In this document: piece by piece, positions 1 to 64,000 of the stretch | How positions within the stretch are numbered: the stretch's first letter is position 1 | Layout: every line of letters begins with the position of its first letter | Virus record (IMG/VR): IMGVR_UViG_3300035034_002381 | Coordinates: 1 to 64,000 of that record | Source of the DNA: a virus | Taxonomy: Duplodnaviria > Heunggongvirae > Uroviricota > Caudoviricetes | Reading direction: 5' to 3' (one strand) | Length of the DNA: 64,000 nt | Made by a program: the position numbers and the translations under genes | Notes under the pieces: generated by a model | Seen by the model: only the letters and a program-made list of their open reading frames with translations | What the model was told of the DNA's origin: nothing | Databases searched by the model: none

Positions 1-192
1 AAAAACTTTACAAAAAGTAAAACTTTTTATAAAAATCTGTGTATACTTAAAACTTAAACAAATAATTTCGATGCAACAATCAATTTACATACAAAACTTT
101 TTCAACACTATTTTTAGTGTCCATGGGATTTATGTGGAAAAAGAAGAGGATTGGAGTTAACAAATATACAAGATATTTTAACATAAGAAAAA

Positions 193-225
193 TCCCTTCT
201 ATTAATTTAGAAGGGATTTTTCTAT
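193..225 (+). terminator. Rho-independent terminator-like hairpin (aaaatcccttct...agaagggatttt plus T-run) just before the first tRNA cluster
   Basis: Perfect inverted repeat followed by TTTTCTATTT; read directly. Confidence 0.55.
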
Positions 226-228
226 TTG

Positions 229-302
229 GGGCCTTTAGCTCAGTTGGTCAGAGCAGTGCGCTCATAACGCAAAGGTCACTGGTTCGAGCCCAGTATGGCC
301 CA
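229..302 (+). tRNA. tRNA with CAT anticodon (Met, fMet or Ile2 type)
   Basis: Hand-folded cloverleaf: acceptor gggcctt/atggccc, D-arm tagctcagttggtcagagc, anticodon loop ctcataa, T-arm actggttcgagcccagt. Confidence 0.75.
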
Positions 303-351
303 CAACATATTCAGATAAGGTTCTGGGTTCGAATCCCAGTCTGAATACAGC

Positions 352-434
352 ACAAAGGCGAAACAGGTATTCGTAGCGGATTGTAACCCCGCTGTCTTTT
401 GACATTGTGGGTTCGAGTCCCACTTGTGCTACAA
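352..434 (+). tRNA. Class II (long variable arm) tRNA, anticodon GTA (Tyr)
   Basis: Acceptor agcacaa/ttgtgct, anticodon loop ttgtaac, variable-arm hairpin tgtc-tttt-gaca, T-arm gtgggttcgagtcccac; 83 nt. Confidence 0.65.
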
Positions 435-439
435 ATAGT

Positions 440-510
440 CATATAGCTCAATTGGTTGGAGCATCACGCTGATAACGTGAAGGTTATAGGTTCGAGTCCT
501 ATTATGACTA
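440..510 (+). tRNA. tRNA-Ile (GAT)
   Basis: Acceptor agtcata/tatgact, D-arm tagctcaattggttggagc, anticodon stem tcacg/cgtga with loop ctgataa, T-arm ataggttcgagtcctat. Confidence 0.75.
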
Positions 511-511
511 C

Positions 512-586
512 GACGCGGATAAGGCACAGGTAGTCTTGACAGTCTGTAAAACTGTTATGTTATGGGTTCGAGTCCCATGCGCGTCA
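512..586 (+). tRNA. Class I tRNA whose anticodon loop reads ctgtaaa (GTA, Tyr-like). It duplicates the anticodon of the 352-434 gene, so its identity is uncertain
   Basis: Acceptor gacgcgg/gcgcgtc, anticodon stem acagt/actgt, T-arm atgggttcgagtcccat. Confidence 0.5.
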
Positions 587-587
587 C

Positions 588-673
588 TGAAGTGTACCCG
601 AGCGGTTTGCAGGGACCAGACTGATATTCTGGGAGTATTTTACTCAACGTGGGTTCGAATCCCATCACTTCAA
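588..673 (+). tRNA. Class II tRNA (Ser/Leu-type body: 3-bp D-stem, long variable hairpin gagta-ttt-tactc). Its anticodon loop reads ctgatat, so the anticodon is uncertain
   Basis: Acceptor tgaagtg/cacttca, anticodon stem ccaga/tctgg, T-arm gtgggttcgaatcccat; 86 nt. Confidence 0.5.
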
Positions 674-680
674 CCATATC

Positions 681-752
681 GCGGGGTGCCTGGAGAGGTT
701 CCAGATCGGGCTCATAACTCGAATTAACGTGGGTTCGACTCCCACTCCCGCA
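681..752 (+). tRNA. tRNA with CAT anticodon (second Met/Ile2-type gene)
   Basis: Acceptor gcggggt/ctcccgc, D-arm ctggagaggttccag, anticodon loop ctcataa, T-arm gtgggttcgactcccac. Confidence 0.6.
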
Positions 753-755
753 ACT

Positions 756-828
756 AGGATAGTAGCTTAGTGGCAAAAGCACAACTTTTACATGGTTGAT
801 ATCGTGGGTTCGAGTCCCATCTATCCTA
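756..828 (+). tRNA. tRNA-Val (TAC)
   Basis: Acceptor aggatag/ctatcct, D-arm tagcttagtggcaaaagc, anticodon loop tttacat, T-arm gtgggttcgagtcccat. Confidence 0.75.
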
Positions 829-867
829 CAACATGGGGGAAGACAAAGGTAAATTTATTGAAGATTT

Positions 868-940
868 GGGGCTGTAGCAAAGTTGGTCTATGCGGTGGAT
901 TGAAGATCCATGGATGTCGGTTCGATCCCGACCGGTCTCA
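868..940 (+). tRNA. tRNA-Phe (GAA)
   Basis: Acceptor ggggctg/cggtctc (three G-U pairs), anticodon stem gtgga/tccat with loop ttgaaga, T-arm gtcggttcgatcccgac. Confidence 0.6.
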
Positions 941-1020
941 CAAGATTAAAAAATAGAAATCATGAAAAAAACATTAGATTATCTTTAAAACCTAAAGATA
1001 TGAGCAATGGCATTGAACAT

Positions 1021-1094
1021 GGTGTACATAGCTTAGTGGTAGAGCATCGTCTTGTGGTGGCGAGGGGCGTGAGTTCGAATCTCATTGTACACCC
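1021..1094 (+). tRNA. tRNA-His (GTG) with the extra 5' G(-1) pair
   Basis: 8-bp acceptor ggtgtaca/tgtacacc, anticodon loop ttgtggt, T-arm gtgagttcgaatctcat. Confidence 0.75.
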
Positions 1095-1200
1095 ACTTTG
1101 GTCATTTTTGAATTTTGGATAAAAATTGAAAATAACTAAAACTTTCTACATTTAGTATAATATAACCTTGGAAAATTAATAACTTAATCTAAACAAATCT

Positions 1201-2661
1201 ATGGTATTATTACAAATTATTGGAGTACTTGCAATTATTTTCGGTATTATTATGATGTTTTTACATCCTATTGCCAAACGAAAAGAACAGAAAATAATTG
1301 ACGAAAAACAAGCTGCCGAGGAGGCAAGAGAAAAAGGTCAATCATATAGACCTGATTTAAGATCATTAAGTAAACCTAACGCGTTTTCTTTATTATTTAC
1401 TAAAAGTAAATCCTGGTTAGTAATGGGATTAGGTTTAGTAGCAATACTAATTCAAGGATTATTCTTTTATAATCCTGCAGGGACTGCAACGGCAGTCCAA
1501 TATATTTGGGGTGGGGATGATCCTGTTACAACACAAGGGATCAAATTAAAATTGTATGGTAAAACGATACCCATCTCATTTGAGATAGCCATGCAGGATA
1601 TTATTGGTGAAAGCGAAGAATATGAAGAAGGAATTTATTATCGAAAAGGCCAACGAAGAGAATTTGCTGATGCGATTAAAGCAGATATTGCAGCATCTTT
1701 AATTGTTTCTGTTGATTACGCTAATGATTCTCTATTCTTGGATATGGCTGATAAAAATAGATCCGAGAAAAAATTGGTTTATGCTCGTATTTATCCAGTT
1801 TATGATCAAGCATTAAAGAATACTTGCAAGCTTATGGACGCCCAAGATTATATTTCCGGTGCATCCTCTCAGTTTGACTATTACTTGAAAGATCAAATGG
1901 AGAACGGTATGTATTTAACTGAGGAAGTTTATGAAGATGTTAAAACTATGCCTATGACTTTGGGTGACTCTCTATCAAGAACAGTTGCTGCGGGTGTGAT
2001 TAATGACGATAAACGTGAGAAGAAATATCGTATTCGTAAAGATCATAATGGTGAACCGATACGAGATGCATCTAACTCATTAAAGAGATATGGTTTAACT
2101 GTGCAACAAGCTGCTGTAACGAATATTGATTGGGAAGAATCCTTTGATGCTCGACTGCAACTACAAAAAGAACAAGTTGCACAAACTCAAATTGAGAAAC
2201 AAGAGGCGGAAAAGGAATACTATGCAACACAGAAAACTATTGCAAAGGGTGAAAGAGAAAAGGCTGAAGTGCGAGTAACATTGGAAAAGGCGCAGTTACA
2301 ACAAACGATTGCGGCGGAAACAAAAGCTAAATCTGCAAAATACAAAGAGCAGGAAGAGATTAATTTACTTGCTGCGGCTAAAAAGGAAGCTGAAAGAATT
2401 CGTGTGACTGCTGATGCTGATGCATATGAAATTATGAAAAAAGTTCAGGTAGGTATTACTCCCGAAACTGAGCTACAAATGAGATTGGATGCTGGAATTG
2501 CAGAAAAAGCGGCAATTGCTGGACCCACAGGTCTAAAACTACCTGATAATTTGACAATCATGACTATGCCAGGAAACGGAAAATCATCTGATGCTGGAAT
2601 TCTTGAATCAATTATCGGAGCCGAAATCTTAAAAGGTAACGGAAACATTAAAACAAAGTAA
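1201..2661 (+). CDS. SPFH / band-7 (flotillin-like) membrane protein
   Basis: N-terminal TM helix (LLQIIGVLAIIFGIIMMFL) and a C-terminal A/E/K-rich flotillin-type coiled coil (EKQEAEKEYYATQKTIAKGEREKAEVRVTLEKAQLQQTIAAETKAK...AKKEAERIRVTADADAYEIMKK). Confidence 0.6.
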   Translation: MVLLQIIGVLAIIFGIIMMFLHPIAKRKEQKIIDEKQAAEEAREKGQSYRPDLRSLSKPNAFSLLFTKSKSWLVMGLGLVAILIQGLFFYNPAGTATAVQYIWGGDDPVTTQGIKLKLYGKTIPISFEIAMQDIIGESEEYEEGIYYRKGQRREFADAIKADIAASLIVSVDYANDSLFLDMADKNRSEKKLVYARIYPVYDQALKNTCKLMDAQDYISGASSQFDYYLKDQMENGMYLTEEVYEDVKTMPMTLGDSLSRTVAAGVINDDKREKKYRIRKDHNGEPIRDASNSLKRYGLTVQQAAVTNIDWEESFDARLQLQKEQVAQTQIEKQEAEKEYYATQKTIAKGEREKAEVRVTLEKAQLQQTIAAETKAKSAKYKEQEEINLLAAAKKEAERIRVTADADAYEIMKKVQVGITPETELQMRLDAGIAEKAAIAGPTGLKLPDNLTIMTMPGNGKSSDAGILESIIGAEILKGNGNIKTK

Positions 2662-2714
2662 AACTTTTTACTGTAAAAGGTATATAAATAATCAAATAAC
2701 AAAAACAAACCAAA

Positions 2715-3176
2715 ATGGTAGATTTCAACACAATCACAGAGAAAAACGAATCTGAAGCAAAAGCAAAATTCAGAGAAAATGGTACCGGAGTTAAAATGGG
2801 AACATTTGCTTCTGGTGACGAAAGCAAATGGGAAGATCTAATTAACACAGGTCTTTTCAGTAATCAAGCTATCAAAAACAGAATGCTTGACGTTGCACGC
2901 AGAATTAACACTATGTGTAATGACGAACTTTTAGGTAATCTTGACGTGGCTTTTACTGTTACTGATGCTCGTGATAATAAGGTGGAATTTACCTACATGG
3001 ATATTTATACTTTTTTACGAGCGGCATACCGTTACAGAAGTGAAACTAAGAATTATAGAGAAATGAAAGCTAGAAAAGCTGAACTTGAAAAATTCACTGA
3101 AGAAACTAAGACCGTAAAAGAAAAACGTGCTGAGGCACTCAAGGAACTTAAAGAACTTGAAAAGTCTCTTGCATAA
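2715..3176 (+). CDS. Hypothetical protein with a coiled-coil C-terminus
   Basis: 153-aa ORF with an upstream TAAAACTTT...TATATAA promoter-like motif. Confidence 0.5.
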   Translation: MVDFNTITEKNESEAKAKFRENGTGVKMGTFASGDESKWEDLINTGLFSNQAIKNRMLDVARRINTMCNDELLGNLDVAFTVTDARDNKVEFTYMDIYTFLRAAYRYRSETKNYREMKARKAELEKFTEETKTVKEKRAEALKELKELEKSLA

Positions 3177-3360
3177 AAGTTTCTGTCTCTGGGAGACCTA
3201 ACACTGATGATGACAAGCGTCTTGAAAACCTATTTAATCCATAAACTTGGGAAGAAAATGAGAGTGAGTAACTCGAATGAATCGAATGTATGATTCAAAA
3301 GGTATTGGTAGGTTAATTCTTATCAATACCTCTAAAATTCTTCTTAGAATCCATAAAACT

Positions 3361-3425
3361 TAGCTCATTGGTTGGGCATTTGTATAAGAACAAAAGGAGC
3401 GGTTCAATTCCGTAGACTAGAAGAA
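3361..3425 (+). ncRNA. Degenerate tRNA-like element (D-arm-like tagctcattggttgggc, AT-rich anticodon-like hairpin, T-arm-like gcggttcaattccgt)
   Basis: Hand-folded. It lacks a clean acceptor stem and is preceded by a CTTAGAATCC motif. Confidence 0.3.
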
Positions 3426-3430
3426 TTTAA

Positions 3431-3560
3431 TTGCCGGGTTAGTGTAAGGGTCAACACACGTAAAGTAAACATAGTGAACTTTACGAATCACTTAGAATAA
3501 CTAACTATACAATCCATATGGAGGACGGATAACTGGTTCGAGTCCAGTGCCTGGCACAAA
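3431..3560 (+). ncRNA. tRNA-like module of about 130 nt and a candidate Y-RNA-like RNA. It has acceptor-like ends gccggg/cctggc and a D-arm-like gtgt-aagggtca-acac. A 7-bp stem cgtaaag/ctttacg with a 13-nt loop sits in the anticodon position. A 47-nt insert precedes the T-arm ctggttcgagtccag
   Basis: Hand-folded. It is too long for a tRNA and lies 1 kb upstream of the Ro60 ortholog on the same strand. Confidence 0.4.
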
Positions 3561-3584
3561 TTAAATTGCAGAGTGGTGTAGTGG

Positions 3585-3650
3585 CAGCACACGTAAACGC
3601 CGATTAGTGAAGCATTTACGTTACACTAAAAAATTGGCAAATCTCGTTCA
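3585..3650 (+). ncRNA. Second, related tRNA-like half-module (gcagagt, D-arm-like gtgt-agtggcag-cacac, 7-bp stem acgtaaa/tttacgt with a 17-nt loop). No T-arm follows
   Basis: Shares the D-arm and cgtaaa-stem architecture of the 3431-3560 module. Confidence 0.3.
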
Positions 3651-3789
3651 AAAGAAATTTTCAAATGTAACAACAGAAATTGAAGATGTTGATGAATGGG
3701 TATATTTATATGTAAGAATTTAAAACTTTTTTCAAACTAAAGAATATAAAGAACAATAATACCAATAAAAATTCGACTTAGAATACCTA

Positions 3790-3880
3790 AAACTAAAGTT
3801 TAAATTAGCTCATTGAGCATATTTTTTTTATAAATACGGTCTAGGTTAATCCCTAGAAATTCAAACGTTTAGTCGAATTT
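3790..3880 (+). ncRNA. Degenerate tRNA-like element (acceptor-like gtttaaat/attcaaac, D-arm-like tagctcattgagca, A/T-only anticodon-like hairpin, T-arm-like tctaggttaatccctaga)
   Basis: Hand-folded; preceded by a CTTAGAATACCTAAAAC motif. Confidence 0.3.
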
Positions 3881-3901
3881 TTATTGGTTTTTTAAAATAT
3901 T

Positions 3902-3974
3902 GCGGGGTGGACTGGAGTTGGATCCAGCTTGGTCTCATAAGCCAAATCACGGGAGTTCGAATCTCTCCCCCGCT
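3902..3974 (+). tRNA. tRNA with CAT anticodon (third Met/fMet/Ile2-type gene)
   Basis: Acceptor gcgggg/ccccgc, D-arm ctggagttggatccag, anticodon stem ttggt/gccaa with loop ctcataa, T-arm gggagttcgaatctctc. Confidence 0.65.
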
Positions 3975-4280
3975 ACTTGTTAATAGGCATTTTATCAGTA
4001 ACACTGGAAGTTTTGGCCGAATAAATTAAAAAGTAAAATGTGTGTTCGTGTGTTAGTAAAGAGCTGCACGAATTAAATTTAATAAGTTCTGACTAGTGGT
4101 TTCGGTTTAATAGGGAAAGATACTTACCACTGAAAAAACTAAAATGTATACCCTGTAGATTTTCAATATTTATCTAACTAAATATTGCGTGTTAGAAAGT
4201 TCTAGATTAACTGTGCACAGGTTATTTAGTTCTTATAAATTTTAGAATGCACTTAACAATGTAGCGTTAATCTAAAAAAT

Positions 4281-4353
4281 GCCTCGGTAACTCAGTTGGT
4301 TAGAGTATCTGCTCGACATGCAGAAAGCCACAGGTTCGAATCCTGTTCGGGGT
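4281..4353 (+). tRNA. tRNA-like gene with a G-U-rich acceptor (gcctcgg/tcggggt) and anticodon loop tcgacat (GAC, Val-like; position 33 is C). Its backbone is paralogous to the 10905-10978 gene
   Basis: Canonical D-arm actcagttggttagagt and T-arm acaggttcgaatcctgt. Confidence 0.5.
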
Positions 4354-4528
4354 ACTTATTCTACTTAGAATACTTAAACTTTATAAATTGGTTCGATTCC
4401 AATTTTTATTGGTCTTTTTCTGTCAATTAAGTATCAAATAAATTTTTAATATATTGATTGATTTGAATATATTAAACAACCTCTCTTAGAAAATCTAAGT
4501 TAGAGAAGTTAAATCATCAAAAACAAAA

Positions 4529-6472
4529 ATGATGTCTACAAAAACAAAATCTTTATCAAAAGAAAGAGTTGCCTCTGTTTCAGGAGATAAACCAAGACTC
4601 CCAAGAACTCTTGAAACTCTTCAAGGTTTAAGAACAGCTCAAGGATTATCTGACGCGCAAATTGCGAATATGTTAGATAACGCATTATCAGAAACTTCAA
4701 GTAACCATATTATATATGTTCTTGAAAGATTAATGTTACACATTGGTGATGTGAGTCGACAACACAATATGTTGAAAGAATTGGGAATTAATTCTAAATC
4801 TGGTGGCGCACAAGAACGTGGGGTATTCCGATCTATTTTACGATGGTGGGAAAAAACTTTGCCTGAATCATTTGCAGAAAATCTTCGAGTATTCGCTGAA
4901 TTCTCAGTTTTGGAAAACTTGATGTTTTATGAACTTAAAACTGAAAGAGCAACTGGAAAATTAATTGGAAAGGAAATTTTGTTTCCTATGCCAAGTAAAG
5001 TACATGAATTTCTAGCGAACGAAATTCACAAAAATAGAAATGTGAATCTTATTGCTAAGCATTTACCAAAATATGACACTGGTAAAAGTCGAACCACTAA
5101 GAAAACCATGCATATTAAAGACGGTAAGGATAGTTTCATGTGGAAACTTCCTGAAGGTAAAGCTTGGGTTAAATTAAATGGTGATCTAATCGAAGGAGAA
5201 TCTGTTAAGATTACTCAAGGTGATGTAGTTTCATATCCTCGTGATAAATCTTCACATGTTTTAGAAAAACAAAGATTCGTTAATTCTTGGATTTCTAGTT
5301 TCTGTAAAGTTATGGGATGGTCAATTACTGATTATAACAATTTCCGTAAACAACAAAACACACCGGAACAAAAATTCTCAAGTAAACGTGTTTTAAACAT
5401 GCCGAAATCAGATTTCTGGAAAATGCTTGATGGTTTGACTTCTGGTCAAAGATACAGAGTTTCTAGAATGTTAGATTTCAATGCGGAAAAGTGGGGAGAA
5501 TTACCGAAATGGTATGATTTGTGGGAAGGTAACCAAGAAAAAGTAGCCGATAAACTTCGACAAGCTGCAGCTGATGGTGATACTGAAGCAACAGAAAAAT
5601 TGAAGAAAGAATTCAAGGTTAAATCTACTGGAAAAAACACTGTTGATTTATTGAAAGATATGTTAACAGGTAATCATGACGATAGATTCATTAACAACAC
5701 TTATCAATCTATGATTGAGAATATGGATATTGTTGCGAATGTTTTTCCAGTAATTGATGGTTCCGCATCTATGGATTGCCAAATTGGTGGAGGATGGAGT
5801 CCTCGAAGTTCTCGAAGTTCTACGGATAGACAACTTTCAAATAGAGCTGTCGCATATGCTATGGCAATTGCATTTTCTACTAGAAACCCAGTACCAGGAT
5901 TCCGTAACACGTTCGGATGGTTCTCCAGAAACTTTCACATTGTTGGAAAATCTAAGTATGTGAACAATGCACCTAATCAATACGTTGATTCTGGAAGTTA
6001 TACTAAAAAGGTTAATGAGTTCAATGTTTTATCTGAAACTAATACTTTCACTGAAAACTACTCAAACTTGAGAAAATCTGATCCAGGAGAAATATCATCT
6101 ACAAATATGGGTTCTGTGATTACTCACTTCACAAATTTAGTAGAAACTGGTAAATTTCATGTTGAGGATCTTCCATCTGCGTTACTTTTTATCACAGATA
6201 ATGAAAACAACACAGGAATTAGTCCGAAGGAAGCGTTGGCAATAGCTAACAAAATTGGATGGTCTCCATTGGTTATTTTCTGGGGGTTAACTAAAGTTCC
6301 AAGCAACATGATGAATCAGTATAAGGGAATTCCTAACTGCTTACTTGTTGGAGGATTTAATGAATCAGTACTTTCACAAGTACTTAGGGGTATTAAATCT
6401 GGTTCAGTTGATCCAGAGGATGAAATCTGGAGTATTGTCGAAAATAAAAGATATGCAGTAATTACTGAGTAA
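4529..6472 (+). CDS. rsr: Ro60 (Rsr) ortholog: an N-terminal helical TROVE-like region plus a C-terminal von Willebrand factor A domain with a MIDAS motif
   Basis: MIDAS DGSASM (human Ro60 has DVSASM), followed by NRAVAYAMAIAFSTRN (Ro60 ASTVAAAMCMVVTRTE). Then LLFITDNENNTG (Ro60 FIVFTDNETFAG) and NCLLVGGFNESVLSQVLRGI (Ro60 MLDMCGFDTGALDVIRNF). The 647-aa size is about 400 aa of helical domain plus about 240 aa of vWA. Confidence 0.75.
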   Translation: MMSTKTKSLSKERVASVSGDKPRLPRTLETLQGLRTAQGLSDAQIANMLDNALSETSSNHIIYVLERLMLHIGDVSRQHNMLKELGINSKSGGAQERGVFRSILRWWEKTLPESFAENLRVFAEFSVLENLMFYELKTERATGKLIGKEILFPMPSKVHEFLANEIHKNRNVNLIAKHLPKYDTGKSRTTKKTMHIKDGKDSFMWKLPEGKAWVKLNGDLIEGESVKITQGDVVSYPRDKSSHVLEKQRFVNSWISSFCKVMGWSITDYNNFRKQQNTPEQKFSSKRVLNMPKSDFWKMLDGLTSGQRYRVSRMLDFNAEKWGELPKWYDLWEGNQEKVADKLRQAAADGDTEATEKLKKEFKVKSTGKNTVDLLKDMLTGNHDDRFINNTYQSMIENMDIVANVFPVIDGSASMDCQIGGGWSPRSSRSSTDRQLSNRAVAYAMAIAFSTRNPVPGFRNTFGWFSRNFHIVGKSKYVNNAPNQYVDSGSYTKKVNEFNVLSETNTFTENYSNLRKSDPGEISSTNMGSVITHFTNLVETGKFHVEDLPSALLFITDNENNTGISPKEALAIANKIGWSPLVIFWGLTKVPSNMMNQYKGIPNCLLVGGFNESVLSQVLRGIKSGSVDPEDEIWSIVENKRYAVITE

Positions 6473-6491
6473 TCTTAATTTTCAAATTACT

Positions 6492-6527
6492 AAGGAGAGG
6501 CATTTTTGCCTCTCCTTTTTTTATGTT
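6492..6527 (+). terminator. Rho-independent terminator (aaggagaggca-ttttt-gcctctcctt plus TTTTTTT)
   Basis: Perfect 11-bp stem followed by a T-run, immediately after the Ro60 ORF. Confidence 0.8.
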
Positions 6528-6576
6528 TAAAACTATATCAATCTTAGATATATAATACAAATAAATTAAATTAAAT

Positions 6577-7140
6577 ATGAAAAATGTAAAAAACTTTCGT
6601 GAGTTTCTGAACGAGAATCGAGTCGAAAAGAGATTAGCTAGTCTGGACGCAGAATATACTATTGACAAAAAGTTGTGTAAACAATTAATGGATGTGGGAG
6701 AGCAAATAGATTATATATACAATAATTTAGATTTGCCACACTCTGACTTTGCCACTTCTAATTTTATACCACCCGAAATTGAAAACGATGATAAAACAGC
6801 GAGTGATTGGGTAGAATCTGAGAAGGCTCTTATAAGAAGTGAACTAAAATCTAAAGAATCTGAATATAAAAAAATTCTTAGAAAAATACAATCTAAACAT
6901 TCGTATATTAATGATGTAATTGAATATCTTAATCAAACTAATTTAGGTTTTACTTTAGAAAATACATTTATTGATAAAATAAACAGAAGAAATGATATCA
7001 TAAATACTGTTGTAATAAAAAGTTGGTATGGGTATGCTAAAGCTTCAAGAAAAGAATTAGAAAGATATAAAATAACACCTGAGCAACTTGCAGGTACTAT
7101 ATTATCAATGCGAGCAGTCGCTGATGAACTAACATATTAG
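6577..7140 (+). CDS. Hypothetical protein, member of the MKN-K-F-EF N-terminal paralog family
   Basis: N-terminus MKNVKNFREFLNE; promoter-like motif TTTAAAACTATATCAATCTTAGATATATAA upstream. Confidence 0.5.
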   Translation: MKNVKNFREFLNENRVEKRLASLDAEYTIDKKLCKQLMDVGEQIDYIYNNLDLPHSDFATSNFIPPEIENDDKTASDWVESEKALIRSELKSKESEYKKILRKIQSKHSYINDVIEYLNQTNLGFTLENTFIDKINRRNDIINTVVIKSWYGYAKASRKELERYKITPEQLAGTILSMRAVADELTY

Positions 7141-7224
7141 TAATAAAGTACTAAGTGATATTTGTAAACAATTAAAAAATAAGAATATCGAATGTGGCTT
7201 TGATGATGCATTCGACCCTAGTTA

Positions 7225-7425
7225 ATGGAAAGTTTTAAAAGTATACTCGAATCTAAAGATTCTGATAAACTCGCAAAAGAGATCAATAATGCAATCATTA
7301 AAATTGATGATTCTATGTCATACAAAGATTTTGCAGCTGCAGTTATCAAAATAATGAAAGAAGAATACGGAGAACACCTATATACAGAATTCTTAGGAAT
7401 TTTACAAAAAAATCTAAAGAAATGA
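7225..7425 (+). CDS. Small hypothetical protein, paralog of the 47731-47925 ORF
   Basis: N-terminus MESFKSILESKDSDKL versus MKSFKKVLENKEADKL. Confidence 0.4.
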   Translation: MESFKSILESKDSDKLAKEINNAIIKIDDSMSYKDFAAAVIKIMKEEYGEHLYTEFLGILQKNLKK

Positions 7426-7601
7426 AGACTTTTAAAGAATTTATAAACGAATCGGAATATATGGTGGTGAATGGAAAGAAAACGCCGAGATAACAGCTAG
7501 ACAATTATCTTCTGGGTTGGTTATTAGCATTGAACCTACAAAAATAAAAGTATTAGTTAGTACATCATCAGAACTAGATATCGATGTTTTAATGTCTAAC
7601 A

Positions 7602-7790
7602 ATGATAAAATTGAATATAGAAGTTATAGACGACTCGCCGTATACAAAACCAGGATCTACACAAAGTTTTATTAGAATAAAACTGAATGGAAAAACTATA
7701 TATGAAGATAAAGGAGCTAATTATGCCGACGCACCAAGTGACGAGATTATTAGAGCTTATGAAGAGGTGTATAAAATTAGATCCAAATAG
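7602..7790 (+). CDS. Small hypothetical protein
   Basis: 62-aa ORF from the six-frame track. Confidence 0.3.
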   Translation: MIKLNIEVIDDSPYTKPGSTQSFIRIKLNGKTIYEDKGANYADAPSDEIIRAYEEVYKIRSK

Positions 7791-8028
7791 GGAATACGTT
7801 TGCTTCTATACACAATAATTCAAAATATAAGACTTGAAAATGAAAAGATTTTTTAGAGTTGCTAGTATTACATCATTAATTGTTCTGTGTCTATTCACAT
7901 TTTTAATGCACGCGTTTCCATGGGAATGGTCAACTGATATTAGATTATATTGCATATTCACAATGGTTTCTTCATCGATTGTCGCGTATTTCGTAAGCCG
8001 TTAATAAAATTTAACATATAGATAACAG

Positions 8029-8058
8029 TGGGACTTTTATAGTCCCACTTTTTTTGTT
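8029..8058 (+). terminator. Rho-independent terminator (agtgggact-tttat-agtcccact plus TTTTTTT)
   Basis: Perfect 9-bp hairpin plus T-run. Confidence 0.75.
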
Positions 8059-8273
8059 TATATTTATACTGAATTTAAAAACTCAAAATAAATGTCAAGA
8101 GAAAATATGGATTATATGGGCGATGCAGTCTACGCAGAATACACGGGATGGTCAATTGATTTACGAGTCAATGATCATCGGAATCCTGTCGCTGTCGTTT
8201 TAGAAGAACTAGTCTTACAAAATTTAGTCGATTTTGCTAGACGAAAAGGTCTTAAAATCAAATAAATTATGAA

Positions 8274-8636
8274 ATGAAAGTAATTTATTCTGCAGTTTTT
8301 GTTGATAAGTCTACCCTTATAAAAAAATTTAAACCGGTATTTGATAACATTCATGCTCATCACATGACTATTGAATTTAGACCAGAATCAACAGATAATC
8401 TGGATATTGACAAAAATTACAAATTGAAAATTATCGGTAGATTAATTACAGACAAAGTTGATGTTCTTCTTGTTGATGATGGAGGCATCAGTAAAAATGA
8501 ATTCCCACACATTACAATTTCTATAGCTGATGGTGTTAGGCCTTTCGAAAGTAATACCGAAATCAAAAATAATTATTCCAAAATAACTAAACTTCGTGGA
8601 GAAATAACAGGCAAAATCGGAGTTTTCACCGCATAA
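8274..8636 (+). CDS. Small 2H phosphoesterase superfamily protein (LigT / 2',3'-cyclic phosphodiesterase or Acb1-like)
   Basis: Two H-x-T-x motifs, HHMTIEF and PHITISI, about 70 residues apart in a 120-aa protein. Confidence 0.5.
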   Translation: MKVIYSAVFVDKSTLIKKFKPVFDNIHAHHMTIEFRPESTDNLDIDKNYKLKIIGRLITDKVDVLLVDDGGISKNEFPHITISIADGVRPFESNTEIKNNYSKITKLRGEITGKIGVFTA

Positions 8637-8645
8637 ATCTTAACT

Positions 8646-8870
8646 ATGAAAAAGGTAACATTTCTAATTTTAATATTGTTCAACATTAATTTATGGGCAC
8701 AAGAACAACCAGATACAGTTTATGTTCTGAAAAGTTTTACAGTCAAAGGTGTGAGAGCTGATCCTAAAACACCGATCACACAAAAAACAATAGACAAGAA
8801 ATTTATTGAACGCAATTATTTTGGTCAAGAAATTCCTATTCTTTTAAATACCACACCATCAATAAATTAG
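8646..8870 (+). CDS. Small secreted protein
   Basis: Signal peptide MKKVTFLILILFNINLWAQ. Confidence 0.45.
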   Translation: MKKVTFLILILFNINLWAQEQPDTVYVLKSFTVKGVRADPKTPITQKTIDKKFIERNYFGQEIPILLNTTPSIN

Positions 8871-9116
8871 GTATGGAAAAATCTCAAGACTTTGAACCAA
8901 CCGAACCAGAAGAAATGTATTAAAATAATTGAAAATAACTCTTCCAGATTAAAACTTTTTGATTACTTTTGTATATATACTGTATATTTAAACAAACAAT
9001 AATGAAAACACAAATCAACATAACTACCAGTTATTCTTTAAGAAGCTTATGTACGTCGCTGAGACTATATGAGACAGGGTATCTATGTTGATCAAACATA
9101 TTTTTGATTACAAACT

Positions 9117-9150
9117 AAACCCTGTCTATTTAATTAGACAGGGTTTTTTT
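9117..9150 (+). terminator. Rho-independent terminator (aaccctgtcta-tttaatt-agacagggtt plus TTTTTTT)
   Basis: Hairpin plus T-run preceding the third tRNA cluster. Confidence 0.75.
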
Positions 9151-9155
9151 ATTTG

Positions 9156-9245
9156 GAAGATAAAGCAGCTGCATTGGAGCGGCGACTAGCCTTGAAAACT
9201 AGGTCTCGGAGAAATCTGGGTGGGGTTCGAGTCCTCTGTCTTCCT
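9156..9245 (+). tRNA. Class II tRNA-Ser (TGA)
   Basis: Acceptor ggaagat/gtcttcc, anticodon loop cttgaaa, long variable arm, T-loop ttcgagt; 90 nt. Confidence 0.55.
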
Positions 9246-9276
9246 CAAAGTTTTAGTTCATTGACATATTAATATT

Positions 9277-9362
9277 AGAGGATGCGGTAATGGTGGTTAT
9301 TACAGTATCTTGGAAAGGTACCGATCGTTTATTCGGTCAGGGTTCGACTCCCTCATCCTCTG
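9277..9362 (+). tRNA. Class II tRNA-Ser (GGA)
   Basis: Acceptor agaggatg/catcctct, anticodon stem gtatc/ggtac with loop ttggaaa, variable arm ccgatcgtttattcggtc, T-arm agggttcgactccct. Confidence 0.65.
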
Positions 9363-9493
9363 CTATGTTCTTCTTAGAATAACTAATTTATGTAAATGTG
9401 AGTTCGAATCTCATCAAATGCTTTTAGCATCTGTAGCCAAATGGTTAGGCAATATACTTGAAATATATAACAAACGATTAGAAGAACAACATG

Positions 9494-9566
9494 CTTCCAT
9501 AGTATAAAGGTTCATTATTCCTGTTTTGTAATCAGGCGATATCGGTTCGATTCCGATTGGGAGCTC
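9494..9566 (+). tRNA. tRNA-Thr (TGT)
   Basis: Acceptor gcttcca/tgggagc, anticodon loop tttgtaa, T-arm atcggttcgattccgat. Confidence 0.6.
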
Positions 9567-9714
9567 AATGAATATGATGTTTATTTAGATCCTAAAAATG
9601 ATTATCTTATTGGTATAGATAGTAAAAAAATTGAAAAGGTCGAAGAATTGTATAATGTGCGTAATAATAGACAAGGATAATTTATCTTGGAATGATATTC
9701 AAAATAAAATAAAT

Positions 9715-9795
9715 GTTTCAGTGGTGGAATGGTAGACACGTCGGTCTTAGGAACCGATGCCGAAAGGCGTGAGAGTTCGAGTCTCTCCTGGAATA
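9715..9795 (+). tRNA. Class II tRNA-Leu (TAG), canonical architecture
   Basis: D-arm gtg-gaatggtaga-cac, anticodon stem tcggt/accga with loop cttagga, variable arm gccgaaaggc, T-arm gagagttcgagtctctc. Confidence 0.65.
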
Positions 9796-9796
9796 C

Positions 9797-9876
9797 ACTC
9801 TGGTGGATTAGGTAAATTGGTACAGCTAAACGGCTTAGACCCGTATCCCTTCTGGGTTCGAATCCCAGTCAGAGTA
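9797..9876 (+). tRNA. Atypical 80-nt tRNA-like gene, family member 1. The anticodon-like hairpin is acgg-cttagac-ccgt (TAG). There is no variable arm, and a 7-nt insertion separates the acceptor from the 3-bp D-stem
   Basis: Acceptor actctgg/tcagagt, conserved block tggattaggtaaattggtacagctaa, T-arm ctgggttcgaatcccag. Confidence 0.5.
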
Positions 9877-9881
9877 CAAAT

Positions 9882-9961
9882 GCTCCTGTGGTTTATGTAA
9901 ATTGGCACAGCTAAGCGGCTTAAACCCGCAACCTTTATGGGTTCGAGTCCCATCAGGAGTA
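9882..9961 (+). tRNA. Atypical 80-nt tRNA-like gene, family member 2; anticodon-like hairpin gcgg-cttaaac-ccgc (TAA)
   Basis: Acceptor gctcctg/caggagt, conserved block tggtttatgtaaattggcacagctaa, T-arm atgggttcgagtcccat. Confidence 0.5.
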
Positions 9962-10056
9962 CAAAAGTTTATCAACGTCTTGAGTCAAGTTGGATGATGA
10001 CAAAAAGGCTAACGGCAGAAGTGAATCCATCGCACTGTGTTACATAAACTTTATCT

Positions 10057-10129
10057 GGCCAGGATTCTCAATTGGACGGGACTCTGTCTTCTAAACAGAT
10101 GTTTGTGGGTTCGAATCCCATCTTGGTCT
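10057..10129 (+). tRNA. tRNA-Arg (TCT)
   Basis: Acceptor ggccagg/cttggtc, anticodon stem tctgt/acaga with loop cttctaa, T-arm gtgggttcgaatcccat. Confidence 0.6.
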
Positions 10130-10135
10130 CTAAAC

Positions 10136-10209
10136 GCAGGTATACCTAAGTGGTTTAAAGGAGCGGATTGCAAACCCGTTATTCATTGGTTCGAATCCAA
10201 TTACCTGCT
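10136..10209 (+). tRNA. tRNA-Cys (GCA)
   Basis: Perfect acceptor gcaggta/tacctgc, anticodon loop ttgcaaa, T-arm attggttcgaatccaat. Confidence 0.7.
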
Positions 10210-10214
10210 CACTT

Positions 10215-10297
10215 GGAAGGTAACTTGATGGTGATAGAGGTAGTTTGCTAAACTACTGGCCGTTTACTCGGTCGAGGTTCGATTCCTCTGCCTTCCG
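10215..10297 (+). tRNA. Class II tRNA-Ser (GCT)
   Basis: Acceptor ggaaggt/gccttcc, anticodon stem gtagt/actac with loop ttgctaa, variable arm ggccgtttactcggtc, T-arm gaggttcgattcctc. Confidence 0.7.
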
Positions 10298-10301
10298 CTA
10301 T

Positions 10302-10379
10302 GCTCCTGTGGATTATGTAAAAGCACAGCTAACACCTTGAGGAGGTGATCCTTTGTGGGTTCGAGTCCCGCCAGGAGTA
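10302..10379 (+). tRNA. Atypical tRNA-like gene, family member 3; anticodon-like hairpin cacc-ttgagga-ggtg (GAG)
   Basis: Acceptor gctcctg/caggagt, conserved block tggattatgtaaaagcacagctaa, T-arm gtgggttcgagtcccgc. Confidence 0.5.
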
Positions 10380-10404
10380 CAAAGAAGCAAAGAGTTAGTT
10401 AGGT

Positions 10405-10479
10405 TAGACTGGCTTGTTATGTGGTGAAATTGGTAAACGCGAGCGCTTTGGTGCTTAGTAACCTTAACACTTCTTATTT
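10405..10479 (+). ncRNA. Partial tRNA-like element: a Leu-type D-arm gtg-gtgaaattggtaaac-gc plus a hairpin, with no T-arm. It abuts the next tRNA
   Basis: Shares its D-arm sequence with the 10788-10899 element. Confidence 0.3.
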
Positions 10480-10553
10480 GCTGAGTTAGTATAGTCGGTT
10501 TATTACGATACCCTGGTACGGTATTAACACCAGTTCGATTCTGGTACTCAGCT
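10480..10553 (+). tRNA. tRNA-Thr (GGT)
   Basis: Perfect acceptor gctgagt/actcagc, anticodon stem atacc/ggtat with loop ctggtac, T-arm accagttcgattctggt. Confidence 0.7.
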
Positions 10554-10565
10554 CATGAAAAATAT

Positions 10566-10645
10566 GCCTCTGTGGATTATGTAAATTGGCACAGCTAACG
10601 GTTTCAAACTCCGATCTTTTATGGGTTCGAATCCCATCAGAGGCA
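10566..10645 (+). tRNA. Atypical tRNA-like gene, family member 4; anticodon-like hairpin cgg(t)-ttcaaac-(t)ccg (CAA)
   Basis: Perfect acceptor gcctctg/cagaggc, conserved block tggattatgtaaattggcacagctaa, T-arm atgggttcgaatcccat. Confidence 0.5.
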
Positions 10646-10661
10646 CAAGTAGGAGAAATTT

Positions 10662-10746
10662 AGTCCAGTGGCGAAACAGGTATACGCACAAGATTTAAGC
10701 TCTTGCTTCCATTGAGGAATTGCGGGTTCGATTCCCGCCTGGATTA
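10662..10746 (+). tRNA. Class II tRNA-Leu (TAA), canonical architecture
   Basis: Acceptor agtccag/ctggatt, D-arm gcg-aaacaggtata-cgc, anticodon stem caaga/tcttg with loop tttaagc, variable arm ttccattgaggaa, T-arm gcgggttcgattcccgc. Confidence 0.65.
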
Positions 10747-10787
10747 CTAAGTTAGTACGGGTTCGATCCCCGTCTTGGCTACTAAAT

Positions 10788-10899
10788 TTGACCGTGGTGA
10801 AATTGGTAAACACACCCTTAAATCAGGGAGTATGAGAATATGTACTTGAAGCTGACGCAGAACATCATACATATGTAGGTTCGAATCCTATCGGTCGAA
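10788..10899 (+). ncRNA. 112-nt tRNA-like RNA with a roughly 45-nt extra stem-loop (atatgta...tacatat) inserted before the T-arm
   Basis: Acceptor ttgaccg/cggtcga, Leu-type D-arm gtg-aaattggtaaa-cac, anticodon-like ccc-ttaaatca-ggg, T-arm gtaggttcgaatcctat. Confidence 0.4.
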
Positions 10900-10904
10900 C
10901 AAAT

Positions 10905-10978
<74 letters not shown>

Positions 10979-11325
10979 CTATCTAAAACTTTATTCAATT
11001 TCCATAATATAATGTGTAACTAAACTTTATAGAAATGGAAAAAATACTAATGTCTGAAATTTTGACTTATGACAACTTCGACGACGGTTTACCTGAAGAA
11101 TATGAATTTGTCGATTCTGAACAAACATATTTTGATGGTGAAAAAGGCTTTGTTAATATCGAAGCTATTATCAGAAGAGAATCAGACTCACAATTTTTAA
11201 AGTAAAATACACCGATTATGGAAAAGGTGAAAATGATCTTATGGAAAGTGTGGGCGAACCTGTAACTCAAAAATCCAAAACAATTTTCTACTATGTAACT
11301 CAAAAATCCAAAACAATTTTCTACT

Positions 11326-11598
11326 ATGAATAGTATGACCTTTTTATTAGGCATTACGTATGTTATCGGATACTTTTTAAGTATCATAATCCTAAAAAGA
11401 TTTCACCATATTTTGGATATTCCAGATTATAATTCATATCCAAAATATAATGAATATTCAAGCAATGCACAAGCATACACAATGTGGTCAATTGTATGGC
11501 CGTTATTTTGGGTCTTAAAAATCATAGTTCTTCTTTTCGAAAAACTTATTAATTTAACTAAATATATACTAAATGGAAACTCAAGCTCAAGAAAGTAA
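11326..11598 (+). CDS. Small membrane protein with two hydrophobic segments
   Basis: LLGITYVIGYFLSIIIL and MWSIVWPLFWVLKIIVLLF. Confidence 0.4.
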   Translation: MNSMTFLLGITYVIGYFLSIIILKRFHHILDIPDYNSYPKYNEYSSNAQAYTMWSIVWPLFWVLKIIVLLFEKLINLTKYILNGNSSSRK

Positions 11599-12508
11599 TA
11601 GAATAATCAAAGAAATTCATTCTTCTTTTTATTCAATGGATCAAGAAACTGATACATATCTTCAACGCCAAATTCAAGCTGCGTATGACGAATCTATCAA
11701 AGGCTCTTTAGAGAAGACTATCAAAAAATATGGTTTTAATAATGCCAAAAACTCTGACATTTTTGATAAAGCATTACTTGAAAGTCGGGAAGAATTAAAT
11801 GATGTCTTAAACGAATGTTCAGTGACATATCCAGGTAAAAAGTTTATTACTGATGAACAAATAGCACAGCTTTGTATCAAATATAATTTATTACTAACAA
11901 CACCAGATAGATTTATTGGTGAAATACCAGAACGTAATATCCAAGAGTTGAACGACTTTAATCCAAAAGGTAGCGAAAAAAAGGCGTTTTTTGATCCCAA
12001 AGTTTTTTATAAATTATATAACTTTATAAGAGAATATGAAGAGAAGCATTATTATATGAATAAAAATCTAAAAAAATCTATTGCAATGATTTATCGATCA
12101 TTTATGAATCATAGTAACATGGATTCAATACTTTTTCCAGATAATAATAAATATATTGTTCATGGTGTCAATGAAGATAAATCAATCACCACAACTGAAT
12201 TAGGTATTCAAACAGCAAAGAAAATATCTGAAGAATTATCTAAGAAAGAAAGAAATTCTGTACCTATTTTACCGTTGTTTTCACAAACTATGATAGCAGC
12301 GACATCTGATTTACTTGATATTCCTAAACTAGGATTGATCAAGAATAAAAGAAATGAACTTGTTTTAGGTCTTAATTCAAAACAATTTAAAGAAAATTTT
12401 CTACCTGATCCAATTGTACTACATAAAGTAAAACGTGGTGCTATTATTATAACTGCTTGGGGCTTGGAATCTCAAGATGAACTAGTATTCAATCCTATTA
12501 TTAATTGA
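11573..12508 (+). CDS. Hypothetical protein
   Basis: 311-aa ORF. Confidence 0.45.
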   Translation: METQAQESNRIIKEIHSSFYSMDQETDTYLQRQIQAAYDESIKGSLEKTIKKYGFNNAKNSDIFDKALLESREELNDVLNECSVTYPGKKFITDEQIAQLCIKYNLLLTTPDRFIGEIPERNIQELNDFNPKGSEKKAFFDPKVFYKLYNFIREYEEKHYYMNKNLKKSIAMIYRSFMNHSNMDSILFPDNNKYIVHGVNEDKSITTTELGIQTAKKISEELSKKERNSVPILPLFSQTMIAATSDLLDIPKLGLIKNKRNELVLGLNSKQFKENFLPDPIVLHKVKRGAIIITAWGLESQDELVFNPIIN

Positions 12509-12512
12509 TAAT

Positions 12513-12695
12513 ATGGAATATACGTGTATAAAGGTAGTAACTATTACAGAAGGTAATTTACCCCCTAGGATAGTAGTTGAATTGAAATCTGGAAATATTA
12601 AAATCGAAATAGAAATAAATGAAGACTTTGAAAAGGTCCCTGAAGATCTATTGAAACTTAAACCGGGCGAAACGTATTCGCTTTTAATAAATTAA
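12513..12695 (+). CDS. Small hypothetical protein
   Basis: 60-aa ORF. Confidence 0.3.
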   Translation: MEYTCIKVVTITEGNLPPRIVVELKSGNIKIEIEINEDFEKVPEDLLKLKPGETYSLLIN

Positions 12696-12712
12696 TAAAA
12701 ACAAAACCCCTT

Positions 12713-14710
12713 ATGAAAAAACTATTACTATTATTAATGCTATTTTCTTCTGTGAATTTATTTTCACAAGAAAATTATTTGATCCTTGATACCATTGGTA
12801 TGGATCAATACGAAAAACAAATTTTTGAGGAAAAAGTAAATTCCCCAGAATCTAACGAAGAGATTTCATGTTTAACCTTATTTGCTGGATCCAGACATGA
12901 ATTTAATTCAAAGTTAAAATCAATTAACGAATCAAAAAGCAATGTTGATATTAACGAAACTATTAGAATTCCCGTTGTTTATCATATTATGCACATTACC
13001 AAATTTGGTCTTGGTGGAGTTCCTTTCGAATCAGGACTAATTAGCAAACAACAAGTGTGGTCTGCTTTGGATGATCATATTAAAGGATTCCAAGCATATG
13101 TTGGGACTCGTCAAGAAACGGGATATGATACTAATATAGAATTTTATTTAGCAAACCTGGATGAAGAAGGAAATTTATTTGACGGTGTTATTTATTATGA
13201 TATGGACACAGTCCCCTGGGTAACTACTGAGGAAAGAGAACAATTTTTTAATTTCGGAATGTTTGGTATTGGACTTGATGATTTCTTAATCAAAAATAAC
13301 ATTTCATTAGACCCTGATAGATATCTAAATGTTTACATTACTCCAGAGATTTCTGGTAATGATGGAGGTAATGGGATCCAAGGATATGCATTTTTTCCAG
13401 GTGGTACTCAAGCACTTTGGGGACAAACAAATTTATCAAATATAGTAGGATTACCTTCAGTAAACTATTATGATGCTGATTTTGATGGTATAATGGACGA
13501 AGGAGTGGGGCCTTTACTTAAACCCAGTGCTCAAGAAAATGATACCCATCCACACGAAACCGGACATAATTTCCGTCTTTATCATACATTCCAAGGACAA
13601 AGTTGTGCAATTGAAGGTAATTGTGATACCCAAGGAGATGGAATCTGTGATACGGAGCCAACCCCACGTAATACCCAATGTAATTATAATGGGTGTCCGA
13701 CTCCTACCCCCGTTTCTAATAAGAATTATATGTCATATTCAGAATGCAGGTTTGAATTTACCGAAGACCAAAACCATGAAATGCGATCTTCTTTCACTGA
13801 AGATCTACCATTACTTGTTAGCAGTATTGATTCGGGATTATGTTATATTCCAAGACAAACCCAAGTTGAAATGATCATCCCACAATCAAACGATATAACA
13901 GGATGTCCCGATTCTCCTTTCCTTTCTTTTACTGTAAGAAACCTAGGTCCTGAAGTTGATTCAACAGGAATCCCGGTTATGTTAACAAATCTTGTTATAG
14001 CTTATGGAAATGATTTGTCTAACGTTGACACGTTTGAATTTAATTTAAATTTAGGTCCTTTCCAATATGATGATTTAGTTTTACCTTCTGTAGATAATCA
14101 AAGTTCAAATAGAAAGATCAAATTACTTTCTGTTAACGGATTTCCGGTAGAAGATTCAAGCACTCTTTCTACTAATCTTCCAGTAGGACCTAATGAATTA
14201 ATTGTAGTTTGCCAACCAAACTGTTCATCAATACAAGATAATTATTGGAAAGTTACAAATTTAAATACTGGAACTATTGCATTCCAAAGTGAATATTATC
14301 CTGTTAATTATTCAGGACCTCCTATCGAAACAAGGATCTGTTTACCTGGAGGCAATTATCAATTTTCATTAATTGATGAATCTGAAAATGGTTGGAATGG
14401 TACTTTTTGTAATCCCGATTTTTTCGATGAACCATTTATGGAAGTTTATTACAATGGATCCTTATGTCAATCTATACAAGGTGATGAATTTAATAGTTCT
14501 GAGTGGTCATTTACAAATTGTAACACTAGTACTCAGGGACTGATTGAAAATGAAGAAGAACCTGTTTTAGAATATGAGTACTATACTCAACAAATGGAAA
14601 GAGTAGAATTTGAAGATATTGTTACAAACCAATTCTTTATAATTTATACTTATGAAAAATCTGAAAGTTCTAGAGAGTTGATCGATAGAGATTGGATCAT
14701 AAAACAGTAA
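12713..14710 (+). CDS. Secreted zinc metalloprotease, peptidase family M43 (pappalysin / ulilysin / cytophagalysin-like metzincin)
   Basis: Signal peptide MKKLLLLLMLFSSVNLFSQ. Extended zinc motif HETGHNFRLYHTFQG (HExxHxxxxxH, family M43) followed by the Cys-rich CDTQGDGICDTEPTP (the ulilysin GDxxxDTP signature). Confidence 0.75.
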   Translation: MKKLLLLLMLFSSVNLFSQENYLILDTIGMDQYEKQIFEEKVNSPESNEEISCLTLFAGSRHEFNSKLKSINESKSNVDINETIRIPVVYHIMHITKFGLGGVPFESGLISKQQVWSALDDHIKGFQAYVGTRQETGYDTNIEFYLANLDEEGNLFDGVIYYDMDTVPWVTTEEREQFFNFGMFGIGLDDFLIKNNISLDPDRYLNVYITPEISGNDGGNGIQGYAFFPGGTQALWGQTNLSNIVGLPSVNYYDADFDGIMDEGVGPLLKPSAQENDTHPHETGHNFRLYHTFQGQSCAIEGNCDTQGDGICDTEPTPRNTQCNYNGCPTPTPVSNKNYMSYSECRFEFTEDQNHEMRSSFTEDLPLLVSSIDSGLCYIPRQTQVEMIIPQSNDITGCPDSPFLSFTVRNLGPEVDSTGIPVMLTNLVIAYGNDLSNVDTFEFNLNLGPFQYDDLVLPSVDNQSSNRKIKLLSVNGFPVEDSSTLSTNLPVGPNELIVVCQPNCSSIQDNYWKVTNLNTGTIAFQSEYYPVNYSGPPIETRICLPGGNYQFSLIDESENGWNGTFCNPDFFDEPFMEVYYNGSLCQSIQGDEFNSSEWSFTNCNTSTQGLIENEEEPVLEYEYYTQQMERVEFEDIVTNQFFIIYTYEKSESSRELIDRDWIIKQ

Positions 14711-15599
14711 ACAAACAATGTGGGTGTATAGAAATGTACACTCACATTCTAACTAAATTTTTATGTAGCAGATGATGAAGTAGCTAAGAATCAAAAATTA
14801 CGAAAATGGCTTGTGTTACCCAAATGGTAAACTGACTTTTCGGGGATTTCTTAAATCAAAAATAAAACATGGAAAAAGTAAGAATCGTTCAAGATGAAAG
14901 TAGTCATTGGTACATAATCCCTAATAAAAAATTGGAAGATTTTTATGAAGATTCTGTAAACATTGAAATGTGTGATAATGGGAATTTTGATAGAAAATGG
15001 GCGCAATATGCTACAGGCGGCAGCCCTAATAATATTCAATTATATGCAAATTTAGAAGTTTATTTTTCTATGTGAATTATTTTGATTATATTTAAACAAA
15101 TAAAATTGGTATGGAAAGAAATGAATTTTTAGAACTTGATGGTTTAGCAGCAGAAACTGAAACACATGAATGGTTTTGGGACAAAAGTTCTACACTACTT
15201 GCTCACAAAAAATCTATAACTTCTAACGGTAGAGAAGACGATTCACTCGACGTTAAATGTATGGTTTGTAGGAATAAAGAAACTGGTGAGTATGACAGAG
15301 TTGTATTAAACAACAAAAACGAACCTATTTATGATACTAAAAGTTTAGAAAGTCTAGGTTTTTGGATTGATAAACATAAAGTAATTAAAAGATACCAAGA
15401 TCATGACAAAATTTCAAAGTAATTCAATAGGAACTGTAATGATACCCGACGGTACGTATTTAGGTACAGTCACTGGTTTTAGAGTTAAACTTAAAAGAGG
15501 CGGAACGATTTTAGAGTTTGAAGTCAAAGACAATAGTAATCAAAGTAATCTTCCTGTTAATATCATAGTTAATGGTATGCGGGCAAAAGTAATACAAAC

Positions 15600-16139
15600 A
15601 TGAAAAACTGGAGATCAGTTGCTGATAAAGGTACAAAATTTGATTTAGTTGAATATACCAAAAAATTTCTTGGTGATTATAATCATAGCGATGTACATAT
15701 TTATGTAGGTTGCGATAGTCAAAATATTCGCAAGTCAAAATGGACTGGTTATGTTACTTGTGTAGCATTTCATATAGGTACAATTGACGGCGATGAATTT
15801 TATGGTAGAGGTGTTCACTTGATTTTTCAAACTGAAAAGTACAAAAAAATCAATGATAACTGGACTCGACTTTGGAAAGAAGTTGAAAAATCTATGGAAG
15901 CAGCAGAAACTTTAAGACAAGCTGGTATTTTAATTCACCAAGTAGATCTTGATTTTAACCAGGATGAACTTCATGATTCTAATAGACTAGTTTCGGCAGG
16001 TGTTGGATTATTTGTGGGTTTAGGTTATAAAGTTGCATCAAAACCTGATGAATTAATTGCATCCCGAGCGGCTGATCATATTATTCATCATACTTCTTGG
16101 AAGAATGTAAAAAGTCTAAATGTAAAAAGTCTAAACTAA
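15600..16139 (+). CDS. Hypothetical protein, possibly an RNase H-like fold
   Basis: VHIYVGCDSQ ... KEVEKSMEAAETL ... HQVDLD ... DHIIHH loosely parallels the RNase HI TDGSC / ELMAA / STDS / H..D order; this is weak. Confidence 0.25.
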   Translation: MKNWRSVADKGTKFDLVEYTKKFLGDYNHSDVHIYVGCDSQNIRKSKWTGYVTCVAFHIGTIDGDEFYGRGVHLIFQTEKYKKINDNWTRLWKEVEKSMEAAETLRQAGILIHQVDLDFNQDELHDSNRLVSAGVGLFVGLGYKVASKPDELIASRAADHIIHHTSWKNVKSLNVKSLN

Positions 16140-16355
16140 TGGAGGAAAGAGATATTCGCATTTACATTTATGATCCAGGAAGTTTGAAAAAATTCCACCA
16201 AATCATAAACACAAACATAAAAGTATTGAGTCTGCAGAAGAACTAATAAAAAGGCTACAAGAAAACCCTAAATTTAGATTTGACAGGAGACAATTTGTGA
16301 TTACGGAATACACTGGAGTTTACCAATCATCAATAATCAAAATCATAAATCCTTT

Positions 16356-16688
16356 ATGAAAAAATGGGATGATATAAGAAACTCGATGTCTGGAAATTCA
16401 GATATTATAGAAGTTTGGAAGAAAGTTGTAGATAAACACCAAAATGAAGAAATTGAGTGGATTGAAAACCTTAGAAAACAAGGTTATAAAGCATCTCATC
16501 CTAATGACGGTTGGGTAGACAGAGAAAATAACAAAATACATCTGGTTTATCCACAATTCAACGATGGAATTGGTGTGAATGATAAACTAATGATTGGTAG
16601 TCCAAACAGTGATAATAATCGACCTGTGCGAATAACCGGCATTGATGAATTTGCAATGACATATTATTTATTTGAAGACTTAGAATAA
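16356..16688 (+). CDS. Hypothetical protein
   Basis: 110-aa ORF followed by terminator 16716-16750. Confidence 0.4.
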   Translation: MKKWDDIRNSMSGNSDIIEVWKKVVDKHQNEEIEWIENLRKQGYKASHPNDGWVDRENNKIHLVYPQFNDGIGVNDKLMIGSPNSDNNRPVRITGIDEFAMTYYLFEDLE

Positions 16689-16715
16689 CCATAACATATT
16701 ATCCTTTTCTTAATG

Positions 16716-16750
16716 ACCAAGATTCTAAGAATCTTGGTCATTTTTTATGA
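16716..16750 (+). terminator. Rho-independent terminator (aatgaccaagattc-taa-gaatcttggtcatt plus TTTTTT)
   Basis: Perfect 14-bp hairpin plus T-run. Confidence 0.8.
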
Positions 16751-17058
16751 GAAAAATCTATATATATAAACTAATAATATGTATGGACACAGAATCACAT
16801 AGCTCGTTTAGCGAATCTTTACAAGATAGAAATTACTATCTAGTCAAAGATTACTTACATGAACTAGGATTTTTGCCCTCACAATATTATATTAAAGATT
16901 ATCAGAATTCAATTGAAGTTGATTTTGATGATAATCAAGCCGTCTTTTATATTATAGAAGATATCAAAAAGACAAAATACATAGAGCATTTTGATGTTGA
17001 TTATAAAAAGCCGGCGAATTCAAGAAGACATACTGCAGTGTTTAATTTCACTCAGTAA
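16747..17058 (+). CDS. Hypothetical protein
   Basis: 103-aa ORF. Confidence 0.35.
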   Translation: MRKIYIYKLIICMDTESHSSFSESLQDRNYYLVKDYLHELGFLPSQYYIKDYQNSIEVDFDDNQAVFYIIEDIKKTKYIEHFDVDYKKPANSRRHTAVFNFTQ

Positions 17059-17119
17059 AAAATGAGAATAAAAAAAATCATTTTATCCTTGATATATAAA
17101 AAAACAAATATAGAAAAAG

Positions 17120-19195
17120 ATGAACAAAGATTCTAATGTATTATTAATACTTGAAAGATCTTCATCAAATCTAGATGTTAACAAGGAATCGGGTGATTAT
17201 ATTCTCGAAGGTATTTTTGCTCAATTTGGAGTTGAAAACAATAACAAAAGGATTTATGAGGAAAAAGAGTATTTACCACATCTCGAATACTTAAAAAAGA
17301 AAATTTCAGAAAATCGATTGATGGGAGAACTTGATCACCCAGAAAAATTTGAAATTGCTTTAGACAAAGTATCTCACGTAATTGAGAATATTGAATATGA
17401 TCAAGCAAAACGCCAGATTAAAGGGCGTGTACGTATTTTAGATACGCCATCCGGAAAAATCGCAAAGAGTCTAATCGACTCTAATATTCCTATTAGTATT
17501 TCATCACGAGCTGCTGGTTCTGTGAGTGAAAATAAAACTGTTTCTATTAAGAGAATTTTTACTTATGATTTAGTTGCTGATCCAGGTTTTGAAGATGCAC
17601 AATTATCAAGAATAAATGAATCATTTGGTTTAGACAACGAAAATAATCTACAAATTTTTGATGCTTCTAGATGGGACAACAATTTTTCGTTTGATGAAAA
17701 AGAAAAAGAAAAGCCTGTTGAGGCAATAAAAGAAAATAAAGAAAATACTACAGATATGAAAGAATTTGTGACAATTGAAAGCATGGAACGCTATTCATTA
17801 ATGGTCAAAGAAGAAATTGCTAAAATCAATACACGATTAGAAACTCTGAATGAGAGTAATGCTAATTCTGATGAAACAGCAGAACTTAGAAAAACCGTTG
17901 ATAATTTAGTAGGGTATGTTAATGAAATGGCTACCGAAATTAATCAAAACAGAGAATACATGTCATATACTGCTGAAATGCTTGACGAAAGTATTTCTTG
18001 GTCAGAAAATGAGATCGGTAATCAAGTTACTAAATTAATTGAATATACTGAATCTGAATTGGCTGTTCATCTTGATGGTTTAATTGAACACAATAACTAT
18101 CTTGCAGAAAAATTAAACACGACTATTGGATACGTTAATGAAGAATTGGCTCCAATTTTAGATGAGTCTATTAATCACAATGATTATTTAGTTGAACAAA
18201 TTGCTAATAACCGAAAATATACTGAGTATCTTGCTGAAAATGCTGTAGACTCAACAAATTTTGATTCGTTAGTAGAATATACTGAACATGTATATGAAAA
18301 TGCTGCTGGAAAATTTGAAGGTAAAATTAATGAATCTGCAACTGCTGAGGATGTAATTAAAAAACATAAACTTAAAACACATCACGATGTTGCTAAGTTT
18401 ATAGGAGATTTTTATGATTTACCAGATACAATTAAAGGATCTACCGATAAATTCACATTTAAAGACGTTGAGGACAACGTAATTAAAGTTGATGGTAAAG
18501 CAGGAACAGTAGACGGTAAAAAATTATCTCTGGCGGGATTGGTTGATCTTATGTCAGGTGGTGATTTTGATCTTCTTATTGAAAATCAAGCTAATAAAAT
18601 TAACGAAAATAAAAACGTATCAACAGATATTGAAAATCGATACATGAGTATCAATGAAAAAATTGACGCGGCTCTTGAGCAGATCAAGAAAACAAAGACT
18701 GAAGAAATCACAGAGTCTAAACGTCATCCTTTCACCAAACTACTCAACGAAAGTAATAGAGCTGCTTTCACTGAGTTAGGAAAAACCGAAAAAGAAAAGG
18801 TTTCAAAAGCTCTAAATGAAAACGGTATTTTAAGTACTGTAAAACTTAACGAAAAATTCACTTCATTGTTAGAAGGTAATTTCGAAATTGTTGAAGAGCC
18901 TAAATGGTTATCTGAAGCACCAGACAAGTATAAAGCTATTTTTGAAAGTTTGAATGAGGAAACTCAGGATAAACTTAGAGCTCAAGCTTCATGGTACGAA
19001 GGTAAACTTAAATCTCCTTATCAAATCGAAAATTTCTGGGCAACTAGAGGACTGAACGAAGACGTTGAGTTGAAGAATCTGAAAGACGATGCTGATGTAA
19101 AACTTATTAAAGAAAGTAATGATAGATCTAAAGATCTGGGTTATTCTTCTGATCGAGTTGCTGCAATTAAACAAGGTCTGAAAAGATTCAAATAA
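17120..19195 (+). CDS. Probable prohead protease fused to a scaffolding-type coiled-coil domain
   Basis: Sits immediately upstream of the major capsid gene. The N-terminal roughly 200 aa contain EGIFAQFGVENNNKRIYEEKEY...GELDHPE (T4 gp21 / S77-like). The rest is an acidic, heptad-rich segment typical of scaffold proteins. Confidence 0.5.
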   Translation: MNKDSNVLLILERSSSNLDVNKESGDYILEGIFAQFGVENNNKRIYEEKEYLPHLEYLKKKISENRLMGELDHPEKFEIALDKVSHVIENIEYDQAKRQIKGRVRILDTPSGKIAKSLIDSNIPISISSRAAGSVSENKTVSIKRIFTYDLVADPGFEDAQLSRINESFGLDNENNLQIFDASRWDNNFSFDEKEKEKPVEAIKENKENTTDMKEFVTIESMERYSLMVKEEIAKINTRLETLNESNANSDETAELRKTVDNLVGYVNEMATEINQNREYMSYTAEMLDESISWSENEIGNQVTKLIEYTESELAVHLDGLIEHNNYLAEKLNTTIGYVNEELAPILDESINHNDYLVEQIANNRKYTEYLAENAVDSTNFDSLVEYTEHVYENAAGKFEGKINESATAEDVIKKHKLKTHHDVAKFIGDFYDLPDTIKGSTDKFTFKDVEDNVIKVDGKAGTVDGKKLSLAGLVDLMSGGDFDLLIENQANKINENKNVSTDIENRYMSINEKIDAALEQIKKTKTEEITESKRHPFTKLLNESNRAAFTELGKTEKEKVSKALNENGILSTVKLNEKFTSLLEGNFEIVEEPKWLSEAPDKYKAIFESLNEETQDKLRAQASWYEGKLKSPYQIENFWATRGLNEDVELKNLKDDADVKLIKESNDRSKDLGYSSDRVAAIKQGLKRFK

Positions 19196-19213
19196 AAAAT
19201 AATTTCATAATAA

Positions 19214-21007
19214 ATGAAACTTTTAAACGAACAAAAGATCTATGATGAGTGGGCTCCTATGCTAGAGGAGGAAACTTCAATCAAAGATTCTTCAAAATTG
19301 GGATGGATGACTAAATATTGTCACTACCATTCATTAAATGAAGCATTCACTGCACCTGCAGCTGGATTGCTTAACACGCCAGGTATGGGTAATGTAACTC
19401 CTGCTGGAGCTGCTGCCGGTGGTGCTAATGCATTCTACGGAAGTACTACTACTGGTTCAGGAGATAAATTCCCTTCATTATTGCCACTATCTATTCAGGT
19501 AGCTGCAAGAACTGTAGGATTTGATATCGTTCCTGTTATTCCTATGAACGGACCTTCGGGGGTTCTTACATACATGGATTATGTCTATGCTGGTGGAAAA
19601 GGAGCATTCGGAGCACCTCCAGGTGCTGCAGGTGCTGCAAACCCAGGTCTTAACGCTTACGCTGACAAGCCGTTAGTATTCAAAATCCAACTTGTTGGAG
19701 ATGAGAAAACTGCTTTCGATGCTGCTGCTGCGGGTGATGAATTCTTATTTGCTTCTGGTGCACTTGCTGCAACTGGAAACACACTACGTGTTGCTAAAAT
19801 CGGTCCTTCTAGAATCGACGGTCACTCTATTTTTAGAGTAATTGGAGAATCTGGTGATGCTGATGCGACTGGCGGTGCAGCTGCTGCTGTAGCGACAACT
19901 CTTACATCGCCACAATCTATCACATTGGCTTCTGTATTTACAGGAACTGCTGCGATGATTACTGCGGCTGGTGCTTTAGTTGATGCTGCTGATTCAGTAG
20001 TTAATCGTCCAGAACTTGTTAAAGCTCTTGAAGATCACGTTCAAGGTTTTGCTGGTGCAGGTCCAAACGATGATGAAGCATGGTCAGGAAATGCGACTGA
20101 TGGTACTGTATCTTACGAACCAATGCGAAGAGGTGTAGGTGAAGAGCAGTACTTCAGAACTATGGGACTTCAAGCTTTCACGAAATTCATTGAAGCTGAA
20201 ACTTTCCAAGTTGCTGCTAATGTTACTACAGAACAAATTCAAGATTTACAACGTCAGTATGGAATCGATGTGATTGCAATGATCGAGAACTCATTAGTAA
20301 ATGATATCTCTCAATCTATTAACAAGCACATTCTTTCTAGAGCTTTCGCTCTTGGATGGGGTGCAAACCTTACATTCAGAGATGTTGAAGGTGCAAACCT
20401 TAACCTTGAATTGGTAAACACTGGAACTGGTGTTACTGCAACTCCTGCTTACATTGATAAGACTGGAGTAGGTACTGCATCTGTATATCCTGCTTTCCAA
20501 GAATTTGCTGGAGCTGCTGCTGCTGCATCATTGGAAAACCAAGCAACATTCCAACGAAGAGTATATTCTAAAGTACTTGCTGCTGGAAACGTTGTTACTC
20601 AAAGAGGACGTAGAGGACCTGCAAACTTCATTGTTACTAACCTTCAGTTAGCGACAGCGTTGCAAGATTCTGCACAATTCTCTTGGGCACCAATGGCAAA
20701 CACCATTAACCAAAACAACGGTTCGCTTTACCCAGTGGGTACTGTAGCCGGAATGACTGTTTATGTAGATCCTAACATGGGATTCTCTGATAACAGAATT
20801 CTTGTTGGACGTAAAGGTGCTGATGAAGAACCAGGACTTAAATTCATGCCTTACTTAATGGCTGAATCAATCCAAACAATTGCTGAAGGTACAATGGCTC
20901 CGAAAGTTGCCGTAAAATCACGTTATGCTTTAGTTGAAGCTGGACACCACCCAGAAACAATGTACTTTACTATTGCAGTAAATGTACCTGTAGGTGGATT
21001 AGTATAA
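19214..21007 (+). CDS. Major capsid protein
   Basis: 597-aa Ala/Gly-rich protein directly after the protease/scaffold gene, followed by a strong terminator, with codon usage typical of highly expressed virion genes. Confidence 0.6.
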   Translation: MKLLNEQKIYDEWAPMLEEETSIKDSSKLGWMTKYCHYHSLNEAFTAPAAGLLNTPGMGNVTPAGAAAGGANAFYGSTTTGSGDKFPSLLPLSIQVAARTVGFDIVPVIPMNGPSGVLTYMDYVYAGGKGAFGAPPGAAGAANPGLNAYADKPLVFKIQLVGDEKTAFDAAAAGDEFLFASGALAATGNTLRVAKIGPSRIDGHSIFRVIGESGDADATGGAAAAVATTLTSPQSITLASVFTGTAAMITAAGALVDAADSVVNRPELVKALEDHVQGFAGAGPNDDEAWSGNATDGTVSYEPMRRGVGEEQYFRTMGLQAFTKFIEAETFQVAANVTTEQIQDLQRQYGIDVIAMIENSLVNDISQSINKHILSRAFALGWGANLTFRDVEGANLNLELVNTGTGVTATPAYIDKTGVGTASVYPAFQEFAGAAAAASLENQATFQRRVYSKVLAAGNVVTQRGRRGPANFIVTNLQLATALQDSAQFSWAPMANTINQNNGSLYPVGTVAGMTVYVDPNMGFSDNRILVGRKGADEEPGLKFMPYLMAESIQTIAEGTMAPKVAVKSRYALVEAGHHPETMYFTIAVNVPVGGLV

Positions 21008-21035
21008 GAAATATCTTAAACTATATAAATACCGA

Positions 21036-21068
21036 GAGGGGATCGAAAGATTCCCTCTTTTTTTTTGC
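21036..21068 (+). terminator. Rho-independent terminator (gagagggg-atcgaaagat-tccctct plus T9)
   Basis: Hairpin plus TTTTTTTTT after the capsid gene. Confidence 0.7.
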
Positions 21069-21116
21069 ATAAAACTTTATTCAATATTGTATATATAATA
21101 TACAATTATTAGAGCC

Positions 21117-22802
21117 ATGAACACTTCAGTCAAAGATATTATAAAAAACGTAAAATCCACCAAAGGTTTAGCAGTAAAAATATCAAATTCAGAAAGTCTA
21201 AATAAAGAACTTTTAGAATTAACCAAATACCTACCAACAGACTCTAGTATATCTGAGCGCATTTATAATATCTTAAATAATATTGATGTACAAAGTCTTT
21301 GTATTTGTGGTGACACATTACCATTCATTAAAATTTCCAAAGGTTACAAAACTTCGTGTGGTAATAAAGAATGTAAGTCGCGAACACGGAGTAATATTAA
21401 TAAAGAATCCAGTAAGAAAATAGACTGGGGCGAATCGATCAATAAACAACAAAAAACCAATTTACAAAAATACGGTTATGTTTCTAATCTTGCATCACCT
21501 AAAGAACGAGAAAAACATAAAGTTATTCTTAAAGAATTGACTGGATATGAACACCCATTACAGAATCCTGAATCTAAAAAGAAAAGACATAACACTTGTA
21601 TAAAAAATCATGGTACATTAAATTTCATCCATTCAAATAAATCAATACAAACGTTACAAGCAAAATATAATACCACTGCCACTAATTGTGCTCAAATACC
21701 CGAAATTCAAGATAGATCTGCCAAAACCCAATCTATAAATGCTGATAAAGCTTTATATCAAAAAATTGATAAAATAAATAAAACTATAATAGATCTTAAT
21801 AAAACAAATGCTAATATTGAGTGTGTGGGTTGTGGTCGTATTATGAATATACATCGGCAAGCACTCAATTATTATATTCGAAATTCTATTGACAATTGTT
21901 GGTCTTGCAACCCTGATTTTTCACCATTTGCCAGTAACAAAGAAAAGATGATTGTTACATGGCTCACTGATATAGGTATCACAAATATTGACACAAATCG
22001 CCGGAGATTTGGTGGTAAAGAAATAGATATTTTCTTAAATGATTATAACCTAGGAATTGAATTCAATGGCACATATTGGCATAGTGAATTACACAAAGAA
22101 AAAAATTACCATTTAAATAAAAAAACATATATTGAGAACTTGGGTTTCAAGTTGATTAATGTTTGGGAAGATGATTGGGAAGATGATATAAAACGTAATA
22201 TAATTCAAAGCAGAATTAAAAATTTAATAAACCTAAATCACCGCAAAATATATGGGCGTAAATGTCAGATAGTTCAAATATCTAACAAAGAAGCTAAAGA
22301 ATTTTATACCAATAATCATATTCAAGGTCATGCTATATCAGAAATTAACTACGCATTAGTATATGATAATGAAATTGTTTCAGTCATGAGCTTTTCTAGT
22401 AAAAATAGATTTTTCATTAAGAAAAATAGGGATAATGAAATAGAGTTGACTAGATTTGCAAATTTGATAGGTGTAAGTGTTTTAGGTGGTTTCTCTAAAC
22501 TATTCAAACATTTTTTGAAAAATAATGACCATGATACCATTATTTCATTTGCAGAATTTGATTGGACTGATGAGACTAATAATGTTTATCTTATGAATGG
22601 TTTTAAATTTTTAGGGAATTCTGGACCATCGTATTCATGGGTTGTTAATGGAAAACGGTTTTCTAGATTTAACTTTTCTAAGCAAAAATTAATCAAAGAA
22701 GGTTATGATAAGAATAAAACAGAAGTCGAAATAATGCACGAAAGAAAATATTATCGAGCTTGGAATAGTGGTAACTTAAAATTTATTTATAATAAATTAT
22801 AA
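21117..22802 (+). CDS. Free-standing homing-endonuclease-like protein: two Cys4 zinc fingers, a Vsr/DUF559-type (PD-(D/E)xK-like) nuclease core and a C-terminal putative DNA-binding region
   Basis: CICGDT...CGNKEC and CVGCGR...CWSCNP zinc fingers. The core IDIFLNDYNLGIEFNGTYWHSELH resembles the Vsr FVDGCFWHGH motif. The gene is inserted between the capsid gene and a recoded copy of the capsid gene 3' end. Confidence 0.55.
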   Translation: MNTSVKDIIKNVKSTKGLAVKISNSESLNKELLELTKYLPTDSSISERIYNILNNIDVQSLCICGDTLPFIKISKGYKTSCGNKECKSRTRSNINKESSKKIDWGESINKQQKTNLQKYGYVSNLASPKEREKHKVILKELTGYEHPLQNPESKKKRHNTCIKNHGTLNFIHSNKSIQTLQAKYNTTATNCAQIPEIQDRSAKTQSINADKALYQKIDKINKTIIDLNKTNANIECVGCGRIMNIHRQALNYYIRNSIDNCWSCNPDFSPFASNKEKMIVTWLTDIGITNIDTNRRRFGGKEIDIFLNDYNLGIEFNGTYWHSELHKEKNYHLNKKTYIENLGFKLINVWEDDWEDDIKRNIIQSRIKNLINLNHRKIYGRKCQIVQISNKEAKEFYTNNHIQGHAISEINYALVYDNEIVSVMSFSSKNRFFIKKNRDNEIELTRFANLIGVSVLGGFSKLFKHFLKNNDHDTIISFAEFDWTDETNNVYLMNGFKFLGNSGPSYSWVVNGKRFSRFNFSKQKLIKEGYDKNKTEVEIMHERKYYRAWNSGNLKFIYNKL

Positions 22803-22821
22803 TATATACAACATATATACT

Positions 22822-22852
22822 TGTTGAGGCGGGTCACCACCCAGAAACAATG
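22822..22852 (+). repeat. 31-bp copy of the capsid gene 3' coding sequence (20935-20965) with 3 substitutions, all synonymous third-codon positions
   Basis: gttgaagctggacaccacccagaaacaatgt versus gttgaggcgggtcaccacccagaaacaatgt. Confidence 0.8.
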
Positions 22853-22857
22853 TTCCC

Positions 22858-22895
22858 TCTTTTTATGTTTAAAACTTATATTAATCTTAGATATA
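22858..22895 (+). promoter_or_regulatory. Copy of the terminator-tail/promoter element also found at 6518-6550 (tttttatgtttaaaac(t)tatat(c/t)aatcttagatatataa)
   Basis: Near-identical 38-bp sequence in two places, each followed by an MK(N/T)..F.EF-type ORF. Confidence 0.6.
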
Positions 22896-23235
22896 TAAAC
22901 TACATATAATCAAATAATATGAAGACATTTAATGAATACGAACAAATCAATGAATCTGGTAATTAAAACTGCACAAAAAATTCAAATAGATCTTAAGAAA
23001 TTTCTTGAAGATGTAGTAATACCAGCATCTAATGGATATGTTAGAAATGAAGGTGATGCAGCTTTATTGTTATACGATATACTTGCACAAAAATATGATA
23101 TTACAACATAGACGCTATGAATGACGACGAAAAAATATAGTTTAAGTTCCAAATTATAGATTTAGTTAAGAAAAATCCCAACAATGAAAAACTGGGTGAA
23201 AAGATTAGATCTTTTACTAAAAATATGATATAAAG

Positions 23236-23484
23236 ATGAAAAACATAAAAGATTTTGGTGAGTTTAAATTAAATGAAAAAAGAAATGAGGCACTGAAAAA
23301 GGTTAAAACATCTTCGACTGTGCTAGATAATTTTGTTATGGATGTATTAAAAACTCAAAAGCTTTATCAAAACGAAATTCCTAAGCTACTTGCTAATGAT
23401 AAAGAATTAATAACTGAATTCAAAGAAGGTCGACAAGCATTTAATGATCTTCGAATATTAAATGATATGCTTGCAAAGAAATAA
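23236..23484 (+). CDS. Small hypothetical protein, MKN-K-F-EF family
   Basis: N-terminus MKNIKDFGEF. Confidence 0.4.
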   Translation: MKNIKDFGEFKLNEKRNEALKKVKTSSTVLDNFVMDVLKTQKLYQNEIPKLLANDKELITEFKEGRQAFNDLRILNDMLAKK

Positions 23485-23492
23485 ATAATACA

Positions 23493-23702
23493 ATGAAAAA
23501 CTTAAAAACATTTGAACAGTTTGTAACTGATAAGCTAATGGAAGGTGCAATGTCTGATATACATCTTATGGCTAAAAATTCTAAAACTATAGAAAATTTT
23601 ATAAAAGCTTTTTATAAAAAATACGATAATAAAGTCAAGAAGGGAAAAAGCACTGATGAATGGATAATCAGTCTATATAATGATATGGAATCAAAAACAT
23701 AA
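23493..23702 (+). CDS. Small hypothetical protein, MKN-K-F-EF family
   Basis: N-terminus MKNLKTFEQF. Confidence 0.4.
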   Translation: MKNLKTFEQFVTDKLMEGAMSDIHLMAKNSKTIENFIKAFYKKYDNKVKKGKSTDEWIISLYNDMESKT

Positions 23703-23711
23703 ATACCACTA

Positions 23712-24743
23712 ATGAAAAATTTAAAAACATTTGAACAATTTGAACTAGAAAATCTTAATGAGAAAGTGGGTTATAATCAAATTTCACACAAAAATAAAAG
23801 TTTTGTAGTTTATAATCATAAAGGAATTGAAGATTTATCTAAAAAATATAAAATTGTCAACCTAAAGAATTCTGTAGGACCTGATATAGAATTTCCTGCA
23901 ATAGCAGAATTAGATAATAATAAACCTTTTATTAGAAACATCTATAGACATGAGCTTGATAAATTAGAAAAAGGAATCTTTTTCGAATCCCATAATTTAG
24001 ACAAAGATGCTAAACTTTTTGAATCTGGAGCGATAACTAAAATTTTGACAGATGCAGGATTTATCAGTTTTGAAGACTCTGATGAATATGATTATGATAT
24101 AGGAATAGGTGGAGTAATTAACACTGTTGATCCAGGTATAGCTAAAGATATAGCAGATGAATTAAATGATAATGGTATATCTGCGAAAGCAAAAAGAGAT
24201 ACTGTAATTGTTGAATCTGTGAATGAGGGAATTTACGCTGATAAACTCGCAAAAGGATTATGGGATGGTGACATGGATTTTTCCGATTTAAGTAAAAGTG
24301 AACAAGACTTAATCGACAAGTTCGTCAAAAGAAATCTTGGTATCTTTAAAGACGAAAGATTTGAGATTCCCTTTCCTGATGAAGCTGCTGACACTGGAGA
24401 GTTTTGGGATGAAATTCAAAAAGATAAAGATTACTCAAAATTTGCAAAGGCTGTTAAAAAAGCAAGTTTGGGTGAAATTGAGTTTGTGAACGAATCTATT
24501 AATCAGATTCCTGGAGAAATACAATTTAATGTTGAACCACATACGTTTCTTAAAGATCCTAGAGAACTAGACAAAGCAGTAGCTGAAGTTGATAAATATT
24601 TAGCGGGCGGTAAAGAAAACATTGGCGGATTTATGATAGATCGATATTTAAAAGATTCTTTTGATCTTGATGCGTTTATTGACTCTGTGCATTTACATTA
24701 CCCTAGACCAATGATTCCTGAAATTCAATCCAAGAATCTATGA
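23712..24743 (+). CDS. Hypothetical acidic protein, MKN-K-F-EF family
   Basis: N-terminus MKNLKTFEQF, identical to the preceding ORF for 10 aa. Confidence 0.45.
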   Translation: MKNLKTFEQFELENLNEKVGYNQISHKNKSFVVYNHKGIEDLSKKYKIVNLKNSVGPDIEFPAIAELDNNKPFIRNIYRHELDKLEKGIFFESHNLDKDAKLFESGAITKILTDAGFISFEDSDEYDYDIGIGGVINTVDPGIAKDIADELNDNGISAKAKRDTVIVESVNEGIYADKLAKGLWDGDMDFSDLSKSEQDLIDKFVKRNLGIFKDERFEIPFPDEAADTGEFWDEIQKDKDYSKFAKAVKKASLGEIEFVNESINQIPGEIQFNVEPHTFLKDPRELDKAVAEVDKYLAGGKENIGGFMIDRYLKDSFDLDAFIDSVHLHYPRPMIPEIQSKNL

Positions 24744-24937
24744 ATGAAGCTAGTCATAAAAATGATTTTCTTGATTTTTTCCGAGTTCCTGATTCTAAAA
24801 GGTTAAAATTTGCAATTTATAAATTTGATGGTAATGACGATATGGATGATTTATTTGATGATCTTAAACCTTATGCATCGACAGTTGATGAGGTTAGAAA
24901 CTATTATGAAATAGCAACAAAAACACGCGATAATTAA
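24740..24937 (+). CDS. Small hypothetical protein
   Basis: ATGA overlap with the upstream gene. Confidence 0.35.
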   Translation: MNEASHKNDFLDFFRVPDSKRLKFAIYKFDGNDDMDDLFDDLKPYASTVDEVRNYYEIATKTRDN

Positions 24938-25806
24938 TGAACTTTAAAACATATTCACATCTGAAGGAAATTCTTCATGAAAGTGAAAATTATCAAGAAG
25001 TAATACATGAAGCTTTTGAATGGATTGAGGATGATTCTATTTTTGAGGCATACGCGTGGGCTTTTATTAAAAGCCCTGTTAAAGTGACTAAAATGTTTAC
25101 TAATCAAAATAAGCTTACAAAATCTTTAATTAGTCAGGCTGTTATTGATATTGATCTACAGAATCGTAAAGAAGCTGCTAAAAAAATATCTGACCCACAG
25201 AAAGCCAAAAACCAGAGAGAAAAACTCCAACAAGCTCATGACATAAAGAAAAAGGGTTTATCCGATAAAATCAGTGGTATAAAACAAAGAATTGATGATT
25301 TAGCTGGTAGTGATTCTAAACTTCAAGAATTGGCTTCAAATTTAAAAACTAAATCTGGATTAGCTGCTGCAGAGAAATTAATTAAGGCAGCTGATGGGGC
25401 AGAACAGAAAGAATTACAAATTAAGATTAGAAAAAGTAAAGAAAAACTTTCGAGACAAGAAAACATTTTTAAAGAATATGAGTCTAATCTTTCTACTGAG
25501 GATAAAGCTAAAGGTCAAGAACAAGCTAAAACTGCTAAATCTGAAGACGATGGAAAATCTGATTCTACTAAAAAGGATGCAGAGTCTTCTATTGAGGAAA
25601 AAATCGAGGCGGAAAAGGATGCAATTAACGATTTAGTTAGAGAATTTAATGGGAAGAAAAAGAAAATTGCAGAAGCTAGAAAAAGATCGCATATTACACA
25701 AGCAAAATTTGATGAGTTAATGAAAAATCTCATGAAAGAAGGTCACCAAGAAAAAATTGATGTTCATAAAAAGAACATTATAGATTTAAAAAAGAATAGC
25801 AAATAA
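24937..25806 (+). CDS. Lys/Glu-rich coiled-coil protein
   Basis: 289-aa low-complexity K/E/A-rich sequence. Confidence 0.4.
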   Translation: MNFKTYSHLKEILHESENYQEVIHEAFEWIEDDSIFEAYAWAFIKSPVKVTKMFTNQNKLTKSLISQAVIDIDLQNRKEAAKKISDPQKAKNQREKLQQAHDIKKKGLSDKISGIKQRIDDLAGSDSKLQELASNLKTKSGLAAAEKLIKAADGAEQKELQIKIRKSKEKLSRQENIFKEYESNLSTEDKAKGQEQAKTAKSEDDGKSDSTKKDAESSIEEKIEAEKDAINDLVREFNGKKKKIAEARKRSHITQAKFDELMKNLMKEGHQEKIDVHKKNIIDLKKNSK

Positions 25807-26081
25807 TGAAAAAGGCAAGAACATTTACAGAATTTAATGAGTCTATATCAAACGAAGAAGAACTAAATGAAGCAGTCGATGTATTTATCGCAATTGCTGA
25901 AGCTTTAGACGTAAGTTTAGATGTCGCAAAAATGATAGTAGCTTTGGCAGGAGTCACCGGAACAGTAACTTTCGCAGCAGCAATGACAAAAATCCAAGAT
26001 GTATTGGCAAAGAAAAATCCTAAATTATCTAAGAAATTAGGTGATATTACAAAAGGAGCAAATAACGCGAGAACACAATAG
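25806..26081 (+). CDS. Small hypothetical protein
   Basis: N-terminus MKKARTFTEFNE (MK..F.EF family-like). Confidence 0.35.
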   Translation: MKKARTFTEFNESISNEEELNEAVDVFIAIAEALDVSLDVAKMIVALAGVTGTVTFAAAMTKIQDVLAKKNPKLSKKLGDITKGANNARTQ

Positions 26082-26085
26082 AAAT

Positions 26086-26505
26086 ATGGATGATATTAGC
26101 AATGGAGGTGGAATTCTCCAAAAAACAAAGATACTTACAGTAACAAATAAGATTGGTTATGCCAAGAATTCTGAGGGTGTGACTTCTGTATTTGCTAATA
26201 CTGATATTGGAGCAGGCGATCTTATCGAGGTTGCGACCCTTCTAGAAGTTTCAGATATGGTGATGACAAATAGAGAAATTGCTGATCATGTTTTTACAGT
26301 AAATCCAGAAAGTAAACAATATGCGATCGGTTTAGGATTTGCTTGTTTATATCAACATAACGATAAACCTAACGCCGAGTGGAATATACCTAGCGATAAA
26401 AAGGAAATCAGATTTACTGCTAAAGACGACATAAAAAAATCTGAAGAAATCACAATTTCATACGGAAAGAATTATTTCCTAAGTAGAGAAAAGAAAGAGG
26501 AATAA
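26086..26505 (+). CDS. SET-domain protein (putative protein lysine methyltransferase)
   Basis: GFACLYQHNDKPNAEWN matches the RFINHSCxPN motif, and EEITISYGKNYF matches ELTFDYG. Compact at about 140 aa, like viral vSET. The start was moved to the ATG at 26086 to avoid overlap with the upstream ORF. Confidence 0.6.
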   Translation: MDDISNGGGILQKTKILTVTNKIGYAKNSEGVTSVFANTDIGAGDLIEVATLLEVSDMVMTNREIADHVFTVNPESKQYAIGLGFACLYQHNDKPNAEWNIPSDKKEIRFTAKDDIKKSEEITISYGKNYFLSREKKEE

Positions 26506-26562
26506 ATTTTGGAATAAGCTAAAACATTTGAGGCTTTCATGAATATAAACTAAAAGATATTC

Positions 26563-26973
26563 ATGAAAGCCTTTACTTATGTTATAGATATTGATGACAC
26601 TATCAATATTACCGATAGAGATGAAAATAATATAGGACTGTATTCTCAGTCTCGGCCGATACTTAAAGTTATCAATAAAATTCGAAGACTTAAAAAAGAA
26701 GGCCACAAAATCATACTTTTTACTGCTAGAGGTATGCGTACATTTAATAATGATGTCAAAAAAATCGAAGATTTTCATAGAGAAACACTCGTTAAATGGT
26801 TAAATGACCATGAAGTCCCTTATGACGAACTACAGTTCGGTAAACCATGGGGCCCCCATGTAATATATGTCGATGATCGTGCTGTTACTATTAACCAATT
26901 TGTTTTGGGTGGTCCCGAAAATCACAGAAGTTATACACACATTAACAAAACAGTTATAAATGATGAATTATAA
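26563..26973 (+). CDS. HAD-superfamily phosphatase
   Basis: Motif I VIDIDDTI (DxDxT), motif II ILFTARG, motif IV GKPWGPHVIYVDDRA. Confidence 0.6.
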   Translation: MKAFTYVIDIDDTINITDRDENNIGLYSQSRPILKVINKIRRLKKEGHKIILFTARGMRTFNNDVKKIEDFHRETLVKWLNDHEVPYDELQFGKPWGPHVIYVDDRAVTINQFVLGGPENHRSYTHINKTVINDEL

Positions 26974-28660
26974 AGTAATTATTCCCGCGGCAGGGAAGGC
27001 ATCAAGACTCAAGCCTTTATCTTCTTCAATGTCAAAATCAATGGTGCCAGTAAATGGTAAACCAATAATTTCATATATTCTTGATCAACTGTTTGAACTA
27101 GGAAATCCATTTCAAATAGTTATTGTTGAAAATGAGCTCGGTGATATTCAAGATTTTGTTAAAAACGCATATCCAAATTATTATGAAGAATCCCGTATTC
27201 TTTTTGCAACTCAAAAAGAAAGGTTAGGTCCTTTGCATGCTATTGAAATTGGTGCAAATAGGTTTCCGGAAAATGATAACATGCCAATTATGGTTTGGCT
27301 CGGAGATACAATCTGTTTGGAAATGGGTGAGTTGCCAGTTAATGAATCTTTATTAATTACATCGCCTGTCGCCGATTATAAAAGATGGTGTTTAGTAGAT
27401 AACGAGAATGTCTTCTATGATAAACCAGATAACAAACCAAGCACTAACCAAGCTTTAATAGGTATATATTATTTCCATGATTTTAAGGCCTTCTACGAGG
27501 CCCTAGATAAGGGAATGCAAGCTCCTATGATTAAAGATGAACATCAAATATCGGCTTTATTAGAAGCATATAAAAAACAACATATATTCAAAATCAGAAA
27601 AACTGATGAATGGTTTGATTGTGGTGAGTTACATACATTTTATGAATCTAAAGCAAGACTTCTTGGAAGATCTGCCAGGTCATTTAATAGTCTAGAAGTA
27701 AATACATTCCATAACACAATTACTAAATCTTCATTAACATTCGAAGGTAAACTGAAAATTGAGAATGAAAAAAATTGGTATTTAGGTTTACCTGAGAATA
27801 TTCAGATTCTCACACCTAGAGTATTAAAATCAAATTCAGGTACGCTAGTTATGTCGCAAGAACCTGGAACACCTCTTAATGAAATGTGGCTTTATGAGGA
27901 TTTGACTGATGATACATGGAAAAGAATAATTGATAAAACGTTACTTATACACAATAAAATTTTCTATCAATCTAGATATATTCCTAAATCTTCTAAATTA
28001 GATAGATTTGCTGCAAGAAAGGAAATGTATCTGACTAAAAATATTGACAGATTGACAGAAATTTCATTCCTGCCTTTTGCACAGAAAAATATAAAAATGA
28101 TTCGAGATTTTGTGCGGGTTACTGGTGAATTATTAATTGAAGATGAAGGTCGTTGGTCGCCACATTTTCATGGAGATTCTCACATGGGTAATATTTTATT
28201 TGAACCTTTACAGGGAAGTATGAAATTTTTGGATCCACGTGGAAAGTTTGGAAATATCGTAGGCATTGAGGGCGATATGTATTATGATATGGCTAAAATT
28301 GCGCAAGATTTTCTTTTACGCTATCCTGAAATTTTATCTGGTCATTATCATTTTAGTGGAGATAATTTTGACCAGCTTGAATTTTATAGAAATGACGAGA
28401 GATCTAAAACTATGCTAAAACATTTCAGAAAAAGAATTGGTGAATATGGTTATATTCCTAATCTTGTTTTAATGTTAGCAACTGTGCTTATCATAACTTG
28501 TATACCTTTTCATAAAGACGATCCAGAAAGACAAAAAGCATTTTGGTATATGGCAGTAAATGTTATTAAAGAAAGAGGGTGGAATATCCAACTCGAAGAT
28601 CATCTCAAAAAACAAAAATTACAATTATCAGACAAGATACATAATCTATACAACTTATAA
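26960..28660 (+). CDS. Bifunctional nucleotidyltransferase / APH-fold kinase (LicC-LicA-like). It would activate a phospho-alcohol or sugar-1-phosphate as an NDP derivative
   Basis: N-terminus KVIIPAAGKASRLKP...VPVNGKPIISYILDQL (sugar-phosphate nucleotidyltransferase G-x-G-T-R-L-like motif). C-terminus HFHGDSHMGNILF and FLDPRG (Brenner kinase motif of choline/aminoglycoside kinases). Confidence 0.6.
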   Translation: MMNYKVIIPAAGKASRLKPLSSSMSKSMVPVNGKPIISYILDQLFELGNPFQIVIVENELGDIQDFVKNAYPNYYEESRILFATQKERLGPLHAIEIGANRFPENDNMPIMVWLGDTICLEMGELPVNESLLITSPVADYKRWCLVDNENVFYDKPDNKPSTNQALIGIYYFHDFKAFYEALDKGMQAPMIKDEHQISALLEAYKKQHIFKIRKTDEWFDCGELHTFYESKARLLGRSARSFNSLEVNTFHNTITKSSLTFEGKLKIENEKNWYLGLPENIQILTPRVLKSNSGTLVMSQEPGTPLNEMWLYEDLTDDTWKRIIDKTLLIHNKIFYQSRYIPKSSKLDRFAARKEMYLTKNIDRLTEISFLPFAQKNIKMIRDFVRVTGELLIEDEGRWSPHFHGDSHMGNILFEPLQGSMKFLDPRGKFGNIVGIEGDMYYDMAKIAQDFLLRYPEILSGHYHFSGDNFDQLEFYRNDERSKTMLKHFRKRIGEYGYIPNLVLMLATVLIITCIPFHKDDPERQKAFWYMAVNVIKERGWNIQLEDHLKKQKLQLSDKIHNLYNL

Positions 28661-28670
28661 AAAACATACT

Positions 28671-28949
28671 ATGAGCAAAGATTTAGAAAAAGCTAGTGAG
28701 ACACTAGAAGAAACATTGACAGATATCCAAAAGGTGGCAGCTGCTAATTTTTATGATATTGTACAAATTAGTTTAGCCGATAAAGAAGGTAAAGTAGTTG
28801 GTAAAGCTTCTATGAAATATGAAGATATTTTAGCAATGACTAAGATGCATACACAAGATTCTTCACACGTTGTAGGAATGTTATTTCATGCAGTCGAATC
28901 AGAAACTCGTAACAAATTACGAGAAGAAAAAGAAAATGAAGCCAAATGA
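28671..28949 (+). CDS. Hypothetical protein
   Basis: Start moved to the internal ATG (MSKDLEKASE) to avoid a 100-nt overlap with the upstream gene. Confidence 0.35.
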   Translation: MSKDLEKASETLEETLTDIQKVAAANFYDIVQISLADKEGKVVGKASMKYEDILAMTKMHTQDSSHVVGMLFHAVESETRNKLREEKENEAK

Positions 28950-29134
28950 TTTTTAAAGTAAGAGTAGAAGAAAAGAGCATAGAAGATGTTATAGAACTTA
29001 TTGAAACAGGAGAAGGGAAAAAAGGTCTCCAATTTGATCTATATAATGAAAAACCATATTTTTCACATGTAGAAATTTTCGTTAATACTGATGATTTCTA
29101 CACATTAAAGGATTATTTAAATGAACAAACCTAA
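28946..29134 (+). CDS. Small hypothetical protein
   Basis: 62-aa ORF. Confidence 0.3.
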   Translation: MIFKVRVEEKSIEDVIELIETGEGKKGLQFDLYNEKPYFSHVEIFVNTDDFYTLKDYLNEQT

Positions 29135-31064
29135 GACTATATGTCTTGTTATGATTGTAAAAAATGAGGCAAAAAATTTACCTCGTTGTTTTTCTACGAT
29201 CAAACATATTATTGATTATTGGGTAATTGTTGATACTGGTTCAACTGATAACACACAGGAAGTTATACAGAAAGAGTTAGCCGATATTCCTGGTGTATTA
29301 ATGGAAAGACCGTGGGTCAATTTTGGTCATAATAGATCCGAATCTTTGGCTTTTGCTAAAAACAGAGCAGATTATCTTTTGCTTTGTGATGCTGATGAAC
29401 AAATTATACCTACACACAATTTTGACAAATCTGAGTTGACTCTTGATCAATATCATTTAAGATATAATGGGAGCTTAGATTATATGGTTCCTTATCTTAT
29501 TAAGTCTAATTTGGCTTGGAGATTTGTAGGAGTTACCCATGAATTTTTGACAGCAAGTGACACAAAATCTTCAGGTGAGATTAAAAGCCTTTCAATTAAA
29601 GATTGGGGAGATGGTGGAGCAAAATCTGATAAATTTGAAAGAGACATTAAATTGCTCGAACAAGGTTTGATTGATGAACCGAAGAATGTTAGGTATATGT
29701 TTTATCTAGCAAATTCTTATAAGAATACTAAGGATTTTGATAACGCAATCAAATGGTATAAAAAACGTATCGATGCAGGGGGTTGGATAGAAGAAGTTAC
29801 ATGTTCATATGAATATATGGGAGGATGTTATCAGCAGAAAAATGACCACGGGAATGCGATTAAAACATGGATAGATGGTTATGAATTTAATCCTTCTCGT
29901 GCTGAGTGTTTATATGAGGCAGGTAAATTACTTCGTGAAGAAAATAAGAATAGAATAGCTTACGAATTTTTACAAAAGGCTAAAGAAATTCCATATCCTA
30001 CTAACGATAGATTATTTATCAAAAGAGATGTTTATGAATATTTGATAGATTATGAACTGACTATTTGTGCATATTATGTTAAACCAGAATATGATATGAC
30101 CGAGACATTTAAAAGGCTAATCTTTTGGCCAAGTCATTTACAACAAAACATTATACAAAATTTTAAGTTTTGGGCTAAAGATTTGAATACACTTATAGGT
30201 CAAGAGGAAAGTATGATCTTGGCTAAAGATTTGATTAGTAATGATTTGGTTGAGGGTTTTACACCTAGTTCCCCATCAATTCTTTTTCATAAAAATCGCA
30301 AGTACATAAATGTGCGCCAAGTATCATATAAAATTGACGAAAATGGTAAGTATTTAGATCGTGCAAGTGGAGGTCATTGTAAACATGTGAATACAATTAA
30401 CACAATGTATTGGACTGATGGACCCTCATATGACACGGAAAATTTTAAACCCAATGATATTTCTACTAAACATGTGAATGGTATTGAAGATCTAAAACTA
30501 TATACACACAATGGAGTAATCAAATACACTGGGACAAAATGGTTGGATTATAACAAAATTTCTATAGTTATTGGTGAGTATACTAAAGAAGGTCTAGATA
30601 ATTATGCTATTCTAGAGTCTCCAGAAGGAAGGAATGTTGAAAAAAATTGGGTACCGTTTGGATTAGATAATGAAGAACTTTTTGTATATGATTGGAATCC
30701 AATAAAAATTGGAAGAATCAAAAATAATAAACTAGTAATCAAAAATTTAAAAACTAGTTTTCCTAACTTGCGTGGATCAGCTCCTGGTAAACTTATTGGA
30801 GATCATATCTATTTTTTATGTCATTTTGTAGAATATTCTACACCAAGAATTTACTATCATATCTTCATTAAAATGCATAAAGATAATTGGGAAAAAATCG
30901 AGATTTCTAAACCGTTTGTTTTTGAAAAACCACAAATAGAATATTCAGTAGGATTTGATTATAATATTAAGACTGATGATATACATATTGCATATAGTGT
31001 AAATGATTCGAATGCAAGAATCAAATCTTATTCACAAACACAATTTCAAAAACTTTTTACTTAA
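29121..31064 (+). CDS. Family 2 glycosyltransferase with a central TPR-like region
   Basis: N-terminal GT2 signature ICLVMIVKNEAKNLPRC...VIVDTGSTDNT; TPR-like YLANSYKNTKDFDNAIKWYKKRI. Confidence 0.65.
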   Translation: MNKPKTICLVMIVKNEAKNLPRCFSTIKHIIDYWVIVDTGSTDNTQEVIQKELADIPGVLMERPWVNFGHNRSESLAFAKNRADYLLLCDADEQIIPTHNFDKSELTLDQYHLRYNGSLDYMVPYLIKSNLAWRFVGVTHEFLTASDTKSSGEIKSLSIKDWGDGGAKSDKFERDIKLLEQGLIDEPKNVRYMFYLANSYKNTKDFDNAIKWYKKRIDAGGWIEEVTCSYEYMGGCYQQKNDHGNAIKTWIDGYEFNPSRAECLYEAGKLLREENKNRIAYEFLQKAKEIPYPTNDRLFIKRDVYEYLIDYELTICAYYVKPEYDMTETFKRLIFWPSHLQQNIIQNFKFWAKDLNTLIGQEESMILAKDLISNDLVEGFTPSSPSILFHKNRKYINVRQVSYKIDENGKYLDRASGGHCKHVNTINTMYWTDGPSYDTENFKPNDISTKHVNGIEDLKLYTHNGVIKYTGTKWLDYNKISIVIGEYTKEGLDNYAILESPEGRNVEKNWVPFGLDNEELFVYDWNPIKIGRIKNNKLVIKNLKTSFPNLRGSAPGKLIGDHIYFLCHFVEYSTPRIYYHIFIKMHKDNWEKIEISKPFVFEKPQIEYSVGFDYNIKTDDIHIAYSVNDSNARIKSYSQTQFQKLFT

Positions 31065-32362
31065 TGTACATTATAAAAAACAATAAACTTGAATCTACTG
31101 ATAATATCGATTTATTTTTTAATGAGATAAATGTTGGACAACATATTGCTAAATATGGATATTTCGAAAGTGACCTTATTAATTGGTTAAAGCTTACATA
31201 TAAAAATAATGATAAAATCTTTTTAGATTTAGGAGCGCACATAGGTTCATATTCAATAGAATTAGCAGAAAATTTTCATTCAGTTCATTCATTTGAACCT
31301 AATCCAACAGTCTATAATCATTTATGTGCTAATGTTGCATTAAAGAGATTATCAAATAGGGTATTTCCACACAGAGTTGCATTATCGGATAATAAATCTA
31401 AACAGCCATATTATGAGAGATCCAAAGATGGTGGAGGTAATGGAATTGAAGTTGTAAGAGAGAACGATAAGCACTCATTCTTTGTAGAATCTAAATGTTT
31501 AGATGATTATTCTTTCGATAAAGAAATCGGTTTGATTAAAATTGATATCGAAGGTCATGAGTATAAAGCTATTTTGGGTGCATATGAAACTTTGAAAAAC
31601 TCATATTTCCCACCTATAATTTTCGAATCTTGGGCGCAAAATACACACCCAGAATATTCACAAGAAATACTTTTAGAAATTCGTGATAAAACATTTGATG
31701 TATTAAAGGATTATGGATACACTGTTAAATCCATAAGTGGATATAATGAAATGTTTATTGCTGTTCAAGAGCGTGAAAAATCTCAAGAAGATATTATTGT
31801 TGAAGGTCTTTTGACAGATAAGTTAGACGTATGGCTTAACTCACCTGGAGGGACTCGAAGCAATTATATAGCCGATGTTCTAGAAAAAAGTAATTTAAGA
31901 GTGAGAAACGAATCCTGGTATAAGTATGGTTGTCATTGGACTTCTCCTTTATTTGAAAGGGAATTTAAAACTACAAGATTGTTTTGCTACACTAGCGATA
32001 TCGGACTCGCATTGACAAGTCAGTTAAATGCCAATACTATTGATAAACTGAATTTTGCAGATTTTTATAATGAACCATGGGATTTATATCGATGGATACA
32101 AAATATTAAAAAACAAGTGATTAACTGGTCGGATCCTGGCGTATTCTTTTTAAATACCGACTATTTAAATGATAAAGATATTCAGTCTGAATTTAAAACT
32201 CTTACTGGAGATAGTTTAGACATATCAGATTTCAGACTTGACCGTAAATCTAAAAAATTACATCCTGCATTAATACAATACATGGATGAGATTAATGAGA
32301 TTAATGAGTTATTAGCAAAATTACCTAATGCCGGTTTTGGCGGAGAAGTTGATGAAGGTTAA
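31064..32362 (+). CDS. FkbM-family methyltransferase with a C-terminal extension
   Basis: FLDLGAHIGSYSIELAE matches the FkbM D-x-G-A-x-x-G motif. Confidence 0.55.
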   Translation: MYIIKNNKLESTDNIDLFFNEINVGQHIAKYGYFESDLINWLKLTYKNNDKIFLDLGAHIGSYSIELAENFHSVHSFEPNPTVYNHLCANVALKRLSNRVFPHRVALSDNKSKQPYYERSKDGGGNGIEVVRENDKHSFFVESKCLDDYSFDKEIGLIKIDIEGHEYKAILGAYETLKNSYFPPIIFESWAQNTHPEYSQEILLEIRDKTFDVLKDYGYTVKSISGYNEMFIAVQEREKSQEDIIVEGLLTDKLDVWLNSPGGTRSNYIADVLEKSNLRVRNESWYKYGCHWTSPLFEREFKTTRLFCYTSDIGLALTSQLNANTIDKLNFADFYNEPWDLYRWIQNIKKQVINWSDPGVFFLNTDYLNDKDIQSEFKTLTGDSLDISDFRLDRKSKKLHPALIQYMDEINEINELLAKLPNAGFGGEVDEG

Positions 32363-32816
32363 AAATATGAAATTAGAAATTGATTTTAGTTTGAGCGATT
32401 TAAAAAATAATTGGAAACCAAAAATTAAGATTTGGTTATCATGGGAGTACTAAAGGTGATAAGATAGAATTTGAAATGTATTTTGATGAATATCACAGTG
32501 AATGGACTTCTTTTAAAGATAAAGCGTTTAAAGGATTTGTTCTTAAAAAAATAGATAGAATATTAGACGAAAATTGTTAAAAGTCAAATATTTTGATTAT
32601 ATTTATCCTAAATTAATAACAATGGAATATAAATATAATGAGCTGGAAAAACTTCTTATTCTTATGGGTAAAAAATATCCAAATGACCATGATCTTGGCA
32701 ATCAAGCGCGTAAACTTATTCAAAAGATCAAAGAAAAATAAATTCAATCCAATAGCTGATTGGAGGCCGTTAACTGAGGAAGAATTAAAGTCAAATCTTT
32801 TTAAACCACCCTTTTA

Positions 32817-33455
32817 ATGAACATATTTGTTCTTGACGAAAATGTCAAAAAATGTGCCGAATATCATTGTGATAAACATGTTGTCAAAATGATTACTGAG
32901 CATAATCAAATTTTGGGTTCGATTTCTTATTTACGTAGAGGTATTTCTAAAAAATCGGAAATAACTGATGAATTTATTCAACAACATTTCCAAAATTTTC
33001 CTAGAAAAAAATTAGCAATTGATATGGATTCATTACCCATTGCTGATCATTCGCCACTTATCAAAAAATTATGGAATTTTGTAAAACCCGCAGAATTGTC
33101 TTGGCCGTACGGTATTGGTTATAAAAATCATCCATGTACACAATGGGCTAATGCGTCTAAAGAAAATTATGATTGGCTATGCTCACTCAATCTTGAATTG
33201 TGTAAAGAATATACTAAACGATATAATCGTCGACATGCTGGTGAGGATATTACTCAATGGTATATTGAAAACGCACCATATCTACCGAATTCTGGCATGA
33301 CTCCATTTGTTTTAGCTATGCCTGATGATTGTAAATCTGATGATCCAGTTGAATCTTATCGAATTTACTACATTTATCATAAATATAAATTTGCCAAATG
33401 GAAAACAAAAGTTCCAAATTGGTATATAAACGTTATAAAACATCAAGAAATATGA
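32817..33455 (+). CDS. Hypothetical protein
   Basis: 212-aa ORF with a conserved-looking N-terminus MNIFVLDENVKKCAEYHCDKHVVKM; no family assigned. Confidence 0.4.
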   Translation: MNIFVLDENVKKCAEYHCDKHVVKMITEHNQILGSISYLRRGISKKSEITDEFIQQHFQNFPRKKLAIDMDSLPIADHSPLIKKLWNFVKPAELSWPYGIGYKNHPCTQWANASKENYDWLCSLNLELCKEYTKRYNRRHAGEDITQWYIENAPYLPNSGMTPFVLAMPDDCKSDDPVESYRIYYIYHKYKFAKWKTKVPNWYINVIKHQEI

Positions 33456-34009
33456 CAATCAAACACAGAATAACTGATTCTGAAAATACCCATGTTATGC
33501 TCGACATAGAAACTTTGGGTACTGGTGCTAATGCAATCATTTTACAGATTGCAATGGTCAAATTTGGTCTTAACGATCAAAATGGTGAAACAATGAAAAC
33601 TATAGTTAATGTTTTTCCTTGTATCAAAGAACAACATGATGAAGGTAGAACAATGACTTTCGATACAGTTAACTGGTGGCTTGGTCCAGATCATGTGAGC
33701 ATATTAGCAAATCTGCGGAAACAGGAAACATCCAATTTGGTAGATGTTAGATCTCAAATAGCTAAGCACATGGAAGAATTTAGGAAATCGGGAGTTCATC
33801 TGTGGGCAAGGTCACCCAAATTTGACATCAAGATTTTAGAAGATTTTTTAGGAACAGATGTGCCAGAACATTCCCGAAGGCACCAAAGAGATGTTAGAGA
33901 ATATGAATTTATTTCGGGCGATCGCCCAGGTGCATCCCATGATGCAGAAGATGATTGTATTCAACAAATTATATTAGTCACTAATGTTATTCAAAGACTT
34001 TTTATATGA
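33452..34009 (+). CDS. DnaQ-like (DEDDh) 3'-5' exonuclease
   Basis: Exo I motif MLDIETLG, Exo III motif HDAEDD; ATGA start/stop overlap with the upstream gene. Confidence 0.6.
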   Translation: MTIKHRITDSENTHVMLDIETLGTGANAIILQIAMVKFGLNDQNGETMKTIVNVFPCIKEQHDEGRTMTFDTVNWWLGPDHVSILANLRKQETSNLVDVRSQIAKHMEEFRKSGVHLWARSPKFDIKILEDFLGTDVPEHSRRHQRDVREYEFISGDRPGASHDAEDDCIQQIILVTNVIQRLFI

Positions 34010-34122
34010 TAACCTCGATAGTAGAAATTATTAAAGAATCTCTAATTGGTAAATCAGTTATAGTTGCCGAGTATTACCCGGATAACAATGAGGGAAATTA
34101 CAAATTCTAAAATAAAGTTAAC

Positions 34123-35022
34123 ATGATATCAGAAGAAAAATTTCCCGATGGACAAATTAATTTTAAAGCAAATACAGAGGACATCAAAAGTCTTTTAACA
34201 CCACCATACATTTTATCAAATGATAATGCGATAAATTTTACAATTGATCTAAGTAACTGGGATAAATTTCAAACTTTGTTGGCAGCCAATGCAAAATTTA
34301 GACAAACGCACAAACAAATTAATTTACATATAGGTTATCTTTTTGGTTCAAGAAGTGACCGTAAATTTGAACATGACGGAATTAACTATTTTCGTGATGT
34401 AATTGCTAAAACAATCAATGATCAAAATTTCAACAAAGTTACTGTATTTGATCCACACTCACTTGCAGTAGAAAATGCAATTAATAATTGTGAGAGTATT
34501 CATCCGTTCCCACAAATCAATCACCATTTTTTAAATATGGTTGGAAATTTAGATTTATCTGAATATGAAATTGTTATAGCGTCTCCAGACCTTGGGGCAT
34601 ACAAAAAAGTCTTTGGAATTTTTGCTAAATTTTCCGAAAAATATCCAAACATACATTTTAATTTTATTTCCGCAAATAAAATTCGTAGTCTGTCTGGTGA
34701 TATTTCTATGGTTTTAAATCCACCATATAAAGAATTTGACAAATCAAAAAAACGAATTCTATATTTAATTGATGATATTTGTGATGGCGGGAGGACCTTT
34801 ATAGAATTTGCTAAACTTCTTAACGAAGATTTTGAGAAAAAGTATCTATATGTATCACATGGAATATTTTCTAAAGGTCTTGATCCATTATTAGAACATT
34901 TCGATAAAATTTTTACTACAAACAGTATTTCGAATACTTATATCAAATATCTAACAAACGATAATACCATTCTAAATTCTAACATTCTTTTTACCACATT
35001 TATTTCGCAACGCAATGAATAA
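34123..35022 (+). CDS. Ribose-phosphate pyrophosphokinase (PRPP synthetase)-like enzyme, or alternatively an Adps-type ADP-ribose pyrophosphokinase
   Basis: PRTase-type loop YLIDDICDGGRTF at the position of the Prs DDMIDTGGT, in a 299-aa protein. Confidence 0.55.
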   Translation: MISEEKFPDGQINFKANTEDIKSLLTPPYILSNDNAINFTIDLSNWDKFQTLLAANAKFRQTHKQINLHIGYLFGSRSDRKFEHDGINYFRDVIAKTINDQNFNKVTVFDPHSLAVENAINNCESIHPFPQINHHFLNMVGNLDLSEYEIVIASPDLGAYKKVFGIFAKFSEKYPNIHFNFISANKIRSLSGDISMVLNPPYKEFDKSKKRILYLIDDICDGGRTFIEFAKLLNEDFEKKYLYVSHGIFSKGLDPLLEHFDKIFTTNSISNTYIKYLTNDNTILNSNILFTTFISQRNE

Positions 35023-35989
35023 AAAAGCAACAATTCTTCTTGGACTGCCATTAGCAGGCAAGTCGACTTATATAGGAAACAGAATAGAATATGGTGATTG
35101 GTCAGACACAGGATTAGTTTTAGTATCTGCAGATGATCTTAAAGAAAATCATGAAGATTATGATCCCGACCATGCGTATAAAATTCATGAGTGGTCAGTT
35201 AAAGAGGCCGAAAGGCAAATGAAAGAATACTCAGAATTTGGATCAAAACACATTATCATGGACGGTGGTGGCATTAACAATTCATATACTCGTAGAATTA
35301 TGTCTGATCTACGTTTAAAAGGTTATGAAATTGAACTTATACATATTAAAACGCCGCTCCAAGTTTGTCTTCTTAGAAATGAGAAGCGGGTCCGCAAAGT
35401 TCCAGTGCATGATATTGTAACAAAGGCAGCTCGAGAACGTAAACAATATGAGATACTTAAAGATGTTGTAGATAGTGTTACTATAGTTCCATATTTCACA
35501 AACAAACATATTTTTATAGATATGGATGGAGTTATTGCGGGACAGTCTGTCTTGCCAGAATTTGAAGGAAAAATAGATTTTGTTAATAGCGAAATTTTTA
35601 CTATTTTACCACCTGTTCATCAAGTTATTGATAAACTTAATAGTCTTGATTCTGAAAAACATACACTTTATATTTTATCAGCAACACCGAATTCATATTC
35701 GTATACTGAAAAACATGATTGGTTAGATAAACATTTTAACATACCAAGAGAACGCAGATTTTTTGTAAATGCTGGAAAGCATAAAGCAGAAATGTTAGAA
35801 AATCTAAGAATAAAACTCAAAACTGATAAACGTGATGTCACTCTGATTGAAGATACGCACTCGACACTTAAAGATGTTAGAGACCTTAGAATGAATCCAA
35901 TACATGTATCTGAATTTTTATCAAATGATTTTTTGCGAGATGAAGAATTATATGACTATAAATATTACGAAAACCCAAATAATAAATAA
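35015..35989 (+). CDS. Two-domain P-loop kinase plus HAD phosphatase (T4 Pnkp-like polynucleotide 5'-kinase/3'-phosphatase architecture)
   Basis: Walker A GLPLAGKST at the N-terminus; DxDG motif IFIDMDGVIAG at about residue 168, as in T4 Pnkp. Confidence 0.5.
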   Translation: MNKKATILLGLPLAGKSTYIGNRIEYGDWSDTGLVLVSADDLKENHEDYDPDHAYKIHEWSVKEAERQMKEYSEFGSKHIIMDGGGINNSYTRRIMSDLRLKGYEIELIHIKTPLQVCLLRNEKRVRKVPVHDIVTKAARERKQYEILKDVVDSVTIVPYFTNKHIFIDMDGVIAGQSVLPEFEGKIDFVNSEIFTILPPVHQVIDKLNSLDSEKHTLYILSATPNSYSYTEKHDWLDKHFNIPRERRFFVNAGKHKAEMLENLRIKLKTDKRDVTLIEDTHSTLKDVRDLRMNPIHVSEFLSNDFLRDEELYDYKYYENPNNK

Positions 35990-35995
35990 AAAGAT

Positions 35996-37714
35996 ATGAG
36001 AAAAATGAACGCTTTCTTAGCAACCGATGGTTATAAAACAGGCCATCACATAATGTATCCTGAAGGAACTATTGAGGTATATGATAATTTAACACCCCGC
36101 AGTTTTAAATACGCAATCAACAATGTCGAGTATGTTATTGCTGTGGGTCAAAAAATGGCAGTCACAGAAATCAACGATATGTTTAACGAAACATTTTTTA
36201 GACATGAAGATGTTGAAAGACTTGCCTTTCATTTATTTAGACAAGGATTACCTGAACAAAAAGCTAAAGAAACCGCAAGAAATAAAATTAAAGCCGAAGT
36301 ATGTAGTGAAATCAAAAAGGAGTTTTCGTTATATCTAGATATGAAATATGATGTTTCGCATATTGAAAGACTTTGGGATTTAGGATATCTTCCTGTAAAA
36401 ATAAAAGCTTTACCAGAAGGTGTAAAGGTCCCAATAAAGGTTCCTGTACTTACAATTGTAAATACTTTGCCAGATTTTTTCTGGTTACCTAATTTCTTGG
36501 AGACTATTATTTCTAATTTGTTATGGAAACCTATGACATCTGCAACTATTGCGTACGAGTTCAAGAAAACTTTGACTAAATGGGCAATGAAAACTGATAG
36601 CAAAAATGTTTCTATTGTAGAATTTCAGGCACATGATTTTTCAATGCGAGGAATGGATTCTATTTATGCTGCTGCTTCATCAGGTTTAGGTCATGCATCA
36701 TCATTCCTTGGAAGTGATACAATACCAGTAATTCATGCAGCAAGATATTATTATGGTGATCAAGGTCCTATTATACATTCTGTAAATGCTACAGAACACA
36801 GTGTCATGTGTGCTGGAGAAAAAGATAGTGAAATTGAAACATTCAGACGATTATTGCGTCTTTTCCCGACAGGAATCTTATCAGTAGTTTCTGATACTTG
36901 GGATTTATGGAAAGTGATAGTAAAATATCTTCCTGAATTAAAGGACGAAATTCTAAAAAGAGCAGGAAAACTGGTTATTAGACCTGACTCTGGAAATCCT
37001 GTTGATATTATTTGTGGTTTTGATCATAATAGATTTGATACACACGAAGAAGCAGAAAAATATTATAGAACTTATGGAATAAAAGATCCAAAATACTATG
37101 TAAAAAACGAATTCTTTACTGTAATTTCACATTCAGGCAACAATTTTAAATATGCAGATTTAGAAGAGACTCCTGCTGATAAAGGAGTCGTGCAATTATT
37201 ATGGGAAATCTTTGGAGGGCAAATAAATGAAGATGGATTCAAAGTTTTAAATGAACACATTGGCGCAATTTATGGTGATAGTATTAATTTCGAAAGAGCA
37301 AATCAGATTTGTGAGAGACTAGCCAGCAAAGGATTTGCGACTACAAACGTTGTACTTGGAATAGGATCCTTCACATATCAGTATAACACTCGTGATAACC
37401 ATGGATTTGCCGTTAAAGCTACTCATATAACTATTCAACATCCTGATGGAAAAATGGAAGAAAGAGACATATTCAAAGACCCACTAACATCGGTAGGTAC
37501 AAATAAAACTAGTGCTAAAGGATTTATTCAAGTACTTAAAGAAAATGGAGAGTATATTATGAGAGATCAGGTTAGTAGAGAACAAGAAGAAAATTCTTTA
37601 CTTACAATGATTTATTTAGATGGTAAAGTTCTTTCCGAAGACACACTCAAAAGTATTCGTAGAAATGTGAATAACGAATTGGCTGTTGAATTAGGATTAT
37701 ATGAAGTAGCATAA
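35996..37714 (+). CDS. nadV: Nicotinamide phosphoribosyltransferase (NadV / NAMPT) family enzyme
   Basis: N-terminus NAFLATDGYKTGHHIMYPEGT matches the NAMPT-family TDSYK start; 572 aa. Confidence 0.65.
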   Translation: MRKMNAFLATDGYKTGHHIMYPEGTIEVYDNLTPRSFKYAINNVEYVIAVGQKMAVTEINDMFNETFFRHEDVERLAFHLFRQGLPEQKAKETARNKIKAEVCSEIKKEFSLYLDMKYDVSHIERLWDLGYLPVKIKALPEGVKVPIKVPVLTIVNTLPDFFWLPNFLETIISNLLWKPMTSATIAYEFKKTLTKWAMKTDSKNVSIVEFQAHDFSMRGMDSIYAAASSGLGHASSFLGSDTIPVIHAARYYYGDQGPIIHSVNATEHSVMCAGEKDSEIETFRRLLRLFPTGILSVVSDTWDLWKVIVKYLPELKDEILKRAGKLVIRPDSGNPVDIICGFDHNRFDTHEEAEKYYRTYGIKDPKYYVKNEFFTVISHSGNNFKYADLEETPADKGVVQLLWEIFGGQINEDGFKVLNEHIGAIYGDSINFERANQICERLASKGFATTNVVLGIGSFTYQYNTRDNHGFAVKATHITIQHPDGKMEERDIFKDPLTSVGTNKTSAKGFIQVLKENGEYIMRDQVSREQEENSLLTMIYLDGKVLSEDTLKSIRRNVNNELAVELGLYEVA

Positions 37715-37790
37715 TGGAACAAGTTACATAATTTTCTAAAATAAACTGATTCTATTAAAACTTTTCAAGTCTAGATTAATATAAAATATA

Positions 37791-39107
37791 ATGAAAAGAT
37801 CTGGTATTAAAGTAGCGGTATTTCCCATGGGTTCAATTATCCGATTTAGGAAAGATGGAATCAAAAGATCGTTTGGTCGTTTAGAATATTATAATTTGAT
37901 TTGGGCGTTGGCCAGAAATCCAAGTATTTCGGAAATTTGGCTTTTACAAGTTTCTGATTGGGAACAATTGACTGATGATGAAAAAATTGATTTTGATCCT
38001 AGAAAAGTTATTCGTAACATTTATGCGGAATTTAAAGTAGACAAACCTAATAGTAAAAAACAAGAATCTTACGCTGATCTTTGGAACAAAATTTCTCATC
38101 TTAAGCAACCTGATTTTGCAATTGTATTTTCTACACAAGGTCTTACTAGAATTTCTATACCAAATATTATACCTAAAGTAAAAAATCCTGAAGAAAAAGC
38201 TAAATGTTTAGAAATGACAATACGCTATTGTTCTTCACAAATGTATTATCTAAACAATTCAGAAATTCCATATTTTTTGGTAGTTAATGATGGCAGATTT
38301 TTGTATACTAATACACATACAAAATATCTGGATATGTTTAATTTACCCAAAGAAATCATGGGATTTTACAAAAATGATGATTATATACTTCATCATTATG
38401 ATAAAATGCCGGATGATGGTGGCAAAATGACTACTGATGTTGTTAAGTTATCATACAGTAAAATGATTTGGCTTAATAATATCAGTGAAAAAATCATAGA
38501 CCCTGCCAACATAGAGAAAACTGAAAAGTTTTCTATTGTAGCTATGCAGGCAGCTTATGGTAAAGATAAACATGATCCTAGATATTCTATTCTAAAGGAG
38601 TGGTTTTTAGACGTAGATGGAAATGAAGATGTTTCGATTTATGGTAAATGGGGAGAATCTTATGTTAAAGATTATCAACATTTTAAAGGCTTAAAGCCAC
38701 ATACTGAAATTGATGAAATTTTCAAGAAAACTAGGTACACATTATTGATTCCAACAGAACCTTTATGGGTAACTACGAAAATATGTGAGATGTTGAAATT
38801 GGGTGTTGTCCCGTTTTTGCATCCTAGTTATGATGAAAAAAATCTATCATTTGGAGAGGATTCATTTTTTAGAGTAAAAAATCCGGAAGATTTAAAAAAG
38901 AAGATTTCATTTTTAGAAAAAAATCCAGATAAAAGAATCAAGCTCATACAAAAGGCTCAAGAAAAATATATGGAAGGTGTCACAAACGGAACTTGTGTCG
39001 TCGACGCAATTAATCCATATCTTCAACGGGCTAATATTGATGTAGAATTGCAACATGGATTTAGTGATGAACTAATTCGTAAGCGCAAAGTTAAAAAATT
39101 ATTTTAA
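37791..39107 (+). CDS. Putative GT-B glycosyltransferase with resemblance to phage DNA beta-glucosyltransferase
   Basis: N-terminal KVAVFPMGSIIRF and C-terminal PLWVTTKICEMLKLGVVPFL pattern-match T4 BGT (MKIAIINMGNNVINF ... LRVWETMASDAVMLID) only loosely; recalled from memory. Confidence 0.3.
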   Translation: MKRSGIKVAVFPMGSIIRFRKDGIKRSFGRLEYYNLIWALARNPSISEIWLLQVSDWEQLTDDEKIDFDPRKVIRNIYAEFKVDKPNSKKQESYADLWNKISHLKQPDFAIVFSTQGLTRISIPNIIPKVKNPEEKAKCLEMTIRYCSSQMYYLNNSEIPYFLVVNDGRFLYTNTHTKYLDMFNLPKEIMGFYKNDDYILHHYDKMPDDGGKMTTDVVKLSYSKMIWLNNISEKIIDPANIEKTEKFSIVAMQAAYGKDKHDPRYSILKEWFLDVDGNEDVSIYGKWGESYVKDYQHFKGLKPHTEIDEIFKKTRYTLLIPTEPLWVTTKICEMLKLGVVPFLHPSYDEKNLSFGEDSFFRVKNPEDLKKKISFLEKNPDKRIKLIQKAQEKYMEGVTNGTCVVDAINPYLQRANIDVELQHGFSDELIRKRKVKKLF

Positions 39108-39110
39108 ATT

Positions 39111-40319
39111 ATGAAGAATAAATTTTCTAAGGATGGACATTGGAGATTCGGTACTATAGTTCCATTAATCGGGGGAATGACCATATCCAACCAACAAGCA
39201 ACCGGAGATAATCCGGACTTTTTAATATCTTATCCAGCGTTTGCAGGCAATGATTCTCATTGTGTTAATCATTTTAAAGATACCCCATATTATGTAGTCG
39301 ACCCAGAAACTAATGAATTACCTGAAGACGATACTTTTCAAAATGTAGATTTTGTGTCTGCAGTGTGCCCATGTGCAGGACTTTCTATGTTAAATACTTC
39401 TAAGAAAAGAGGATCTGATGCAGAAATGAATAATTGGATGTATAAATCTGCAGAATTAGTTTTAGAACAAATTAAACCCAAAGTTTTTTGGGGGGAGAAT
39501 GCACCAGGTCTATATACAAAATCTGGTGAAGGTGTAGTCAAAAAATTGAGAGAAATTGCTGAAAAGAATGGTTATGTACTTTCATTAGTCAAAACTAATA
39601 CCTTTTTACATGGTATACCACAACATAGAACTAGAACTTTTTACTTTTTTTGGCAAGGTAAACATGCGCCAATACTGAATTATACCGAGCGGGATGCACC
39701 AACTCTTAAAGAATATCTAGATCAAATTCCTGAAAATGCTTCTATGCAAGATGAAAAATTCGGCTTAGAAAGTATGAATAGTCTTTGGTTTAAATTCTTA
39801 AAAGATCAAAACATAAAAATTTCAGATGTACAAAAAAGTACGTGTAAATCAATTATGGATTATTGTGTAGCCGAAAAATTGATGCCGAAAATGGTTGATT
39901 GGGGTGAAGAAAATGGATATGATAAAATGGTCAGGACTGCTAAGCATATTCTACATAAACAATCTATGGGTAAAGGTTGGTGGGACGCTACACCATTAGT
40001 ACCAACAGATACTATTAATGCGCTGATTAGTAAGAATGCTGGAATTGTCCACCCGAACGGAGAAAGACCAATTAATACCCGAGAAGCTTTATGGTTAATG
40101 GGATTACCACATGATTTTACTATGGTCGATTATGACAATAGAAAAAATAGCAATCACATTTGCCAAAACGTACCGGTAACCACTGCAAAAGACTGGACAT
40201 TCGAAGTGATGAAATTTATCAATAAAGATATTGAAAAAATTGCAACGCCGTTTCTAAAACAAAACAATATCAAACAAAGAATAGATTTACAAGAAAATAA
40301 ATCCAAAGCACTTTTTTAA
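39111..40319 (+). CDS. DNA (cytosine-5)-methyltransferase
   Basis: Motif I PLIGGM, motif IV CPCAGLS (PC...S), motif VI GENAPGL (ENV-type), motif VIII PQHRTRTFYF (QxRxR). Confidence 0.7.
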   Translation: MKNKFSKDGHWRFGTIVPLIGGMTISNQQATGDNPDFLISYPAFAGNDSHCVNHFKDTPYYVVDPETNELPEDDTFQNVDFVSAVCPCAGLSMLNTSKKRGSDAEMNNWMYKSAELVLEQIKPKVFWGENAPGLYTKSGEGVVKKLREIAEKNGYVLSLVKTNTFLHGIPQHRTRTFYFFWQGKHAPILNYTERDAPTLKEYLDQIPENASMQDEKFGLESMNSLWFKFLKDQNIKISDVQKSTCKSIMDYCVAEKLMPKMVDWGEENGYDKMVRTAKHILHKQSMGKGWWDATPLVPTDTINALISKNAGIVHPNGERPINTREALWLMGLPHDFTMVDYDNRKNSNHICQNVPVTTAKDWTFEVMKFINKDIEKIATPFLKQNNIKQRIDLQENKSKALF

Positions 40320-40321
40320 AT

Positions 40322-41761
40322 ATGAAACCTTTATTTGTAATAGAAGACGAAATACAAAATAAGTCTAATATATTCGAACTAATTAATCCACAAAAATTAG
40401 ATCCGAATAAAAAGACTATATTAATAATCACATACAAAAATTTTGCTGGTGATTTTGACTATATTTATGGATTTAATCACAAGATTATTGAATTATTAAA
40501 AGATCAATATAATATTGTATTTGCTGGAAAGGAAATTAAAAAGAATGTCATCGATATAGATAATTTCTATTTAATTGATATGAAAGGTTATACGAGTTTA
40601 AATCAGAATAGATTTAAGCGCAAAAAAGAAGATCCTAACAGTAACCAAATTAACAGAAATATTTTATGGGAAGAATTTGAATCTGCGTTCGGTGATTTAG
40701 AAATTGATTTAATTTTTTATGCGACACCAGAGTATGCGATTTTACCTCATGGTAAATCTTATCATAAAGATTTCAAAGAAATACAAAACGAAATTCATGA
40801 TTATGTAGGCGCAGATACTAAAAAGATTCAGCGTATTAACGAAATTATGTACGATATCTATGAAAATTATGATACCCATGCATCTATTTTAATGTTTTCT
40901 GCCTGGCATAAAAATGTCATGATGAACTTGCCGGTTTTTCTAAAAGAAAGAAATTCGTTTAAAGTCATTGCATTTTCTATTGATCCTGCAAATACTTATC
41001 GATATTTGGAACACCATGGAATAGAATGTACCAATTTTTATTTTGAAGAAGATAAACGTGGTACTCGCAATTTCGAAAAATTTCCAATAGCACATCTTCA
41101 ACATTTAATTTTTGAAAACAACGAAAATCCTACAGAAAAATATAGTTTAGAAAAAACTACAGATTTTTTCTTTATGGGAACGATTATTCAAGAAAAGGGA
41201 AGTAGAATGCAGATGTGGTATGAATTTTTATCAGATTTAAAATTAGACGATAAATCTAATTTTTGGATCCCAATTAAACATAATGGAATTTACCGAACTA
41301 AAAAACAAGAAACTAGTGGTCATACCAAAAAGGGTTTACAGATTATTGATGAAAAATTCACAGACATTAAAAATGCTATCATAAATCATCCCAATTTTTC
41401 TGGACATTTATTACCATCAGAAGTCAAAAAACATATTGTAGCTTATAAATATTCATTAGTATTGCGATGTGTTTCTATTTATGATAGTCTAAATTTTAGA
41501 CCTATTTATTATGTTTATTTAAACATTCTTCCATTTTTAGATCATATGTATGATCCAGATTATTTACAGATTCCTAAGAAATTTCAAGACAAATTAGCAG
41601 TATCTAATTCACGAGATATCGAGGATAGAATCAAATATTATAATCAAAATCCAAAAGAAAGAATTCAGTTATTAAAAGAAATGAGAGAGTTTTTTGAAAT
41701 AGACGAGTTTTTAGAAGATTGGAAAAACATAACACTAAAACATATAGATCATGCTAAATAA
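40322..41761 (+). CDS. Hypothetical protein
   Basis: 479-aa ORF; no family assigned. Confidence 0.4.
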   Translation: MKPLFVIEDEIQNKSNIFELINPQKLDPNKKTILIITYKNFAGDFDYIYGFNHKIIELLKDQYNIVFAGKEIKKNVIDIDNFYLIDMKGYTSLNQNRFKRKKEDPNSNQINRNILWEEFESAFGDLEIDLIFYATPEYAILPHGKSYHKDFKEIQNEIHDYVGADTKKIQRINEIMYDIYENYDTHASILMFSAWHKNVMMNLPVFLKERNSFKVIAFSIDPANTYRYLEHHGIECTNFYFEEDKRGTRNFEKFPIAHLQHLIFENNENPTEKYSLEKTTDFFFMGTIIQEKGSRMQMWYEFLSDLKLDDKSNFWIPIKHNGIYRTKKQETSGHTKKGLQIIDEKFTDIKNAIINHPNFSGHLLPSEVKKHIVAYKYSLVLRCVSIYDSLNFRPIYYVYLNILPFLDHMYDPDYLQIPKKFQDKLAVSNSRDIEDRIKYYNQNPKERIQLLKEMREFFEIDEFLEDWKNITLKHIDHAK

Positions 41762-42398
41762 GATATTTAAAAGTTTGAGTAATTCTGAAAATGAAGCATT
41801 ATGTGTACAAAGAACTAATCTTTTATTCGAAGCATTAGATATTATAGAAAAACATAATGGGAAAGCTTGGTTAGATTGTGGTACTTTGTTAGGTGCGTAT
41901 AGAGATGGTGAATATATTCCATGGGACGTCGATGTAGATTTAGGAATTAATATCGAGGATGTTACTGAGGAAATGCTAAATGATTTCAGAGATAAATATA
42001 ATATACGACACGATAATGGAAACTTAGATCAATACAAATTTTGCTCATTTTATAAGAGAGATGAAAATGGTGATAATTACAAATTTAGAAGATGTAATTT
42101 ATGGATTGATTTACATATGTACTATCCAAATTATGATGGTACAAGAACTATGACAATTACTACAGGAAAAATTAGAGCACCTAAAAAAATCTTTCCAGCA
42201 CCTGCTGAATGTATCGAGAATTTAGAACAAATTGAATGGCAAGGTAGAAAAGTAAATATTCCTAGTAAAACTGTAAAATATTTAGAACAATGGTATGGAT
42301 ATGATTGGGACGTACCTAACGATAAATGGAAAATGTCTCCGAGTTGGTACGATAATCCAACAAATGACAAAATTATTCAAGGTAAAACCCTCTTTTAA
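41751..42398 (+). CDS. licD: LicD-family phosphotransferase (transfers phosphocholine, ribitol phosphate or similar from a CDP/NDP donor)
   Basis: AWLDCGTLLGAYRDGEYIPWDVDVDLGI matches the LicD DxGTLLG...PWDDDxD motif. Confidence 0.65.
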   Translation: MLNKIFKSLSNSENEALCVQRTNLLFEALDIIEKHNGKAWLDCGTLLGAYRDGEYIPWDVDVDLGINIEDVTEEMLNDFRDKYNIRHDNGNLDQYKFCSFYKRDENGDNYKFRRCNLWIDLHMYYPNYDGTRTMTITTGKIRAPKKIFPAPAECIENLEQIEWQGRKVNIPSKTVKYLEQWYGYDWDVPNDKWKMSPSWYDNPTNDKIIQGKTLF

Positions 42399-42416
42399 AC
42401 AAAATAAACAAAACAA

Positions 42417-43178
42417 ATGCATATATTAAATGAATATTTTGACAAGATTTATATTACCAACCTCGACTCGGCCAAAGATAGATATGAAAGATTATCTAAA
42501 GAACTGGATTCATTTGGCGTTGTTTATGAAAGATTCAAAGCATTGACTCCAGATGATGCAAGAAAGGTATTTGCTGAAAAAGGCCTAAAGATTCCTAAAA
42601 GTAATAGTGGAGCTCTTGGTTGCGCAACTTCACATTATATATGCTGTCAACAGGCTGCGAAAAATGGACTTAAAAGAATTTTGATTCTTGAAGATGATGC
42701 AAGAATAACCGATATAGATTTTAATCAAGAGACTCAAAATTTAGTTGAACAAATAAGAAAAACCGACTGGTTTTATCTAAAGCTTGGTTATAATATCACT
42801 AACCAGATGTTAGACGAAAATTTTGAGTTTCATAGAGTTTCAGAAAATTTGTTTAATCTTTCAAAAAGTTCTATGACCACCGCTATAGCTTTCAATATCG
42901 AAAAAATCGTAGAGGATGAGAATGCTTCCACAGTTTTTATTTCTGATCACGCATTAGAAAATAGTAAATTGAATATTCATATTGACCATAGATTGTTTAT
43001 GATGTGTAACGAATTCGGAATTCTACAATGCCATTATTATCCAGCAATATTTACTCAGACTGATGGGTATTCATACATAGGAAAAGAAGAAAGGAAATTC
43101 TCTAATATTGATAAAAGAACAAACAGAATATTCAAAGAGCATATACAATCTTCTAGCTCAACAAAAAAATTATTTTAA
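42417..43178 (+). CDS. Family 25 glycosyltransferase (LPS-biosynthesis-type)
   Basis: N-terminus FDKIYITNLDSAKDRYERL matches the GT25 start (IxVINLxxSxxR). Confidence 0.5.
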   Translation: MHILNEYFDKIYITNLDSAKDRYERLSKELDSFGVVYERFKALTPDDARKVFAEKGLKIPKSNSGALGCATSHYICCQQAAKNGLKRILILEDDARITDIDFNQETQNLVEQIRKTDWFYLKLGYNITNQMLDENFEFHRVSENLFNLSKSSMTTAIAFNIEKIVEDENASTVFISDHALENSKLNIHIDHRLFMMCNEFGILQCHYYPAIFTQTDGYSYIGKEERKFSNIDKRTNRIFKEHIQSSSSTKKLF

Positions 43179-43196
43179 ACAAAGAAAATAGAAAAT

Positions 43197-43976
43197 ATGG
43201 AATTTTTAAATATACTACAATCGGAATTACAATCGGGATTTATTTACATACCTAATAGAGGCAATGCTGGGGATGTTGTCATTCAACAATCTACTATTAA
43301 ATTTTTTGAAAAAAATAATCTAAACTTCGAATTAGGAAAAAACACTACAACTTATGTTGGGGAAAATCTAGTTTATGGTGGGGGTGGAAATTTGATTGGA
43401 AAATACCAACCGGCTAAAAAATTCATAAAATTAAATGCGGAAAAAAATCATATAATGATATTACCGCATACAATTAAGAACAGCGAAAAGTCTTTAAATA
43501 TGCTGAATAAGGATTCTATTGTTTTTTGCAGAGAAAGAATATCTCATGAATATGTTAGTAAATTTATTGAAAAATGTTATTTACATAAAGATATGGCTTT
43601 TCATCTAGATTTAGAATCTTATAAAAAGGAATCTAAATATGAAGTAGGAAATATATTTAGAATGGATGTCGAATCTTCTAATAACGTTAAAAAAATTCCA
43701 TCTAATAATGTGGATATATCCAGTGTTTTTAATCGTAGAAATCAGCATACAAATTTAGAAGTAGCTCAAGCTGTATTTGATGATTTTGTTAATTATATAG
43801 CAGATTTCGAAATTGTAAACACAGATAGATTACATATTGCAATTATTGCTGCAATATTGGGAAAAAATGTTAATCTTTATCCTAACTCATATTATAAAAA
43901 TAAAGCCGTATATGACTATACATTATCGTTAGAATATCCCAACGTCAATTTTATCGATGAAGTAAAATATAGATGA
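43197..43976 (+). CDS. Polysaccharide pyruvyl transferase-like protein
   Basis: YIPNRGNAGDVVIQQ matches the GNxGDxxI motif of the CsaB/WcaK family. Confidence 0.4.
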   Translation: MEFLNILQSELQSGFIYIPNRGNAGDVVIQQSTIKFFEKNNLNFELGKNTTTYVGENLVYGGGGNLIGKYQPAKKFIKLNAEKNHIMILPHTIKNSEKSLNMLNKDSIVFCRERISHEYVSKFIEKCYLHKDMAFHLDLESYKKESKYEVGNIFRMDVESSNNVKKIPSNNVDISSVFNRRNQHTNLEVAQAVFDDFVNYIADFEIVNTDRLHIAIIAAILGKNVNLYPNSYYKNKAVYDYTLSLEYPNVNFIDEVKYR

Positions 43977-44030
43977 TGCATTTTAAAACTTTTTATTAAT
44001 GTATTAATATAAACTTTAATATACTTTTTT

Positions 44031-44603
44031 ATGAAAACAATTATTATTGAAGGATGTGATAGAGTAGGAAAAGATACAGTTTGTAATGGAATAAAACTGA
44101 CTGCGGACTGTTTACTTTATCGACATTGGCTTAAACCTAAAGGTCAAACTAATGATGAAAGAGTTAATTATCAAAAGACAACATTTAAAAAGGAATTTGA
44201 TTTACGTAAATCTTTTTTGGATGATTGGTATCTTAATGATAATGATAAAAATTCTGATTTAATTCTTTGGAACAGAAGTCATATTGGAGAATATGTTTAT
44301 GGAAAACTATATCGAGACTATGATCCAAATTGGATTTATAATCTGGAAAATCTTTATAATTTTTCTGATAATAACATTTATTTGGTAATGTTATATGCAG
44401 ATCCAGATTTTTTGTGTGAGAATGATGATGGACATTCATTCAGTTCTGATATTGAAGGTAAAACGCAAGAAATCAATTTATTCCACGAAGCAGTGGATAA
44501 AAGTCTAATACCAAATAAAATAAAAATAAAAGTAAATGACGGAAAACGTTACCGAGACAGAAAAGAAATTAGAAAAGAAATTTTTGATCGAATCTTCAAT
44601 TAA
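44031..44603 (+). CDS. P-loop (deoxy)nucleoside monophosphate kinase-like protein
   Basis: Walker A IIIEGCDRVGKDT, comparable to T4 gp1 SGVKRSGKDT and Tmk IEGxxGxGKxT. Confidence 0.5.
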   Translation: MKTIIIEGCDRVGKDTVCNGIKLTADCLLYRHWLKPKGQTNDERVNYQKTTFKKEFDLRKSFLDDWYLNDNDKNSDLILWNRSHIGEYVYGKLYRDYDPNWIYNLENLYNFSDNNIYLVMLYADPDFLCENDDGHSFSSDIEGKTQEINLFHEAVDKSLIPNKIKIKVNDGKRYRDRKEIRKEIFDRIFN

Positions 44604-45468
44604 TCAAAGATTCCAAGAACTTATTGAGCAGATTGAGATATCTGCAGAAATGAATGGTACAGTTAATCCACGAGATTTACTGGTTAAAGAATCACTACTT
44701 ACAGGATTTTCTATTGATCCAAGATATCCATGTATAGATTTCGAAGCAAGAAAATTCAACTATAAATATTTTGCTGCTGAGGTTGCATGGTATTTATTAA
44801 AAGATAATACAACAGAATTTATTTCTAAGTTTTCCAATTTCTGGAATAATATTACAAATCCAGATGGAACTATTAATTCTAATTATGGAAAAATTCTATT
44901 AACACAAATAAACAATACTATCACACCAATAGCATGGGTAGTAAATTCTTTAAGAAAAGATAAAAATTCTAGACAAGCAATTGCATATATTGGAAGTAAG
45001 GATTTTCAATATGAAGGAAATAAAGATTTTGTGTGTACTCAATATATTTTGTTTTTTATTCGAAACGATGAACTTCATATGAAAGTTCAAATGAGATCAA
45101 ACGATATTTTTTATGGATTATCTTATGATGCTCCTTGGTTTTCGTTAGTTCATCAAAATACATTTCTTGAACTAAAAGAATTATATCCAGAATTAAAAAT
45201 TGGAAAGTATTTTCATTTTTCTGATAACTCACATTTTTATCAAAGACATTTTAGTAAAGCTCAAGAAGTCTTACAAGAAGAGGTTAAGCTTGGTCCTAAA
45301 ATTGTTCTTGAGAAACCTTTATGGAGAACTTATGAAAATGGTAATTGCGTTATTACTGAAACGGCTAGTAATTATATAGATTTTTTCAATAAAAATTTAG
45401 GTGATTTATCCGAGTATAAAAACGAACAATTTAAAGAAGTTCTCAAAAAAATCGTAAAAATTAACTAA
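44536..45468 (+). CDS. Thymidylate synthase-family pyrimidine C5-transferase with a cytosine-type specificity residue; putative dCMP hydroxymethylase or methylase
   Basis: CTQYILFF matches the ThyA catalytic CHxxxQFY. QMRSNDIFYGLSYDAPWFSLV matches ThyA [21 protein letters not shown], with Asp at the ThyA Asn177 position. GKYFHFSDNSHFYQRH matches GDFVWTGGDTHLYSNH. The start codon is uncertain. Confidence 0.65.
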   Translation: MTENVTETEKKLEKKFLIESSINQRFQELIEQIEISAEMNGTVNPRDLLVKESLLTGFSIDPRYPCIDFEARKFNYKYFAAEVAWYLLKDNTTEFISKFSNFWNNITNPDGTINSNYGKILLTQINNTITPIAWVVNSLRKDKNSRQAIAYIGSKDFQYEGNKDFVCTQYILFFIRNDELHMKVQMRSNDIFYGLSYDAPWFSLVHQNTFLELKELYPELKIGKYFHFSDNSHFYQRHFSKAQEVLQEEVKLGPKIVLEKPLWRTYENGNCVITETASNYIDFFNKNLGDLSEYKNEQFKEVLKKIVKIN

Positions 45469-45532
45469 ACAAAAATTTTATAGTACCAATATTTTTTATT
45501 ATATTTGTACTGTAATTAAAAACAACACATAC

Positions 45533-46681
45533 ATGAATAATCAAAAAACAATCCAGGCGATTGAGGATAAATTCTCCGCCGCAATTGAACCGCTGAAAAA
45601 GCAAACTGTTCGTAAAGAAATTAATTTTAGAGACATTGAAATCAATGATTCTAAATTATATTTTCAAGATACACCACTTTCAAAAATTGCACAAAGAAAA
45701 ATTTTGAATGAGTTGCAAGTCAAAAGTGGATTTATCAATTATTCTGAAAAATTGGAAGATCGTGACTGGGAAATGATTTCTAAAAAACTTAAAGATGCAC
45801 AAGGTGATCGGGTTGTTTATGGAAATTTTGAAACCGACTCAGAAAACAAAGAAATTATCCAAAACGTTTTTGGTAAAAAACAAGACAAACCTGCTGCCGA
45901 TCCTGGAGATTATGATTTTTTCATAAACTCAATTACAGAGTCTTTAGGAAAATCTGAAATTGAATATGATTTGGGATCATTTAATTTTGATCAATACCGA
46001 AGAATTTTTGATTTATCCCTGCTAAACAGAGAATCAAGTATTGATATCTTTAAGGATGGAAAAGATATTTGGGATGGCGGTCATTCATTCACATTCAATA
46101 CTTCACAATTTTCTACTTCACCATTTTTCGAAAGATTGGTTTGTACTAATGGAATGAGAAGTCGCCAAAACATGTTTAGCTCTTCAATTAACCAAAGTAA
46201 ATTCAATGTTAAGAAAATATCCAGATTGATTGAAAAAAATATTTTGGATGGTACGGAATCTTTGAATGAAGCAATCATGATTCAAGCTAATCACTTGATC
46301 AAAAACAACATCTCAATTAATGAATTTGATATTTTCCGCAAGAAATTCATTACATCCGACGAAGAAAAACAACACCTTTTCGAAAAAATTCGTAATCAAT
46401 ATTTTGATGATAAGCCTTTCTATAAAGCTTATGGAGAAAATATTGCGGAAAAATCGAAAAAATGGAGATCAACCGCAAATTCAGGAATCAATGCATATCA
46501 ATTTTTTAATATGCTTACCTGGTTAGGTTCTCACCAAAAAGAAACTGGATTGTCTGACACAGTTTCTAGAGATATCCAACTAAGCGCCTCTAATCTGTTT
46601 TTCAAAGAAAATCTTGATTTGGAAGATGTGGCTGGAAATGTTAACGTGGATTATCCTGTTAATGATATTGCGTTCGCATAA
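45533..46681 (+). CDS. Hypothetical protein
   Basis: 382-aa ORF followed by terminator 46717-46750. Confidence 0.4.
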   Translation: MNNQKTIQAIEDKFSAAIEPLKKQTVRKEINFRDIEINDSKLYFQDTPLSKIAQRKILNELQVKSGFINYSEKLEDRDWEMISKKLKDAQGDRVVYGNFETDSENKEIIQNVFGKKQDKPAADPGDYDFFINSITESLGKSEIEYDLGSFNFDQYRRIFDLSLLNRESSIDIFKDGKDIWDGGHSFTFNTSQFSTSPFFERLVCTNGMRSRQNMFSSSINQSKFNVKKISRLIEKNILDGTESLNEAIMIQANHLIKNNISINEFDIFRKKFITSDEEKQHLFEKIRNQYFDDKPFYKAYGENIAEKSKKWRSTANSGINAYQFFNMLTWLGSHQKETGLSDTVSRDIQLSASNLFFKENLDLEDVAGNVNVDYPVNDIAFA

Positions 46682-46716
46682 GATTTTCTTTTCATAATTA
46701 ATCCATTCTGTGGATT

Positions 46717-46750
46717 AAAGCCCGAGCAAATTAATGCTCGGGCTTTTTTA
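46717..46750 (+). terminator. Rho-independent terminator (aagcccgagca-aatta-atgctcgggctt plus TTTTT)
   Basis: Hairpin plus T-run. Confidence 0.8.
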
Positions 46751-46796
46751 TGTTGTTTAAAAATTGATATATAATCTATAAAGAAAATAACATATA

Positions 46797-47360
46797 ATGA
46801 AAAATTTAAAATCTTACGAAAATTTTGAGAATCAACTTTTAGAAAATGGGTGGAGTGGTGAACATCTCGACGCAAATTTTAAACTTGATGGAAATGAAGT
46901 AATTGTGACTTTTGATAAAGCCATGACTTCAGCAGTCAAAAAAGTTCTTGCTGGAAAGAACGATCCTCTACTTGATACAGTAGAGGATGAGATCAGAATT
47001 CAATTAGGTAGAGAAATTGACTGGGATCAAGATGTTGAACCATCTAAATCAGGTATAGGAATGAGATTTGTGCTTGAACATATTCAACTTTTTGAAGGAA
47101 AAGCTTCGCCTGGTGGTGAAATAGAAATTAAAGAACTACAAGATTTGGTAGATGATTTACCTAAAACTGTAATTACACAAAACGCAGAGTACGACAGATT
47201 CGACAGAAATTTTAATTTTGAATTTACAATTAGTGGTGATAATTGGCAGATATATTATGACAAATTGGCCAAGTCACCATATTTATTAAATCTGGATAGT
47301 GGAACGGATAAAGAAATAGTTAATCCACTGGAATTACAAAAATTACTTAAATCATTTTAA
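46797..47360 (+). CDS. Hypothetical protein, MKN-K-F-EF family
   Basis: N-terminus MKNLKSYENFENQ. Confidence 0.45.
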   Translation: MKNLKSYENFENQLLENGWSGEHLDANFKLDGNEVIVTFDKAMTSAVKKVLAGKNDPLLDTVEDEIRIQLGREIDWDQDVEPSKSGIGMRFVLEHIQLFEGKASPGGEIEIKELQDLVDDLPKTVITQNAEYDRFDRNFNFEFTISGDNWQIYYDKLAKSPYLLNLDSGTDKEIVNPLELQKLLKSF

Positions 47361-47361
47361 A

Positions 47362-47640
47362 ATGGAAAATGTAGACATGGGATTATGGGCAGTGAATGTA
47401 ACTGTTTATCAAGAAGATTCAAAAGGCAAAGAAAAGGGTGTTAGACATCCTTATCTAGTAAATGCAGCAAGCGCAAAGCATGCGATTGAAATTGTTGAAG
47501 AAGATTATAAAGGTTCACCACAAAAATGGAAAATATCAGCAATTAAAAAATCTAATGTTGTTGATGTATTAAACTATTCTGGTGTACAGAACCTCACGAA
47601 AAATACACAGCTTGATACTAGTTTAATGTTAAATGATTAA
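47362..47640 (+). CDS. Small hypothetical protein
   Basis: 92-aa ORF. Confidence 0.35.
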   Translation: MENVDMGLWAVNVTVYQEDSKGKEKGVRHPYLVNAASAKHAIEIVEEDYKGSPQKWKISAIKKSNVVDVLNYSGVQNLTKNTQLDTSLMLND

Positions 47641-47730
47641 TATATATTATATTAACAAGTATAACTGAGGTCATTCTAGGCCATCTAGATTTAACACAGA
47701 AGGTCATAGATATAAAATTTAATACACAAA

Positions 47731-47925
47731 ATGAAAAGTTTCAAAAAAGTCTTAGAAAACAAAGAAGCTGATAAGCTATATACTTTAAAACTGGACTTGA
47801 TCAGTTGGTGGAAAGAAAATTCAAGTAAACCAAATGTTATAAAAAAGAGAAAAAACATTCAAGGTAAAATTGATCAAGTAGTAAAATTATTAGATGAAGT
47901 TGTAGATGAAACTTATGAAAAGTAA
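47731..47925 (+). CDS. Small hypothetical protein, paralog of the 7225-7425 ORF
   Basis: N-terminus MKSFKKVLENKEADKL. Confidence 0.4.
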   Translation: MKSFKKVLENKEADKLYTLKLDLISWWKENSSKPNVIKKRKNIQGKIDQVVKLLDEVVDETYEK

Positions 47926-47930
47926 ATTAA

Positions 47931-48263
47931 ATGGACACACAACAGTTTAACGAAATTGAAGAGATTAATCAGATTAAAGTTATTCCAAATGGTTGGCGAG
48001 AAGTTACAATTGAGTACGGAATTAAAAAGTATGGGACCAGTGCATCACTACTTTTTTGCTGGAGAGTAGAAAATACTAATTTAATTTTCGAGGCGCCATT
48101 AAATCAAGTTTATGAAGATTGTCAAGGTAAGTATGAAGAACATTTTATCAAAGTTTTGGAAGTCTTCTGGAAAGACTTCGTTGAGTGGAAATCACAAGGA
48201 TTCCCAAAACCCTGGATGCGAAAACACAAAGAGCAATTCGGAAAATACATATACACTTATTAA
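47931..48263 (+). CDS. Hypothetical protein
   Basis: 110-aa ORF. Confidence 0.4.
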   Translation: MDTQQFNEIEEINQIKVIPNGWREVTIEYGIKKYGTSASLLFCWRVENTNLIFEAPLNQVYEDCQGKYEEHFIKVLEVFWKDFVEWKSQGFPKPWMRKHKEQFGKYIYTY

Positions 48264-48273
48264 AATTAAACAA

Positions 48274-48876
48274 ATGCAAGGACAATTATACCAATGGCAA
48301 AAAGGTGAATACATTGAACAATATTCTAAAGCTATCGATGTAGAAGAAGAAGGCGAGATGTCATTTCTGATTTTTGAAGATGGTAGAAGAATTAACATCG
48401 AACTTATTGAAGAATTTCTTATACCAGTAAATTCAGAAGACGAAGGTTATATTATCAGAGAAGAAGTTATAGATGATTTAGTAGAAATGAAAGGTAAAGA
48501 CGGTGGGATATATACTGTTCCTGGACCAGATCATGGTAAGCGTCGGATCACGAAAAAACCTAAAACCAAACAAGCCAAACCCATCATCACATCGACACCT
48601 AAACAACAAATTAAAGAGGAACCTAAAAATCTTTATCCTAATGATCCTATAATAGCACTCTTAGAAAAATCAAAAAAGGTCACCAAACCTATTAATATAA
48701 CATTACGTTTAGATATTATTACACAAGGTACATACGATCTGATTATTGACAATTTTGAAGATAGTGAAGAAAGCATTGTTGAATATTTGATTTCTTCTAT
48801 CGATAAAAAGGAATTAGTGGAAAGTATAAAGGTTCAACTTAAAGGTTCGTATTCGAAAACACCAATCACAGTATGA
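48274..48876 (+). CDS. Hypothetical acidic protein
   Basis: Start set to the ATG (MQGQLYQWQ) after the upstream stop; the 48112 start on the track overlaps the previous gene. Confidence 0.4.
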   Translation: MQGQLYQWQKGEYIEQYSKAIDVEEEGEMSFLIFEDGRRINIELIEEFLIPVNSEDEGYIIREEVIDDLVEMKGKDGGIYTVPGPDHGKRRITKKPKTKQAKPIITSTPKQQIKEEPKNLYPNDPIIALLEKSKKVTKPINITLRLDIITQGTYDLIIDNFEDSEESIVEYLISSIDKKELVESIKVQLKGSYSKTPITV

Positions 48877-49403
48877 AAGATAAAAATTTAAAATATGAAT
48901 CGAAGAGATTTAACGTTGTTAAAAAACAGGGTAGAGTTAAAATAGATTATAAAAAAATGACAGTTGGCGTTTTACCATATACTATTAAAGATGGACTCCT
49001 AGACAAAATTGGTATTCTGCATGAATGGAATCCTACAAGACAAGATGATTTTTGTCACACGATAATCACTGGTACTGTAGACCCAGAAGATACTGATTAT
49101 CTTTTTGCGGCAAAAAGAGAATTACTTGAGGAAGGTGGCATTAAAGATACTAATGACGATAATTGGATATTTTTAGGTTCATTTTACGTTTCAAAAGGCA
49201 GTAATGAAATGTGTCACACCTTTGCAGTAGATGTTACAGATCTAGAAATTGGTGAAGCAGTAGGAGATGGTTCTGATGCTGAAGAAAAATCTGAATTTTC
49301 TTTAATGGATTCAGGAAATGCAATTACAATTACTAATGAAAGTTTAGTCTTAGCCTCATTTCTAAGACTGTTTGACTTCTTTTATCAAAAGAATAATGGG
49401 TAA
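48873..49403 (+). CDS. Nudix-like hydrolase
   Basis: LFAAKRELLEEGGI resembles the Nudix box REUxEExGU. Confidence 0.4.
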   Translation: MKDKNLKYESKRFNVVKKQGRVKIDYKKMTVGVLPYTIKDGLLDKIGILHEWNPTRQDDFCHTIITGTVDPEDTDYLFAAKRELLEEGGIKDTNDDNWIFLGSFYVSKGSNEMCHTFAVDVTDLEIGEAVGDGSDAEEKSEFSLMDSGNAITITNESLVLASFLRLFDFFYQKNNG

Positions 49404-49746
49404 TTATATCAATTCATATTTACATGAGAAATTGGATAATAAAATTCAATTAATACATGTTACCACACCTGAAATAGCTAAACAAATAAAAATTGAAGGT
49501 TTTATATCCAGGGGATATATAAATCATAAGTATTATTCAAATTTAGGAAATAACGGAATATATTTTTACGATAATAGAAGACAGGCACAATTTTATGCGG
49601 GACATTTAATGAGTAAAATTAATTCAAAAAAGTGGCACTTATATTTTGTGAAATATTGCGTGGATATACAATGCACAATAGTAAAATTGAAGATGGAATA
49701 TTTATCAAAACTGAAGATTTACCAAAAATTAAAATTAATGGTGTGA
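49372..49746 (+). CDS. Hypothetical protein
   Basis: 124-aa ORF. Confidence 0.3.
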   Translation: MTSFIKRIMGNYINSYLHEKLDNKIQLIHVTTPEIAKQIKIEGFISRGYINHKYYSNLGNNGIYFYDNRRQAQFYAGHLMSKINSKKWHLYFVKYCVDIQCTIVKLKMEYLSKLKIYQKLKLMV

Positions 49747-49796
49747 CCATAGAATCATATAGCGAAATTTATTGATACCAATTAAAACAAAATTAG

Positions 49797-50012
49797 ATGA
49801 ACAGAAAAGATCGTAGAAATGCAGAAAGAAGCATGGGTTTATTAAAAGAGAATAGTAAAAAATCTTGGAGTGCCAGAAAAGAAATCTATGACAGAAAACG
49901 TAAGATTGGTAAAAAAATTCATAATGAGAATGTAGAACGTATCCATAATCAACAATTAGAAGAAGAGGATAGAAAGTACACCCAGCGAATGATTGATAAT
50001 ACAGAAGTCTAA
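49797..50012 (+). CDS. Small basic hypothetical protein
   Basis: 71-aa ORF. Confidence 0.3.
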   Translation: MNRKDRRNAERSMGLLKENSKKSWSARKEIYDRKRKIGKKIHNENVERIHNQQLEEEDRKYTQRMIDNTEV

Positions 50013-50015
50013 AAT

Positions 50016-50456
50016 ATGCAACTTAAAGATAAAAAAATTTATGTAACAACATTAAAAAAATCTAAACTTAGAAATAAATTTCTAAACTTCAGATTTTACT
50101 ATTTCATATCAGTCCCAGATATTATCAAGGAGTTAGGTGAAGACCCAGAAAATCTTACTGATCGAGGTATTTTTCTAGTTAATAATAAGATTGTTGAAGA
50201 TATTCATAATTGTTTAAAAAGAAAAAAGTATATGGCCATCATATATTCGAATCCTGATTTAAATTATGAAGCAATTAAGAATCTACAAGAAAAATACGCT
50301 GAACATGAAAATATTCTCAGCATATCATTCTTAGATTATAAAAATAAACCAGAAAATGTGGATCTTTGGCAATTATTCGAAGAAGTCATATTCTTTCCAG
50401 AAATGACAAAGAAAAAAATCATTGAATGTAAATCTATTCAAATAGAAGATATATAA
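50016..50456 (+). CDS. Hypothetical protein
   Basis: 146-aa ORF. Confidence 0.35.
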   Translation: MQLKDKKIYVTTLKKSKLRNKFLNFRFYYFISVPDIIKELGEDPENLTDRGIFLVNNKIVEDIHNCLKRKKYMAIIYSNPDLNYEAIKNLQEKYAEHENILSISFLDYKNKPENVDLWQLFEEVIFFPEMTKKKIIECKSIQIEDI

Positions 50457-50462
50457 TTCATA

Positions 50463-51734
50463 ATGGCAATAAACTTTCCAATACCTACAGTCGTAGGACA
50501 GATTTATACAAGCGGTGCAAATTCATGGGAGTGGACAGGTCAAGCTTGGAAGGGACTTGGTACTGTTTTACCTGGACCTACAGGCCCTCCTGGGCCTAGC
50601 GAGTACATTCCGCCACCTAGAATTCCTACTATAGAATTAGGAGTTAGAAAGGCTATAAGAGAACTTGGTGAATTTGATAGCATTATGTACAGAATTCCTG
50701 AGATAGATTTTTATACAGAATTTCAAGCTTATAATCCTAAAATATTTCTATTCAGAAAAAACTTTAATAACAAGAGAAAATATGAAACAGATCCAAATGG
50801 TATAGGCACTACTATAAGAACTAATAGAAATGGATCATTCGGACGACCTAAACATATATTTGAATCTAGGAATCCAAATATTGTTAAACAGGCGGCAAAA
50901 AGATTTACTATTTTTGAATGTGATACTAATTTTACTCCATCTTGGGGCGATTCTTTTCCAGAACAAATCCAATTAGTCAATAGTGATTTTACAACGGCAG
51001 TAAATGTTGATGAATGGTTGGTTGATGGTGGAGTACTTGTTACAGGCACTGGAATATTTGTTGATAATAAGGAGACTTTTGAAACACCCGCTATTTCATT
51101 ACCAGCGTACGTAGATAATAACTCTAGAACTAAATTTTCTATACCTATAAAATTTTCAAGTATTCAAGATACAATTGAAATTATAGTTGAAGATGCAAAT
51201 TCTAACGAGATTTCTAGATATCAGATAGTTGAAGTGTTACTAGATACCTTTTATATACCGCTGTTTAATACTGGTGTGAATAATCCTGCCTTTGATATGT
51301 CAGAAATTAAGATTTATCTTAACGCTGATGGTGGATCTTTTGTAATTGAAAAGATTGGTCAACATCCTGATTTTCAAATAGGTAATGTTCCAGATACAAA
51401 TATGTATCAATGGAAAGATATGTTATTATTACCTGAACTAATTCCGTCCGATGCGTTCACTGTATCTAATCCAACATATAATTCAGGAGAACCCTCAAAC
51501 ACACAATTTTTCGATTCAAGCAAAATTGTGTGTGATTGGTATACTAGAGATCCTGGAGTTAGATGGTTATCTACATCAAGTAATGGTTCAAAACAATTTT
51601 TTAAATTTGCGATCGGAATAGAATATCAAAACAAATTATATTATGGACCAAAATCACCAGAGACTCTAGTATGTGAGTATAAAAGAGCTGACGGAATTGA
51701 TGATAATGCTCCTATAGCATTAAATATAAAATAA
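50463..51734 (+). CDS. Tail fiber or baseplate protein with an N-terminal collagen-like segment
   Basis: GLGTVLPGPTGPPGPS near the N-terminus; first gene of the tail/baseplate block. Confidence 0.4.
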   Translation: MAINFPIPTVVGQIYTSGANSWEWTGQAWKGLGTVLPGPTGPPGPSEYIPPPRIPTIELGVRKAIRELGEFDSIMYRIPEIDFYTEFQAYNPKIFLFRKNFNNKRKYETDPNGIGTTIRTNRNGSFGRPKHIFESRNPNIVKQAAKRFTIFECDTNFTPSWGDSFPEQIQLVNSDFTTAVNVDEWLVDGGVLVTGTGIFVDNKETFETPAISLPAYVDNNSRTKFSIPIKFSSIQDTIEIIVEDANSNEISRYQIVEVLLDTFYIPLFNTGVNNPAFDMSEIKIYLNADGGSFVIEKIGQHPDFQIGNVPDTNMYQWKDMLLLPELIPSDAFTVSNPTYNSGEPSNTQFFDSSKIVCDWYTRDPGVRWLSTSSNGSKQFFKFAIGIEYQNKLYYGPKSPETLVCEYKRADGIDDNAPIALNIK

Positions 51735-52052
51735 GAAATTAAAAATATTGGGTGGTTATTATATAGAACAAAAATATTGACCTATTACTATACGAAGCAA
51801 AACTTATTGGTTCGTTATTATACCGCCCAAAACTATTGAATAGTGTCTGTCACTTAAAGACACTTCCAAAATTGGGAAGCTTGAACCGAGTTAATTCTTT
51901 TTTTCCTCGAGAAAATTTCTTTTTAGAAAATTTTAGTCTTTCTTTCTTTTCTTTGCCAGGTTCCATACCCGAACTAAAGGAAGTATCATGTTTTTCTTCT
52001 GGCATATGATTTATGATTAATTTAAGATATATATCTTAAATACACAGATTTA

Positions 52053-53924
52053 ATGGCAAACCCAAATTTTTCAGCCACCAGAAATATAACTAATGAGGTC
52101 GACCTTAATTCTCAAGAAGCACAAAATACTCTTGATAATTCTTCTGACCCAAGTGCACCAAGTTCACTTAATGAATCCAGATTAACCAATGATTCAAATA
52201 TTGGTAAAGGTGGTCCATATTCAAATCCAGGTAGAGCAAGTGGCGGGTGGCCTAATTTCAGAAGACCAGGCGAAGAGCCCGACGATATTGCAGCAATTGG
52301 TGCCGACAGTCTTATCGGAATGCCCTTTCCCGATGATGAAGGTGGTAACGGCTATACCATAACTGCGTTAAAAAGAGGACCAGATTCTACAGGAAACTTG
52401 AACGGTTTCGCCGATCCAAGAACATTTATTGATCGACCAGGTGAACAACCTTGGTATAATACTGATGGTGTAAATGCCAGAGAACCATTAACATCCGAAA
52501 TTATTAAATGGGCTCAAAACGGCCAAGGCAGTAGTGAAGGTGGCGGTCGGAACAAAAGGCCATATAAATACACTGATTTTGTTTTCGCGAAATATTGGAA
52601 CAAAATTCCAAATAACTATATGATGACTTTACGTAGGTTTCCATATCCTGTATTTGATAATTTGCAATTTCCTGGAGAGAATGGTGGTGAAGATGTATCT
52701 CCACAAAAATACTACGCGCCTATAGCACAGGCTATAACTTATATGGGAGATGAAACTGAAAACAAACTTTCGAATATAGTTTCGTTTGATGCGGGATTAC
52801 CTCATAGCGAATTAAAGGCGGAAGTCCATGAGATAACTGGTCAAAATCCAGGGGCTGGGTCTGGTCCAGGAGGCGGATTAGCTAGGGTTTTAGGAATACT
52901 TTCTGGTGAAGCAAATGCACAGACAATCATTCGAAATGGAGAAGCAGTAGATCCTTATACAAATGGACCATATATGAATAGAGTACAAGGTCCATTAAAT
53001 AGAATAGATTCAGTTAATCGAAGAGATCCAGGCCTAACGTTTGATCAAAAATTTGAATTAAAGTTTCATTATGTAGCTAGACCGATTGGTGGATCTAATA
53101 CCAAGGCAGTAATGTTAGATATATTGGCTAATTTACTTACGTTAACATATGCTGAAGCCTCATTTTGGGGAGGATCACATAGATTTACAGGCGGAAGGCC
53201 TGCTTATCCGTTTTTAGGTGGTGCTGCTGGAACAAACGCTTTATTCCAAGGTGATATGGGCGGGTTTTATGATGCACTAACAAATCAAATTGCTGACGCG
53301 GGAGCAAATATTTCCAGTATATTCGATTCATTATTGTCTGGAGATCCAATCGAAGGTCTTAAAAATTTAGCTGCTGGTGGTGCCAAATTAGGAATTTCTG
53401 CTCTAATGGCAGGTAAAAGGCCGATGGCTTGGCAATTACCTGCTTTACTTACGGGTAATCCAGTGGGAGAATGGCATCTGACTGTGGGTAATCCATTAAA
53501 TCCAATTATGGAAATTGGTAATTTGGTATGTACAAATATTAAAATAGAGTTTGGTGATGAGATGGGTCCTGATGACTTTCCACTTGAAATGACCGCTACA
53601 ATTTCACTTGATCATGGAATGCCTAGAGATAAAGCTTCGATTGAATCTATGTTTAACCGCGGAGGTGGGAAAATTTATTATGTACCGGATGAATACCAGT
53701 TTGGTACTGGGAAAAATAGTCTTAATGGTACTTCTGTGGATGCGGCCTCATCTCGAGATGCTACAGAACAAGGACAAACTGTTCATCAACGAACTTCTTC
53801 ACAGAGAAATGTAGAAGAAATCGATAGATTAATTACTAACGGAAAAAGAGATGTATCAGCAGTCTCTAAAAATTTATTAGAAACAGCCAAAATGGTTACT
53901 GGTTATGGGACTAATCAAGTCTAA
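52053..53924 (+). CDS. Virion structural protein (tail/baseplate module)
   Basis: 623-aa Gly/Pro/Asn-rich protein in the structural block. Confidence 0.35.
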   Translation: MANPNFSATRNITNEVDLNSQEAQNTLDNSSDPSAPSSLNESRLTNDSNIGKGGPYSNPGRASGGWPNFRRPGEEPDDIAAIGADSLIGMPFPDDEGGNGYTITALKRGPDSTGNLNGFADPRTFIDRPGEQPWYNTDGVNAREPLTSEIIKWAQNGQGSSEGGGRNKRPYKYTDFVFAKYWNKIPNNYMMTLRRFPYPVFDNLQFPGENGGEDVSPQKYYAPIAQAITYMGDETENKLSNIVSFDAGLPHSELKAEVHEITGQNPGAGSGPGGGLARVLGILSGEANAQTIIRNGEAVDPYTNGPYMNRVQGPLNRIDSVNRRDPGLTFDQKFELKFHYVARPIGGSNTKAVMLDILANLLTLTYAEASFWGGSHRFTGGRPAYPFLGGAAGTNALFQGDMGGFYDALTNQIADAGANISSIFDSLLSGDPIEGLKNLAAGGAKLGISALMAGKRPMAWQLPALLTGNPVGEWHLTVGNPLNPIMEIGNLVCTNIKIEFGDEMGPDDFPLEMTATISLDHGMPRDKASIESMFNRGGGKIYYVPDEYQFGTGKNSLNGTSVDAASSRDATEQGQTVHQRTSSQRNVEEIDRLITNGKRDVSAVSKNLLETAKMVTGYGTNQV

Positions 53925-54637
53925 TGAAATTAGAAAAAACTATAGATAATAAGAGGGTTTTTGAAAAACCTAATGGCGATCAAGTAATTGATTTGACTCA
54001 ACAAAATTATAATCCGGCGAATTTTACAAAAATCATAGATTATATCATAGTAAGTCAAGATTTGGCTATGCGCCCGGATTTAATTTCTATTGCAGCTTAT
54101 CGAGATATATCCGCGACTGATCTTATAATGAAACAGAATGCCATATCTAATCCTTTTTCGATTGATGAAGGTGAAATAATTTTTATTCAAGAAAGGAGAG
54201 AAATAAATCGCCAGTTTAAAGATGTTGGTCGAATAGCAGATAAAAATAGAGTACGTACACAATATATTGATTCTGATAAAGCACCTGGAATCGATGACAA
54301 TTTAGAAAAATTCAATATTAGACAAAAACCTAAACCTGGCATCAATAAACCAGTAGCTTTACCACCTAATTTTGCTAATTTTGGAGATGAAGAAATTAAA
54401 TTTAGAGGTGGAAAAGTCGTATTTGGAGAAGATATTACAGACAATAAAGAAGTTTGTGAGGAAGAAACATTATCAAAATCAGAGTTTTTGAAAAGACTTT
54501 CCAAAAATAGAATGACGAATACAAATAGAAGATCGATTGAGACTGCACAATCAACTTTTAGAACAGATCAGAACAATATTGATAACCCACCAAATAATGG
54601 AAATTTTAGAAATGGTGGTACTGAAGGAGGTAGATAA
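53924..54637 (+). CDS. Virion structural protein, hypothetical
   Basis: ATGA-coupled to the upstream gene. Confidence 0.3.
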   Translation: MKLEKTIDNKRVFEKPNGDQVIDLTQQNYNPANFTKIIDYIIVSQDLAMRPDLISIAAYRDISATDLIMKQNAISNPFSIDEGEIIFIQERREINRQFKDVGRIADKNRVRTQYIDSDKAPGIDDNLEKFNIRQKPKPGINKPVALPPNFANFGDEEIKFRGGKVVFGEDITDNKEVCEEETLSKSEFLKRLSKNRMTNTNRRSIETAQSTFRTDQNNIDNPPNNGNFRNGGTEGGR

Positions 54638-56094
54638 TGGCACAAGAAGAAAAAAGTATAATACGTTCATTATTAGAACCAACAATTGCTTTAGATGAAC
54701 TTTCATTTGCGGATGTCGAAGAAGGTACAAATTCGGGTAATTTTAGAGGAGATAAAGTCCAAAAAACAATAGGTAATTTATTTCCTATGATAGTTATTAA
54801 CGACTATATTATTTCTGAGGAAGAGCTTGAAAGAATGACAATCGACACTACTGGATTTATTCCATTAATTACGATAAAAATGGTTTTGTCTCAAACGTCA
54901 ACATTTGTATCCAAAGCAATGCCCAAAGATGGTGATTTAATGAATGTCTTTGTACGAGCAAGATCAAACGAATTTAAACCTATACGCAATGATTATCTAA
55001 TCACAAACGTTTCAACATCTAAAAGTGTAACTCCTGACGGACATGGAATGTCTATTATTATAGGAGGCGAATTATTTATACCCAATTTATATGATGAAAG
55101 AATAGTTGCTAAGAATGGTTCTTCGTATGAGGCTATAAAAGAAATTGCGCAAGACTTAGGTTTAGGATTTGCGTCAAACGAATCTTTTACAGCTGACGAA
55201 CAAACATGGTTATGTGGTAACAATTCATATTATAATTTTATCCATCATATTACAGATTCTTCTTGGAAAAATGAAAATTCTTTTTTCCAATGCTTTATTG
55301 ATATCTATTATCATTTAAATTTTGTGAATGTGAACAATCAATTCAGTGATCAAGTTAGAATAGATGACGCGCTGGTCGATACGTTATTTTCACAAGATAC
55401 ATTAGAAGGAGAAGAAATAGCATTGACTATTGACCGTAAAGTATTCACAAATATTACTGATAAACAGGGAACACCCATGTGGATTAAGAAATATGCTATG
55501 ATTAACCAATCATCTGATTTGGCCAAAAAATATGGTTATAAAATGCATTGTGAGTTTTTTGAACAAAATACATTAGAGAAATGGGATATTTTTTCAGAAC
55601 CATTAATTGTAGAAAGTTCAGAAAATAACAAAATTCTATTAAAAGGTAGACCTAATGAGGATTTTTATAAAACTCAGATTAAAAAGAGATGGGCAGGTCT
55701 GCAATATTCATTACCCGAACATAATGTACATGATAAATATTTGTATGCACAAATTAATAATCTTATGAACAATACTGAGCTGAAAAAATTACAGCTCAAA
55801 ATTGAAGTACCTAGAGCAAATTTCAATATTTATCGGGGAGAGCGGGTGCCTTGTGTACTTATTTCAGTTGGTGATCCTAGGAAAACTCCGTATTTACAAG
55901 GAGAACAAGAATTGTCCGAAGGCGGAGATTTGTCATCACCGACTGCACCTGTTCTTGATAAATTTTTAAGCGGATACTATATGATTCAGGGTATGGTATT
56001 TTCTTACAAAACAAGAAATCCTGATTTACCGGAAGATCGAGCATTTTTCTCGGAGGATATTATACTTTCTAGAAGGGTTTGGCCTGTACCGTGA
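54637..56094 (+). CDS. Virion structural protein, hypothetical
   Basis: ATGA-coupled; 485 aa. Confidence 0.3.
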   Translation: MAQEEKSIIRSLLEPTIALDELSFADVEEGTNSGNFRGDKVQKTIGNLFPMIVINDYIISEEELERMTIDTTGFIPLITIKMVLSQTSTFVSKAMPKDGDLMNVFVRARSNEFKPIRNDYLITNVSTSKSVTPDGHGMSIIIGGELFIPNLYDERIVAKNGSSYEAIKEIAQDLGLGFASNESFTADEQTWLCGNNSYYNFIHHITDSSWKNENSFFQCFIDIYYHLNFVNVNNQFSDQVRIDDALVDTLFSQDTLEGEEIALTIDRKVFTNITDKQGTPMWIKKYAMINQSSDLAKKYGYKMHCEFFEQNTLEKWDIFSEPLIVESSENNKILLKGRPNEDFYKTQIKKRWAGLQYSLPEHNVHDKYLYAQINNLMNNTELKKLQLKIEVPRANFNIYRGERVPCVLISVGDPRKTPYLQGEQELSEGGDLSSPTAPVLDKFLSGYYMIQGMVFSYKTRNPDLPEDRAFFSEDIILSRRVWPVP

Positions 56095-56104
56095 TATATA
56101 ACTT

Positions 56105-59023
56105 ATGTCAGCAAATACTAAATATCTAAAAAGAAAGCATGTTTCTAAATTTTTGCAATCTGCACAATTTTTAGGAAAAAGAGGTGTCCTACATAATGAT
56201 TATGACGAACCTACATACGTTGGGTTCTGGGTAGAATTTGATTTTGTTGGCCCTTCATTAGATGATCCTGCGCTGATTAATTATAATCGGATGCCTAATG
56301 GACTTTTAGGTACTGAAAATGGTACATATTCGGCTGAAAAATATCTTAGAAGCATCAACGAGGATCGTAAGGCTGATATGATTAATGCGTTTAATAAACT
56401 TCTTCGAGATATTTCTAAAGAAACTCCGGATGCAATAGCATCAATATCGGGTTTGGATTCTCTGTATAAATTAGATCCGACAAAAAGTTGGAGAGCATCA
56501 GAAGCTGAAATTACATTGAATTTTGAAGAATCTATAGATAATCGCATCAACGCACTGTTTGATCTTTATCGCCAGGGTGCATTCGATGCGTCATTTATGC
56601 GTTGGGCATTACCGGATATTCATAGGTTTTTTAAAATGAATATTTATGTTACAGAGTTTAGAGCTTTCCATGTACCAAGAGGTAATAACGAAAGAGCAAC
56701 ACTAGAAGAAAATGAAGACTTTATAGATATAGGAGATCAAAATAGATCAGGTAAAAGTTTTTTGAATCAACAAGTTGATGGATACAAAACACAATTCAAT
56801 AATATCAGTGATTCAATTAATGAAAGAACTGCTACAGGACCTGATGGTAAAAGTCGTCTAGCAAGTGAAGTGAGTTCAGGATCATTTTTCAGTGCACAAA
56901 CGTCTGATGATATTTCAACTAACGATTATTTTTTGAAGGTTCTCGATAAGAATCTCACGATATTAAAATTTGAACTTGGTGACTGTGAAATTGTTTTACC
57001 TGAACTTGCACCTTCGTGGACACAAGAAATATCAAATCAAATTCATGGAGAATCTTTAACAGCAGCAATGAAGATAAAAATTGGTAATATTTGTGAGGTT
57101 AATGAATATTCAGCTTTAGGTGCTAGCTTATTTCAAGGTTTAGATAATTTAAGTGATTACGTTTTATCCTGTAAATTCAAAACACAGAAAACTGATATTG
57201 ATAAATATTTCGAAATTTTAGGTGATAGTTCTAAATCTACTGCGGACAGTGTCTATTCTGACGTTAATTATCCTTATGGTAAAGGACATTTAACAAACAG
57301 TGATAATGAAATTTTTAAAGGCATAGGCGAAAGATTGTTAGAAAATTCATTTACATTATTAGAATCTACTATACAAAATGCAGTGAGTGAAGAAGTTAAT
57401 GGTGTGTTTTTAGGAAATGTTTATAATTTTTCTGCTGCAAGTGCATTCAGAAGCTTATCAGCTGATCCAAGAGCAATTGGTGCATCACTTTCACAGATTA
57501 TTAATAACGCAAATGGGTCTGAGAATGGTGGAGAAATTCTAAACAACATTAACCTAGAAATCACAAGGGCACCAGACTTAATCAAAAATAATCCTAAACT
57601 TGAATTAAATTTTTCAGAAACTAGAGATCAGAATCCTGGAAGCGCAGATATTGAATCTGTTGACCCACAGGAACAAGACCCGGGAAATTCTGGCTTGACA
57701 CAAGTCGAAATTAATGAGTCTTCACCAGGTAACATTGGATTATTAAGCACACCCACCAATCCAGGTAATCCAGGATCAATAGATTTAAGAATACCAGAAA
57801 AAGCTCAGGCAAATCAAGAAAATGTAGATTTAAATTCTCCAGATTCTCCACAAGCCTCTCCACAAAACGCAGATCTAAATTTTACAGAGCCTCAGAATCA
57901 GAGTACAGGAAATATAGAATTAACACAAGTACCAAACTCTGAAGCTGACACGGGTAACATCGGATTATCCGATGTTCCAGTAAATGACATAAGTGAGCTT
58001 GGAAATCAAGATCTAAACTTTAGAGAGACTACAGACGAAAATCCAGGTAATGTTGATTTAGACGAAATTAGTATATCAGAAGGAAATTTAAGTAATGTTG
58101 GTTTAGACATTAATGAAGTGCAATCAGATACAGAAGATAATGTTGATTTAAATTATCCACCAATAAATGATGCTGATCAAAATAATGTACAACTCACACA
58201 AGTCGAGTCCTCTAATGATCAACCTAATAATGTTGGAATAGATTTTTCTGAATCTACTGATACAAATTTAGATAATCTCGAATTGAATTATCCATCAAAA
58301 TCTACAACCAAAGAAGAAAACGTGGGTTTAGATAATGTAGAAATAAAATCAGACAGACCTACAAATGTTGGTTTGGAAATTGATGAAAACATTAATGAAA
58401 CTGACAAAAACGTAGATCTCAATTATGTTAATAACAAATCTAGTGTTGACGAAAATATCAATTTATCTGAGGTCGAATTAAAATCAAAAAGACCACAATC
58501 TGTTGATTTAAAATTTAATACTAATCCTGAAGCTGAAAATGATAACGTAGACTTAGATTATCCTAAGAAGATTAATAAGGAAAATGAACCAGTTGAAAAT
58601 ATTTCATTATCCGAAGTTAATGATCCTAAAAATACTGTAAATAACGTTGACATTAATTATATAGAACAAAAGAAAAAGGAAAGACCTACAAAAATAGAAA
58701 TAGATGGTGATTATCTTAGAAAGGAAGCGCTAGGTAAAATTGAATTAAAAGGACAAGAATCAACAGGAAAAATTGACACGAAAGTAAATGTCAGTTATCC
58801 ACAAAAAGATAAGAATGAGCCTGGCAATTCCGGTATTGAATATGAATACACAACCGAGAAGGATGTTATAGGAAATACACAAGAAGAATCACCAGAAAAT
58901 GAGACTAATTTAGATAACAAAAACGCAGGTTTAAAATATAGAGATCATAAAACTTTTCCAAAAGAAGGAACAGAAATTCAGTCAACAAAACCTATTAAAA
59001 AGCCTAAGCGCAAAAACGAATAA
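56105..59023 (+). CDS. Large tail/baseplate protein (tape-measure or hub-associated) whose C-terminal half is a degenerate roughly 20-22-aa tandem repeat
   Basis: At least 15 repeats of the pattern xNVDLNYPxxxxxxxxNVGLDxxE between residues 500 and 900; sits immediately upstream of the gp5-like spike. Confidence 0.4.
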   Translation: MSANTKYLKRKHVSKFLQSAQFLGKRGVLHNDYDEPTYVGFWVEFDFVGPSLDDPALINYNRMPNGLLGTENGTYSAEKYLRSINEDRKADMINAFNKLLRDISKETPDAIASISGLDSLYKLDPTKSWRASEAEITLNFEESIDNRINALFDLYRQGAFDASFMRWALPDIHRFFKMNIYVTEFRAFHVPRGNNERATLEENEDFIDIGDQNRSGKSFLNQQVDGYKTQFNNISDSINERTATGPDGKSRLASEVSSGSFFSAQTSDDISTNDYFLKVLDKNLTILKFELGDCEIVLPELAPSWTQEISNQIHGESLTAAMKIKIGNICEVNEYSALGASLFQGLDNLSDYVLSCKFKTQKTDIDKYFEILGDSSKSTADSVYSDVNYPYGKGHLTNSDNEIFKGIGERLLENSFTLLESTIQNAVSEEVNGVFLGNVYNFSAASAFRSLSADPRAIGASLSQIINNANGSENGGEILNNINLEITRAPDLIKNNPKLELNFSETRDQNPGSADIESVDPQEQDPGNSGLTQVEINESSPGNIGLLSTPTNPGNPGSIDLRIPEKAQANQENVDLNSPDSPQASPQNADLNFTEPQNQSTGNIELTQVPNSEADTGNIGLSDVPVNDISELGNQDLNFRETTDENPGNVDLDEISISEGNLSNVGLDINEVQSDTEDNVDLNYPPINDADQNNVQLTQVESSNDQPNNVGIDFSESTDTNLDNLELNYPSKSTTKEENVGLDNVEIKSDRPTNVGLEIDENINETDKNVDLNYVNNKSSVDENINLSEVELKSKRPQSVDLKFNTNPEAENDNVDLDYPKKINKENEPVENISLSEVNDPKNTVNNVDINYIEQKKKERPTKIEIDGDYLRKEALGKIELKGQESTGKIDTKVNVSYPQKDKNEPGNSGIEYEYTTEKDVIGNTQEESPENETNLDNKNAGLKYRDHKTFPKEGTEIQSTKPIKKPKRKNE

Positions 59024-59025
59024 AT

Positions 59026-59817
59026 ATGAGTACTAAAAACCAAGAAAAAAGATTATTATCCCAAGATCTTAAAGAGAAAAATTGGATTGGTGAAGTAGTA
59101 GAAAACGATGATCCCGAAATAGAATTCAGATGTAAAATAAAAGTCTTTGGACTATTTGATGATTTAGAAACAGATTCTATTCCCTGGGCATTTCCTGCTA
59201 ATCAAGGAATTTTTGCGTCTGAAGCGGGTGGTGCAGGTAGTGGTTCAGTTCCAAAAATCGGTACTTTACTCAAGGTGACTTTTGAAAATGGAGATATATA
59301 TTCTCCTATGTATCATGCAATACAAAATATTAACCCAGCACTTAAAGAAGAGATTAGAGATGATTATCTTGGATCACATGTGATTGCATATGATGAAGAT
59401 GCAGATTTAAAGATTTTATACCAACCTGATACCGGAATAAAAATCCATCTCAGAGATTCCCATGTTACAATTAATCCTGATGAAAGCATTACAATAGAAC
59501 ATAGGGATTCTTTAAGTATCATAGAACTTGTAGGCGATACAGTGAATGTAGTTACACAGAATAGAATAGAAATGACAGCAGATACGGATATTATTGCGAC
59601 TGCACCACAAGCTACTATTAATGGTACACAAAGAACTACGTTAGGTCCATTAGGTAATTTTGGTGCAGTAGGTTCTGAACCTTTATGGGCATTTCTAAAA
59701 AGTTTAGCAGCCGTAGTTGATGCTAAATGGCCTCCAACACCAGGTATTAATGCTGCAGCTGCAGCGGCAGGAGAAGTAGCAAGTACATCACTCAACAATA
59801 AAGTCTCAGTTCCGTAA
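59026..59817 (+). CDS. Baseplate central spike protein (gp5 / VgrG-type N-terminal OB-fold domain; no lysozyme domain)
   Basis: NWIGEVVENDDPEIEFRCKIKVFGLFDD...IPWAFP parallels the T4 gp5 N-terminus (FVGVVEDVMDPELRGRVRVRVHGLHD...LPWA). Confidence 0.5.
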   Translation: MSTKNQEKRLLSQDLKEKNWIGEVVENDDPEIEFRCKIKVFGLFDDLETDSIPWAFPANQGIFASEAGGAGSGSVPKIGTLLKVTFENGDIYSPMYHAIQNINPALKEEIRDDYLGSHVIAYDEDADLKILYQPDTGIKIHLRDSHVTINPDESITIEHRDSLSIIELVGDTVNVVTQNRIEMTADTDIIATAPQATINGTQRTTLGPLGNFGAVGSEPLWAFLKSLAAVVDAKWPPTPGINAAAAAAGEVASTSLNNKVSVP

Positions 59818-59827
59818 AAAATAAAAA

Positions 59828-62587
59828 ATGTCATTAGAACAAGCAACTTCAGAACTCAACAGATTATTAAACACTATACCAAATAGATCGGAAGAGATTC
59901 AAAATTTTATTGAGTTACAAAAAGAATCTTTCAGAAACATTGATGGTGAATTATTTCCTAAGACAGGATTTGAAGAATTATCTTCCGCTGAGTTATTAAA
60001 TATTATAGATCAAACTTATCCTGGGTTCAAAGAAAACTTTCAAGAAATATTCGATACAATTGTACCTGTCACAATTAACGAATTTGACTCTGATGTCTAT
60101 AGCGAAAAGGAAATTCTTGAAGTAATTGAAGATTGGAAGAAAGAATGTGCTATTAGATCGTTAGGTCAAGAAAATTTTTCTAAAGAAGAGATTATAGACT
60201 CTGTTAAAGAGTGTCGGCAACAAGTAGAAAATCCTATCATTCCGTTCACAAGACAAGAAATTATTAAGGCTGCATGTGAAAAAATTATAGAAGAATCGGA
60301 AGTAAATCCAGAAGCAGTCATTCCAGGAAACCCCGATATTGAAGATGTTATTGGTGTCGACACAATAGAACCTGAACTAGGAGTCCAAGAATTAGACAAT
60401 TTACTAGAAGCAATCAAGGATCCGACTGATGTGATAATTATCGGAAATACTTTAGACACAATCCTAGAAATTTTAGTAAAAGTTGGTGATCAAATCTCAT
60501 GTGCCACACCGTTATTTAGAACAGAATCTGGAATAATACCCGGAGGATTTGACTCAGGAGTTGTAAAAGAAATATTTGTGACTGTCGGAGATTCAATACA
60601 AAACACAGAATTAATTCACATAAATGTTCTTTCAAAAAGTAAGTTAGAAAAATCTTTTGCTGAATCTAAAGAACAGATATCAGAAATTCAACAAGCTGTG
60701 GCTCTAAAGGAACAACAATATCAAGCTGAAAAGAAATGGTATTTTTTAAGATTAGAAGAAGCTTGGTTATCAGGTCGCTATGAATCATATGAATATTATT
60801 TTTCTGGTTTTACTGAAGCATTACAAAGAAGAGATACAGAAAATCAAAGATTACAGGATTTAACACAAGAAATTACTGATATCGAAGATCAAATCAATAC
60901 ATTATTTCAGGGTTATGAAACTACATTTGGAACTGGATCATTACCATTAGCAACAAGACAAAATTTAAGAAGTTTAATAGATCTTAGAAATGTTATTTAT
61001 ATTCAGATTCAGGGTGCCGTTTCCATTATAAACCAAGCGAATGGTGAAATCTTACAATTAAGAAATGAACAATACATTTTTGCTGCTACTGAGGCTGATA
61101 TTAATGCGGAAATCACGTCCGAAACTTCTATTATTGACGATTCTATTTTTTCTGTAGATATTCAAGGTAATCCAGCACCGAATGGAAATTTTATTGTTAA
61201 TCCAATTTTTGATGGTGGTACCCAAGTTCAATTCTTTATTCCTTCACAAGAAACAGTGAATGCGTATCCATCATCAAGAACTTTGGCAAAAGGAGTTCAA
61301 CAAAGAATCGAAGAATTCACAAATGAATTAGGAATCAATAATACTATTTCTAGATATATGGACGATGACGATTATTCGTTTAGTTATAATTTATCGTTTA
61401 CACGATTCCCTATAGATATTGATGGAGATGACGATGACGCATGGATCGAAGCTGAAATTATATCTAGAGATAATAGGCGAGATAGATTGTCGGGACCCTT
61501 TCATAATTTACGAGTAGGATTTTATTTGTTTGTTACAGAATCTAGTGATACATTAAAATCTACACCAGCATGGAATATTGAAGTTAAGGAAAAGGAAAAC
61601 TTATTAAGACTAAATATTGATAGTGCTATTAATAATGCTGAAAATAGAATTCGAGATTATTCTAAACAATATGGCCACATTGCTATAAAACTTCAGGACG
61701 CGTTTTTAGAAATACCTGGCACTAGTACTTTAGATTCATTTAGAATTTCTCTAGAAAATAAAGGGGCTGAACGACAAGCAGCCGAAGAATTAGTCTCAAC
61801 TATTAGAGGTGGATTAGAATCAGCAGAAGAAAAAATTCAACAATTAGAAGAAACTCTGAATTCAATAGATAATAAGACTTGCGAATATTATAAGATTTAT
61901 TCCACAGAACTCAGAAATGATATTAATTTTAAATTATGTATTTGGCCACAAGCTACATCTTTAAACGGTAATGGTGGTAGTGAAAATGGAGTACCATTAG
62001 TAAATGAGGAAATTAATTATAGATCTAATCCAAGATCATTAGAAGAATCTCCACCAATAACTGATCTAGAATGGTGGAAAAAATTCTGTAATTTAGCAAC
62101 AATATTTAATTTAGTACCCATTTATTGGCCTATTGGATTATTAATTCCTAATCCTAGTGGTATACTCAAAATTCCTTTACCAGTTATTTGGAGACCTATA
62201 TTTGTATTACAGACTCCATTAGCATTGATTGTAATTGGAATTGCACAAGCCGGAGTATTACCTGGACCATTTGTTTTTGTACTAAATCCTAATGCGTTTA
62301 GTTTGGGGCCAGTAAGTTTAAATTCTTGTTGGTTTACTGGTGCAGTCAGACCATTCAAAAAAATTAAAAATAAACCAGGATCTCAAATTTTACCTATTGC
62401 ACCAATTATACAAATAGGATTGAACAAAATTGACATAAATCCGAGTGCTACTTCTTTGATTCCATTTATTAAGGATGATCTGCCACCATACGAAAGACTT
62501 TCTTTAAATAACATTCTATTTTTGTTATTCTTGAATAGTTGGTGTAGTGCTGGCAAGAAAAGCCAAGGATTTTTTACTAACCCCTAA
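59828..62587 (+). CDS. Large baseplate/tail structural protein with a hydrophobic Pro/Gly-rich C-terminal region
   Basis: 919 aa; C-terminus LIPNPSGILKIPLPVIWRPIFVLQTPLALIVIGIAQAGVLPGPFVFVLNPNAF. Confidence 0.3.
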   Translation: MSLEQATSELNRLLNTIPNRSEEIQNFIELQKESFRNIDGELFPKTGFEELSSAELLNIIDQTYPGFKENFQEIFDTIVPVTINEFDSDVYSEKEILEVIEDWKKECAIRSLGQENFSKEEIIDSVKECRQQVENPIIPFTRQEIIKAACEKIIEESEVNPEAVIPGNPDIEDVIGVDTIEPELGVQELDNLLEAIKDPTDVIIIGNTLDTILEILVKVGDQISCATPLFRTESGIIPGGFDSGVVKEIFVTVGDSIQNTELIHINVLSKSKLEKSFAESKEQISEIQQAVALKEQQYQAEKKWYFLRLEEAWLSGRYESYEYYFSGFTEALQRRDTENQRLQDLTQEITDIEDQINTLFQGYETTFGTGSLPLATRQNLRSLIDLRNVIYIQIQGAVSIINQANGEILQLRNEQYIFAATEADINAEITSETSIIDDSIFSVDIQGNPAPNGNFIVNPIFDGGTQVQFFIPSQETVNAYPSSRTLAKGVQQRIEEFTNELGINNTISRYMDDDDYSFSYNLSFTRFPIDIDGDDDDAWIEAEIISRDNRRDRLSGPFHNLRVGFYLFVTESSDTLKSTPAWNIEVKEKENLLRLNIDSAINNAENRIRDYSKQYGHIAIKLQDAFLEIPGTSTLDSFRISLENKGAERQAAEELVSTIRGGLESAEEKIQQLEETLNSIDNKTCEYYKIYSTELRNDINFKLCIWPQATSLNGNGGSENGVPLVNEEINYRSNPRSLEESPPITDLEWWKKFCNLATIFNLVPIYWPIGLLIPNPSGILKIPLPVIWRPIFVLQTPLALIVIGIAQAGVLPGPFVFVLNPNAFSLGPVSLNSCWFTGAVRPFKKIKNKPGSQILPIAPIIQIGLNKIDINPSATSLIPFIKDDLPPYERLSLNNILFLLFLNSWCSAGKKSQGFFTNP

Positions 62588-62634
62588 TTGATATATACTA
62601 AATAAACAATTATCAATTTTTTAAAAATAACAAA

Positions 62635-63840
62635 ATGAATAACATTACTGAACAAGGAGATCCAGATTTTGACTGGGCAACATATGAATCGGAAGATTTT
62701 AAAGGTTATAACAAGGATATCCAAAAAATCTATCCAGAGTCTAGAGTTTTATGTAGAAAAGACTATGCTTTAGATTTATACGAGTTAATGCTGGATTATC
62801 CAGTCAAAATTAAAGATGTCCAAGATGGAGATATAGTACAAATAACCTCTATTGAACCTGTCGAGGAATACACAGTATTAGTTACGACATATAATGGATT
62901 ATCTTTACGAGTAGATTTAACTAAAGAAAAAAGGTTCTGCGGGTTTTACGATTTAACACCCGAAGATTTATGGGAAGTTTTACAATCACCAGAAAATCAA
63001 ACAGAAATATTGGAGTCTGAACCAGTGTATATCGAAATTAAGAATACATCACAAGGGATAATTGGAAGCTTATCTAAAGCTCGAGATCATAAAGTTCAAC
63101 ATGATTTTCTTGAAGAAATTAAAAGCCCTTCTAGTGCATATCAAGCAAAGGTTGTTGGATTAAATAAGGGTGGATTTTTTGTAAAGGTTCAAGGTATTGA
63201 CGCATTTCTACCAGGTGGATTAGCTGCGGCAAATAAAATTACGAATTTTGAATCTTATTTAGGTAAAGAAATACCTGTAATGATTGAAGATTACTTGAAG
63301 GATAATGATACATTCATTGTTAGTAACAAAAAATATTTAGATCATATTTTACCAGGTAAAATTGCAAATTTATCCTTAGATAAGGAATATAAAGGTACAG
63401 TTACTGGTACTGCAAAGTTTGGTATTTTTATTGAATTTGATGAAATTTTTACTGGACTGATCCATGTTTCTAAAATGATTAAAGAAACCAAAGAACTTTT
63501 TAAGAACAGGGAAATTAAAGCAGGAGATGAAATGTATTTCTGGATCAAAGAAATCACTGATACTAACAAGATTATTTTGTCTGAAGAAAATCCTATGCTT
63601 AAAAAGATTGCGTTTGATCAATTCAAAGAAAGTAGTGTAGGAATGATTAAAGAAGGTAAAGTTATCTCAAACAAACCCTTTGGGACATTAGTCAAAATGG
63701 AAAAAGATATCATAGGATTAATTTCTAAAAAGGAATTAAAAACAAAAAATATTTTTCCTGAAGTAGGTGGAACTATTATGGTGACTGTGGATGATATCAA
63801 GAAAAATAAAATTTATCTTTCATTACCTAATGAAGCCTAA
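62635..63840 (+). CDS. rpsA: Ribosomal protein bS1 homolog (three to four S1 RNA-binding domains)
   Basis: Domain 2 VVGLNKGGFFVKVQGIDAFLPGGLAA matches E. coli S1 [26 protein letters not shown]. Domain 3 AKFGIFIEFDEIFTGLIHVSKM matches the S1 FGAFV...GLLHISE. Domain 1 has GDIVQITSIEPVEEYTVLV. Shorter (401 aa) than cellular S1. Confidence 0.7.
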   Translation: MNNITEQGDPDFDWATYESEDFKGYNKDIQKIYPESRVLCRKDYALDLYELMLDYPVKIKDVQDGDIVQITSIEPVEEYTVLVTTYNGLSLRVDLTKEKRFCGFYDLTPEDLWEVLQSPENQTEILESEPVYIEIKNTSQGIIGSLSKARDHKVQHDFLEEIKSPSSAYQAKVVGLNKGGFFVKVQGIDAFLPGGLAAANKITNFESYLGKEIPVMIEDYLKDNDTFIVSNKKYLDHILPGKIANLSLDKEYKGTVTGTAKFGIFIEFDEIFTGLIHVSKMIKETKELFKNREIKAGDEMYFWIKEITDTNKIILSEENPMLKKIAFDQFKESSVGMIKEGKVISNKPFGTLVKMEKDIIGLISKKELKTKNIFPEVGGTIMVTVDDIKKNKIYLSLPNEA

Positions 63841-64000
63841 ACATTATACACAGAATGAAATTTTAGAAGGTTCTAGAATAGGAATCGAGTTTGAGTTTTA
63901 TACCAAAATTTCACCAAATAAAGTAGGAAAAATGCTTTCTGAAAAATTAGGTAAAAACGTGGTAGTACCAAAATCTATTACCGAACTTGAGAAAAAAGAA

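Follow-up and report, generated by a model that had tools for sequence, protein, structure and literature searches.

A minimal vSET-type SET-fold protein with a substituted active site in a large T4-like phage

A large phage that is distantly T4-like encodes a genuine minimal SET-fold protein of the vSET type, 139 amino acids long, in which three canonical active-site positions are substituted and whose gene lies just downstream of genes with leaders resembling the T4 capsid-targeting sequence (CTS). SET-domain proteins are classically eukaryotic histone lysine methyltransferases; only a handful of prokaryotic SET proteins have known substrates, and those of tailed phages exist only as unexplained annotations. 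We tentatively favor, at clearly less than even odds, the explanation that the phage protein is a weak or noncanonical lysine methyltransferase with lysine-rich, head-internal proteins of the phage as its substrates. If a SET protein does methylate lysine-rich proteins that travel with phage DNA, the two would be the first such writer-and-substrate pair in a bacteriophage and would provide a handle on the organization and delivery of packaged genomes in huge phages.

Gene, predicted fold, and phage identity

The window, by which we mean the whole 64,000-nucleotide stretch analyzed (IMG/VR record IMGVR_UViG_3300035034_002381, positions 1 to 64,000), is from a large, distantly T4-like phage. It encodes a T4 gp23-type major capsid protein, a gp21-type prohead protease, and 21 tRNAs, all on one strand. 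The features that establish the phage setting and the gene under study are as follows.

17120 to 19195, + strand: 691-aa protein with a gp21-type prohead protease (Peptidase_S77; Pfam, tblastn) in its N-terminal ~170 aa
19214 to 21007, + strand: gp23-type major capsid protein; nearest counterparts in huge phages (LR756500, Lak phages), 40 to 43% identity
26086 to 26505, + strand: SET-domain gene, ATG start, 139 aa plus stop (ORF list and translation, Pfam, vSET match, dN/dS)

The SET ORF was called identically by public gene callers on seven independent metagenome contigs; all seven copies are nucleotide-identical, so variation among the contigs is uninformative. Compared with orthologs that are 69 to 73% identical, the gene has a dN/dS of 0.10 to 0.26, and the stretches LYQHNDKPNA and ITISYGK.YFLSREK are invariant between the window SET and these orthologs. 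These sequence comparisons identify the ORF as a genuine gene that purifying selection maintains.

An earlier note on this DNA had described a minimal SET-domain methyltransferase of roughly 140 residues, similar in size to chlorella-virus vSET, in a phage, and had proposed a PF00856 search as a check. The fold, the size, and the phage setting are all borne out. PF00856 matches the single-domain product with 43.7 bits (E 4e-11; model positions 4 to 105 of 105), well over the gathering cutoff of 22.4 bits, and the top PDB sequence match is PBCV-1 vSET (1n3j, E 1e-9). The AlphaFold2 model has a pLDDT of 81.5 overall (by 10-residue blocks, 86 to 97 over residues 21 to 60 and 71 to 120 and 82 to 83 over residues 61 to 70 and 121 to 130). 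Foldseek with this model returned vSET as the first match (3kma, E 2e-10, target TM 0.85, rmsd 2.3 Å); as far as the predicted structure can be relied on, all of the top 50 PDB matches listed are SET domains, and SUV4-20 enzymes are among the closest structural neighbors. The SET core covers approximately residues 22 to 134, preceded by an N-terminal extension (residues 1 to 21) with a conserved GGILQK motif. The protein has only one Pfam domain and no cysteine clusters, and pre-SET and post-SET zinc domains are absent.

Like the window SET, vSET (PBCV-1 A612L, an H3K27 methyltransferase) is viral, minimal, and single-domain. The C-terminal tails of the two proteins (Y-[WF]-LSR) are alike, and both contain the motif EEITISYG, which the earlier note had picked out and which lies at residues 120 to 127 of the window SET. 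However, they are only ~28% identical, vSET has no counterpart to the extra ~20-residue extension with GGILQK, and the host of the window phage is a bacterium without histones and hence without H3.

A substituted active site

Alignment with vSET placed the residues of the putative cofactor and lysine pocket as follows.

26179 to 26187, + strand: V32-T33-S34 at the motif I position, G15-Y16-G17 in vSET
26287 to 26289, + strand: H68, equivalent of vSET Tyr50 (the "DYLF" tyrosine)
26353 to 26358, + strand: Q90-H91 (codons CAA CAT) at the motif III position, canonically Asn-His
26461 to 26463, + strand: Y126, equivalent to vSET Y105, the catalytic-site tyrosine of motif IV, within EEITISYG

It is at these positions that the word methyltransferase in the earlier description becomes questionable. 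At the positions of the canonical G15-Y16-G17, Y50, and N69-H70 of vSET, the window SET carries V-T-S, H, and Q-H, so that both GxG glycines are replaced (V32 and S34). The motif that had been described as NHSC-like, YQHNDKPN, is indeed present at residues 89 to 96 but reads Q-H-N, the canonical Asn now being Gln. Among 169 aligned homolog domains, Gly occupies position 34 in 116, Tyr occupies position 68 in 120, and Asn occupies position 90 in 138. The three members of the window family, namely, the window SET and two orthologs, have Ser, Ser, and Ile at position 34 and His at position 68 (3/3), and Gln90 of the window protein is followed by H91-N92. Residues 32 to 34 read VTS, KTS, and IPI in the three proteins, and the Ile at position 34 of the ortholog P0003 suggests that the strand normally packed against SAM is under little constraint. 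The tyrosine equivalent to vSET Tyr50 is one that we take to line the lysine channel in SET enzymes of the G9a and vSET types. In contrast to these changes, the EEITISYG around Y126 is identical to that of vSET, and Tyr126 (Tyr in 162/169 domains), His91, and Tyr130 are conserved in nearly all aligned homologs; residue 131 is Phe here and Trp in most others. By alignment, then, the window SET lacks the GxG, Asn-His, and Tyr50 features of a competent lysine methyltransferase and retains the motif IV tyrosine.

Such a pocket would also be expected of a pseudoenzyme, an explanation that we rate slightly below the favored one. The protein would have kept the fold and the lysine-channel residues, lost canonical SAM binding, and come to bind a partner at a segment that contains lysine. 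It might, for example, chaperone the assembly of a lysine-rich internal protein or regulate that protein, or it might serve as a decoy for a host factor or inhibit one. In addition to Q90, H68, and V32/S34 in the window SET, the covariation of the three pocket positions argues for this: every other divergent phage homolog that we retrieved has lost the canonical residues at GxG, 68, and 90 jointly. In those homologs, position 90 is Q/R/K/S/T/G/A and position 68 is H/I/L/M/V/S, a variety that, on the alignment, looks like a dismantled canonical pocket, and the drift of residues 32 to 34 inside the window family points the same way. Two proteins with Gln at the motif III Asn, as in the window SET, are informative here. 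SAM binding and activity are both reported to fall strongly in the DIM-5 N241Q mutant, and the SET-like domain of TTLL12 is described as inactive, with undetectable methyltransferase activity. The former is engineered and the latter eukaryotic, and neither is a close relative of the window SET; they illustrate possible consequences of Gln at this position, not its effect in the window SET. Among Set1 mutants, N1016A is null, G951A is crippled, and H1017A is hyperactive, and the SET motif His and Tyr (His91 and Tyr126 here) also have structural roles in the pseudoknot and the channel. Conservation of His91 and Tyr126 is therefore no proof of catalysis and is explicable by these structural roles, just as purifying selection fits any functional protein.

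Against a pseudoenzyme, the effect reported for DIM-5 N241Q is a strong reduction, not abolition. Furthermore, Gln90 retains an amide group, and both Gln90 and His68 are invariant in the family despite saturated synonymous divergence, pointing to a specific function within the pocket. Active SUV4-20 enzymes, the same enzymes that appear among the closest structural neighbors of the model, also do without the second GxG glycine. To our knowledge, no SET domain with a binding-only function toward phage proteins has been described. Were the protein nevertheless a pseudoenzyme, it would document repurposing of the SET fold by a widespread phage lineage.

Relatives and ancestry

The window SET belongs, on present alignments, to a mostly metagenomic group of homologs that occur in phage contexts and share a GG[ILM]L[KRQ]K N-terminal extension. 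The motifs are fully canonical in the closest outgroups P0004, P0012, P0017, P0023, and P0029, and the outgroup P0005 has kept Asn-His and lost the second Gly and the Tyr; the ancestor of the window SET was thus an ordinary SET enzyme. The window family forms a separate cluster, the sole representative below E 1e-30, and no PHROG or NCBIfam model matched it. In our scan of IMG/VR, the family was absent; the only locus returned, L013, is a giant-virus-like eukaryotic contig with a degenerate SET and was discarded as irrelevant. The 12 kb around the SET gene had no megablast match in 50,697 phage records, and tblastn against phages with the SET protein as query matched no more than eight records, all from huge phages. 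One of these homologs, from LR756501, is 34% identical to the window SET, has canonical GWG, Y, and NHS motifs, and lacks a leader. Lak-phage SET loci were left out, their ORFs being broken under table 11. Other small SET-fold proteins of tailed phages (UniProt entries for uncultured Caudovirales phages such as A0A6J5L8Y2, ORF62 of Stenotrophomonas phage Ps15, and those of Lak and 735-kb huge phages) are similar in kind but have been annotated only, never studied, and the window family clusters apart from them. Longer SET homologs examined for fused domains contained SET domains only and gave no hint of function.

CTS-like leaders upstream of the SET gene

The genes immediately upstream of the SET gene are as follows.

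23236 to 24743, + strand: run of three ORFs encoding 82, 69, and 343 aa, whose N-terminal leaders MKNIKDFGEFKLNE, MKNLKTFEQFVTDKLME, and MKNLKTFEQFELENLNE resemble the T4 CTS
24937 to 25806, + strand: 289-aa protein rich in Lys (18%) and Glu, net charge +8, with a weak leader MNFKTYSHLKEILHE
25806 to 26081, + strand: 91-aa ORF directly upstream of the SET gene, bearing the leader MKKARTFTEFNES…LNE and also a hydrophobic stretch

A leader of the form K-x-[FY]-x-x-[FY] followed by LxE starts 6 of the 75 ORFs in the window, and 4 of these 6 lie within 2.9 kb upstream of the SET gene; the pattern, which was chosen post hoc, is enriched 18- to 38-fold at N termini (Fisher p 4e-6). It occurs at 23236, 23493, 23712, and 25806 and, weakly, at 24937. 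The type of leader found in these neighbors, MKNLKTFEQF…LNE, resembles the T4 CTS, MKTYQEFIAE, which is cut once by gp21, and by this resemblance only would it be assigned as a capsid-targeting sequence. The gp21-type protease of the window, encoded ~7 kb upstream of the SET gene and matched in tblastn by cyanophage gp21 at up to 40% identity and by T4 gp21 at 29% (E 6e-6), is the enzyme expected to cut such leaders after [LI]xE. Given T4-CTS-like leaders across the array, its products are likely head-internal or ejected proteins. Two other explanations for the arrangement were rejected: the leader is not a repeated DNA cassette, as the nucleotide sequences differ and only the amino-acid pattern is kept, and a programmed frameshift joining the 91-aa leader ORF to the SET gene is disfavored by the lack of a slippery site and by the other genes found upstream at orthologous loci.

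The window neighbors and related SETs share with the internal proteins of T4 and with Alt a 10- to 22-residue leader that closes with [LI]xE. The window likewise encodes a gp21-type protease, and the array, like T4 internal-protein loci, varies strongly from one near-identical phage to another. The internal proteins of T4 are basic and touch the packaged DNA through their lysines; several of the leader-bearing window neighbors, in contrast, are acidic. Cleavage and packaging of the window proteins are predictions from the gene sequences of a phage known only from metagenomes. If the prediction is right, the T4-CTS-like leader would serve to predict packaged and ejected proteins in other uncultured large phages.

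The window SET itself starts MDDISNGGGILQK and, on inspection of its N-terminal sequence, has no CTS-like leader, which differs from T4 internal proteins and would place its action in the cytoplasm, with no packaging. Several related SETs do carry their own leader, including P0005 (MRTFDNFLNE), P0012 (MKKFLEFINE), P0023 (MITFTEFITE), P0006, P0050, and the group-B SETs, as does a SET group with the N terminus MKxKIKxL…[LIV][ND]E-[DE]F[YF]NPF, one copy of which is on a 405-kb contig. T4 Alt, a packaged modifying enzyme cut at ITE-6, provides the precedent for a packaged protein-modifying enzyme.

Like T4 Alt and IPI*, an internal protein that counters restriction, the leader-bearing relatives would travel in the capsid and enter the next host by ejection, and SET effectors secreted by bacteria modify proteins in the cell under attack. 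Both observations are in keeping with a host-directed lysine methyltransferase, which would methylate nucleoid-associated, ribosomal, or defense proteins to take over or disarm the cell. We consider this unlikely for the window SET, to which, being leaderless, the ejection argument is inapplicable, and the sole conserved linkage found is to phage genes. The doubts about catalysis that arise from the substituted pocket and from the reported behavior of DIM-5 N241Q hold equally here. Host HU-like nucleoid proteins, ribosomal proteins, and phage structural proteins had been put forward earlier as targets; phage structural proteins are the only suggested class for which the gene context, with its internal-protein-like leader array and lysine-rich neighbor, gives some support.

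A lysine-rich neighbor as candidate substrate

The 289-aa protein, encoded one gene upstream of the SET gene, has the highest lysine content among the 50 window ORFs of at least 100 aa. Homologs of it lie upstream of the SET gene at L007 (48% identity), L010 (54%), and L017. At L017, the homolog directly adjoins the SET gene (37 to 39% identity, E 5e-33), even though the SET there is merely 38% identical to the window SET and the downstream genes differ. Other SET loci have proteins of 14 to 25% Lys just upstream, but homology between the "MKYSEY" lysine-rich proteins of group B and the 289-aa protein was undetectable by BLASTP. The protein had no match in Pfam, PHROGs, NCBIfam, or a phage tblastn search, and a large protein search returned only the protein itself. 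We consider it a candidate partner or substrate of the SET protein, noting that the association of SET and lysine-rich genes involves few loci, partly related by descent, and that lysine-rich ORFs are common in AT-rich phages.

Under the favored explanation of a weak or noncanonical methyltransferase, the SET protein would use SAM during infection to methylate lysines of lysine-rich head-internal phage proteins, the conserved 289-aa, 18%-Lys neighbor being the first candidate, before these are built into the prohead core. Methylation would tune their DNA binding or stability. Activity would be weak, as expected from a Q90/H68/V32-S34 pocket, and would probably be limited to monomethylation. 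SAM binding, catalysis, and the identity of the substrate are points that we infer. The closest functional analogies are prokaryotic SETs that methylate their own lysine-rich DNA-compacting proteins: cpnSET methylates the chlamydial histone-like Hc1, and Gö1-SET methylates MC1-α of Methanosarcina. Those SETs are cellular and the window SET is viral, and the pairing with the 289-aa protein is likened to theirs by function, not by sequence. The active sites of cpnSET and Gö1-SET are canonical.

A broader proposal, speculative and in our estimate improbable, is that a "phage chromatin" module, made up of lysine-rich DNA-packing internal proteins and a dedicated SET, is present in large T4-like phages and in huge phages. 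In many lineages, the SET would be delivered in the capsid by its T4-type leader and ejected with the DNA; the window lineage would have lost the leader and rebuilt the cofactor pocket, with Q/H/S in place of N/Y/G. If true, this would imply either a new mode of SAM binding or a switch from writer to binder on lysine-rich proteins.

Downstream genes and transcription signals

Scans of the window for regulatory signals found the T4 late promoter TATAAATA not enriched (14 observed versus 13.6 expected) and σ70-like promoters at background level. One strong element lies immediately downstream of the SET gene.

26530 to 26573, + strand: perfect 17-bp hairpin between the SET gene and the HAD phosphatase gene, ΔG -27.5 kcal/mol

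No shuffled sequence folded as well (0/200; z -6.5), and the 3' arm of the hairpin covers the ATG (26563) of the HAD phosphatase gene. The hairpin marks a boundary between the SET gene and a sugar module. That the SET might nonetheless be a component of a sugar-nucleotide or capsule-like module, for example, by methylating a glycan or a pathway enzyme, is suggested by its position directly upstream of the module in the window, L007, and L009, but strikes us as highly improbable. The hairpin stands between the two, leader-bearing genes are inserted there in L009, and neither L017 nor any group-B locus has the module in its flanks, although the upstream protein context persists there. We know of no SET-domain sugar methyltransferase. 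The adjacent module itself consists of genes for a HAD phosphatase, a nucleotidyltransferase-kinase, a GT2, and an FkbM methyltransferase.

A SET-fold protein in a T4-like phage

26086-26505, plus strand: ATG-started ORF of 139 aa, the SET gene

The minimal SET protein claimed here by the earlier note was confirmed, far beyond chance, by Pfam and by likeness in sequence and fold to vSET of chlorella virus PBCV-1. PF00856 matched the 139-aa product with 43.7 bits (E 4e-11, model positions 4 to 105 of 105), above the Pfam gathering score of 22.4, and both motifs on which the claim had been built, YQHNDKPN and EEITISYG, are found in the protein. Among all PDB sequences, vSET (1n3j/3kma) was the best match (E 1e-9), followed by Plasmodium PFL0690c and S. 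pombe Set7, both small SET proteins. An AlphaFold2 model built on 19 homologues had a mean pLDDT of 81.5, with 10-residue block means of 82 to 97 across residues 21 to 130 and disordered N and C termini; its top Foldseek match in the PDB was vSET (E 1.7e-10, target TM 0.85, rmsd 2.3 Å), and all of the best 50 Foldseek PDB matches listed were SET domains. Its SET fold and its membership in the SET superfamily are practically certain. The closest characterized protein is vSET, which shares its size, its fold, and an identical catalytic-Tyr segment but departs from it at three active-site positions, has no counterpart of its N-terminal extension, and comes from a virus whose host has histones.

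The gene call is identical on seven independent metagenome contigs (ENA, JGI, and Logan; gene callers), and the gene is nucleotide-identical across all seven, which by itself is uninformative about function. Two orthologous clusters, P0002 and P0003, share 73% and 69% identity with the protein and together with it form the window family; dN/dS against them is 0.10 to 0.26, with synonymous sites nearly saturated. The stretches invariant in this family (VFANTDI, LYQHNDKPNA, and ITISYGK.YFLSREK) coincide with the SET motifs. Judged from its sequence, the gene is functional. HMMER, run exhaustively against 1.84 billion representatives, found 2,031 matches at E ≤ 1e-3, of which the window family's own representative alone fell below E 1e-30; no PHROGs or NCBIfam model recognized the protein.

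Capsid-targeting-like leaders around the SET gene

17120-19195: ORF with an N-terminal prohead protease domain of T4 gp21 type (Peptidase_S77)
19214-21007: gp23-type major capsid protein

Upstream of the SET gene, the ORFs at 23236, 23493, 23712, and 25806 start with MKN[LIV]K.F.[EQ]F, as do those at 6577 and 46797 elsewhere in the window, and L-x-E follows within a few residues (e.g., MKNLKTFEQFELENLNE and MKNVKNFREFLNE); the ORF at 24937 carries a weaker version (MNFKTYSHLKEILHE). Relative to all other positions, a pattern defined post hoc, K/R-x-[FY]-x-x-[FY], is 18- to 38-fold more frequent among the first residues of the 75 ORFs in the window (6 at starts versus 11 elsewhere; Fisher p 4e-6). 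A DNA repeat was ruled out, since the nucleotide sequences of the starts differ and conservation is thus at the protein level. The leaders closely resemble the T4 capsid-targeting sequence MKTYQEFIAE, which sends internal proteins to the prohead core and is cut off by the protease gp21 (PMC8442874, PMC3012670). T4 leaders have 10 to 20 residues, and the packaged ADP-ribosyltransferase Alt is cleaved at ITE-6 (PMC5694885). The Peptidase_S77 domain in the window shares 29% identity with T4 gp21 and as much as 40% with cyanophage gp21.

Orthologous loci have leader-bearing small genes on both sides of SET, with starts MKNIKSFHEFLNE and MYVKTFKEFMLNE in L007 and MKNVRTFEDFLNE, MITFKEFLNE, MKSFKEYRNSSINE, and MNYVKTYQELNE in L009/L010. 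The array is plastic, and contigs with an identical SET gene differ in a homing endonuclease and several small ORFs. In the window and contigs L001 and L005, an indel (21117-23702 and 24740-24937) holds a homing endonuclease of 561 aa (PHROG 3339), a 65-aa ORF, and three small ORFs, two of which have a leader of this type; in L002 to L004 and L006, gp23 is directly followed by a 343-aa gene, without the endonuclease and small ORFs. The region is hyperplastic. The sequence GATATATAAT lies at 6545-6556 and 46768-46779, some 20 to 30 nt upstream of the leader-bearing ORFs 6577 and 46797, and partial copies (ATGATATGGAAT and ATGATATGCTTG) precede ORFs 23712 and 23493; it may be a shared promoter of leader-bearing genes.

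A Lys-rich neighbor as possible target

24937-25806: ORF of 289 aa, 18.0% Lys, net charge +8

Of the 50 ORFs in the window that reach 100 aa, this one has the highest Lys content (median 9.2%, next 14%). In L007 (48% identity) and L010 (54%), a homologue is encoded upstream of SET, and in L017 a 355-aa homologue (39% identity over 171 nonrepetitive residues, E 5e-33) directly precedes SET P0005, which is only 38% identical to the window's SET and is followed by unrelated genes. Proteins just upstream of SET contain 18 to 25% Lys in L016, L019, and L020 and 14 to 17% in L012, L024, L026, and L030, four loci whose SET has an MKxKIKxL-type leader; homology of these upstream proteins to the 289-aa protein was not detectable. 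Internal proteins of T4 are highly basic, and their lysines contact packaged DNA (PMC3012670, PMC8442874); two prokaryotic SET enzymes, cpnSET and Gö1-SET, are known to methylate DNA-compacting proteins of their own cells, Hc1 and MC1-α, respectively. On these precedents, a Lys-rich internal protein may be the target or partner of SET, which is suggestive only, because the loci are few and partly related by descent and because Lys-rich ORFs are common in AT-rich phages. As for the targets named in the earlier note, the surrounding genes favor phage proteins internal to the head over nucleoid or ribosomal proteins of the host.

Leaders on related SET proteins

Among the nearest outgroups, SET itself carries a leader (MRTFDNFLNE in P0005, MKVFNDILNE in P0006, MKKFLEFINE in P0012, MITFTEFITE in P0023, and MEYIKNFKEYLNE in P0050), and a second SET group, one member of which lies on a 405-kb contig and some of which are fused to the upstream gene, starts with MKxKIKxL..[FY]….[LIV][ND]E-[DE]F[YF]NPF. 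A GG[ILM]L[KRQ]K segment just past the leader is conserved across leader-bearing SETs; in the N-terminal extension of phage SETs it is found just after the presumed cleavage site, as in P0004, P0005, P0007, P0012, P0017, P0029, and P0031.

26107-26124: GG[ILM]L[KRQ]K segment of the window's SET, residues 8 to 13 (model pLDDT low, 43 to 55)

Since the window family starts exactly at this segment (MDDISNGGGILQK), it has lost the leader. The segment could be a pseudosubstrate, an automethylation site, or a partner-binding strand. By analogy with T4 internal proteins or Alt, we infer that many phage SETs would be packaged and ejected, and from its truncated start that the window's SET would remain in the infected cell. 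A methyltransferase directed at the host is favored for the leader-bearing relatives; for the window copy we consider it quite unlikely.

SET fusions occur in P0010, P0014, P0028, P0038, P0094, and P0110 (400 to 436 aa), in P0006 (255 aa), and at 1673-2902 of L012. In some relatives SET is fused to an upstream gene that is separate elsewhere (the "MSL.S.VE.YK" protein of about 200 aa of L012, L024, and L026), and in P0006 to a downstream leader-bearing gene. Such arrangements indicate tight functional or translational linkage within these arrays.

A noncanonical active site

We aligned 152 retrieved proteins (169 SET domains) to the window-family profile. The canonical combination Gly34/Tyr68/Asn90/His91/Tyr126 is present in 90 of the 169 domains, and in 18 more if a gap at position 34 is allowed; at the same five positions the window family reads Ser (or Ile), His, Gln, His, and Tyr. 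Compared with vSET, both GxG glycines are replaced (G15 by V32, G17 by S34), as are Y50 (H68) and N69 (Q90), while H91 (vSET H70) and Y126 (vSET Y105) are kept. Such substitutions are not private to the window family, as about 20 other divergent phage homologues carry them (P0006, P0007, P0010, P0014, P0019-22, P0026, P0036, P0038, P0042, P0043, P0050, P0052, P0094, P0100, and P0110). There, positions 34 (T/S/I/K/V/Q/M), 68 (H/I/L/M/V/S), and 90 (Q/R/K/S/T/G/A) mostly change jointly, P0022 with Tyr68 retained being the exception, and H91, Y126, Y130, and W/F131 are conserved in nearly all.

Among yeast Set1 mutants (PMC3585878), N1016A, at the motif III Asn, is null; G951A, at a motif I Gly, retains mainly monomethylation; and H1017A is hyperactive. 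In DIM-5, the Asn-to-Gln change N241Q reportedly lowers SAM binding and activity strongly, and the Gln-bearing SET-like domain of TTLL12 is reported to be inactive. The family and fold in the original claim are established; given these mutants and the three replaced canonical positions, the label "methyltransferase" is uncertain. A noncatalytic SET-fold binder of Lys-rich head-internal proteins, which the dismantled pocket favors, is somewhat unlikely in our estimate. For activity speak the amide group that Gln90 retains, the invariance of Q90 and H68 across the window family despite saturated synonymous change, and the fully canonical state of most nearest outgroups (P0004, P0012, P0017, P0023, and P0029). 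Active SUV4-20 enzymes, among the closest structural neighbors of the model, likewise lack the second GxG glycine. We tentatively favor a vSET-type lysine methyltransferase with a noncanonical, probably weak SAM site, predicted to modify Lys-rich head-internal phage proteins inside the infected cell.

The downstream sugar module

26563-32362: sugar-nucleotide/capsule-like cassette directly downstream of SET
26530-26573: hairpin between SET and the HAD phosphatase gene, perfect 17-bp stem and 10-nt loop (ΔG -27.5 kcal/mol, z -6.5)

The HAD phosphatase of the cassette resembles phosphatases of capsule biosynthesis (TIGR01689, EcbF/BcbF-like; 98 bits, under the cutoff). The cassette also encodes a 566-aa protein in which a nucleotidyltransferase is joined to a kinase-like C-terminal half, together with an FkbM-type methyltransferase and a GT2 glycosyltransferase containing TPR repeats; its target may be a host surface glycan, or else a phage protein or DNA. 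A role of the window's SET in this adjoining module is highly improbable, since its linkage to the cassette is absent in more distant loci and the hairpin separates the two. The 3' arm of the hairpin contains the ATG of the phosphatase gene, and the structure could serve either to terminate transcription or to block translation between SET and the module.

Phage SET proteins and a possible host

Phage SET proteins are already annotated in UniProt ("uncultured Caudovirales phage" entries in BFVD), and Stenotrophomonas phage Ps15 is annotated with a SET domain protein, ORF62, of unknown function. Homologues also occur in 735-kb huge phages and in Lak phages; the literature searched contained no functional work on any phage SET protein. 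Around the homologue at 6001-6360 of L015 (Prevotella phage Lak-C1), there are almost no long ORFs under translation table 11, which fits the stop-codon recoding reported for these phages. The only IMG/VR match, 9995-10420 of L013 (IMGVR_UViG_3300025809_001421), has a degenerate SET motif (YNTS) on a contig that looks like a eukaryotic giant virus and encodes a TROVE/Ro-like protein and a repeat protein of 1,586 aa whose ends are ubiquitin-like; it is unrelated to the phage group.

229-10979, plus strand: 21 tRNA genes, with duplicates for Met, Tyr, Ile, Val, Ser, Thr, Leu, and Arg

Large tRNA arrays are typical of large or huge phages. All long ORFs of the window are on a single strand, and no DNA-level similarity to it was found in a collection of 50,697 phage records. 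The capsid protein is closest (40 to 43% identity) to those of metagenomic huge phages (LR756500, 462 kb) and Prevotella Lak megaphages. The products of 8646-8870 and 12713-14710, the latter an M43 metallopeptidase, have signal peptides (MKKVTFLILILFNINLWAQ and MKKLLLLLMLFSSVNLFSQ) in a style common in Bacteroidota. Together with the Lak-like capsid protein and a G+C content of about 32%, these hint at a Bacteroidota host. Accessory genes at 32817-33455, 35015-37714, 39111-40319, and 1201-2661 encode, in this order, a pyrimidine-dimer glycosylase of denV type, a zeta-toxin/AAA_33 kinase-like protein adjoining an NAPRTase (NAD salvage), a C5 cytosine DNA methylase, and an SPFH/Band-7 protein.

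Follow-up and report, generated by a model that had tools for sequence, protein, structure and literature searches.

A probable expanded cytosine hypermodification operon

Positions 26563 to 45468 of the window (the whole 64,000-nucleotide stretch of viral DNA that was analysed) form one functional unit, probably a pre-replicative DNA cytosine hypermodification operon that has been split open and expanded. The core of this unit is, with good confidence, an operon for glycosylation of 5-hydroxymethylcytosine (5hmC) in DNA. The source is a very large phage, and the genes named in the initial annotation were all recovered, co-oriented on the + strand and with coordinates confirmed. Their domains were recovered too, with Pfam E-values of 1e-11 to 1e-17 and a weaker match for the GT-B protein at 37791-39107 (Glyco_trans_1_2, 3e-6). 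That annotation, however, closed the cluster at 43976, and two further genes, a TMK-like kinase and a thymidylate synthase (TS) homolog, carry the unit on to 45468. Between 37791 and 45468, neighbouring genes either overlap or are no more than 54 bp apart. The features are:

26563..26973, +, HAD-IIIA phosphatase, AfhF-like, predicted sugar-1,5-bisphosphate 5-phosphatase; core
26960..28660, +, fused NDP-sugar pyrophosphorylase (residues 1-240) and APH-like sugar kinase (residues 250-540), AfhE-like (NT-kinase); core
29121..31064, +, three-domain glycosyl-transferring protein: GT-A (GT2), TPR, GH130-like five-bladed beta-propeller; accessory
31064..32362, +, FkbM-family SAM methyltransferase with a 200-aa C-terminal half, predicted sugar O-methylation; accessory
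32817-33455, +, DenV-like pyrimidine-dimer glycosylase homolog (Pyr_excise, 2e-10); inserted passenger
33398-34009, +, Rv2179c/RNase T-like 3'-5' exonuclease (Rv2179c-like, 9e-18); inserted passenger
34123..37714, +, NARP1-type NAD+ reconstitution genes; outside the glycan pathway
34123-35022, +, PRPS-like Adps candidate (PRPS-like match weak)
35015-35989, +, P-loop kinase and NT5C-like fusion; NARP1 block
35996-37714, +, Namat
37791..39107, +, GT-B glycosyltransferase, conserved NT-kinase-module partner, candidate DNA glycosyltransferase 1; core
39111..40319, +, C5-cytosine DNA methyltransferase, full set of catalytic motifs; travels with the module
40322..41761, +, BGT-like GT-B, candidate DNA glycosyltransferase 2; core in the window's lineage
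41751..42398, +, LicD-family phospho-alcohol (CDP-alcohol dependent) transferase; accessory
42417..43178, +, GT25-family (GT-A) glycosyltransferase; accessory
43197..43976, +, EpsI-type polysaccharide pyruvyl transferase; accessory
44031..44603, +, TMK-like P-loop nucleotide kinase, predicted 5hmdCMP kinase; core
44536..45468, +, TS homolog, dCMP hydroxymethylase signature; core

Seven of these genes make up the core module, namely the HAD, NT-kinase, two GT-B, C5 methylase, TMK-like kinase and TS genes. It is interrupted once by the GT2-TPR-GH130, FkbM, DenV, exonuclease and NARP1 NAD+ rescue pair genes, and again by LicD, GT25 and pyruvyl transferase. A close relative (L096), which shares the window's protease-gp23-SET synteny, has the module in the compact order HAD-NTK-(small ORFs)-BGT-like-GTB-C5MT-TMK-TS, and the extra genes of the window are therefore insertions into an operon.

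Homology and gene context suggest how the core would work. The TS homolog would convert dCMP to 5-hydroxymethyl-dCMP, which the adjacent TMK-like kinase would phosphorylate, with host NDP kinase completing the triphosphate, and the phage polymerase would then insert 5hmdC into DNA. The kinase activity of the NT-kinase fusion would add a phosphate to C1 of a sugar-5-phosphate, the HAD phosphatase would strip the distal phosphate, and the N-terminal domain of the fusion would then make the NDP-sugar. This sugar may be a pentose or similar; since no A5P isomerase is present, it need not be arabinose. Both GT-B proteins would attach it to 5hmC in DNA through the hydroxymethyl group, with the C5 methylase as a co-travelling part of the unit. 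The accessory enzymes, encoded 3' of the sugar-activation genes (GT2-TPR-GH130 and FkbM) and in the insertion that separates the glycosyltransferases from the kinase/TS pair (LicD, GT25 and pyruvyl transferase), would lengthen and decorate the glycan on the DNA, adding further hexose(s), a phospho-alcohol taken from a CDP-alcohol, a pyruvate ketal and an O-methyl group. That LicD, GT25 and the pyruvyl transferase act on the DNA glycan is quite conceivable, if short of probable; for GT2-TPR-GH130 and FkbM we make the same proposal more tentatively.

The predicted modified base is cytosine

In a PDB search, the TS homolog (294 aa long if translation begins at the alternative start, 44584) matched T4 dCMP hydroxymethylase (1b49) best at 1.4e-14, followed by MilA and ThyA. 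Its segments DFVCT, MRSND and GLSYD correspond to L143D, C146 (Cys146), D169 and N177D, the pattern of dCMP hydroxymethylases, from which 5-hydroxy-dCMP synthases differ by D169N (PMC13326640). Bas47, a known arabinosyl-5hoC phage, by contrast has RSQN in the alignment that gives MRSND for the window. The six-residue TS signature of the window is shared by every module-linked TS homolog (61/61). The TMK-like kinase has a weak Thymidylate_kin match and the P-loop EGCDRVGKDT; orthologs with 52-53% identity lie directly 5' of the TS homolog in L096, L101 and L104, and the same TMK-TS pairing is found in 9183, L093, L098, RB69 and DLP3 (PMC13326640).

The seven-gene module recurs in about 90 other phage loci, adjoining replication genes, and is kept across unrelated phage backbones. 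Its neighbours elsewhere include genes for DNA polymerase, clamp loader, UvsX, DnaB, gyrase, dUTPase and dCMP deaminase. Of 80 IMG/VR loci found through the NT-kinase, all 80 had the HAD gene, 67 the C5 methylase, 54 the TS homolog and 53 the GT-B. A complex appendage on hydroxymethyl-pyrimidines in DNA had been one of three options raised initially, beside virion glycosylation and remodelling of the host surface, two readings that may hold for the accessory enzymes; the gp42-like TS and the recurrence of the module beside replication genes favour it, and the base is, as predicted from these residues, specifically cytosine.

Sugar activation and transfer

The HAD protein matches the EcbF/BcbF capsule-biosynthesis phosphatase family (TIGR01689, 3e-28), phrog_1238 (5e-22) and PNKP-HAD (6e-5). 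It is 41-46% identical to the product of the HAD gene directly 5' of the NT-kinase in phages XG4, 9183 and DLP_6, and 29% identical to the 'putative phosphatase' of Bas47. In the NT-kinase, residues 5-233 match NTP_transferase (Pfam, 6e-17), and the top families for this domain are sugar-1-phosphate nucleotidyltransferases (rmlA_long, 4e-20; Arch_glmU, 2e-19). Pfam finds no kinase domain, neither Choline_kinase nor APH, in the C-terminal half; the motifs HGD....N, DPRG and YD.AK there are nonetheless invariant in a five-way alignment (A2), and a 40%-identical homolog has weak APH and Fructosamin_kin matches. Full-length tblastn matches were obtained in XG4 (29%, 8e-53), 9183 (27%, 2e-44), DLP_6 (4e-32) and the 'UDP-arabinose biosynthesis' gene of Bas47 (8e-16). 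Both genes show homology along their entire length to AfhF and AfhE of the phages with arabinosyl-cytosine, in which AfhE-type proteins are bifunctional sugar kinases/NDP-sugar pyrophosphorylases (PMC13326640). By homology, we assign the pair as an AfhF/AfhE-type NDP-sugar module like that of the cytosine-arabinosylating phages RB69, DLP3 and HY126. The LicC/LicA phosphocholine label that the initial annotation had given it was rejected, the fusion being AfhE-homologous end to end and lacking Choline_kinase and APH Pfam matches, although the nucleotidyltransferase domain and the motifs of the kinase half bear out the fusion itself. Homology searches thus left LicD as the surviving part of the proposed Lic-like pathway and moved the NT-kinase to the AfhE type.

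The GT-B protein at 37791-39107 has no PDB sequence match. It resembles the product of the XG4 gene directly 3' of the NT-kinase (27%, 3e-37) and gp048 of 9183 (25%, 1e-15), and has orthologs with 42-44% identity in L096 and L100. The 479-aa ORF at 40322-41761, previously unannotated and with no Pfam match, has T4 beta-glucosyltransferase as the top match of its structural model, 3.4 Z units above the next match, and we assign it on this modelled fold as a BGT-like GT-B glycosyltransferase. The C5 methylase (Pfam DNA_methylase, 8.5e-24; motifs PCAGLS, ENAPGL and QHRTR) is 32% identical to an XG4 cluster gene product (2e-57) and was found in 74 of 95 sequences searched. It counts against the core, in that full replacement of C by 5hmC is hard to square with an intact C5 methylase. 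No dCTPase was identified within the window.

The inserted genes

LicD matches its Pfam family (1e-16) and NF045866 (4e-20) and aligns with FKRP (6kaj, 1e-8) across the DxD motif, and on these matches the assignment is genuine. The first 11 nt of the gene are also the last 11 nt of the BGT-like gene. Orthologs with 53-58% identity lie directly 3' of the module C5 methylase in L101/L102, L104, L108 and L109, and two genes 3' of it in a JGI contig (3300072015); in five other lineages, LicD thus occupies the slot between C5 methylase and TMK-TS. A separate TagD-like cytidylyltransferase accompanies it where the contig reaches (L101, L104 and the JGI contig). No cytidylyltransferase to supply LicD lies within the window, which counts against the accessory layer. 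The GT25 protein matches Glyco_transf_25 (2e-17) and, weakly, TAGT (8e-4) in Pfam, as well as COLGALT1 (2e-5) and Mimivirus R655 (9e-4). A GT25 gene (32% identity) adjoins the BGT-like gene in L097, and another lies 3' of the C5 methylase in the JGI contig. The pyruvyl transferase (PS_pyruv_trans, 4e-13) has 176 homologs, with 40-45% identity to bacterial EpsI-like enzymes and 30-32% to genes of Rhizobium Kleczkowskaviridae phages, and is absent from the other module loci examined. Judged by these similarities it is a typical bacterial EpsI-type enzyme, which again counts against the accessory layer.

In the first insertion, the GT2-TPR protein (Pfam, 4e-11) belongs to a family that is common among bacteria and among jumbo phages in which no such module is seen, and its GT-A and TPR half resembles the peptide glycosyltransferase SunS; both points count against the accessory layer. 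The FkbM gene overlaps its stop and matches Methyltransf_21 (1e-15), TIGR01444 (2e-23) and phrog_8156 (4e-27); the other module loci examined contain no homolog of it. The same slot in L100 holds a DenV ortholog (50% identity) and an RNase_T-family exonuclease without detectable similarity to that of the window. Most of what had been taken for interleaved nucleotide-metabolism genes (34123-37714) is the NARP1 NAD+ reconstitution pair; Namat matches the phage Namat structures 9W5X/9W5W in the PDB (PMC12774641) at 2e-127, whereas its matches to canonical NAMPT reach 1e-52 to 1e-60. As such clearly unrelated cargo shares the insertion sites, a common function cannot be read from location alone.

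In L097, L098, L099 and L100, the same positions hold a varying set of GT25, GT2, methyltransferase, epimerase and TAGT-like genes. Phage GT-A and GT-B enzymes related to those of LPS and teichoic acid synthesis attach mono- to trisaccharides to 5hmC, and genes for APH, epimerase and secondary GT enzymes occur in GT-B clusters linked to ThyS (bioRxiv 10.1101/2023.12.21.572611).

Alternative explanations

Another way to view the locus is as two unrelated systems, with the core glycosylating 5hmC and the accessory genes making or tailoring a glycan of another kind, whose acceptor might be virion proteins (of the capsid or fibres), a soluble molecule, or a host envelope polymer reached from the cytoplasm. 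GT2-TPR-GH130, FkbM, LicD, GT25 and the pyruvyl transferase would then have landed in a permissive insertion hot spot, as DenV, the exonuclease and NARP1 did at the same sites. We consider this somewhat unlikely. It accords with the absence of LicD, GT25, pyruvyl transferase, FkbM and GT2-TPR from 80/80 IMG/VR module loci, the EpsI-like character of the pyruvyl transferase, the position of the major capsid gene about 5 kb upstream of the cluster, and GT2-TPR and GT25 genes in jumbo and huge phages without a 5hm-type TS. Another huge phage (LR756508) has a canonical ThyA next to a large glycan cluster with GT25, GT29 and GT10 genes, so huge phages do carry glycan clusters unrelated to hmC. However, the return of LicD to exactly the same slot in other lineages, the GT25 genes again adjoining the BGT-like gene or methylase in two, and the LicD overlap within a gapless block (37791-45468) argue against it, as does the lack of membrane, export and lipid-carrier genes: cluster proteins have no predicted transmembrane segments, and no flippase, polymerase or initiating phosphoglycosyltransferase is among the cluster genes.

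We regard as most improbable a bacterial-type Lic pathway in which choline or another amino-alcohol, activated by a kinase plus a cytidylyltransferase, is passed by LicD to a phage or host surface glycan and leaves phosphocholine there, with DNA uninvolved. LicD is genuine, the nucleotidyltransferase domain has a weak N-terminal match to LicC (1jyk, 7e-6 over 68 residues), and the kinase half falls in the APH/choline-kinase superfamily by its motifs; yet the fusion is an ortholog-level AfhE-type match, always paired with an AfhF-like HAD, its nucleotidyltransferase affinities and missing kinase matches point the same way, LicD lies 13 kb from it, 80/80 loci have it without LicD, the LicD of relatives comes with its own TagD-like cytidylyltransferase, and a LicB-type transporter is absent. 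Scarcely more probable is that DNA plays no part, the TS homolog and kinase serving nucleotide supply and all glycosyltransferases, both GT-B proteins included, a non-DNA glycan. ThyA and nucleotide kinases are common in large phages, and the GT-B protein at 37791 combines a weak Pfam match with the lack of any PDB sequence match; against this stand the L143D/N177D signature, unlike ThyA (PMC13326640), the T4 beta-glucosyltransferase-like fold of the 479-aa protein, and conservation of the module across unrelated backbones in replication-gene neighbourhoods.

If the expanded cytosine hypermodification operon is as we propose, sugar-coated cytosine in the phage's own DNA would offer escape from bacterial nucleases, and accessory tailoring would diversify the modification against modification-dependent nucleases. 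The accessory transferases wedged into the operon may build an unusually elaborate DNA-linked glycan.

Genes of the cluster

The domains named in the initial annotation, which read positions 26563-43976 as a LicC-LicA-LicD phospho-alcohol pathway, are all present at the positions it gave and have family-level support (E-values in brackets). Its end point falls short of the whole cluster, since a TMK-like P-loop kinase and a TS homolog lie just beyond it. The genes considered here are as follows.

26563-26973, +, HAD phosphatase (TIGR01689, 3e-28)
26960-28660, +, nucleotidyltransferase-kinase fusion, NTK (NTP_transferase, 6e-17)
29121-31064, +, GT2-TPR-GH130 protein (GT2 and TPR, 4e-11)
31064-32362, +, FkbM methyltransferase (1e-15; TIGR01444, 2e-23)
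37791-39107, +, GT-B glycosyltransferase, GTB (3e-6)
39111-40319, +, C5-cytosine methylase, C5MT (Pfam DNA_methylase, 8.5e-24)
40322-41761, +, 479-aa protein, modelled as BGT-like
41751-42398, +, LicD (1e-16)
42417-43178, +, GT25 (2e-17)
43197-43976, +, pyruvyl transferase (4e-13)
44031-44603, +, TMK-like P-loop kinase
44536-45468, +, TS homolog

From 37791 to 45468 the genes either overlap or are separated by gaps of no more than 54 bp. No membrane segment is predicted in any protein of the interval; hydropathy averaged over 19 residues reaches its maximum in an internal helix of the kinase domain, and every other protein stays below 1.4. Nor do the Pfam matches of the cluster ORFs include an initiating phosphoglycosyltransferase, a flippase or ABC exporter, or a polymerase, so that the export and polymerase machinery of Wzx/Wzy- or ABC-dependent cell-surface polysaccharide clusters was not found in this one. 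A promoter and terminator scan gave counts at or below those of shuffled sequence and says nothing on operon structure.

The window itself is a co-oriented, AT-rich stretch (about 31% GC) of a large tailed phage. It carries an array of 21 tRNA genes (229-10979), with three tRNA-Met(cat) and duplicated Tyr, Ile, Val, Ser, Thr, Leu and Arg species, and head genes for a T4-type prohead protease and a gp23-like major capsid protein, the latter sharing 40-43% identity with the capsid proteins of Prevotella Lak megaphages and of an uncultured 462-kb phage. The exact contig matched is a 64.4-kb ENA metagenome assembly, with near-identical contigs in two JGI metagenomes and two SRA runs, and megablast of the whole interval against 50,697 phage records gave no match. 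A peptidase M43 (pappalysin-like) protein is encoded upstream of the head genes (12713-14710). Directly after the major capsid gene, a 561-aa ORF (21117-22802) matches REase_MTES_1575 and DUF7487 and could encode a homing or defence-type nuclease. The HAD gene is closely preceded by one for a SET-domain (lysine methyltransferase-like) protein (26041-26505), which occupies the same position, at 36% identity, in the relative L096. Among the tail and baseplate genes, a protein at 62635-63840 has three S1 RNA-binding domains and a GH3-middle-like segment.

Sugar activation

The fusion is a single 566-aa polypeptide in which an N-terminal sugar-1-phosphate nucleotidyltransferase is joined to a C-terminal APH-like kinase, and it can be aligned over its full length with proteins of the AfhE type, which belong to the gene set of the arabinosyl-5-hydroxycytosine phages. 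The best-scoring models for the N-terminal domain are the sugar-1-phosphate nucleotidyltransferases RmlA, GlmU and GalU, whereas LicC (1jyk) matches only the first 68 residues. The kinase half has no Choline_kinase or APH match in Pfam at E<=0.01, and its HGD....N, DPRG and YD.AK motifs, those of an APH/choline-kinase-like fold, are invariant in a five-way alignment. Searching isolate phages with the fusion (tblastn) gave 194 records, most of them T4-like coliphages of the arabinosyl-cytosine group. Serratia phage 92A1 is among the records, as are Bas46/Bas47, whose gene carries the annotation 'UDP-arabinose biosynthesis'. Better full-length matches were found in Pseudoalteromonas phage XG4, Enterococcus phage 9183 and Stenotrophomonas phage DLP_6. 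In these three and in the Bas phages a small HAD gene, 29-46% identical to that of the window, adjoins the fusion gene; in the window the two genes overlap by 14 nt.

Lee et al. (NAR 2026, PMC13326640) describe AfhE as bifunctional, with the activities of an arabinose-5-phosphate 1-kinase and a UDP-arabinose pyrophosphorylase, and AfhF as the HAD phosphatase by which the 5-phosphate is removed. The partners of these two enzymes in RB69, DLP3 and HY126 are an arabinose-5-phosphate isomerase, a TMK-like kinase, a TS homolog and DNA arabinosyltransferases of the GT-B type. We conclude from homology that the HAD protein and the fusion are an NDP-sugar synthesis module of the AfhF/AfhE type, with substrate and product predicted. 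The sugar need not be arabinose, because the SIS isomerase of Bas47 has no tblastn homolog in the window or in 94 loci, and no ORF scanned gave a SIS match in Pfam. A heptose (GmhB/HddA/HddC) pathway was also considered and rejected: PHROG wrongly labels the HAD family 'phosphoheptose isomerase', and HddC matches at only 3e-7.

It follows from the AfhE/AfhF homology, the ranking of the sugar-1-phosphate models and the short LicC match that these two genes are not LicC and LicA. Thus, homology searches divided the original proposal, upholding LicD, which has Pfam support and a DxD segment that aligns with human FKRP (1e-8), but reassigning the nucleotidyltransferase-kinase to an AfhE-type sugar kinase/pyrophosphorylase. 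The rest of a Lic pathway was not found in the cluster. There is no LicA choline kinase, the kinase half grouping with AfhE-type sugar kinases; no LicB choline transporter, in that no cluster protein spans a membrane; and no cytidylyltransferase of LicC or other type for an alcohol phosphate, the TagD-like gene of relatives having no homolog in the window.

The TS homolog

Among proteins of solved structure, T4 dCMP hydroxymethylase is the closest to the TS homolog (1.4e-14), with MilA and ThyA behind it. Alignment with E. coli ThyA places C146, L143D, D169 and N177D in the window protein. The catalytic cysteine lies in FVCT, aligned with FMCT in T4 and PCH in E. coli; L143D is read in D-F-V-C and N177D in GLSYD. 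D169 is kept in MRSND, as in T4 gp42, where Bas47 has RSQN in the same alignment. N177D confers dCMP specificity, L143D/E, a matter of water access, accompanies hydroxymethyl rather than methyl products, and D169N marks the flavin-dependent 5-hydroxy-dCMP synthases (PMC13326640). Since the hydroxymethylase signature is present and D169 is retained, we predict that the enzyme makes 5hmdCMP (5-hydroxymethyl) rather than 5hodCMP (5-hydroxy) or dTMP. The same D/C/R/S/D/D signature, D169 included, is found in all 61 of the 61 linked TS homologs. The retained D169 led us to reject a 5-hydroxycytosine pathway. A PDB sequence search with the neighbouring TMK-like kinase gave no match.

The conserved module

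An alignment search of IMG/VR with the fusion gave about 160 matches, from which 80 loci were retrieved and searched by tblastn with all cluster proteins of the window. The HAD gene was found in all 80, the C5 methylase in 67, the TS homolog in 54 and the GT-B of 37791 in 53, counts that are lower bounds as many of the contigs are incomplete. By the same search LicD, GT25, the pyruvyl transferase, FkbM, GT2-TPR, Namat and DenV were in none of them. Gene orders in isolate phages and other loci are listed below.

Gene order in and around the module. XG4 and 9183 are isolate phages; L-numbers denote compared loci or contigs.
XG4: TS-HAD-NTK-GTB-GT-C5MT
9183: TMK-TS-dUTPase-HAD-NTK-GTB, near a DNA polymerase gene
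L093: C5MT-GTB-HAD-NTK-BGTlike-TMK-TS-gyrase
L095: TS-dCMP deaminase-GT-NTK-BGTlike-C5MT-UvsX, in a T4-like polymerase/clamp context
L096: HAD-NTK-(small ORFs)-BGTlike-GTB-C5MT-TMK-TS
L097: Methyltransf_24-GT25-GT2 after the BGT-like gene
L098: cytidylyltransferase and epimerase flanking the BGT-like gene
L099: BGT-like gene within the module; TAGT-like GT after the methylase
L100: GT2-TPR ortholog, DenV ortholog and exonuclease gene between NTK and the BGT-like gene
L101 (5418-7631) and L104 (1771-3979): LicD, then class-I SAM methyltransferase and 137-aa HxGH TagD-like cytidylyltransferase
JGI 3300072015 contig: LicD two genes after the C5 methylase, and cytidylyltransferase, without the SAM methyltransferase; GT25 and Asp/Glu racemase in addition

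The GT-B at 37791 had no match in a PDB sequence search. The 479-aa protein has no Pfam match and 34 metagenomic homologs; its structural model is confident (pLDDT 91.5) and has a GT-B fold closest to T4 BGT. As the BGT-like gene lies inside the TS/kinase/sugar-activation module in at least six loci, genomic context supports this protein as a candidate 5hmC-DNA glycosyltransferase.

Motifs IV (PC), VI (ENV) and VIII (QxRxR) can be read in the C5 methylase, and an intact C5 methylase accompanies the hydroxymethylase-type TS, sugar-activation and GT-B module in 74 of the 95 sequences searched (loci L011-L101), about three quarters. If 5hmC fully replaces cytosine, a methylase that appears from its motifs to be catalytically intact is puzzling. 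A TET/5mYOX route starting from the methylase was rejected; no 5mYOX domain was found, and the 479-aa ORF is assigned as a glycosyltransferase, not a dioxygenase.

Insertions and accessory genes

Locus L096 shares the protease-gp23-SET synteny of the window at about 50% protein identity and has a compact module, relative to which that of the window is interrupted twice. Between the fusion and the GT-B gene are two small ORFs, GT2-TPR, FkbM, a DenV homolog, an exonuclease and three NAD-related genes; between the BGT-like gene and the TMK-like kinase are LicD, GT25 and the pyruvyl transferase.

In relatives, orthologs of LicD with 53-58% identity come immediately downstream of the module C5 methylase in L101/L102, L104, L108 and L109, and TMK-TS follows downstream wherever the contig reaches far enough (that of L108 ends within the methyltransferase following LicD). 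The LicD cassettes of L101, L104 and the JGI 3300072015 contig also hold a small unassigned protein, and all lie between the C5 methylase and the TMK-TS pair. On gene content, the relatives' set is a self-contained, predicted CDP-alcohol and LicD cassette embedded among DNA-modification genes. Scans of IMG/VR with LicD, as a single protein and as an alignment, gave nothing useful, JGI metagenomes gave two short extra contigs, and isolate phages gave only weak matches in two Vibrio phages without DNA-modification context. The window LicD shares its family and DxD motif with bacterial LicD/TarI-type proteins, which decorate teichoic acids, LOS and capsules with phospho-alcohols, and with human FKRP/fukutin, and a small HxGH TagD-like cytidylyltransferase is paired with LicD in relatives as in CDP-alcohol pathways; a bacterial LicD homolog sits with IspD/TarI-like genes. 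Unlike the bacterial systems, the window LicD is a 215-aa soluble protein inside a DNA-modification operon, without membrane machinery and without a cytidylyltransferase.

FkbM homologs in assorted large phages were uninformative, and homologs of the pyruvyl transferase in Rhizobium Kleczkowskaviridae phages have no clear DNA-modification neighbourhood. The DenV-like (Pyr_excise) protein (32817-33455 in the window; 12865-13446 in L091) has an insertion of about 70 aa and is conserved in the same slot in L100; a homolog directly follows the pyruvyl-transferase homolog of Rhizobium phage RHph_Y65.

The NAD-related genes are a separate matter. A 572-aa protein is a Namat-type NAMPT homolog; its match to the crystal structures of phage Namat (9W5X/9W5W) has an E-value of 2e-127, compared with about 1e-52 for canonical NAMPTs. 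Upstream of it, with one gene between, is a PRPS-like Adps candidate (34123-35022) with weak matches (3e-4 in Pfam; 5e-5 in PDB). We read 34123-37714 as an anti-defence set of the NARP1 type (NAD+ reconstitution), unrelated to the glycan. The idea that the PRPS-like gene feeds a ribosyl donor to the glycan was rejected, as it more likely belongs with Namat. The intervening gene (35015-35989) encodes an unusual fusion of a P-loop kinase and an NT5C-like phosphatase.

Discussion

Several independent lines indicate that the core of the cluster is very probably a 5hmC DNA-glycosylation operon, of a type combining TS and kinase with AfhE/AfhF-like sugar activation and GT-B enzymes. It resembles the Afh clusters of RB69, DLP3, HY126 and Bas46/47 (PMC13326640) in its homologous AfhF-like HAD and AfhE-like fusion, in the TMK-like kinase beside a TS homolog and in its GT-B DNA glycosyltransferases, here candidates. 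It differs from them in that TS keeps D169 (5hm type) rather than carrying D169N (5ho type), in having a C5 methylase attached and in lacking a SIS arabinose-5-phosphate isomerase, and identity is only 24-29%. Phage clusters reconstituted by Pyle et al. (bioRxiv 10.1101/2023.12.21.572611) attach glycans of one to three sugars to 5hmC by means of GT-A/GT-B enzymes related to LPS and teichoic-acid enzymes, and the ThyS-linked GT-B clusters in that paper include APH-type phosphotransferases, epimerases, secondary GTs and methyltransferases; LicD and pyruvyl transferases are not mentioned. Compared with the MT/5mYOX- or ThyS-linked clusters of Pyle et al., no 5mYOX/TET enzyme was found in the window, and the TAGT match of GT25 is sub-threshold. 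Phage T4, in glucosylating hmC with gp42, gp1 and its alpha- and beta-glucosyltransferases, draws its UDP-glucose from the host and has no genes of its own for sugar activation; its kinase is of the gp1 type rather than TMK-like, and it lacks the C5 methylase, LicD, GT25, pyruvyl and FkbM genes, all present in the window. Bacillus phage SP-15 has a dihydroxypentyl-uracil that bears a sugar and a glucuronolactone linked by phosphate. Among phage DNA bases it would be the closest earlier example of a sugar-type substituent attached through phosphate; there the base is a uracil derivative and the pathway another.

Whether the accessory enzymes serve the same pathway is a different question, for which the main evidence is recurrence at the same slot. 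That LicD, GT25 and the pyruvyl transferase tailor a DNA-linked glycan would account most economically for their recurrent, gapless placement, and we give this reading something close to an even chance. Action of GT2-TPR-GH130 and FkbM on that glycan is put forward more tentatively. The main rival, which we regard as rather unlikely, is that these genes make a separate protein or envelope glycan and have collected at an insertion hot spot. The insertion sites demonstrably take unrelated cargo, and the cytidylyltransferase that LicD needs was not found in the window. The pyruvyl transferase shares 40-45% identity with ordinary EpsI-type enzymes of bacteria and was seen in no other module locus; GT25 is closest to collagen galactosyltransferase and Mimivirus R655; and the GT2-TPR family has more than 3,000 representatives, is widespread in bacteria, Bradyrhizobium chromosomal proteins among them, and its N-terminal half occurs in jumbo phages. 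An uncultured 484-kb phage (LR756508.1, 296450-327070) has a co-oriented glycan cluster (GT4, a GT29 sialyltransferase-like protein, two GT25, a GT10 fucosyltransferase-like protein, methyltransferases and an epimerase) beside an N6/N4 DNA methylase and a canonical ThyA (3e-89), and large phages therefore carry glycan clusters without a hydroxymethylase. Against a separate glycan stand the return of LicD to the same slot after the C5 methylase and the gapless block in which the window genes lie.

If the accessory enzymes do act on DNA, the two candidate DNA GT-B enzymes would build an oligosaccharide on 5hmC, GT25 and the GT-A/GH130 enzyme would extend it, and LicD would add a phosphodiester-linked alcohol, with a pyruvate ketal and an O-methyl group as further substituents. 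The result would be a 'capsule' on DNA, like a teichoic acid or LOS, whose accessory cassette related phages would swap as O-antigen loci are swapped, driven by modification-dependent nucleases. It is doubtful that this picture of a branched, charged oligosaccharide on phage 5hmC and of its swapped cassette holds as a whole. If true, neither LicD-type phospho-alcohol transfer nor pyruvylation would have a precedent on a glycan attached to a nucleic acid.

Glycosylation of cytosine is a main means by which phages resist restriction enzymes and CRISPR nucleases, and it also supplies enzymes for epigenetic sequencing. The AfhE/AfhF module, so far tied to 5-hydroxycytosine phages, is now linked to a large family with hydroxymethylase-type TS (about 160 IMG/VR matches). 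The variable set at a fixed operon slot (LicD, cytidylyltransferase, GT25, methyltransferases, racemase and pyruvyl transferase) offers concrete candidates for new DNA chemistry beyond neutral mono- to trisaccharides. In this relative of the Lak megaphages, predicted DNA hypermodification and NAD+ reconstitution are brought together in one counter-defence island.

Follow-up and report, generated by a model that had tools for sequence, protein, structure and literature searches.

Depletion of NAD+ is among the commonest anti-phage strategies of bacteria. The NARP1 pathway of NAD+ reconstitution, formed by the enzymes Adps and Namat, has been described (Osterman et al., bioRxiv 10.1101/2024.02.11.579819) together with structures (PMC12774641, PMC13586617), and 97% adjacency to namat has been reported for the Adps clade. 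The variant NARP1-AP comprises Adps, the Macro-domain phosphatase Adpp and Namat (bioRxiv 10.64898/2026.01.28.702374), and the NARP1 neighbours tabulated in the supplement of that work are Macro proteins only. RyDEP, a RyR-domain glycosidase acting on cyclic ADPR signals, is likewise encoded within NARP1 operons (bioRxiv 10.64898/2026.05.28.727677). Both published accessories use the middle slot and feed ADP-ribose into NARP1, and each revealed a matching bacterial strategy: Adpp, the phosphorolytic cleavage of NAD+ by aRES; RyDEP, signalling by cyclic ADPR.

Here we describe a three-gene locus that is very probably a NARP1 NAD+-reconstitution operon. What is new here is not the published NARP1 pathway but ORF2, a kinase-phosphatase gene in the middle of the operon. 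In the literature we found no paper describing a kinase-HAD accessory of NARP1.

Organisation of the locus

The DNA analysed is a 64,000-nt stretch of a viral record (IMG/VR IMGVR_UViG_3300035034_002381), hereafter the window. The source phage is T4-like and the 64-kb window is part of a larger T4-like genome. An earlier note on this DNA had reported three open reading frames between 34123 and 37714, and all three are present at exactly these positions:

34123..35022, + strand: adps (ORF1), predicted ADP-ribose diphosphokinase, Prs-like, 299 aa; first NARP1 enzyme
35015..35989, + strand: Pnkp-type bifunctional gene (ORF2), 324 aa; predicted NARP1-associated accessory
35015-35488, + strand: N-terminal P-loop kinase half of ORF2, about aa 1-158
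35489-35989, + strand: C-terminal NT5C-like HAD phosphatase half of ORF2, about aa 159-324
35996..37714, + strand: namat (ORF3), predicted nicotinamide ADP-ribose transferase, NAMPT-like, 572 aa; second NARP1 enzyme

Gene callers place the start of ORF3 at 36005, which gives a protein of 569 aa. ORF1 and ORF2 overlap by 8 nt, and a gap of 6 nt separates ORF2 from ORF3. The adps and namat genes lie 973 nt apart on the + strand with one gene, ORF2, between them, a neighbourhood that matches the published 97% adjacency. Because the stop codon of adps and the start codon of ORF2 overlap, co-translation of the two is likely. A terminator scan found no terminators at the operon and the operon promoter scan gave no excess over the shuffle expectation, so the operon boundaries were drawn from gene spacing alone. 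All three ORFs have family matches far beyond chance. Searched as nucleotides, the operon had no match in 50,697 phage records, and hence there is no sequenced close relative among these records.

Assignment of ORF1 and ORF3

ORF1 matches the phage 'ribose-phosphate pyrophosphokinase' family phrog_619 (E = 9e-49). It fell below every NCBIfam Prs cut-off (best 53-54 bits versus cut-offs of 113-518; for the Prs model TIGR01251, 53 bits versus 113) and below that of Pfam Pribosyl_synth (21.3, cut-off 27); NCBIfam offers no model specific to either Adps or Namat. By BLASTP, ORF1 scored 123 bits to phi 3 Adps and 102 bits to ICP1 Adps, versus 45 bits to E. coli Prs. In a neighbour-joining tree with E. 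coli Prs as the outgroup, it was positioned within the Adps sequences (ICP1, phi 3, Ounavirinae and crAss).

The catalytic and ADPR/ATP-binding residues of Adps, including the PP loop C215-S220, have been defined in the ICP1 structures (PMC13586617). We used the ICP1 sequence from GenBank as the Adps reference, PDB comparison of ORF1 being possible only against Prs. F18, R87, F92, H121, D161 and K185 of ICP1 Adps correspond to F7, R77, F82, H112, D156 and K186 of ORF1, respectively; the run D212, D213, I214, C215, D216, G217 corresponds to D217-G222, and F221 to F226. F223 is not kept in ORF1, at a position that is variable across the family. Where E. coli Prs differs, ORF1 keeps the Adps-type residue: F82 (V in Prs), C220 (I), G222 (T) and F226 (L). 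We rejected a housekeeping Prs on the failed cut-offs and the tree, and on sequence grounds we assign ORF1 as an Adps (ADP-ribose diphosphokinase).

ORF3 matches NAPRTase (8e-38) and phrog_448 (8e-172). Searched by phmmer, it gave 429 bits to the solved Namat of SPbetaL1 (PDB 9W5X/9W5W), versus 208 bits to Xanthomonas Nampt and 179 bits to human NAMPT. It also scored 375 bits to ICP1 Namat, versus 233 bits to the NARP2-type Aeromonas CC2 Nampt, and was placed inside the clade of Adps-associated Namat proteins, to which its scores range from 372 to 451 bits. The clamp helix motif GSFTYQYNTRD (ORF3 aa 457-467) is an exact fit to the published Namat consensus, GSX-phi1-X-phi2-X-phi3-TRD with aromatic residues at the X positions; CC2 Nampt reads GSWGFLKNSSRD at this position. 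The Namat clamp loop gives the adenine-stacking residue, either R at position 3 or K/Y followed by the stacking residue. Residues S36-F37-K38-Y39 of ORF3 aligned to T38-S39-R40 of SPbetaL1, a correspondence taken from the alignment only, and K38-Y39 appears to fit the Lys-then-aromatic pattern described for Bas63. Relative to SPbetaL1 Namat, ORF3 has two insertions, at about aa 71-98 and 343-393. Thus ORF3 is predicted to be a Namat, not a Nampt.

NARP1 or plain NAD+ salvage

No CTP_transf_like or NadR-type family was found among the about 50 ORFs scanned in the 64-kb window, and neither the HxGH nor the ISSTxxR motif occurs in any of its frames. The earlier note had seen no NMN adenylyltransferase, and by both families and motifs this holds for the window, itself part of a larger genome. 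The note had also raised a possible relation of the operon to a Nudix-like ORF at 48873-49403. This ORF exists and has a Nudix box (NUDIX, 26 bits), but the relation was rejected: the ORF stands alone 11 kb from the operon with nothing linking the two, it carries no NMNAT domain, and its similarity to ADPR pyrophosphatase is non-significant.

These data bear on a plain NAD+ salvage of the NARP2 or KVP40 type, in which ORF1 would make PRPP and ORF3 would combine it with nicotinamide to give NMN, the last step to NAD+ falling to an NMNAT of the host or an unseen one of the phage. Namat enzymes are published to keep some PRPP-dependent NMN synthesis in vitro; the window is an incomplete phage genome, so an NMNAT could lie outside it; and the NCBIfam model NF006629, which accepts ORF3, does not discriminate Namat from Nampt. 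Nevertheless, no Prs model accepts ORF1, which clusters with Adps; ORF3 carries the Namat clamp and scores much closer to Namat than to the NARP2-type Nampt; no NMNAT was found in the 64 kb; and a published survey found no phage with NARP1 and NARP2 together. We therefore regard plain salvage as highly improbable, and a KVP40-type or NadV-type Nampt was rejected for ORF3 on the same scores and the lack of an Nmnat in the window. As ORF1 is assigned as Adps, ORF3 as Namat and no NMNAT lies in the 64 kb, the NARP1 reading is supported. The earlier note had favoured NARP1 over salvage, and the placement of ORF1 with Adps rather than Prs, that of ORF3 with Namat rather than NadV, and the absence of NMNAT from the window all agree with it.

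By homology of ORF1 and ORF3 to enzymes with demonstrated chemistry, the pathway would begin once a host defence (Thoeris, DSR, SIR2-HerA or SEFIR) cleaves NAD+ to ADP-ribose and nicotinamide. ORF1 would then move the beta-gamma pyrophosphate of ATP onto the 1'' hydroxyl of ADP-ribose to form ADPR-pyrophosphate, and ORF3 would swap the pyrophosphate for nicotinamide, regenerating NAD+.

ORF2 is a conserved occupant of NARP1 operons

The P-loop kinase domain of ORF2 matches Zeta_toxin, AAA_33 and KTI12 and is joined to an NT5C-like HAD domain; the protein also matches phrog_505 'polynucleotide kinase' (7e-13). It combines a P-loop 5'-kinase fold, with Walker A, general-base Asp and lid arginines, and a DxDxT HAD phosphatase. 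This is the architecture of T4-type Pnkp, with the predicted catalytic motifs intact in both halves and invariant or nearly so across 88 homologs. The kinase half carries the invariant aspartate typical of hydroxyl kinases.

The ORF2 family is small and found in phage and metagenome sequence only, with no bacterial homologs in 185,579 species genomes. Searches of IMG/VR with the single-protein queries ORF2 and ORF3 gave no matches, and relatives there needed alignment-based queries. Lineages were defined as clusters at 75% identity, of which 16 were informative. Namat and/or Adps adjoin the ORF2-family gene in 14 of these 16, and in 11 of the 16 it lies directly between the two. The linked lineages include T4-like phages, a cyanophage, Lak megaphages and others; the linkage holds despite changes in gene order, and in several lineages the start codon of the ORF2-family gene overlaps the adps stop. 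When neighbours were pooled, Adps and Namat were the only recurring families. Lineages of one cluster (P0008/L016) carry the gene on its own. Only 1 of 74 partial relatives was near NARP1. The pipeline recovered Adpp in 16 of 80 NARP1 operons, versus the published 15%. Far from being a bystander, ORF2 occupies a conserved place in the NARP1 operons of many unrelated phages. The earlier note had called the middle gene Pnkp-like, in agreement with our fold search, and had missed its conserved linkage to NARP1.

Other operons have related or unrelated genes in the middle slot. Kinase-only genes occupy it in two (L043, L153), and an unrelated HAD-only gene does so in crAss (cr126_1). The crAss protein was rejected as an ortholog of the ORF2 HAD half and belongs to a different HAD subfamily, since the ORF2 HAD HMM does not detect it. 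Close relatives with kinase-only or HAD-only (split) genes in the representative library are on contig fragments too short to inform. Weak kinase matches near 5 of 80 NARP1 operons belong to a different small Pnk-like kinase family and were left out of the counts. Mutual exclusivity of the Macro Adpp and the kinase-HAD protein was rejected, both being present in one lineage (L010). In the Lak phages, a search within 25 kb for an Adps masked by TAG recoding (translation tables 11, 15 and 4) was negative.

The serious rival to an NAD+-related role, unlikely as we judge it, is that ORF1 and ORF3 form NARP1 and ORF2 is an ordinary polynucleotide kinase-phosphatase for RNA repair. It would heal 5'-OH, 2',3'-cyclic or 3'-phosphate ends of tRNA or mRNA cut by host nucleases, so that a ligase of the phage or the host could seal them, and would owe its place in the operon only to the grouping of anti-defence genes and the transfer of the cassette as one block. 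No RNA ligase family turned up in the 64-kb window or in the families that recur among the neighbours, an absence that is not decisive since T4 pnkp and rnl are also unlinked. Linkage in 14 of 16 lineages, usually between Adps and Namat with overlapping codons, is tighter than loose clustering in an island would give, and its survival through changes in gene order also argues against RNA repair. So does the HAD half, whose sequence resembles the T4 phosphatase less than it does the NT5C-type nucleotidases, enzymes with small-molecule substrates.

Alternatively, ORF2 could be a nucleotide-pool enzyme unrelated to NAD+, a dNMP or nucleoside kinase fused to a 5'(3')-deoxynucleotidase that serves nearby genes of DNA modification and nucleotide metabolism. 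NT5C is a deoxynucleotidase family, and the surrounding 20 kb has thymidylate-synthase-like, DNA methylase, glycosyltransferase and methyltransferase genes. This reading is very improbable, however, as the family tracks Adps and Namat into a cyanophage, Lak and other phages without such modification genes, and the fold search points to kinases of the Pnkp type rather than to dNMP kinases.

A possible role for ORF2 in NAD+ reconstitution

The gene linkage suggests that ORF2 may be an accessory 'feeder' enzyme of NARP1, a reading that we hold tentatively. Its HAD half, modelled on the action of the Macro-domain Adpp in NARP1-AP, would most likely dephosphorylate phosphorylated ADP-ribose species that Adps cannot use, yielding ADP-ribose. 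Candidate substrates are ADPR-1''-phosphate, 2'-phospho-ADPR from NADP+ cleavage and the products of ADPR-cyclic phosphate. The kinase half would most likely phosphorylate a ribose hydroxyl of a pathway metabolite; our preferred guess is conversion of NAD+ to NADP+, which would rebuild the NADP pool too. We infer both substrates from gene linkage.

A still more tentative proposal is that ORF2 is a dedicated third enzyme defining a distinct NARP1 variant, in which the phosphatase would recycle phosphorylated ADPR and the kinase would act on a pathway metabolite. If so, the phage would rebuild a wider pyridine-nucleotide pool or counter an undescribed mode of NAD(P)+ destruction. A third, unrelated accessory that nearly always accompanies NARP1 suggests that phages need to recycle or neutralise a further NAD-derived molecule, and the substrate of ORF2 could reveal unrecognised defence chemistry or rebuilding of NADP+ by phages. 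Should ORF2 do no more than repair RNA, this would be just another NARP1 operon.

Comparison with known systems

NARP2 (the Nampt NadV and the Nmnat/Nudix protein NatV of KVP40) shares with this phage a NAMPT-family enzyme and a Nudix protein in the same genome. It differs in that ORF3 lies outside the Nampt clade, the window holds no Nmnat and the Nudix ORF is stand-alone, 11 kb away. T4 Pnkp (PseT) and bacterial Pnkp are only 16-19% identical to ORF2, whose HAD half is NT5C-like; in contrast to PseT, the context of ORF2 is NAD+ reconstitution, not RNA repair, with no RNA ligase partner in the window.

The canonical NARP1 operon is alike in having both core enzymes adjacent on the same strand, the Adps and Namat signatures and an identical predicted chemistry; no NMNAT was found in the window, which covers part of the phage genome. 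It has two genes, whereas here a 324-aa kinase-HAD gene lies in between, and the proteins of this locus are only 33-45% identical to characterised members.

Among the accessories, RyDEP is likewise inserted in the NARP1 operon and supplies ADP-ribose from another NAD+-derived molecule, but its fold and chemistry are unrelated to those of ORF2. NARP1-AP with its Poa1p-like Macro-domain Adpp was rejected as an identity for the locus: an HMM of nine Adpp sequences from the literature, which scores phi 3 Adpp at 195 bits, found no Adpp in the window and Pfam found no Macro domain there. ORF2 instead joins a HAD phosphatase to a P-loop kinase and has no homology to Adpp. NARP1-AP nonetheless shares the three-gene layout, the middle gene of this locus likewise being predicted to encode a phosphatase, and, if the proposed role of the HAD half holds, the two would share the logic of returning phosphorylated ADP-ribose to ADP-ribose.

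Organisation of the operon

The operon at 34123-37714 contains three genes, whose positions agree exactly with those in the earlier note. These and the other window features discussed here are as follows.

Features of the window
34123-35022, + strand: ORF1, predicted adps, 299 aa
35015-35989, + strand: ORF2, Pnkp-type kinase-HAD gene, 324 aa
35996-37714, + strand: ORF3, predicted namat, 572 aa
17120-19195: prohead protease
19214-21007: Gp23 major capsid protein
39111-40319: C5 DNA methylase, in the block around the operon
44536-45468: thymidylate-synthase-like gene, in the block around the operon
48873-49403: Nudix hydrolase, stand-alone, 176 aa; its Nudix box (GTVDPED...KRELLEEGG) is near-canonical

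The end of ORF1 overlaps the start of ORF2 by 8 nt (ATGAATAA), and a 6-nt gap separates ORF2 from ORF3. No terminator-like sites were found in 33300-38300, and promoter-like sites were no commoner in this interval than in shuffles. The window corresponds to metagenomic contig ena:ERZ27315366:k141_21517 (64,373 bp). It is part of a T4-like myovirus genome and encodes Gp23 and the prohead protease; no nucleotide-level relatives were found among 50,697 phage records. Where this phage was recovered from further samples, a 78-aa ORF lies directly upstream of adps (comparison locus L012, 8876-9112); the gap at this position in the window (34010-34122) is only 113 nt and the ORF was not called there. 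The surroundings of the operon (24900-46700) encode many glycosyltransferases, an FkbM methyltransferase, a SET-domain protein, a 565-aa NTP_transferase, LicD and a pyruvyl transferase, and the block as a whole may serve either DNA hypermodification or glycan modification or synthesis as a module. A DUF7487/MTES_1575-like ORF directly follows the major capsid gene (21117-22802). Genes of the same family, which may be mobile endonucleases, flank a stand-alone kinase-HAD gene in a lineage without NARP1 nearby (L004, 2796-4580 and 6942-8678).

ORF1 and ORF3 are predicted to be Adps and Namat

Judged by its sequence, ORF1 is an Adps and not a Prs. It matched the phage family phrog_619 (E = 9e-49), fell below the Pfam Pribosyl_synth cut-off (21.3 vs 27) and far under every NCBIfam Prs model (e.g. 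53 bits to TIGR01251, whose cut-off is 113), and its best PDB score was only 25 bits, to an archaeal Prs. The Adps references, taken from GenBank, were those of ICP1, for which structures and activity are available (PMC13586617), of Vibrio phage phi 3, whose Adps belongs to a NARP1-AP operon (one carrying the Macro-domain phosphatase Adpp) in Table S1 of the aRES preprint (bioRxiv 10.64898/2026.01.28.702374), and of an Ounavirinae phage; the Prs reference was from E. coli. BLASTP scored ORF1 at 123 bits to phi 3 Adps, 102 to ICP1 Adps and 45 to E. coli Prs. The ICP1 Adps functional residues F18, R87, F92, H121, D161, K185, D212, D213, I214, C215, D216, G217 and F221 are all kept in ORF1, whereas E. 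coli Prs differs at F92 (V), I214 (M), C215 (I), G217 (T) and F221 (L). In a neighbour-joining tree ORF1 fell among the Adps sequences, with Prs as the outgroup.

Similarly, ORF3 has the sequence of a Namat and not a Nampt. In a phmmer search of the PDB it scored 429 bits to 9W5X and 9W5W, which are SPbetaL1 Namat according to the data-availability statement of the structure paper, compared with 208 bits to Xanthomonas Nampt and ~179 bits to human NAMPT. Namat proteins carry a specific clamp helix motif, GSX-phi1-X-phi2-X-phi3-TRD, in which the aromatic X residues stack on the adenine of ADPR-PP (PMC12774641). At this motif ORF3 has GSFTYQYNTRD (aa 457-467), whereas Aeromonas phage CC2, whose Nampt is of NARP2 type, has GSWGFLKNSSRD. 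In the variable clamp loop, K38-Y39 of ORF3 stands where SPbetaL1 Namat has R40, and fits the Lys-then-stacking-residue pattern of Bas63. ORF3 groups with the Namat proteins that adjoin an Adps (372-451 bits, vs 233 to CC2 Nampt), and matches in 2,047 phage records show a visible break between Namat-type (34-46% identity) and NARP2-type (≤30%) proteins. Relative to the solved SPbetaL1 Namat, ORF3 has two insertions (aa ~71-98 and ~343-393); the Namat proteins of related operons are 488 to 831 aa long, and that of the sister phage (L219) is only 504 aa. The earlier note had proposed placing the pair against Prs and NadV versus Adps and Namat; both proteins fall on the latter side.

From homology to characterised enzymes, Adps would convert ADPR and ATP to ADPR-PP and AMP, and Namat would then form NAD+ and PPi from ADPR-PP and nicotinamide. 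A plain NAD+ salvage route, for which an NMNAT encoded elsewhere in the genome would speak, is unlikely. As the earlier note had observed, no NMNAT is evident in the window: ~50 window ORFs were scanned with Pfam and PHROG, and neither these scans nor the precomputed Pfam matches of the contig gave a cytidylyltransferase- or NadR-type family; a six-frame search of the window found neither HxGH nor ISSTxxR motifs. The same scans and matches also contained no Macro domain or RNA ligase. The NARP1 reading proposed in that note is thus supported. Its suggestion that the Nudix ORF might be related was not borne out, as 11 kb and about a dozen genes separate this ORF from the operon and its sole PDB similarity, to an ADPR pyrophosphatase, is non-significant (E = 0.14). 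It contains no NMNAT domain; an ADPR pyrophosphatase would rival Adps for its substrate.

The kinase-HAD gene is linked to NARP1

Within the phage records, Leptolyngbya phage Lbo-JY46 and the Lak megaphages were the sole carriers of full-length ORF2 relatives, and in both a Namat homolog adjoins the gene. Comparison loci were drawn from IMG/VR and metagenomes and by exact look-up, and scored with HMMs for Adps, Namat and each ORF2 half. At 75% identity the kinase-HAD proteins fell into 18 clusters; two of these were left out because their contigs were too short to be informative. Namat and/or Adps adjoin the kinase-HAD gene in 14 of the 16 informative clusters, and in 11 of the 16 (one mirrored) it lies directly between adps and namat, its start often overlapping the adps stop. 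The nearest relative (73% identity) carries the same cassette. As a control, only 1 of 74 partial or HAD-only relatives was near NARP1; it encodes just the kinase and lies between Adps and Namat, and L043 (below) is a second case of this kind. Some of the 14 lineages may share one ancestral cassette and not represent independent associations, because the kinase-HAD-bearing operons cluster together in small Adps and Namat trees.

Conversely, a full kinase-HAD gene was absent from all 80 of the IMG/VR NARP1-type loci nearest ORF3. Macro Adpp was present in 16 of these 80 (20%), near the published frequency of 15%, and the method therefore finds a known accessory. The kinase-HAD family is small: full-length members number ~33 in a set of 1.84 billion cluster representatives, and none was found in the genomes of 185,579 bacterial and archaeal species.

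Variation among related operons

A 159-aa kinase-only relative without the HAD half lies between Adps and Namat on two metagenomic phage contigs (L043, 8975-12073; L153, 130-2771). In Lak megaphages of Prevotella, a Namat-like gene is followed directly by kinase-HAD (L003, 3004-7041; L216, which is Lak-A1, 182500-232400; L030, 8381-11041), and no Adps was found within 25 kb of this pair, recoded translation tables included. The Lak clamp motif (GSFTYNVRSRD) resembles that of Namat only in part, and the Lak-A1 Namat gene is broken by an insertion of ~1.3 kb absent from other Lak genomes. At locus L010 (2553-12897), Adps, kinase-HAD and a Namat of unusual length (831 aa) are preceded by a Macro-like ORF (49 bits, Adpp HMM) and followed by a Gad2-family gene and a T4-type RNA ligase 1. 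On a 250-kb phage contig (L007), an ORF (2426-2911) with a NADAR domain, an ADP-ribose-related hydrolase family, lies ~2.2 kb upstream of an Adps, kinase-HAD, Namat cassette. In crAss-like phages (L002, 5007-7705; cr126_1) Namat comes first, then a 141-aa HAD phosphatase and then Adps. This HAD-only protein, annotated 'phosphoheptose isomerase', has a weak BT0820 family match and no detectable homology to the HAD half of ORF2; the NARP1 slot thus holds a further phosphatase that is undescribed.

A possible role for ORF2

Its linkage and motifs suggest that ORF2 is a NARP1 accessory, in which the HAD half would convert a phospho-ADPR species to ADP-ribose and the kinase half would phosphorylate a ribose hydroxyl; a nucleotide-pool enzyme is an unlikely reading of the same gene. 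One speculative scheme could use both activities, with the 2'-phosphate removed from an NADP+ cleavage product, NAD+ rebuilt and then re-phosphorylated to NADP+. An aRES-specific role is weakened because a cyanophage carries the gene although aRES was found in 0 of 332 cyanobacterial genomes, and because kinase-HAD co-occurs with the Macro-like ORF in L010.

The strongest rival to an accessory role is that ORF2 acts as a genuine RNA end-healing Pnkp and simply accompanies NARP1. The fold matches of ORF2, the stand-alone kinase-HAD genes of two lineages and the 21 tRNA genes of the window phage support RNA healing, but the linkage to NARP1 is tight and no RNA ligase recurs among the neighbours: in 127 neighbouring ORFs pooled from 12 lineages, Namat and Adps were the only recurring Pfam families. 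The tRNA genes, a large complement for a 64-kb stretch, form three clusters (229-1094, 3901-4355 and 9277-10979), with Met, Tyr, Ile, Val, Thr, Leu, Ser and Arg duplicated, and could bear on tRNA-targeting defences as well as on a possible RNA-repair role of ORF2.

Comparison with known NARP1 accessories

NARP1 itself is already known, having been described in 2024 (bioRxiv 10.1101/2024.02.11.579819). Two accessories have been reported in its operons: Adpp, a Macro-domain phosphatase that yields ADP-ribose from ADPR-1''-phosphate, the product of aRES (bioRxiv 10.64898/2026.01.28.702374), and RyDEP, an RyR-domain glycosidase that converts cyclic ADPR signals to ADP-ribose (bioRxiv 10.64898/2026.05.28.727677). 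NARP3, a PnuC/NadR pathway, is unrelated. Neither these papers nor a full-text search mentioned a kinase or HAD accessory, and the supplementary table of NARP1 neighbours in the aRES preprint lists Macro only. At least three unrelated kinds of phosphatase now fill the middle slot of NARP1. What is new is a conserved and apparently undescribed Pnkp-type kinase-phosphatase set in a subset of NARP1 operons, a finding that would gain interest if this accessory acts on an NAD-derived metabolite.
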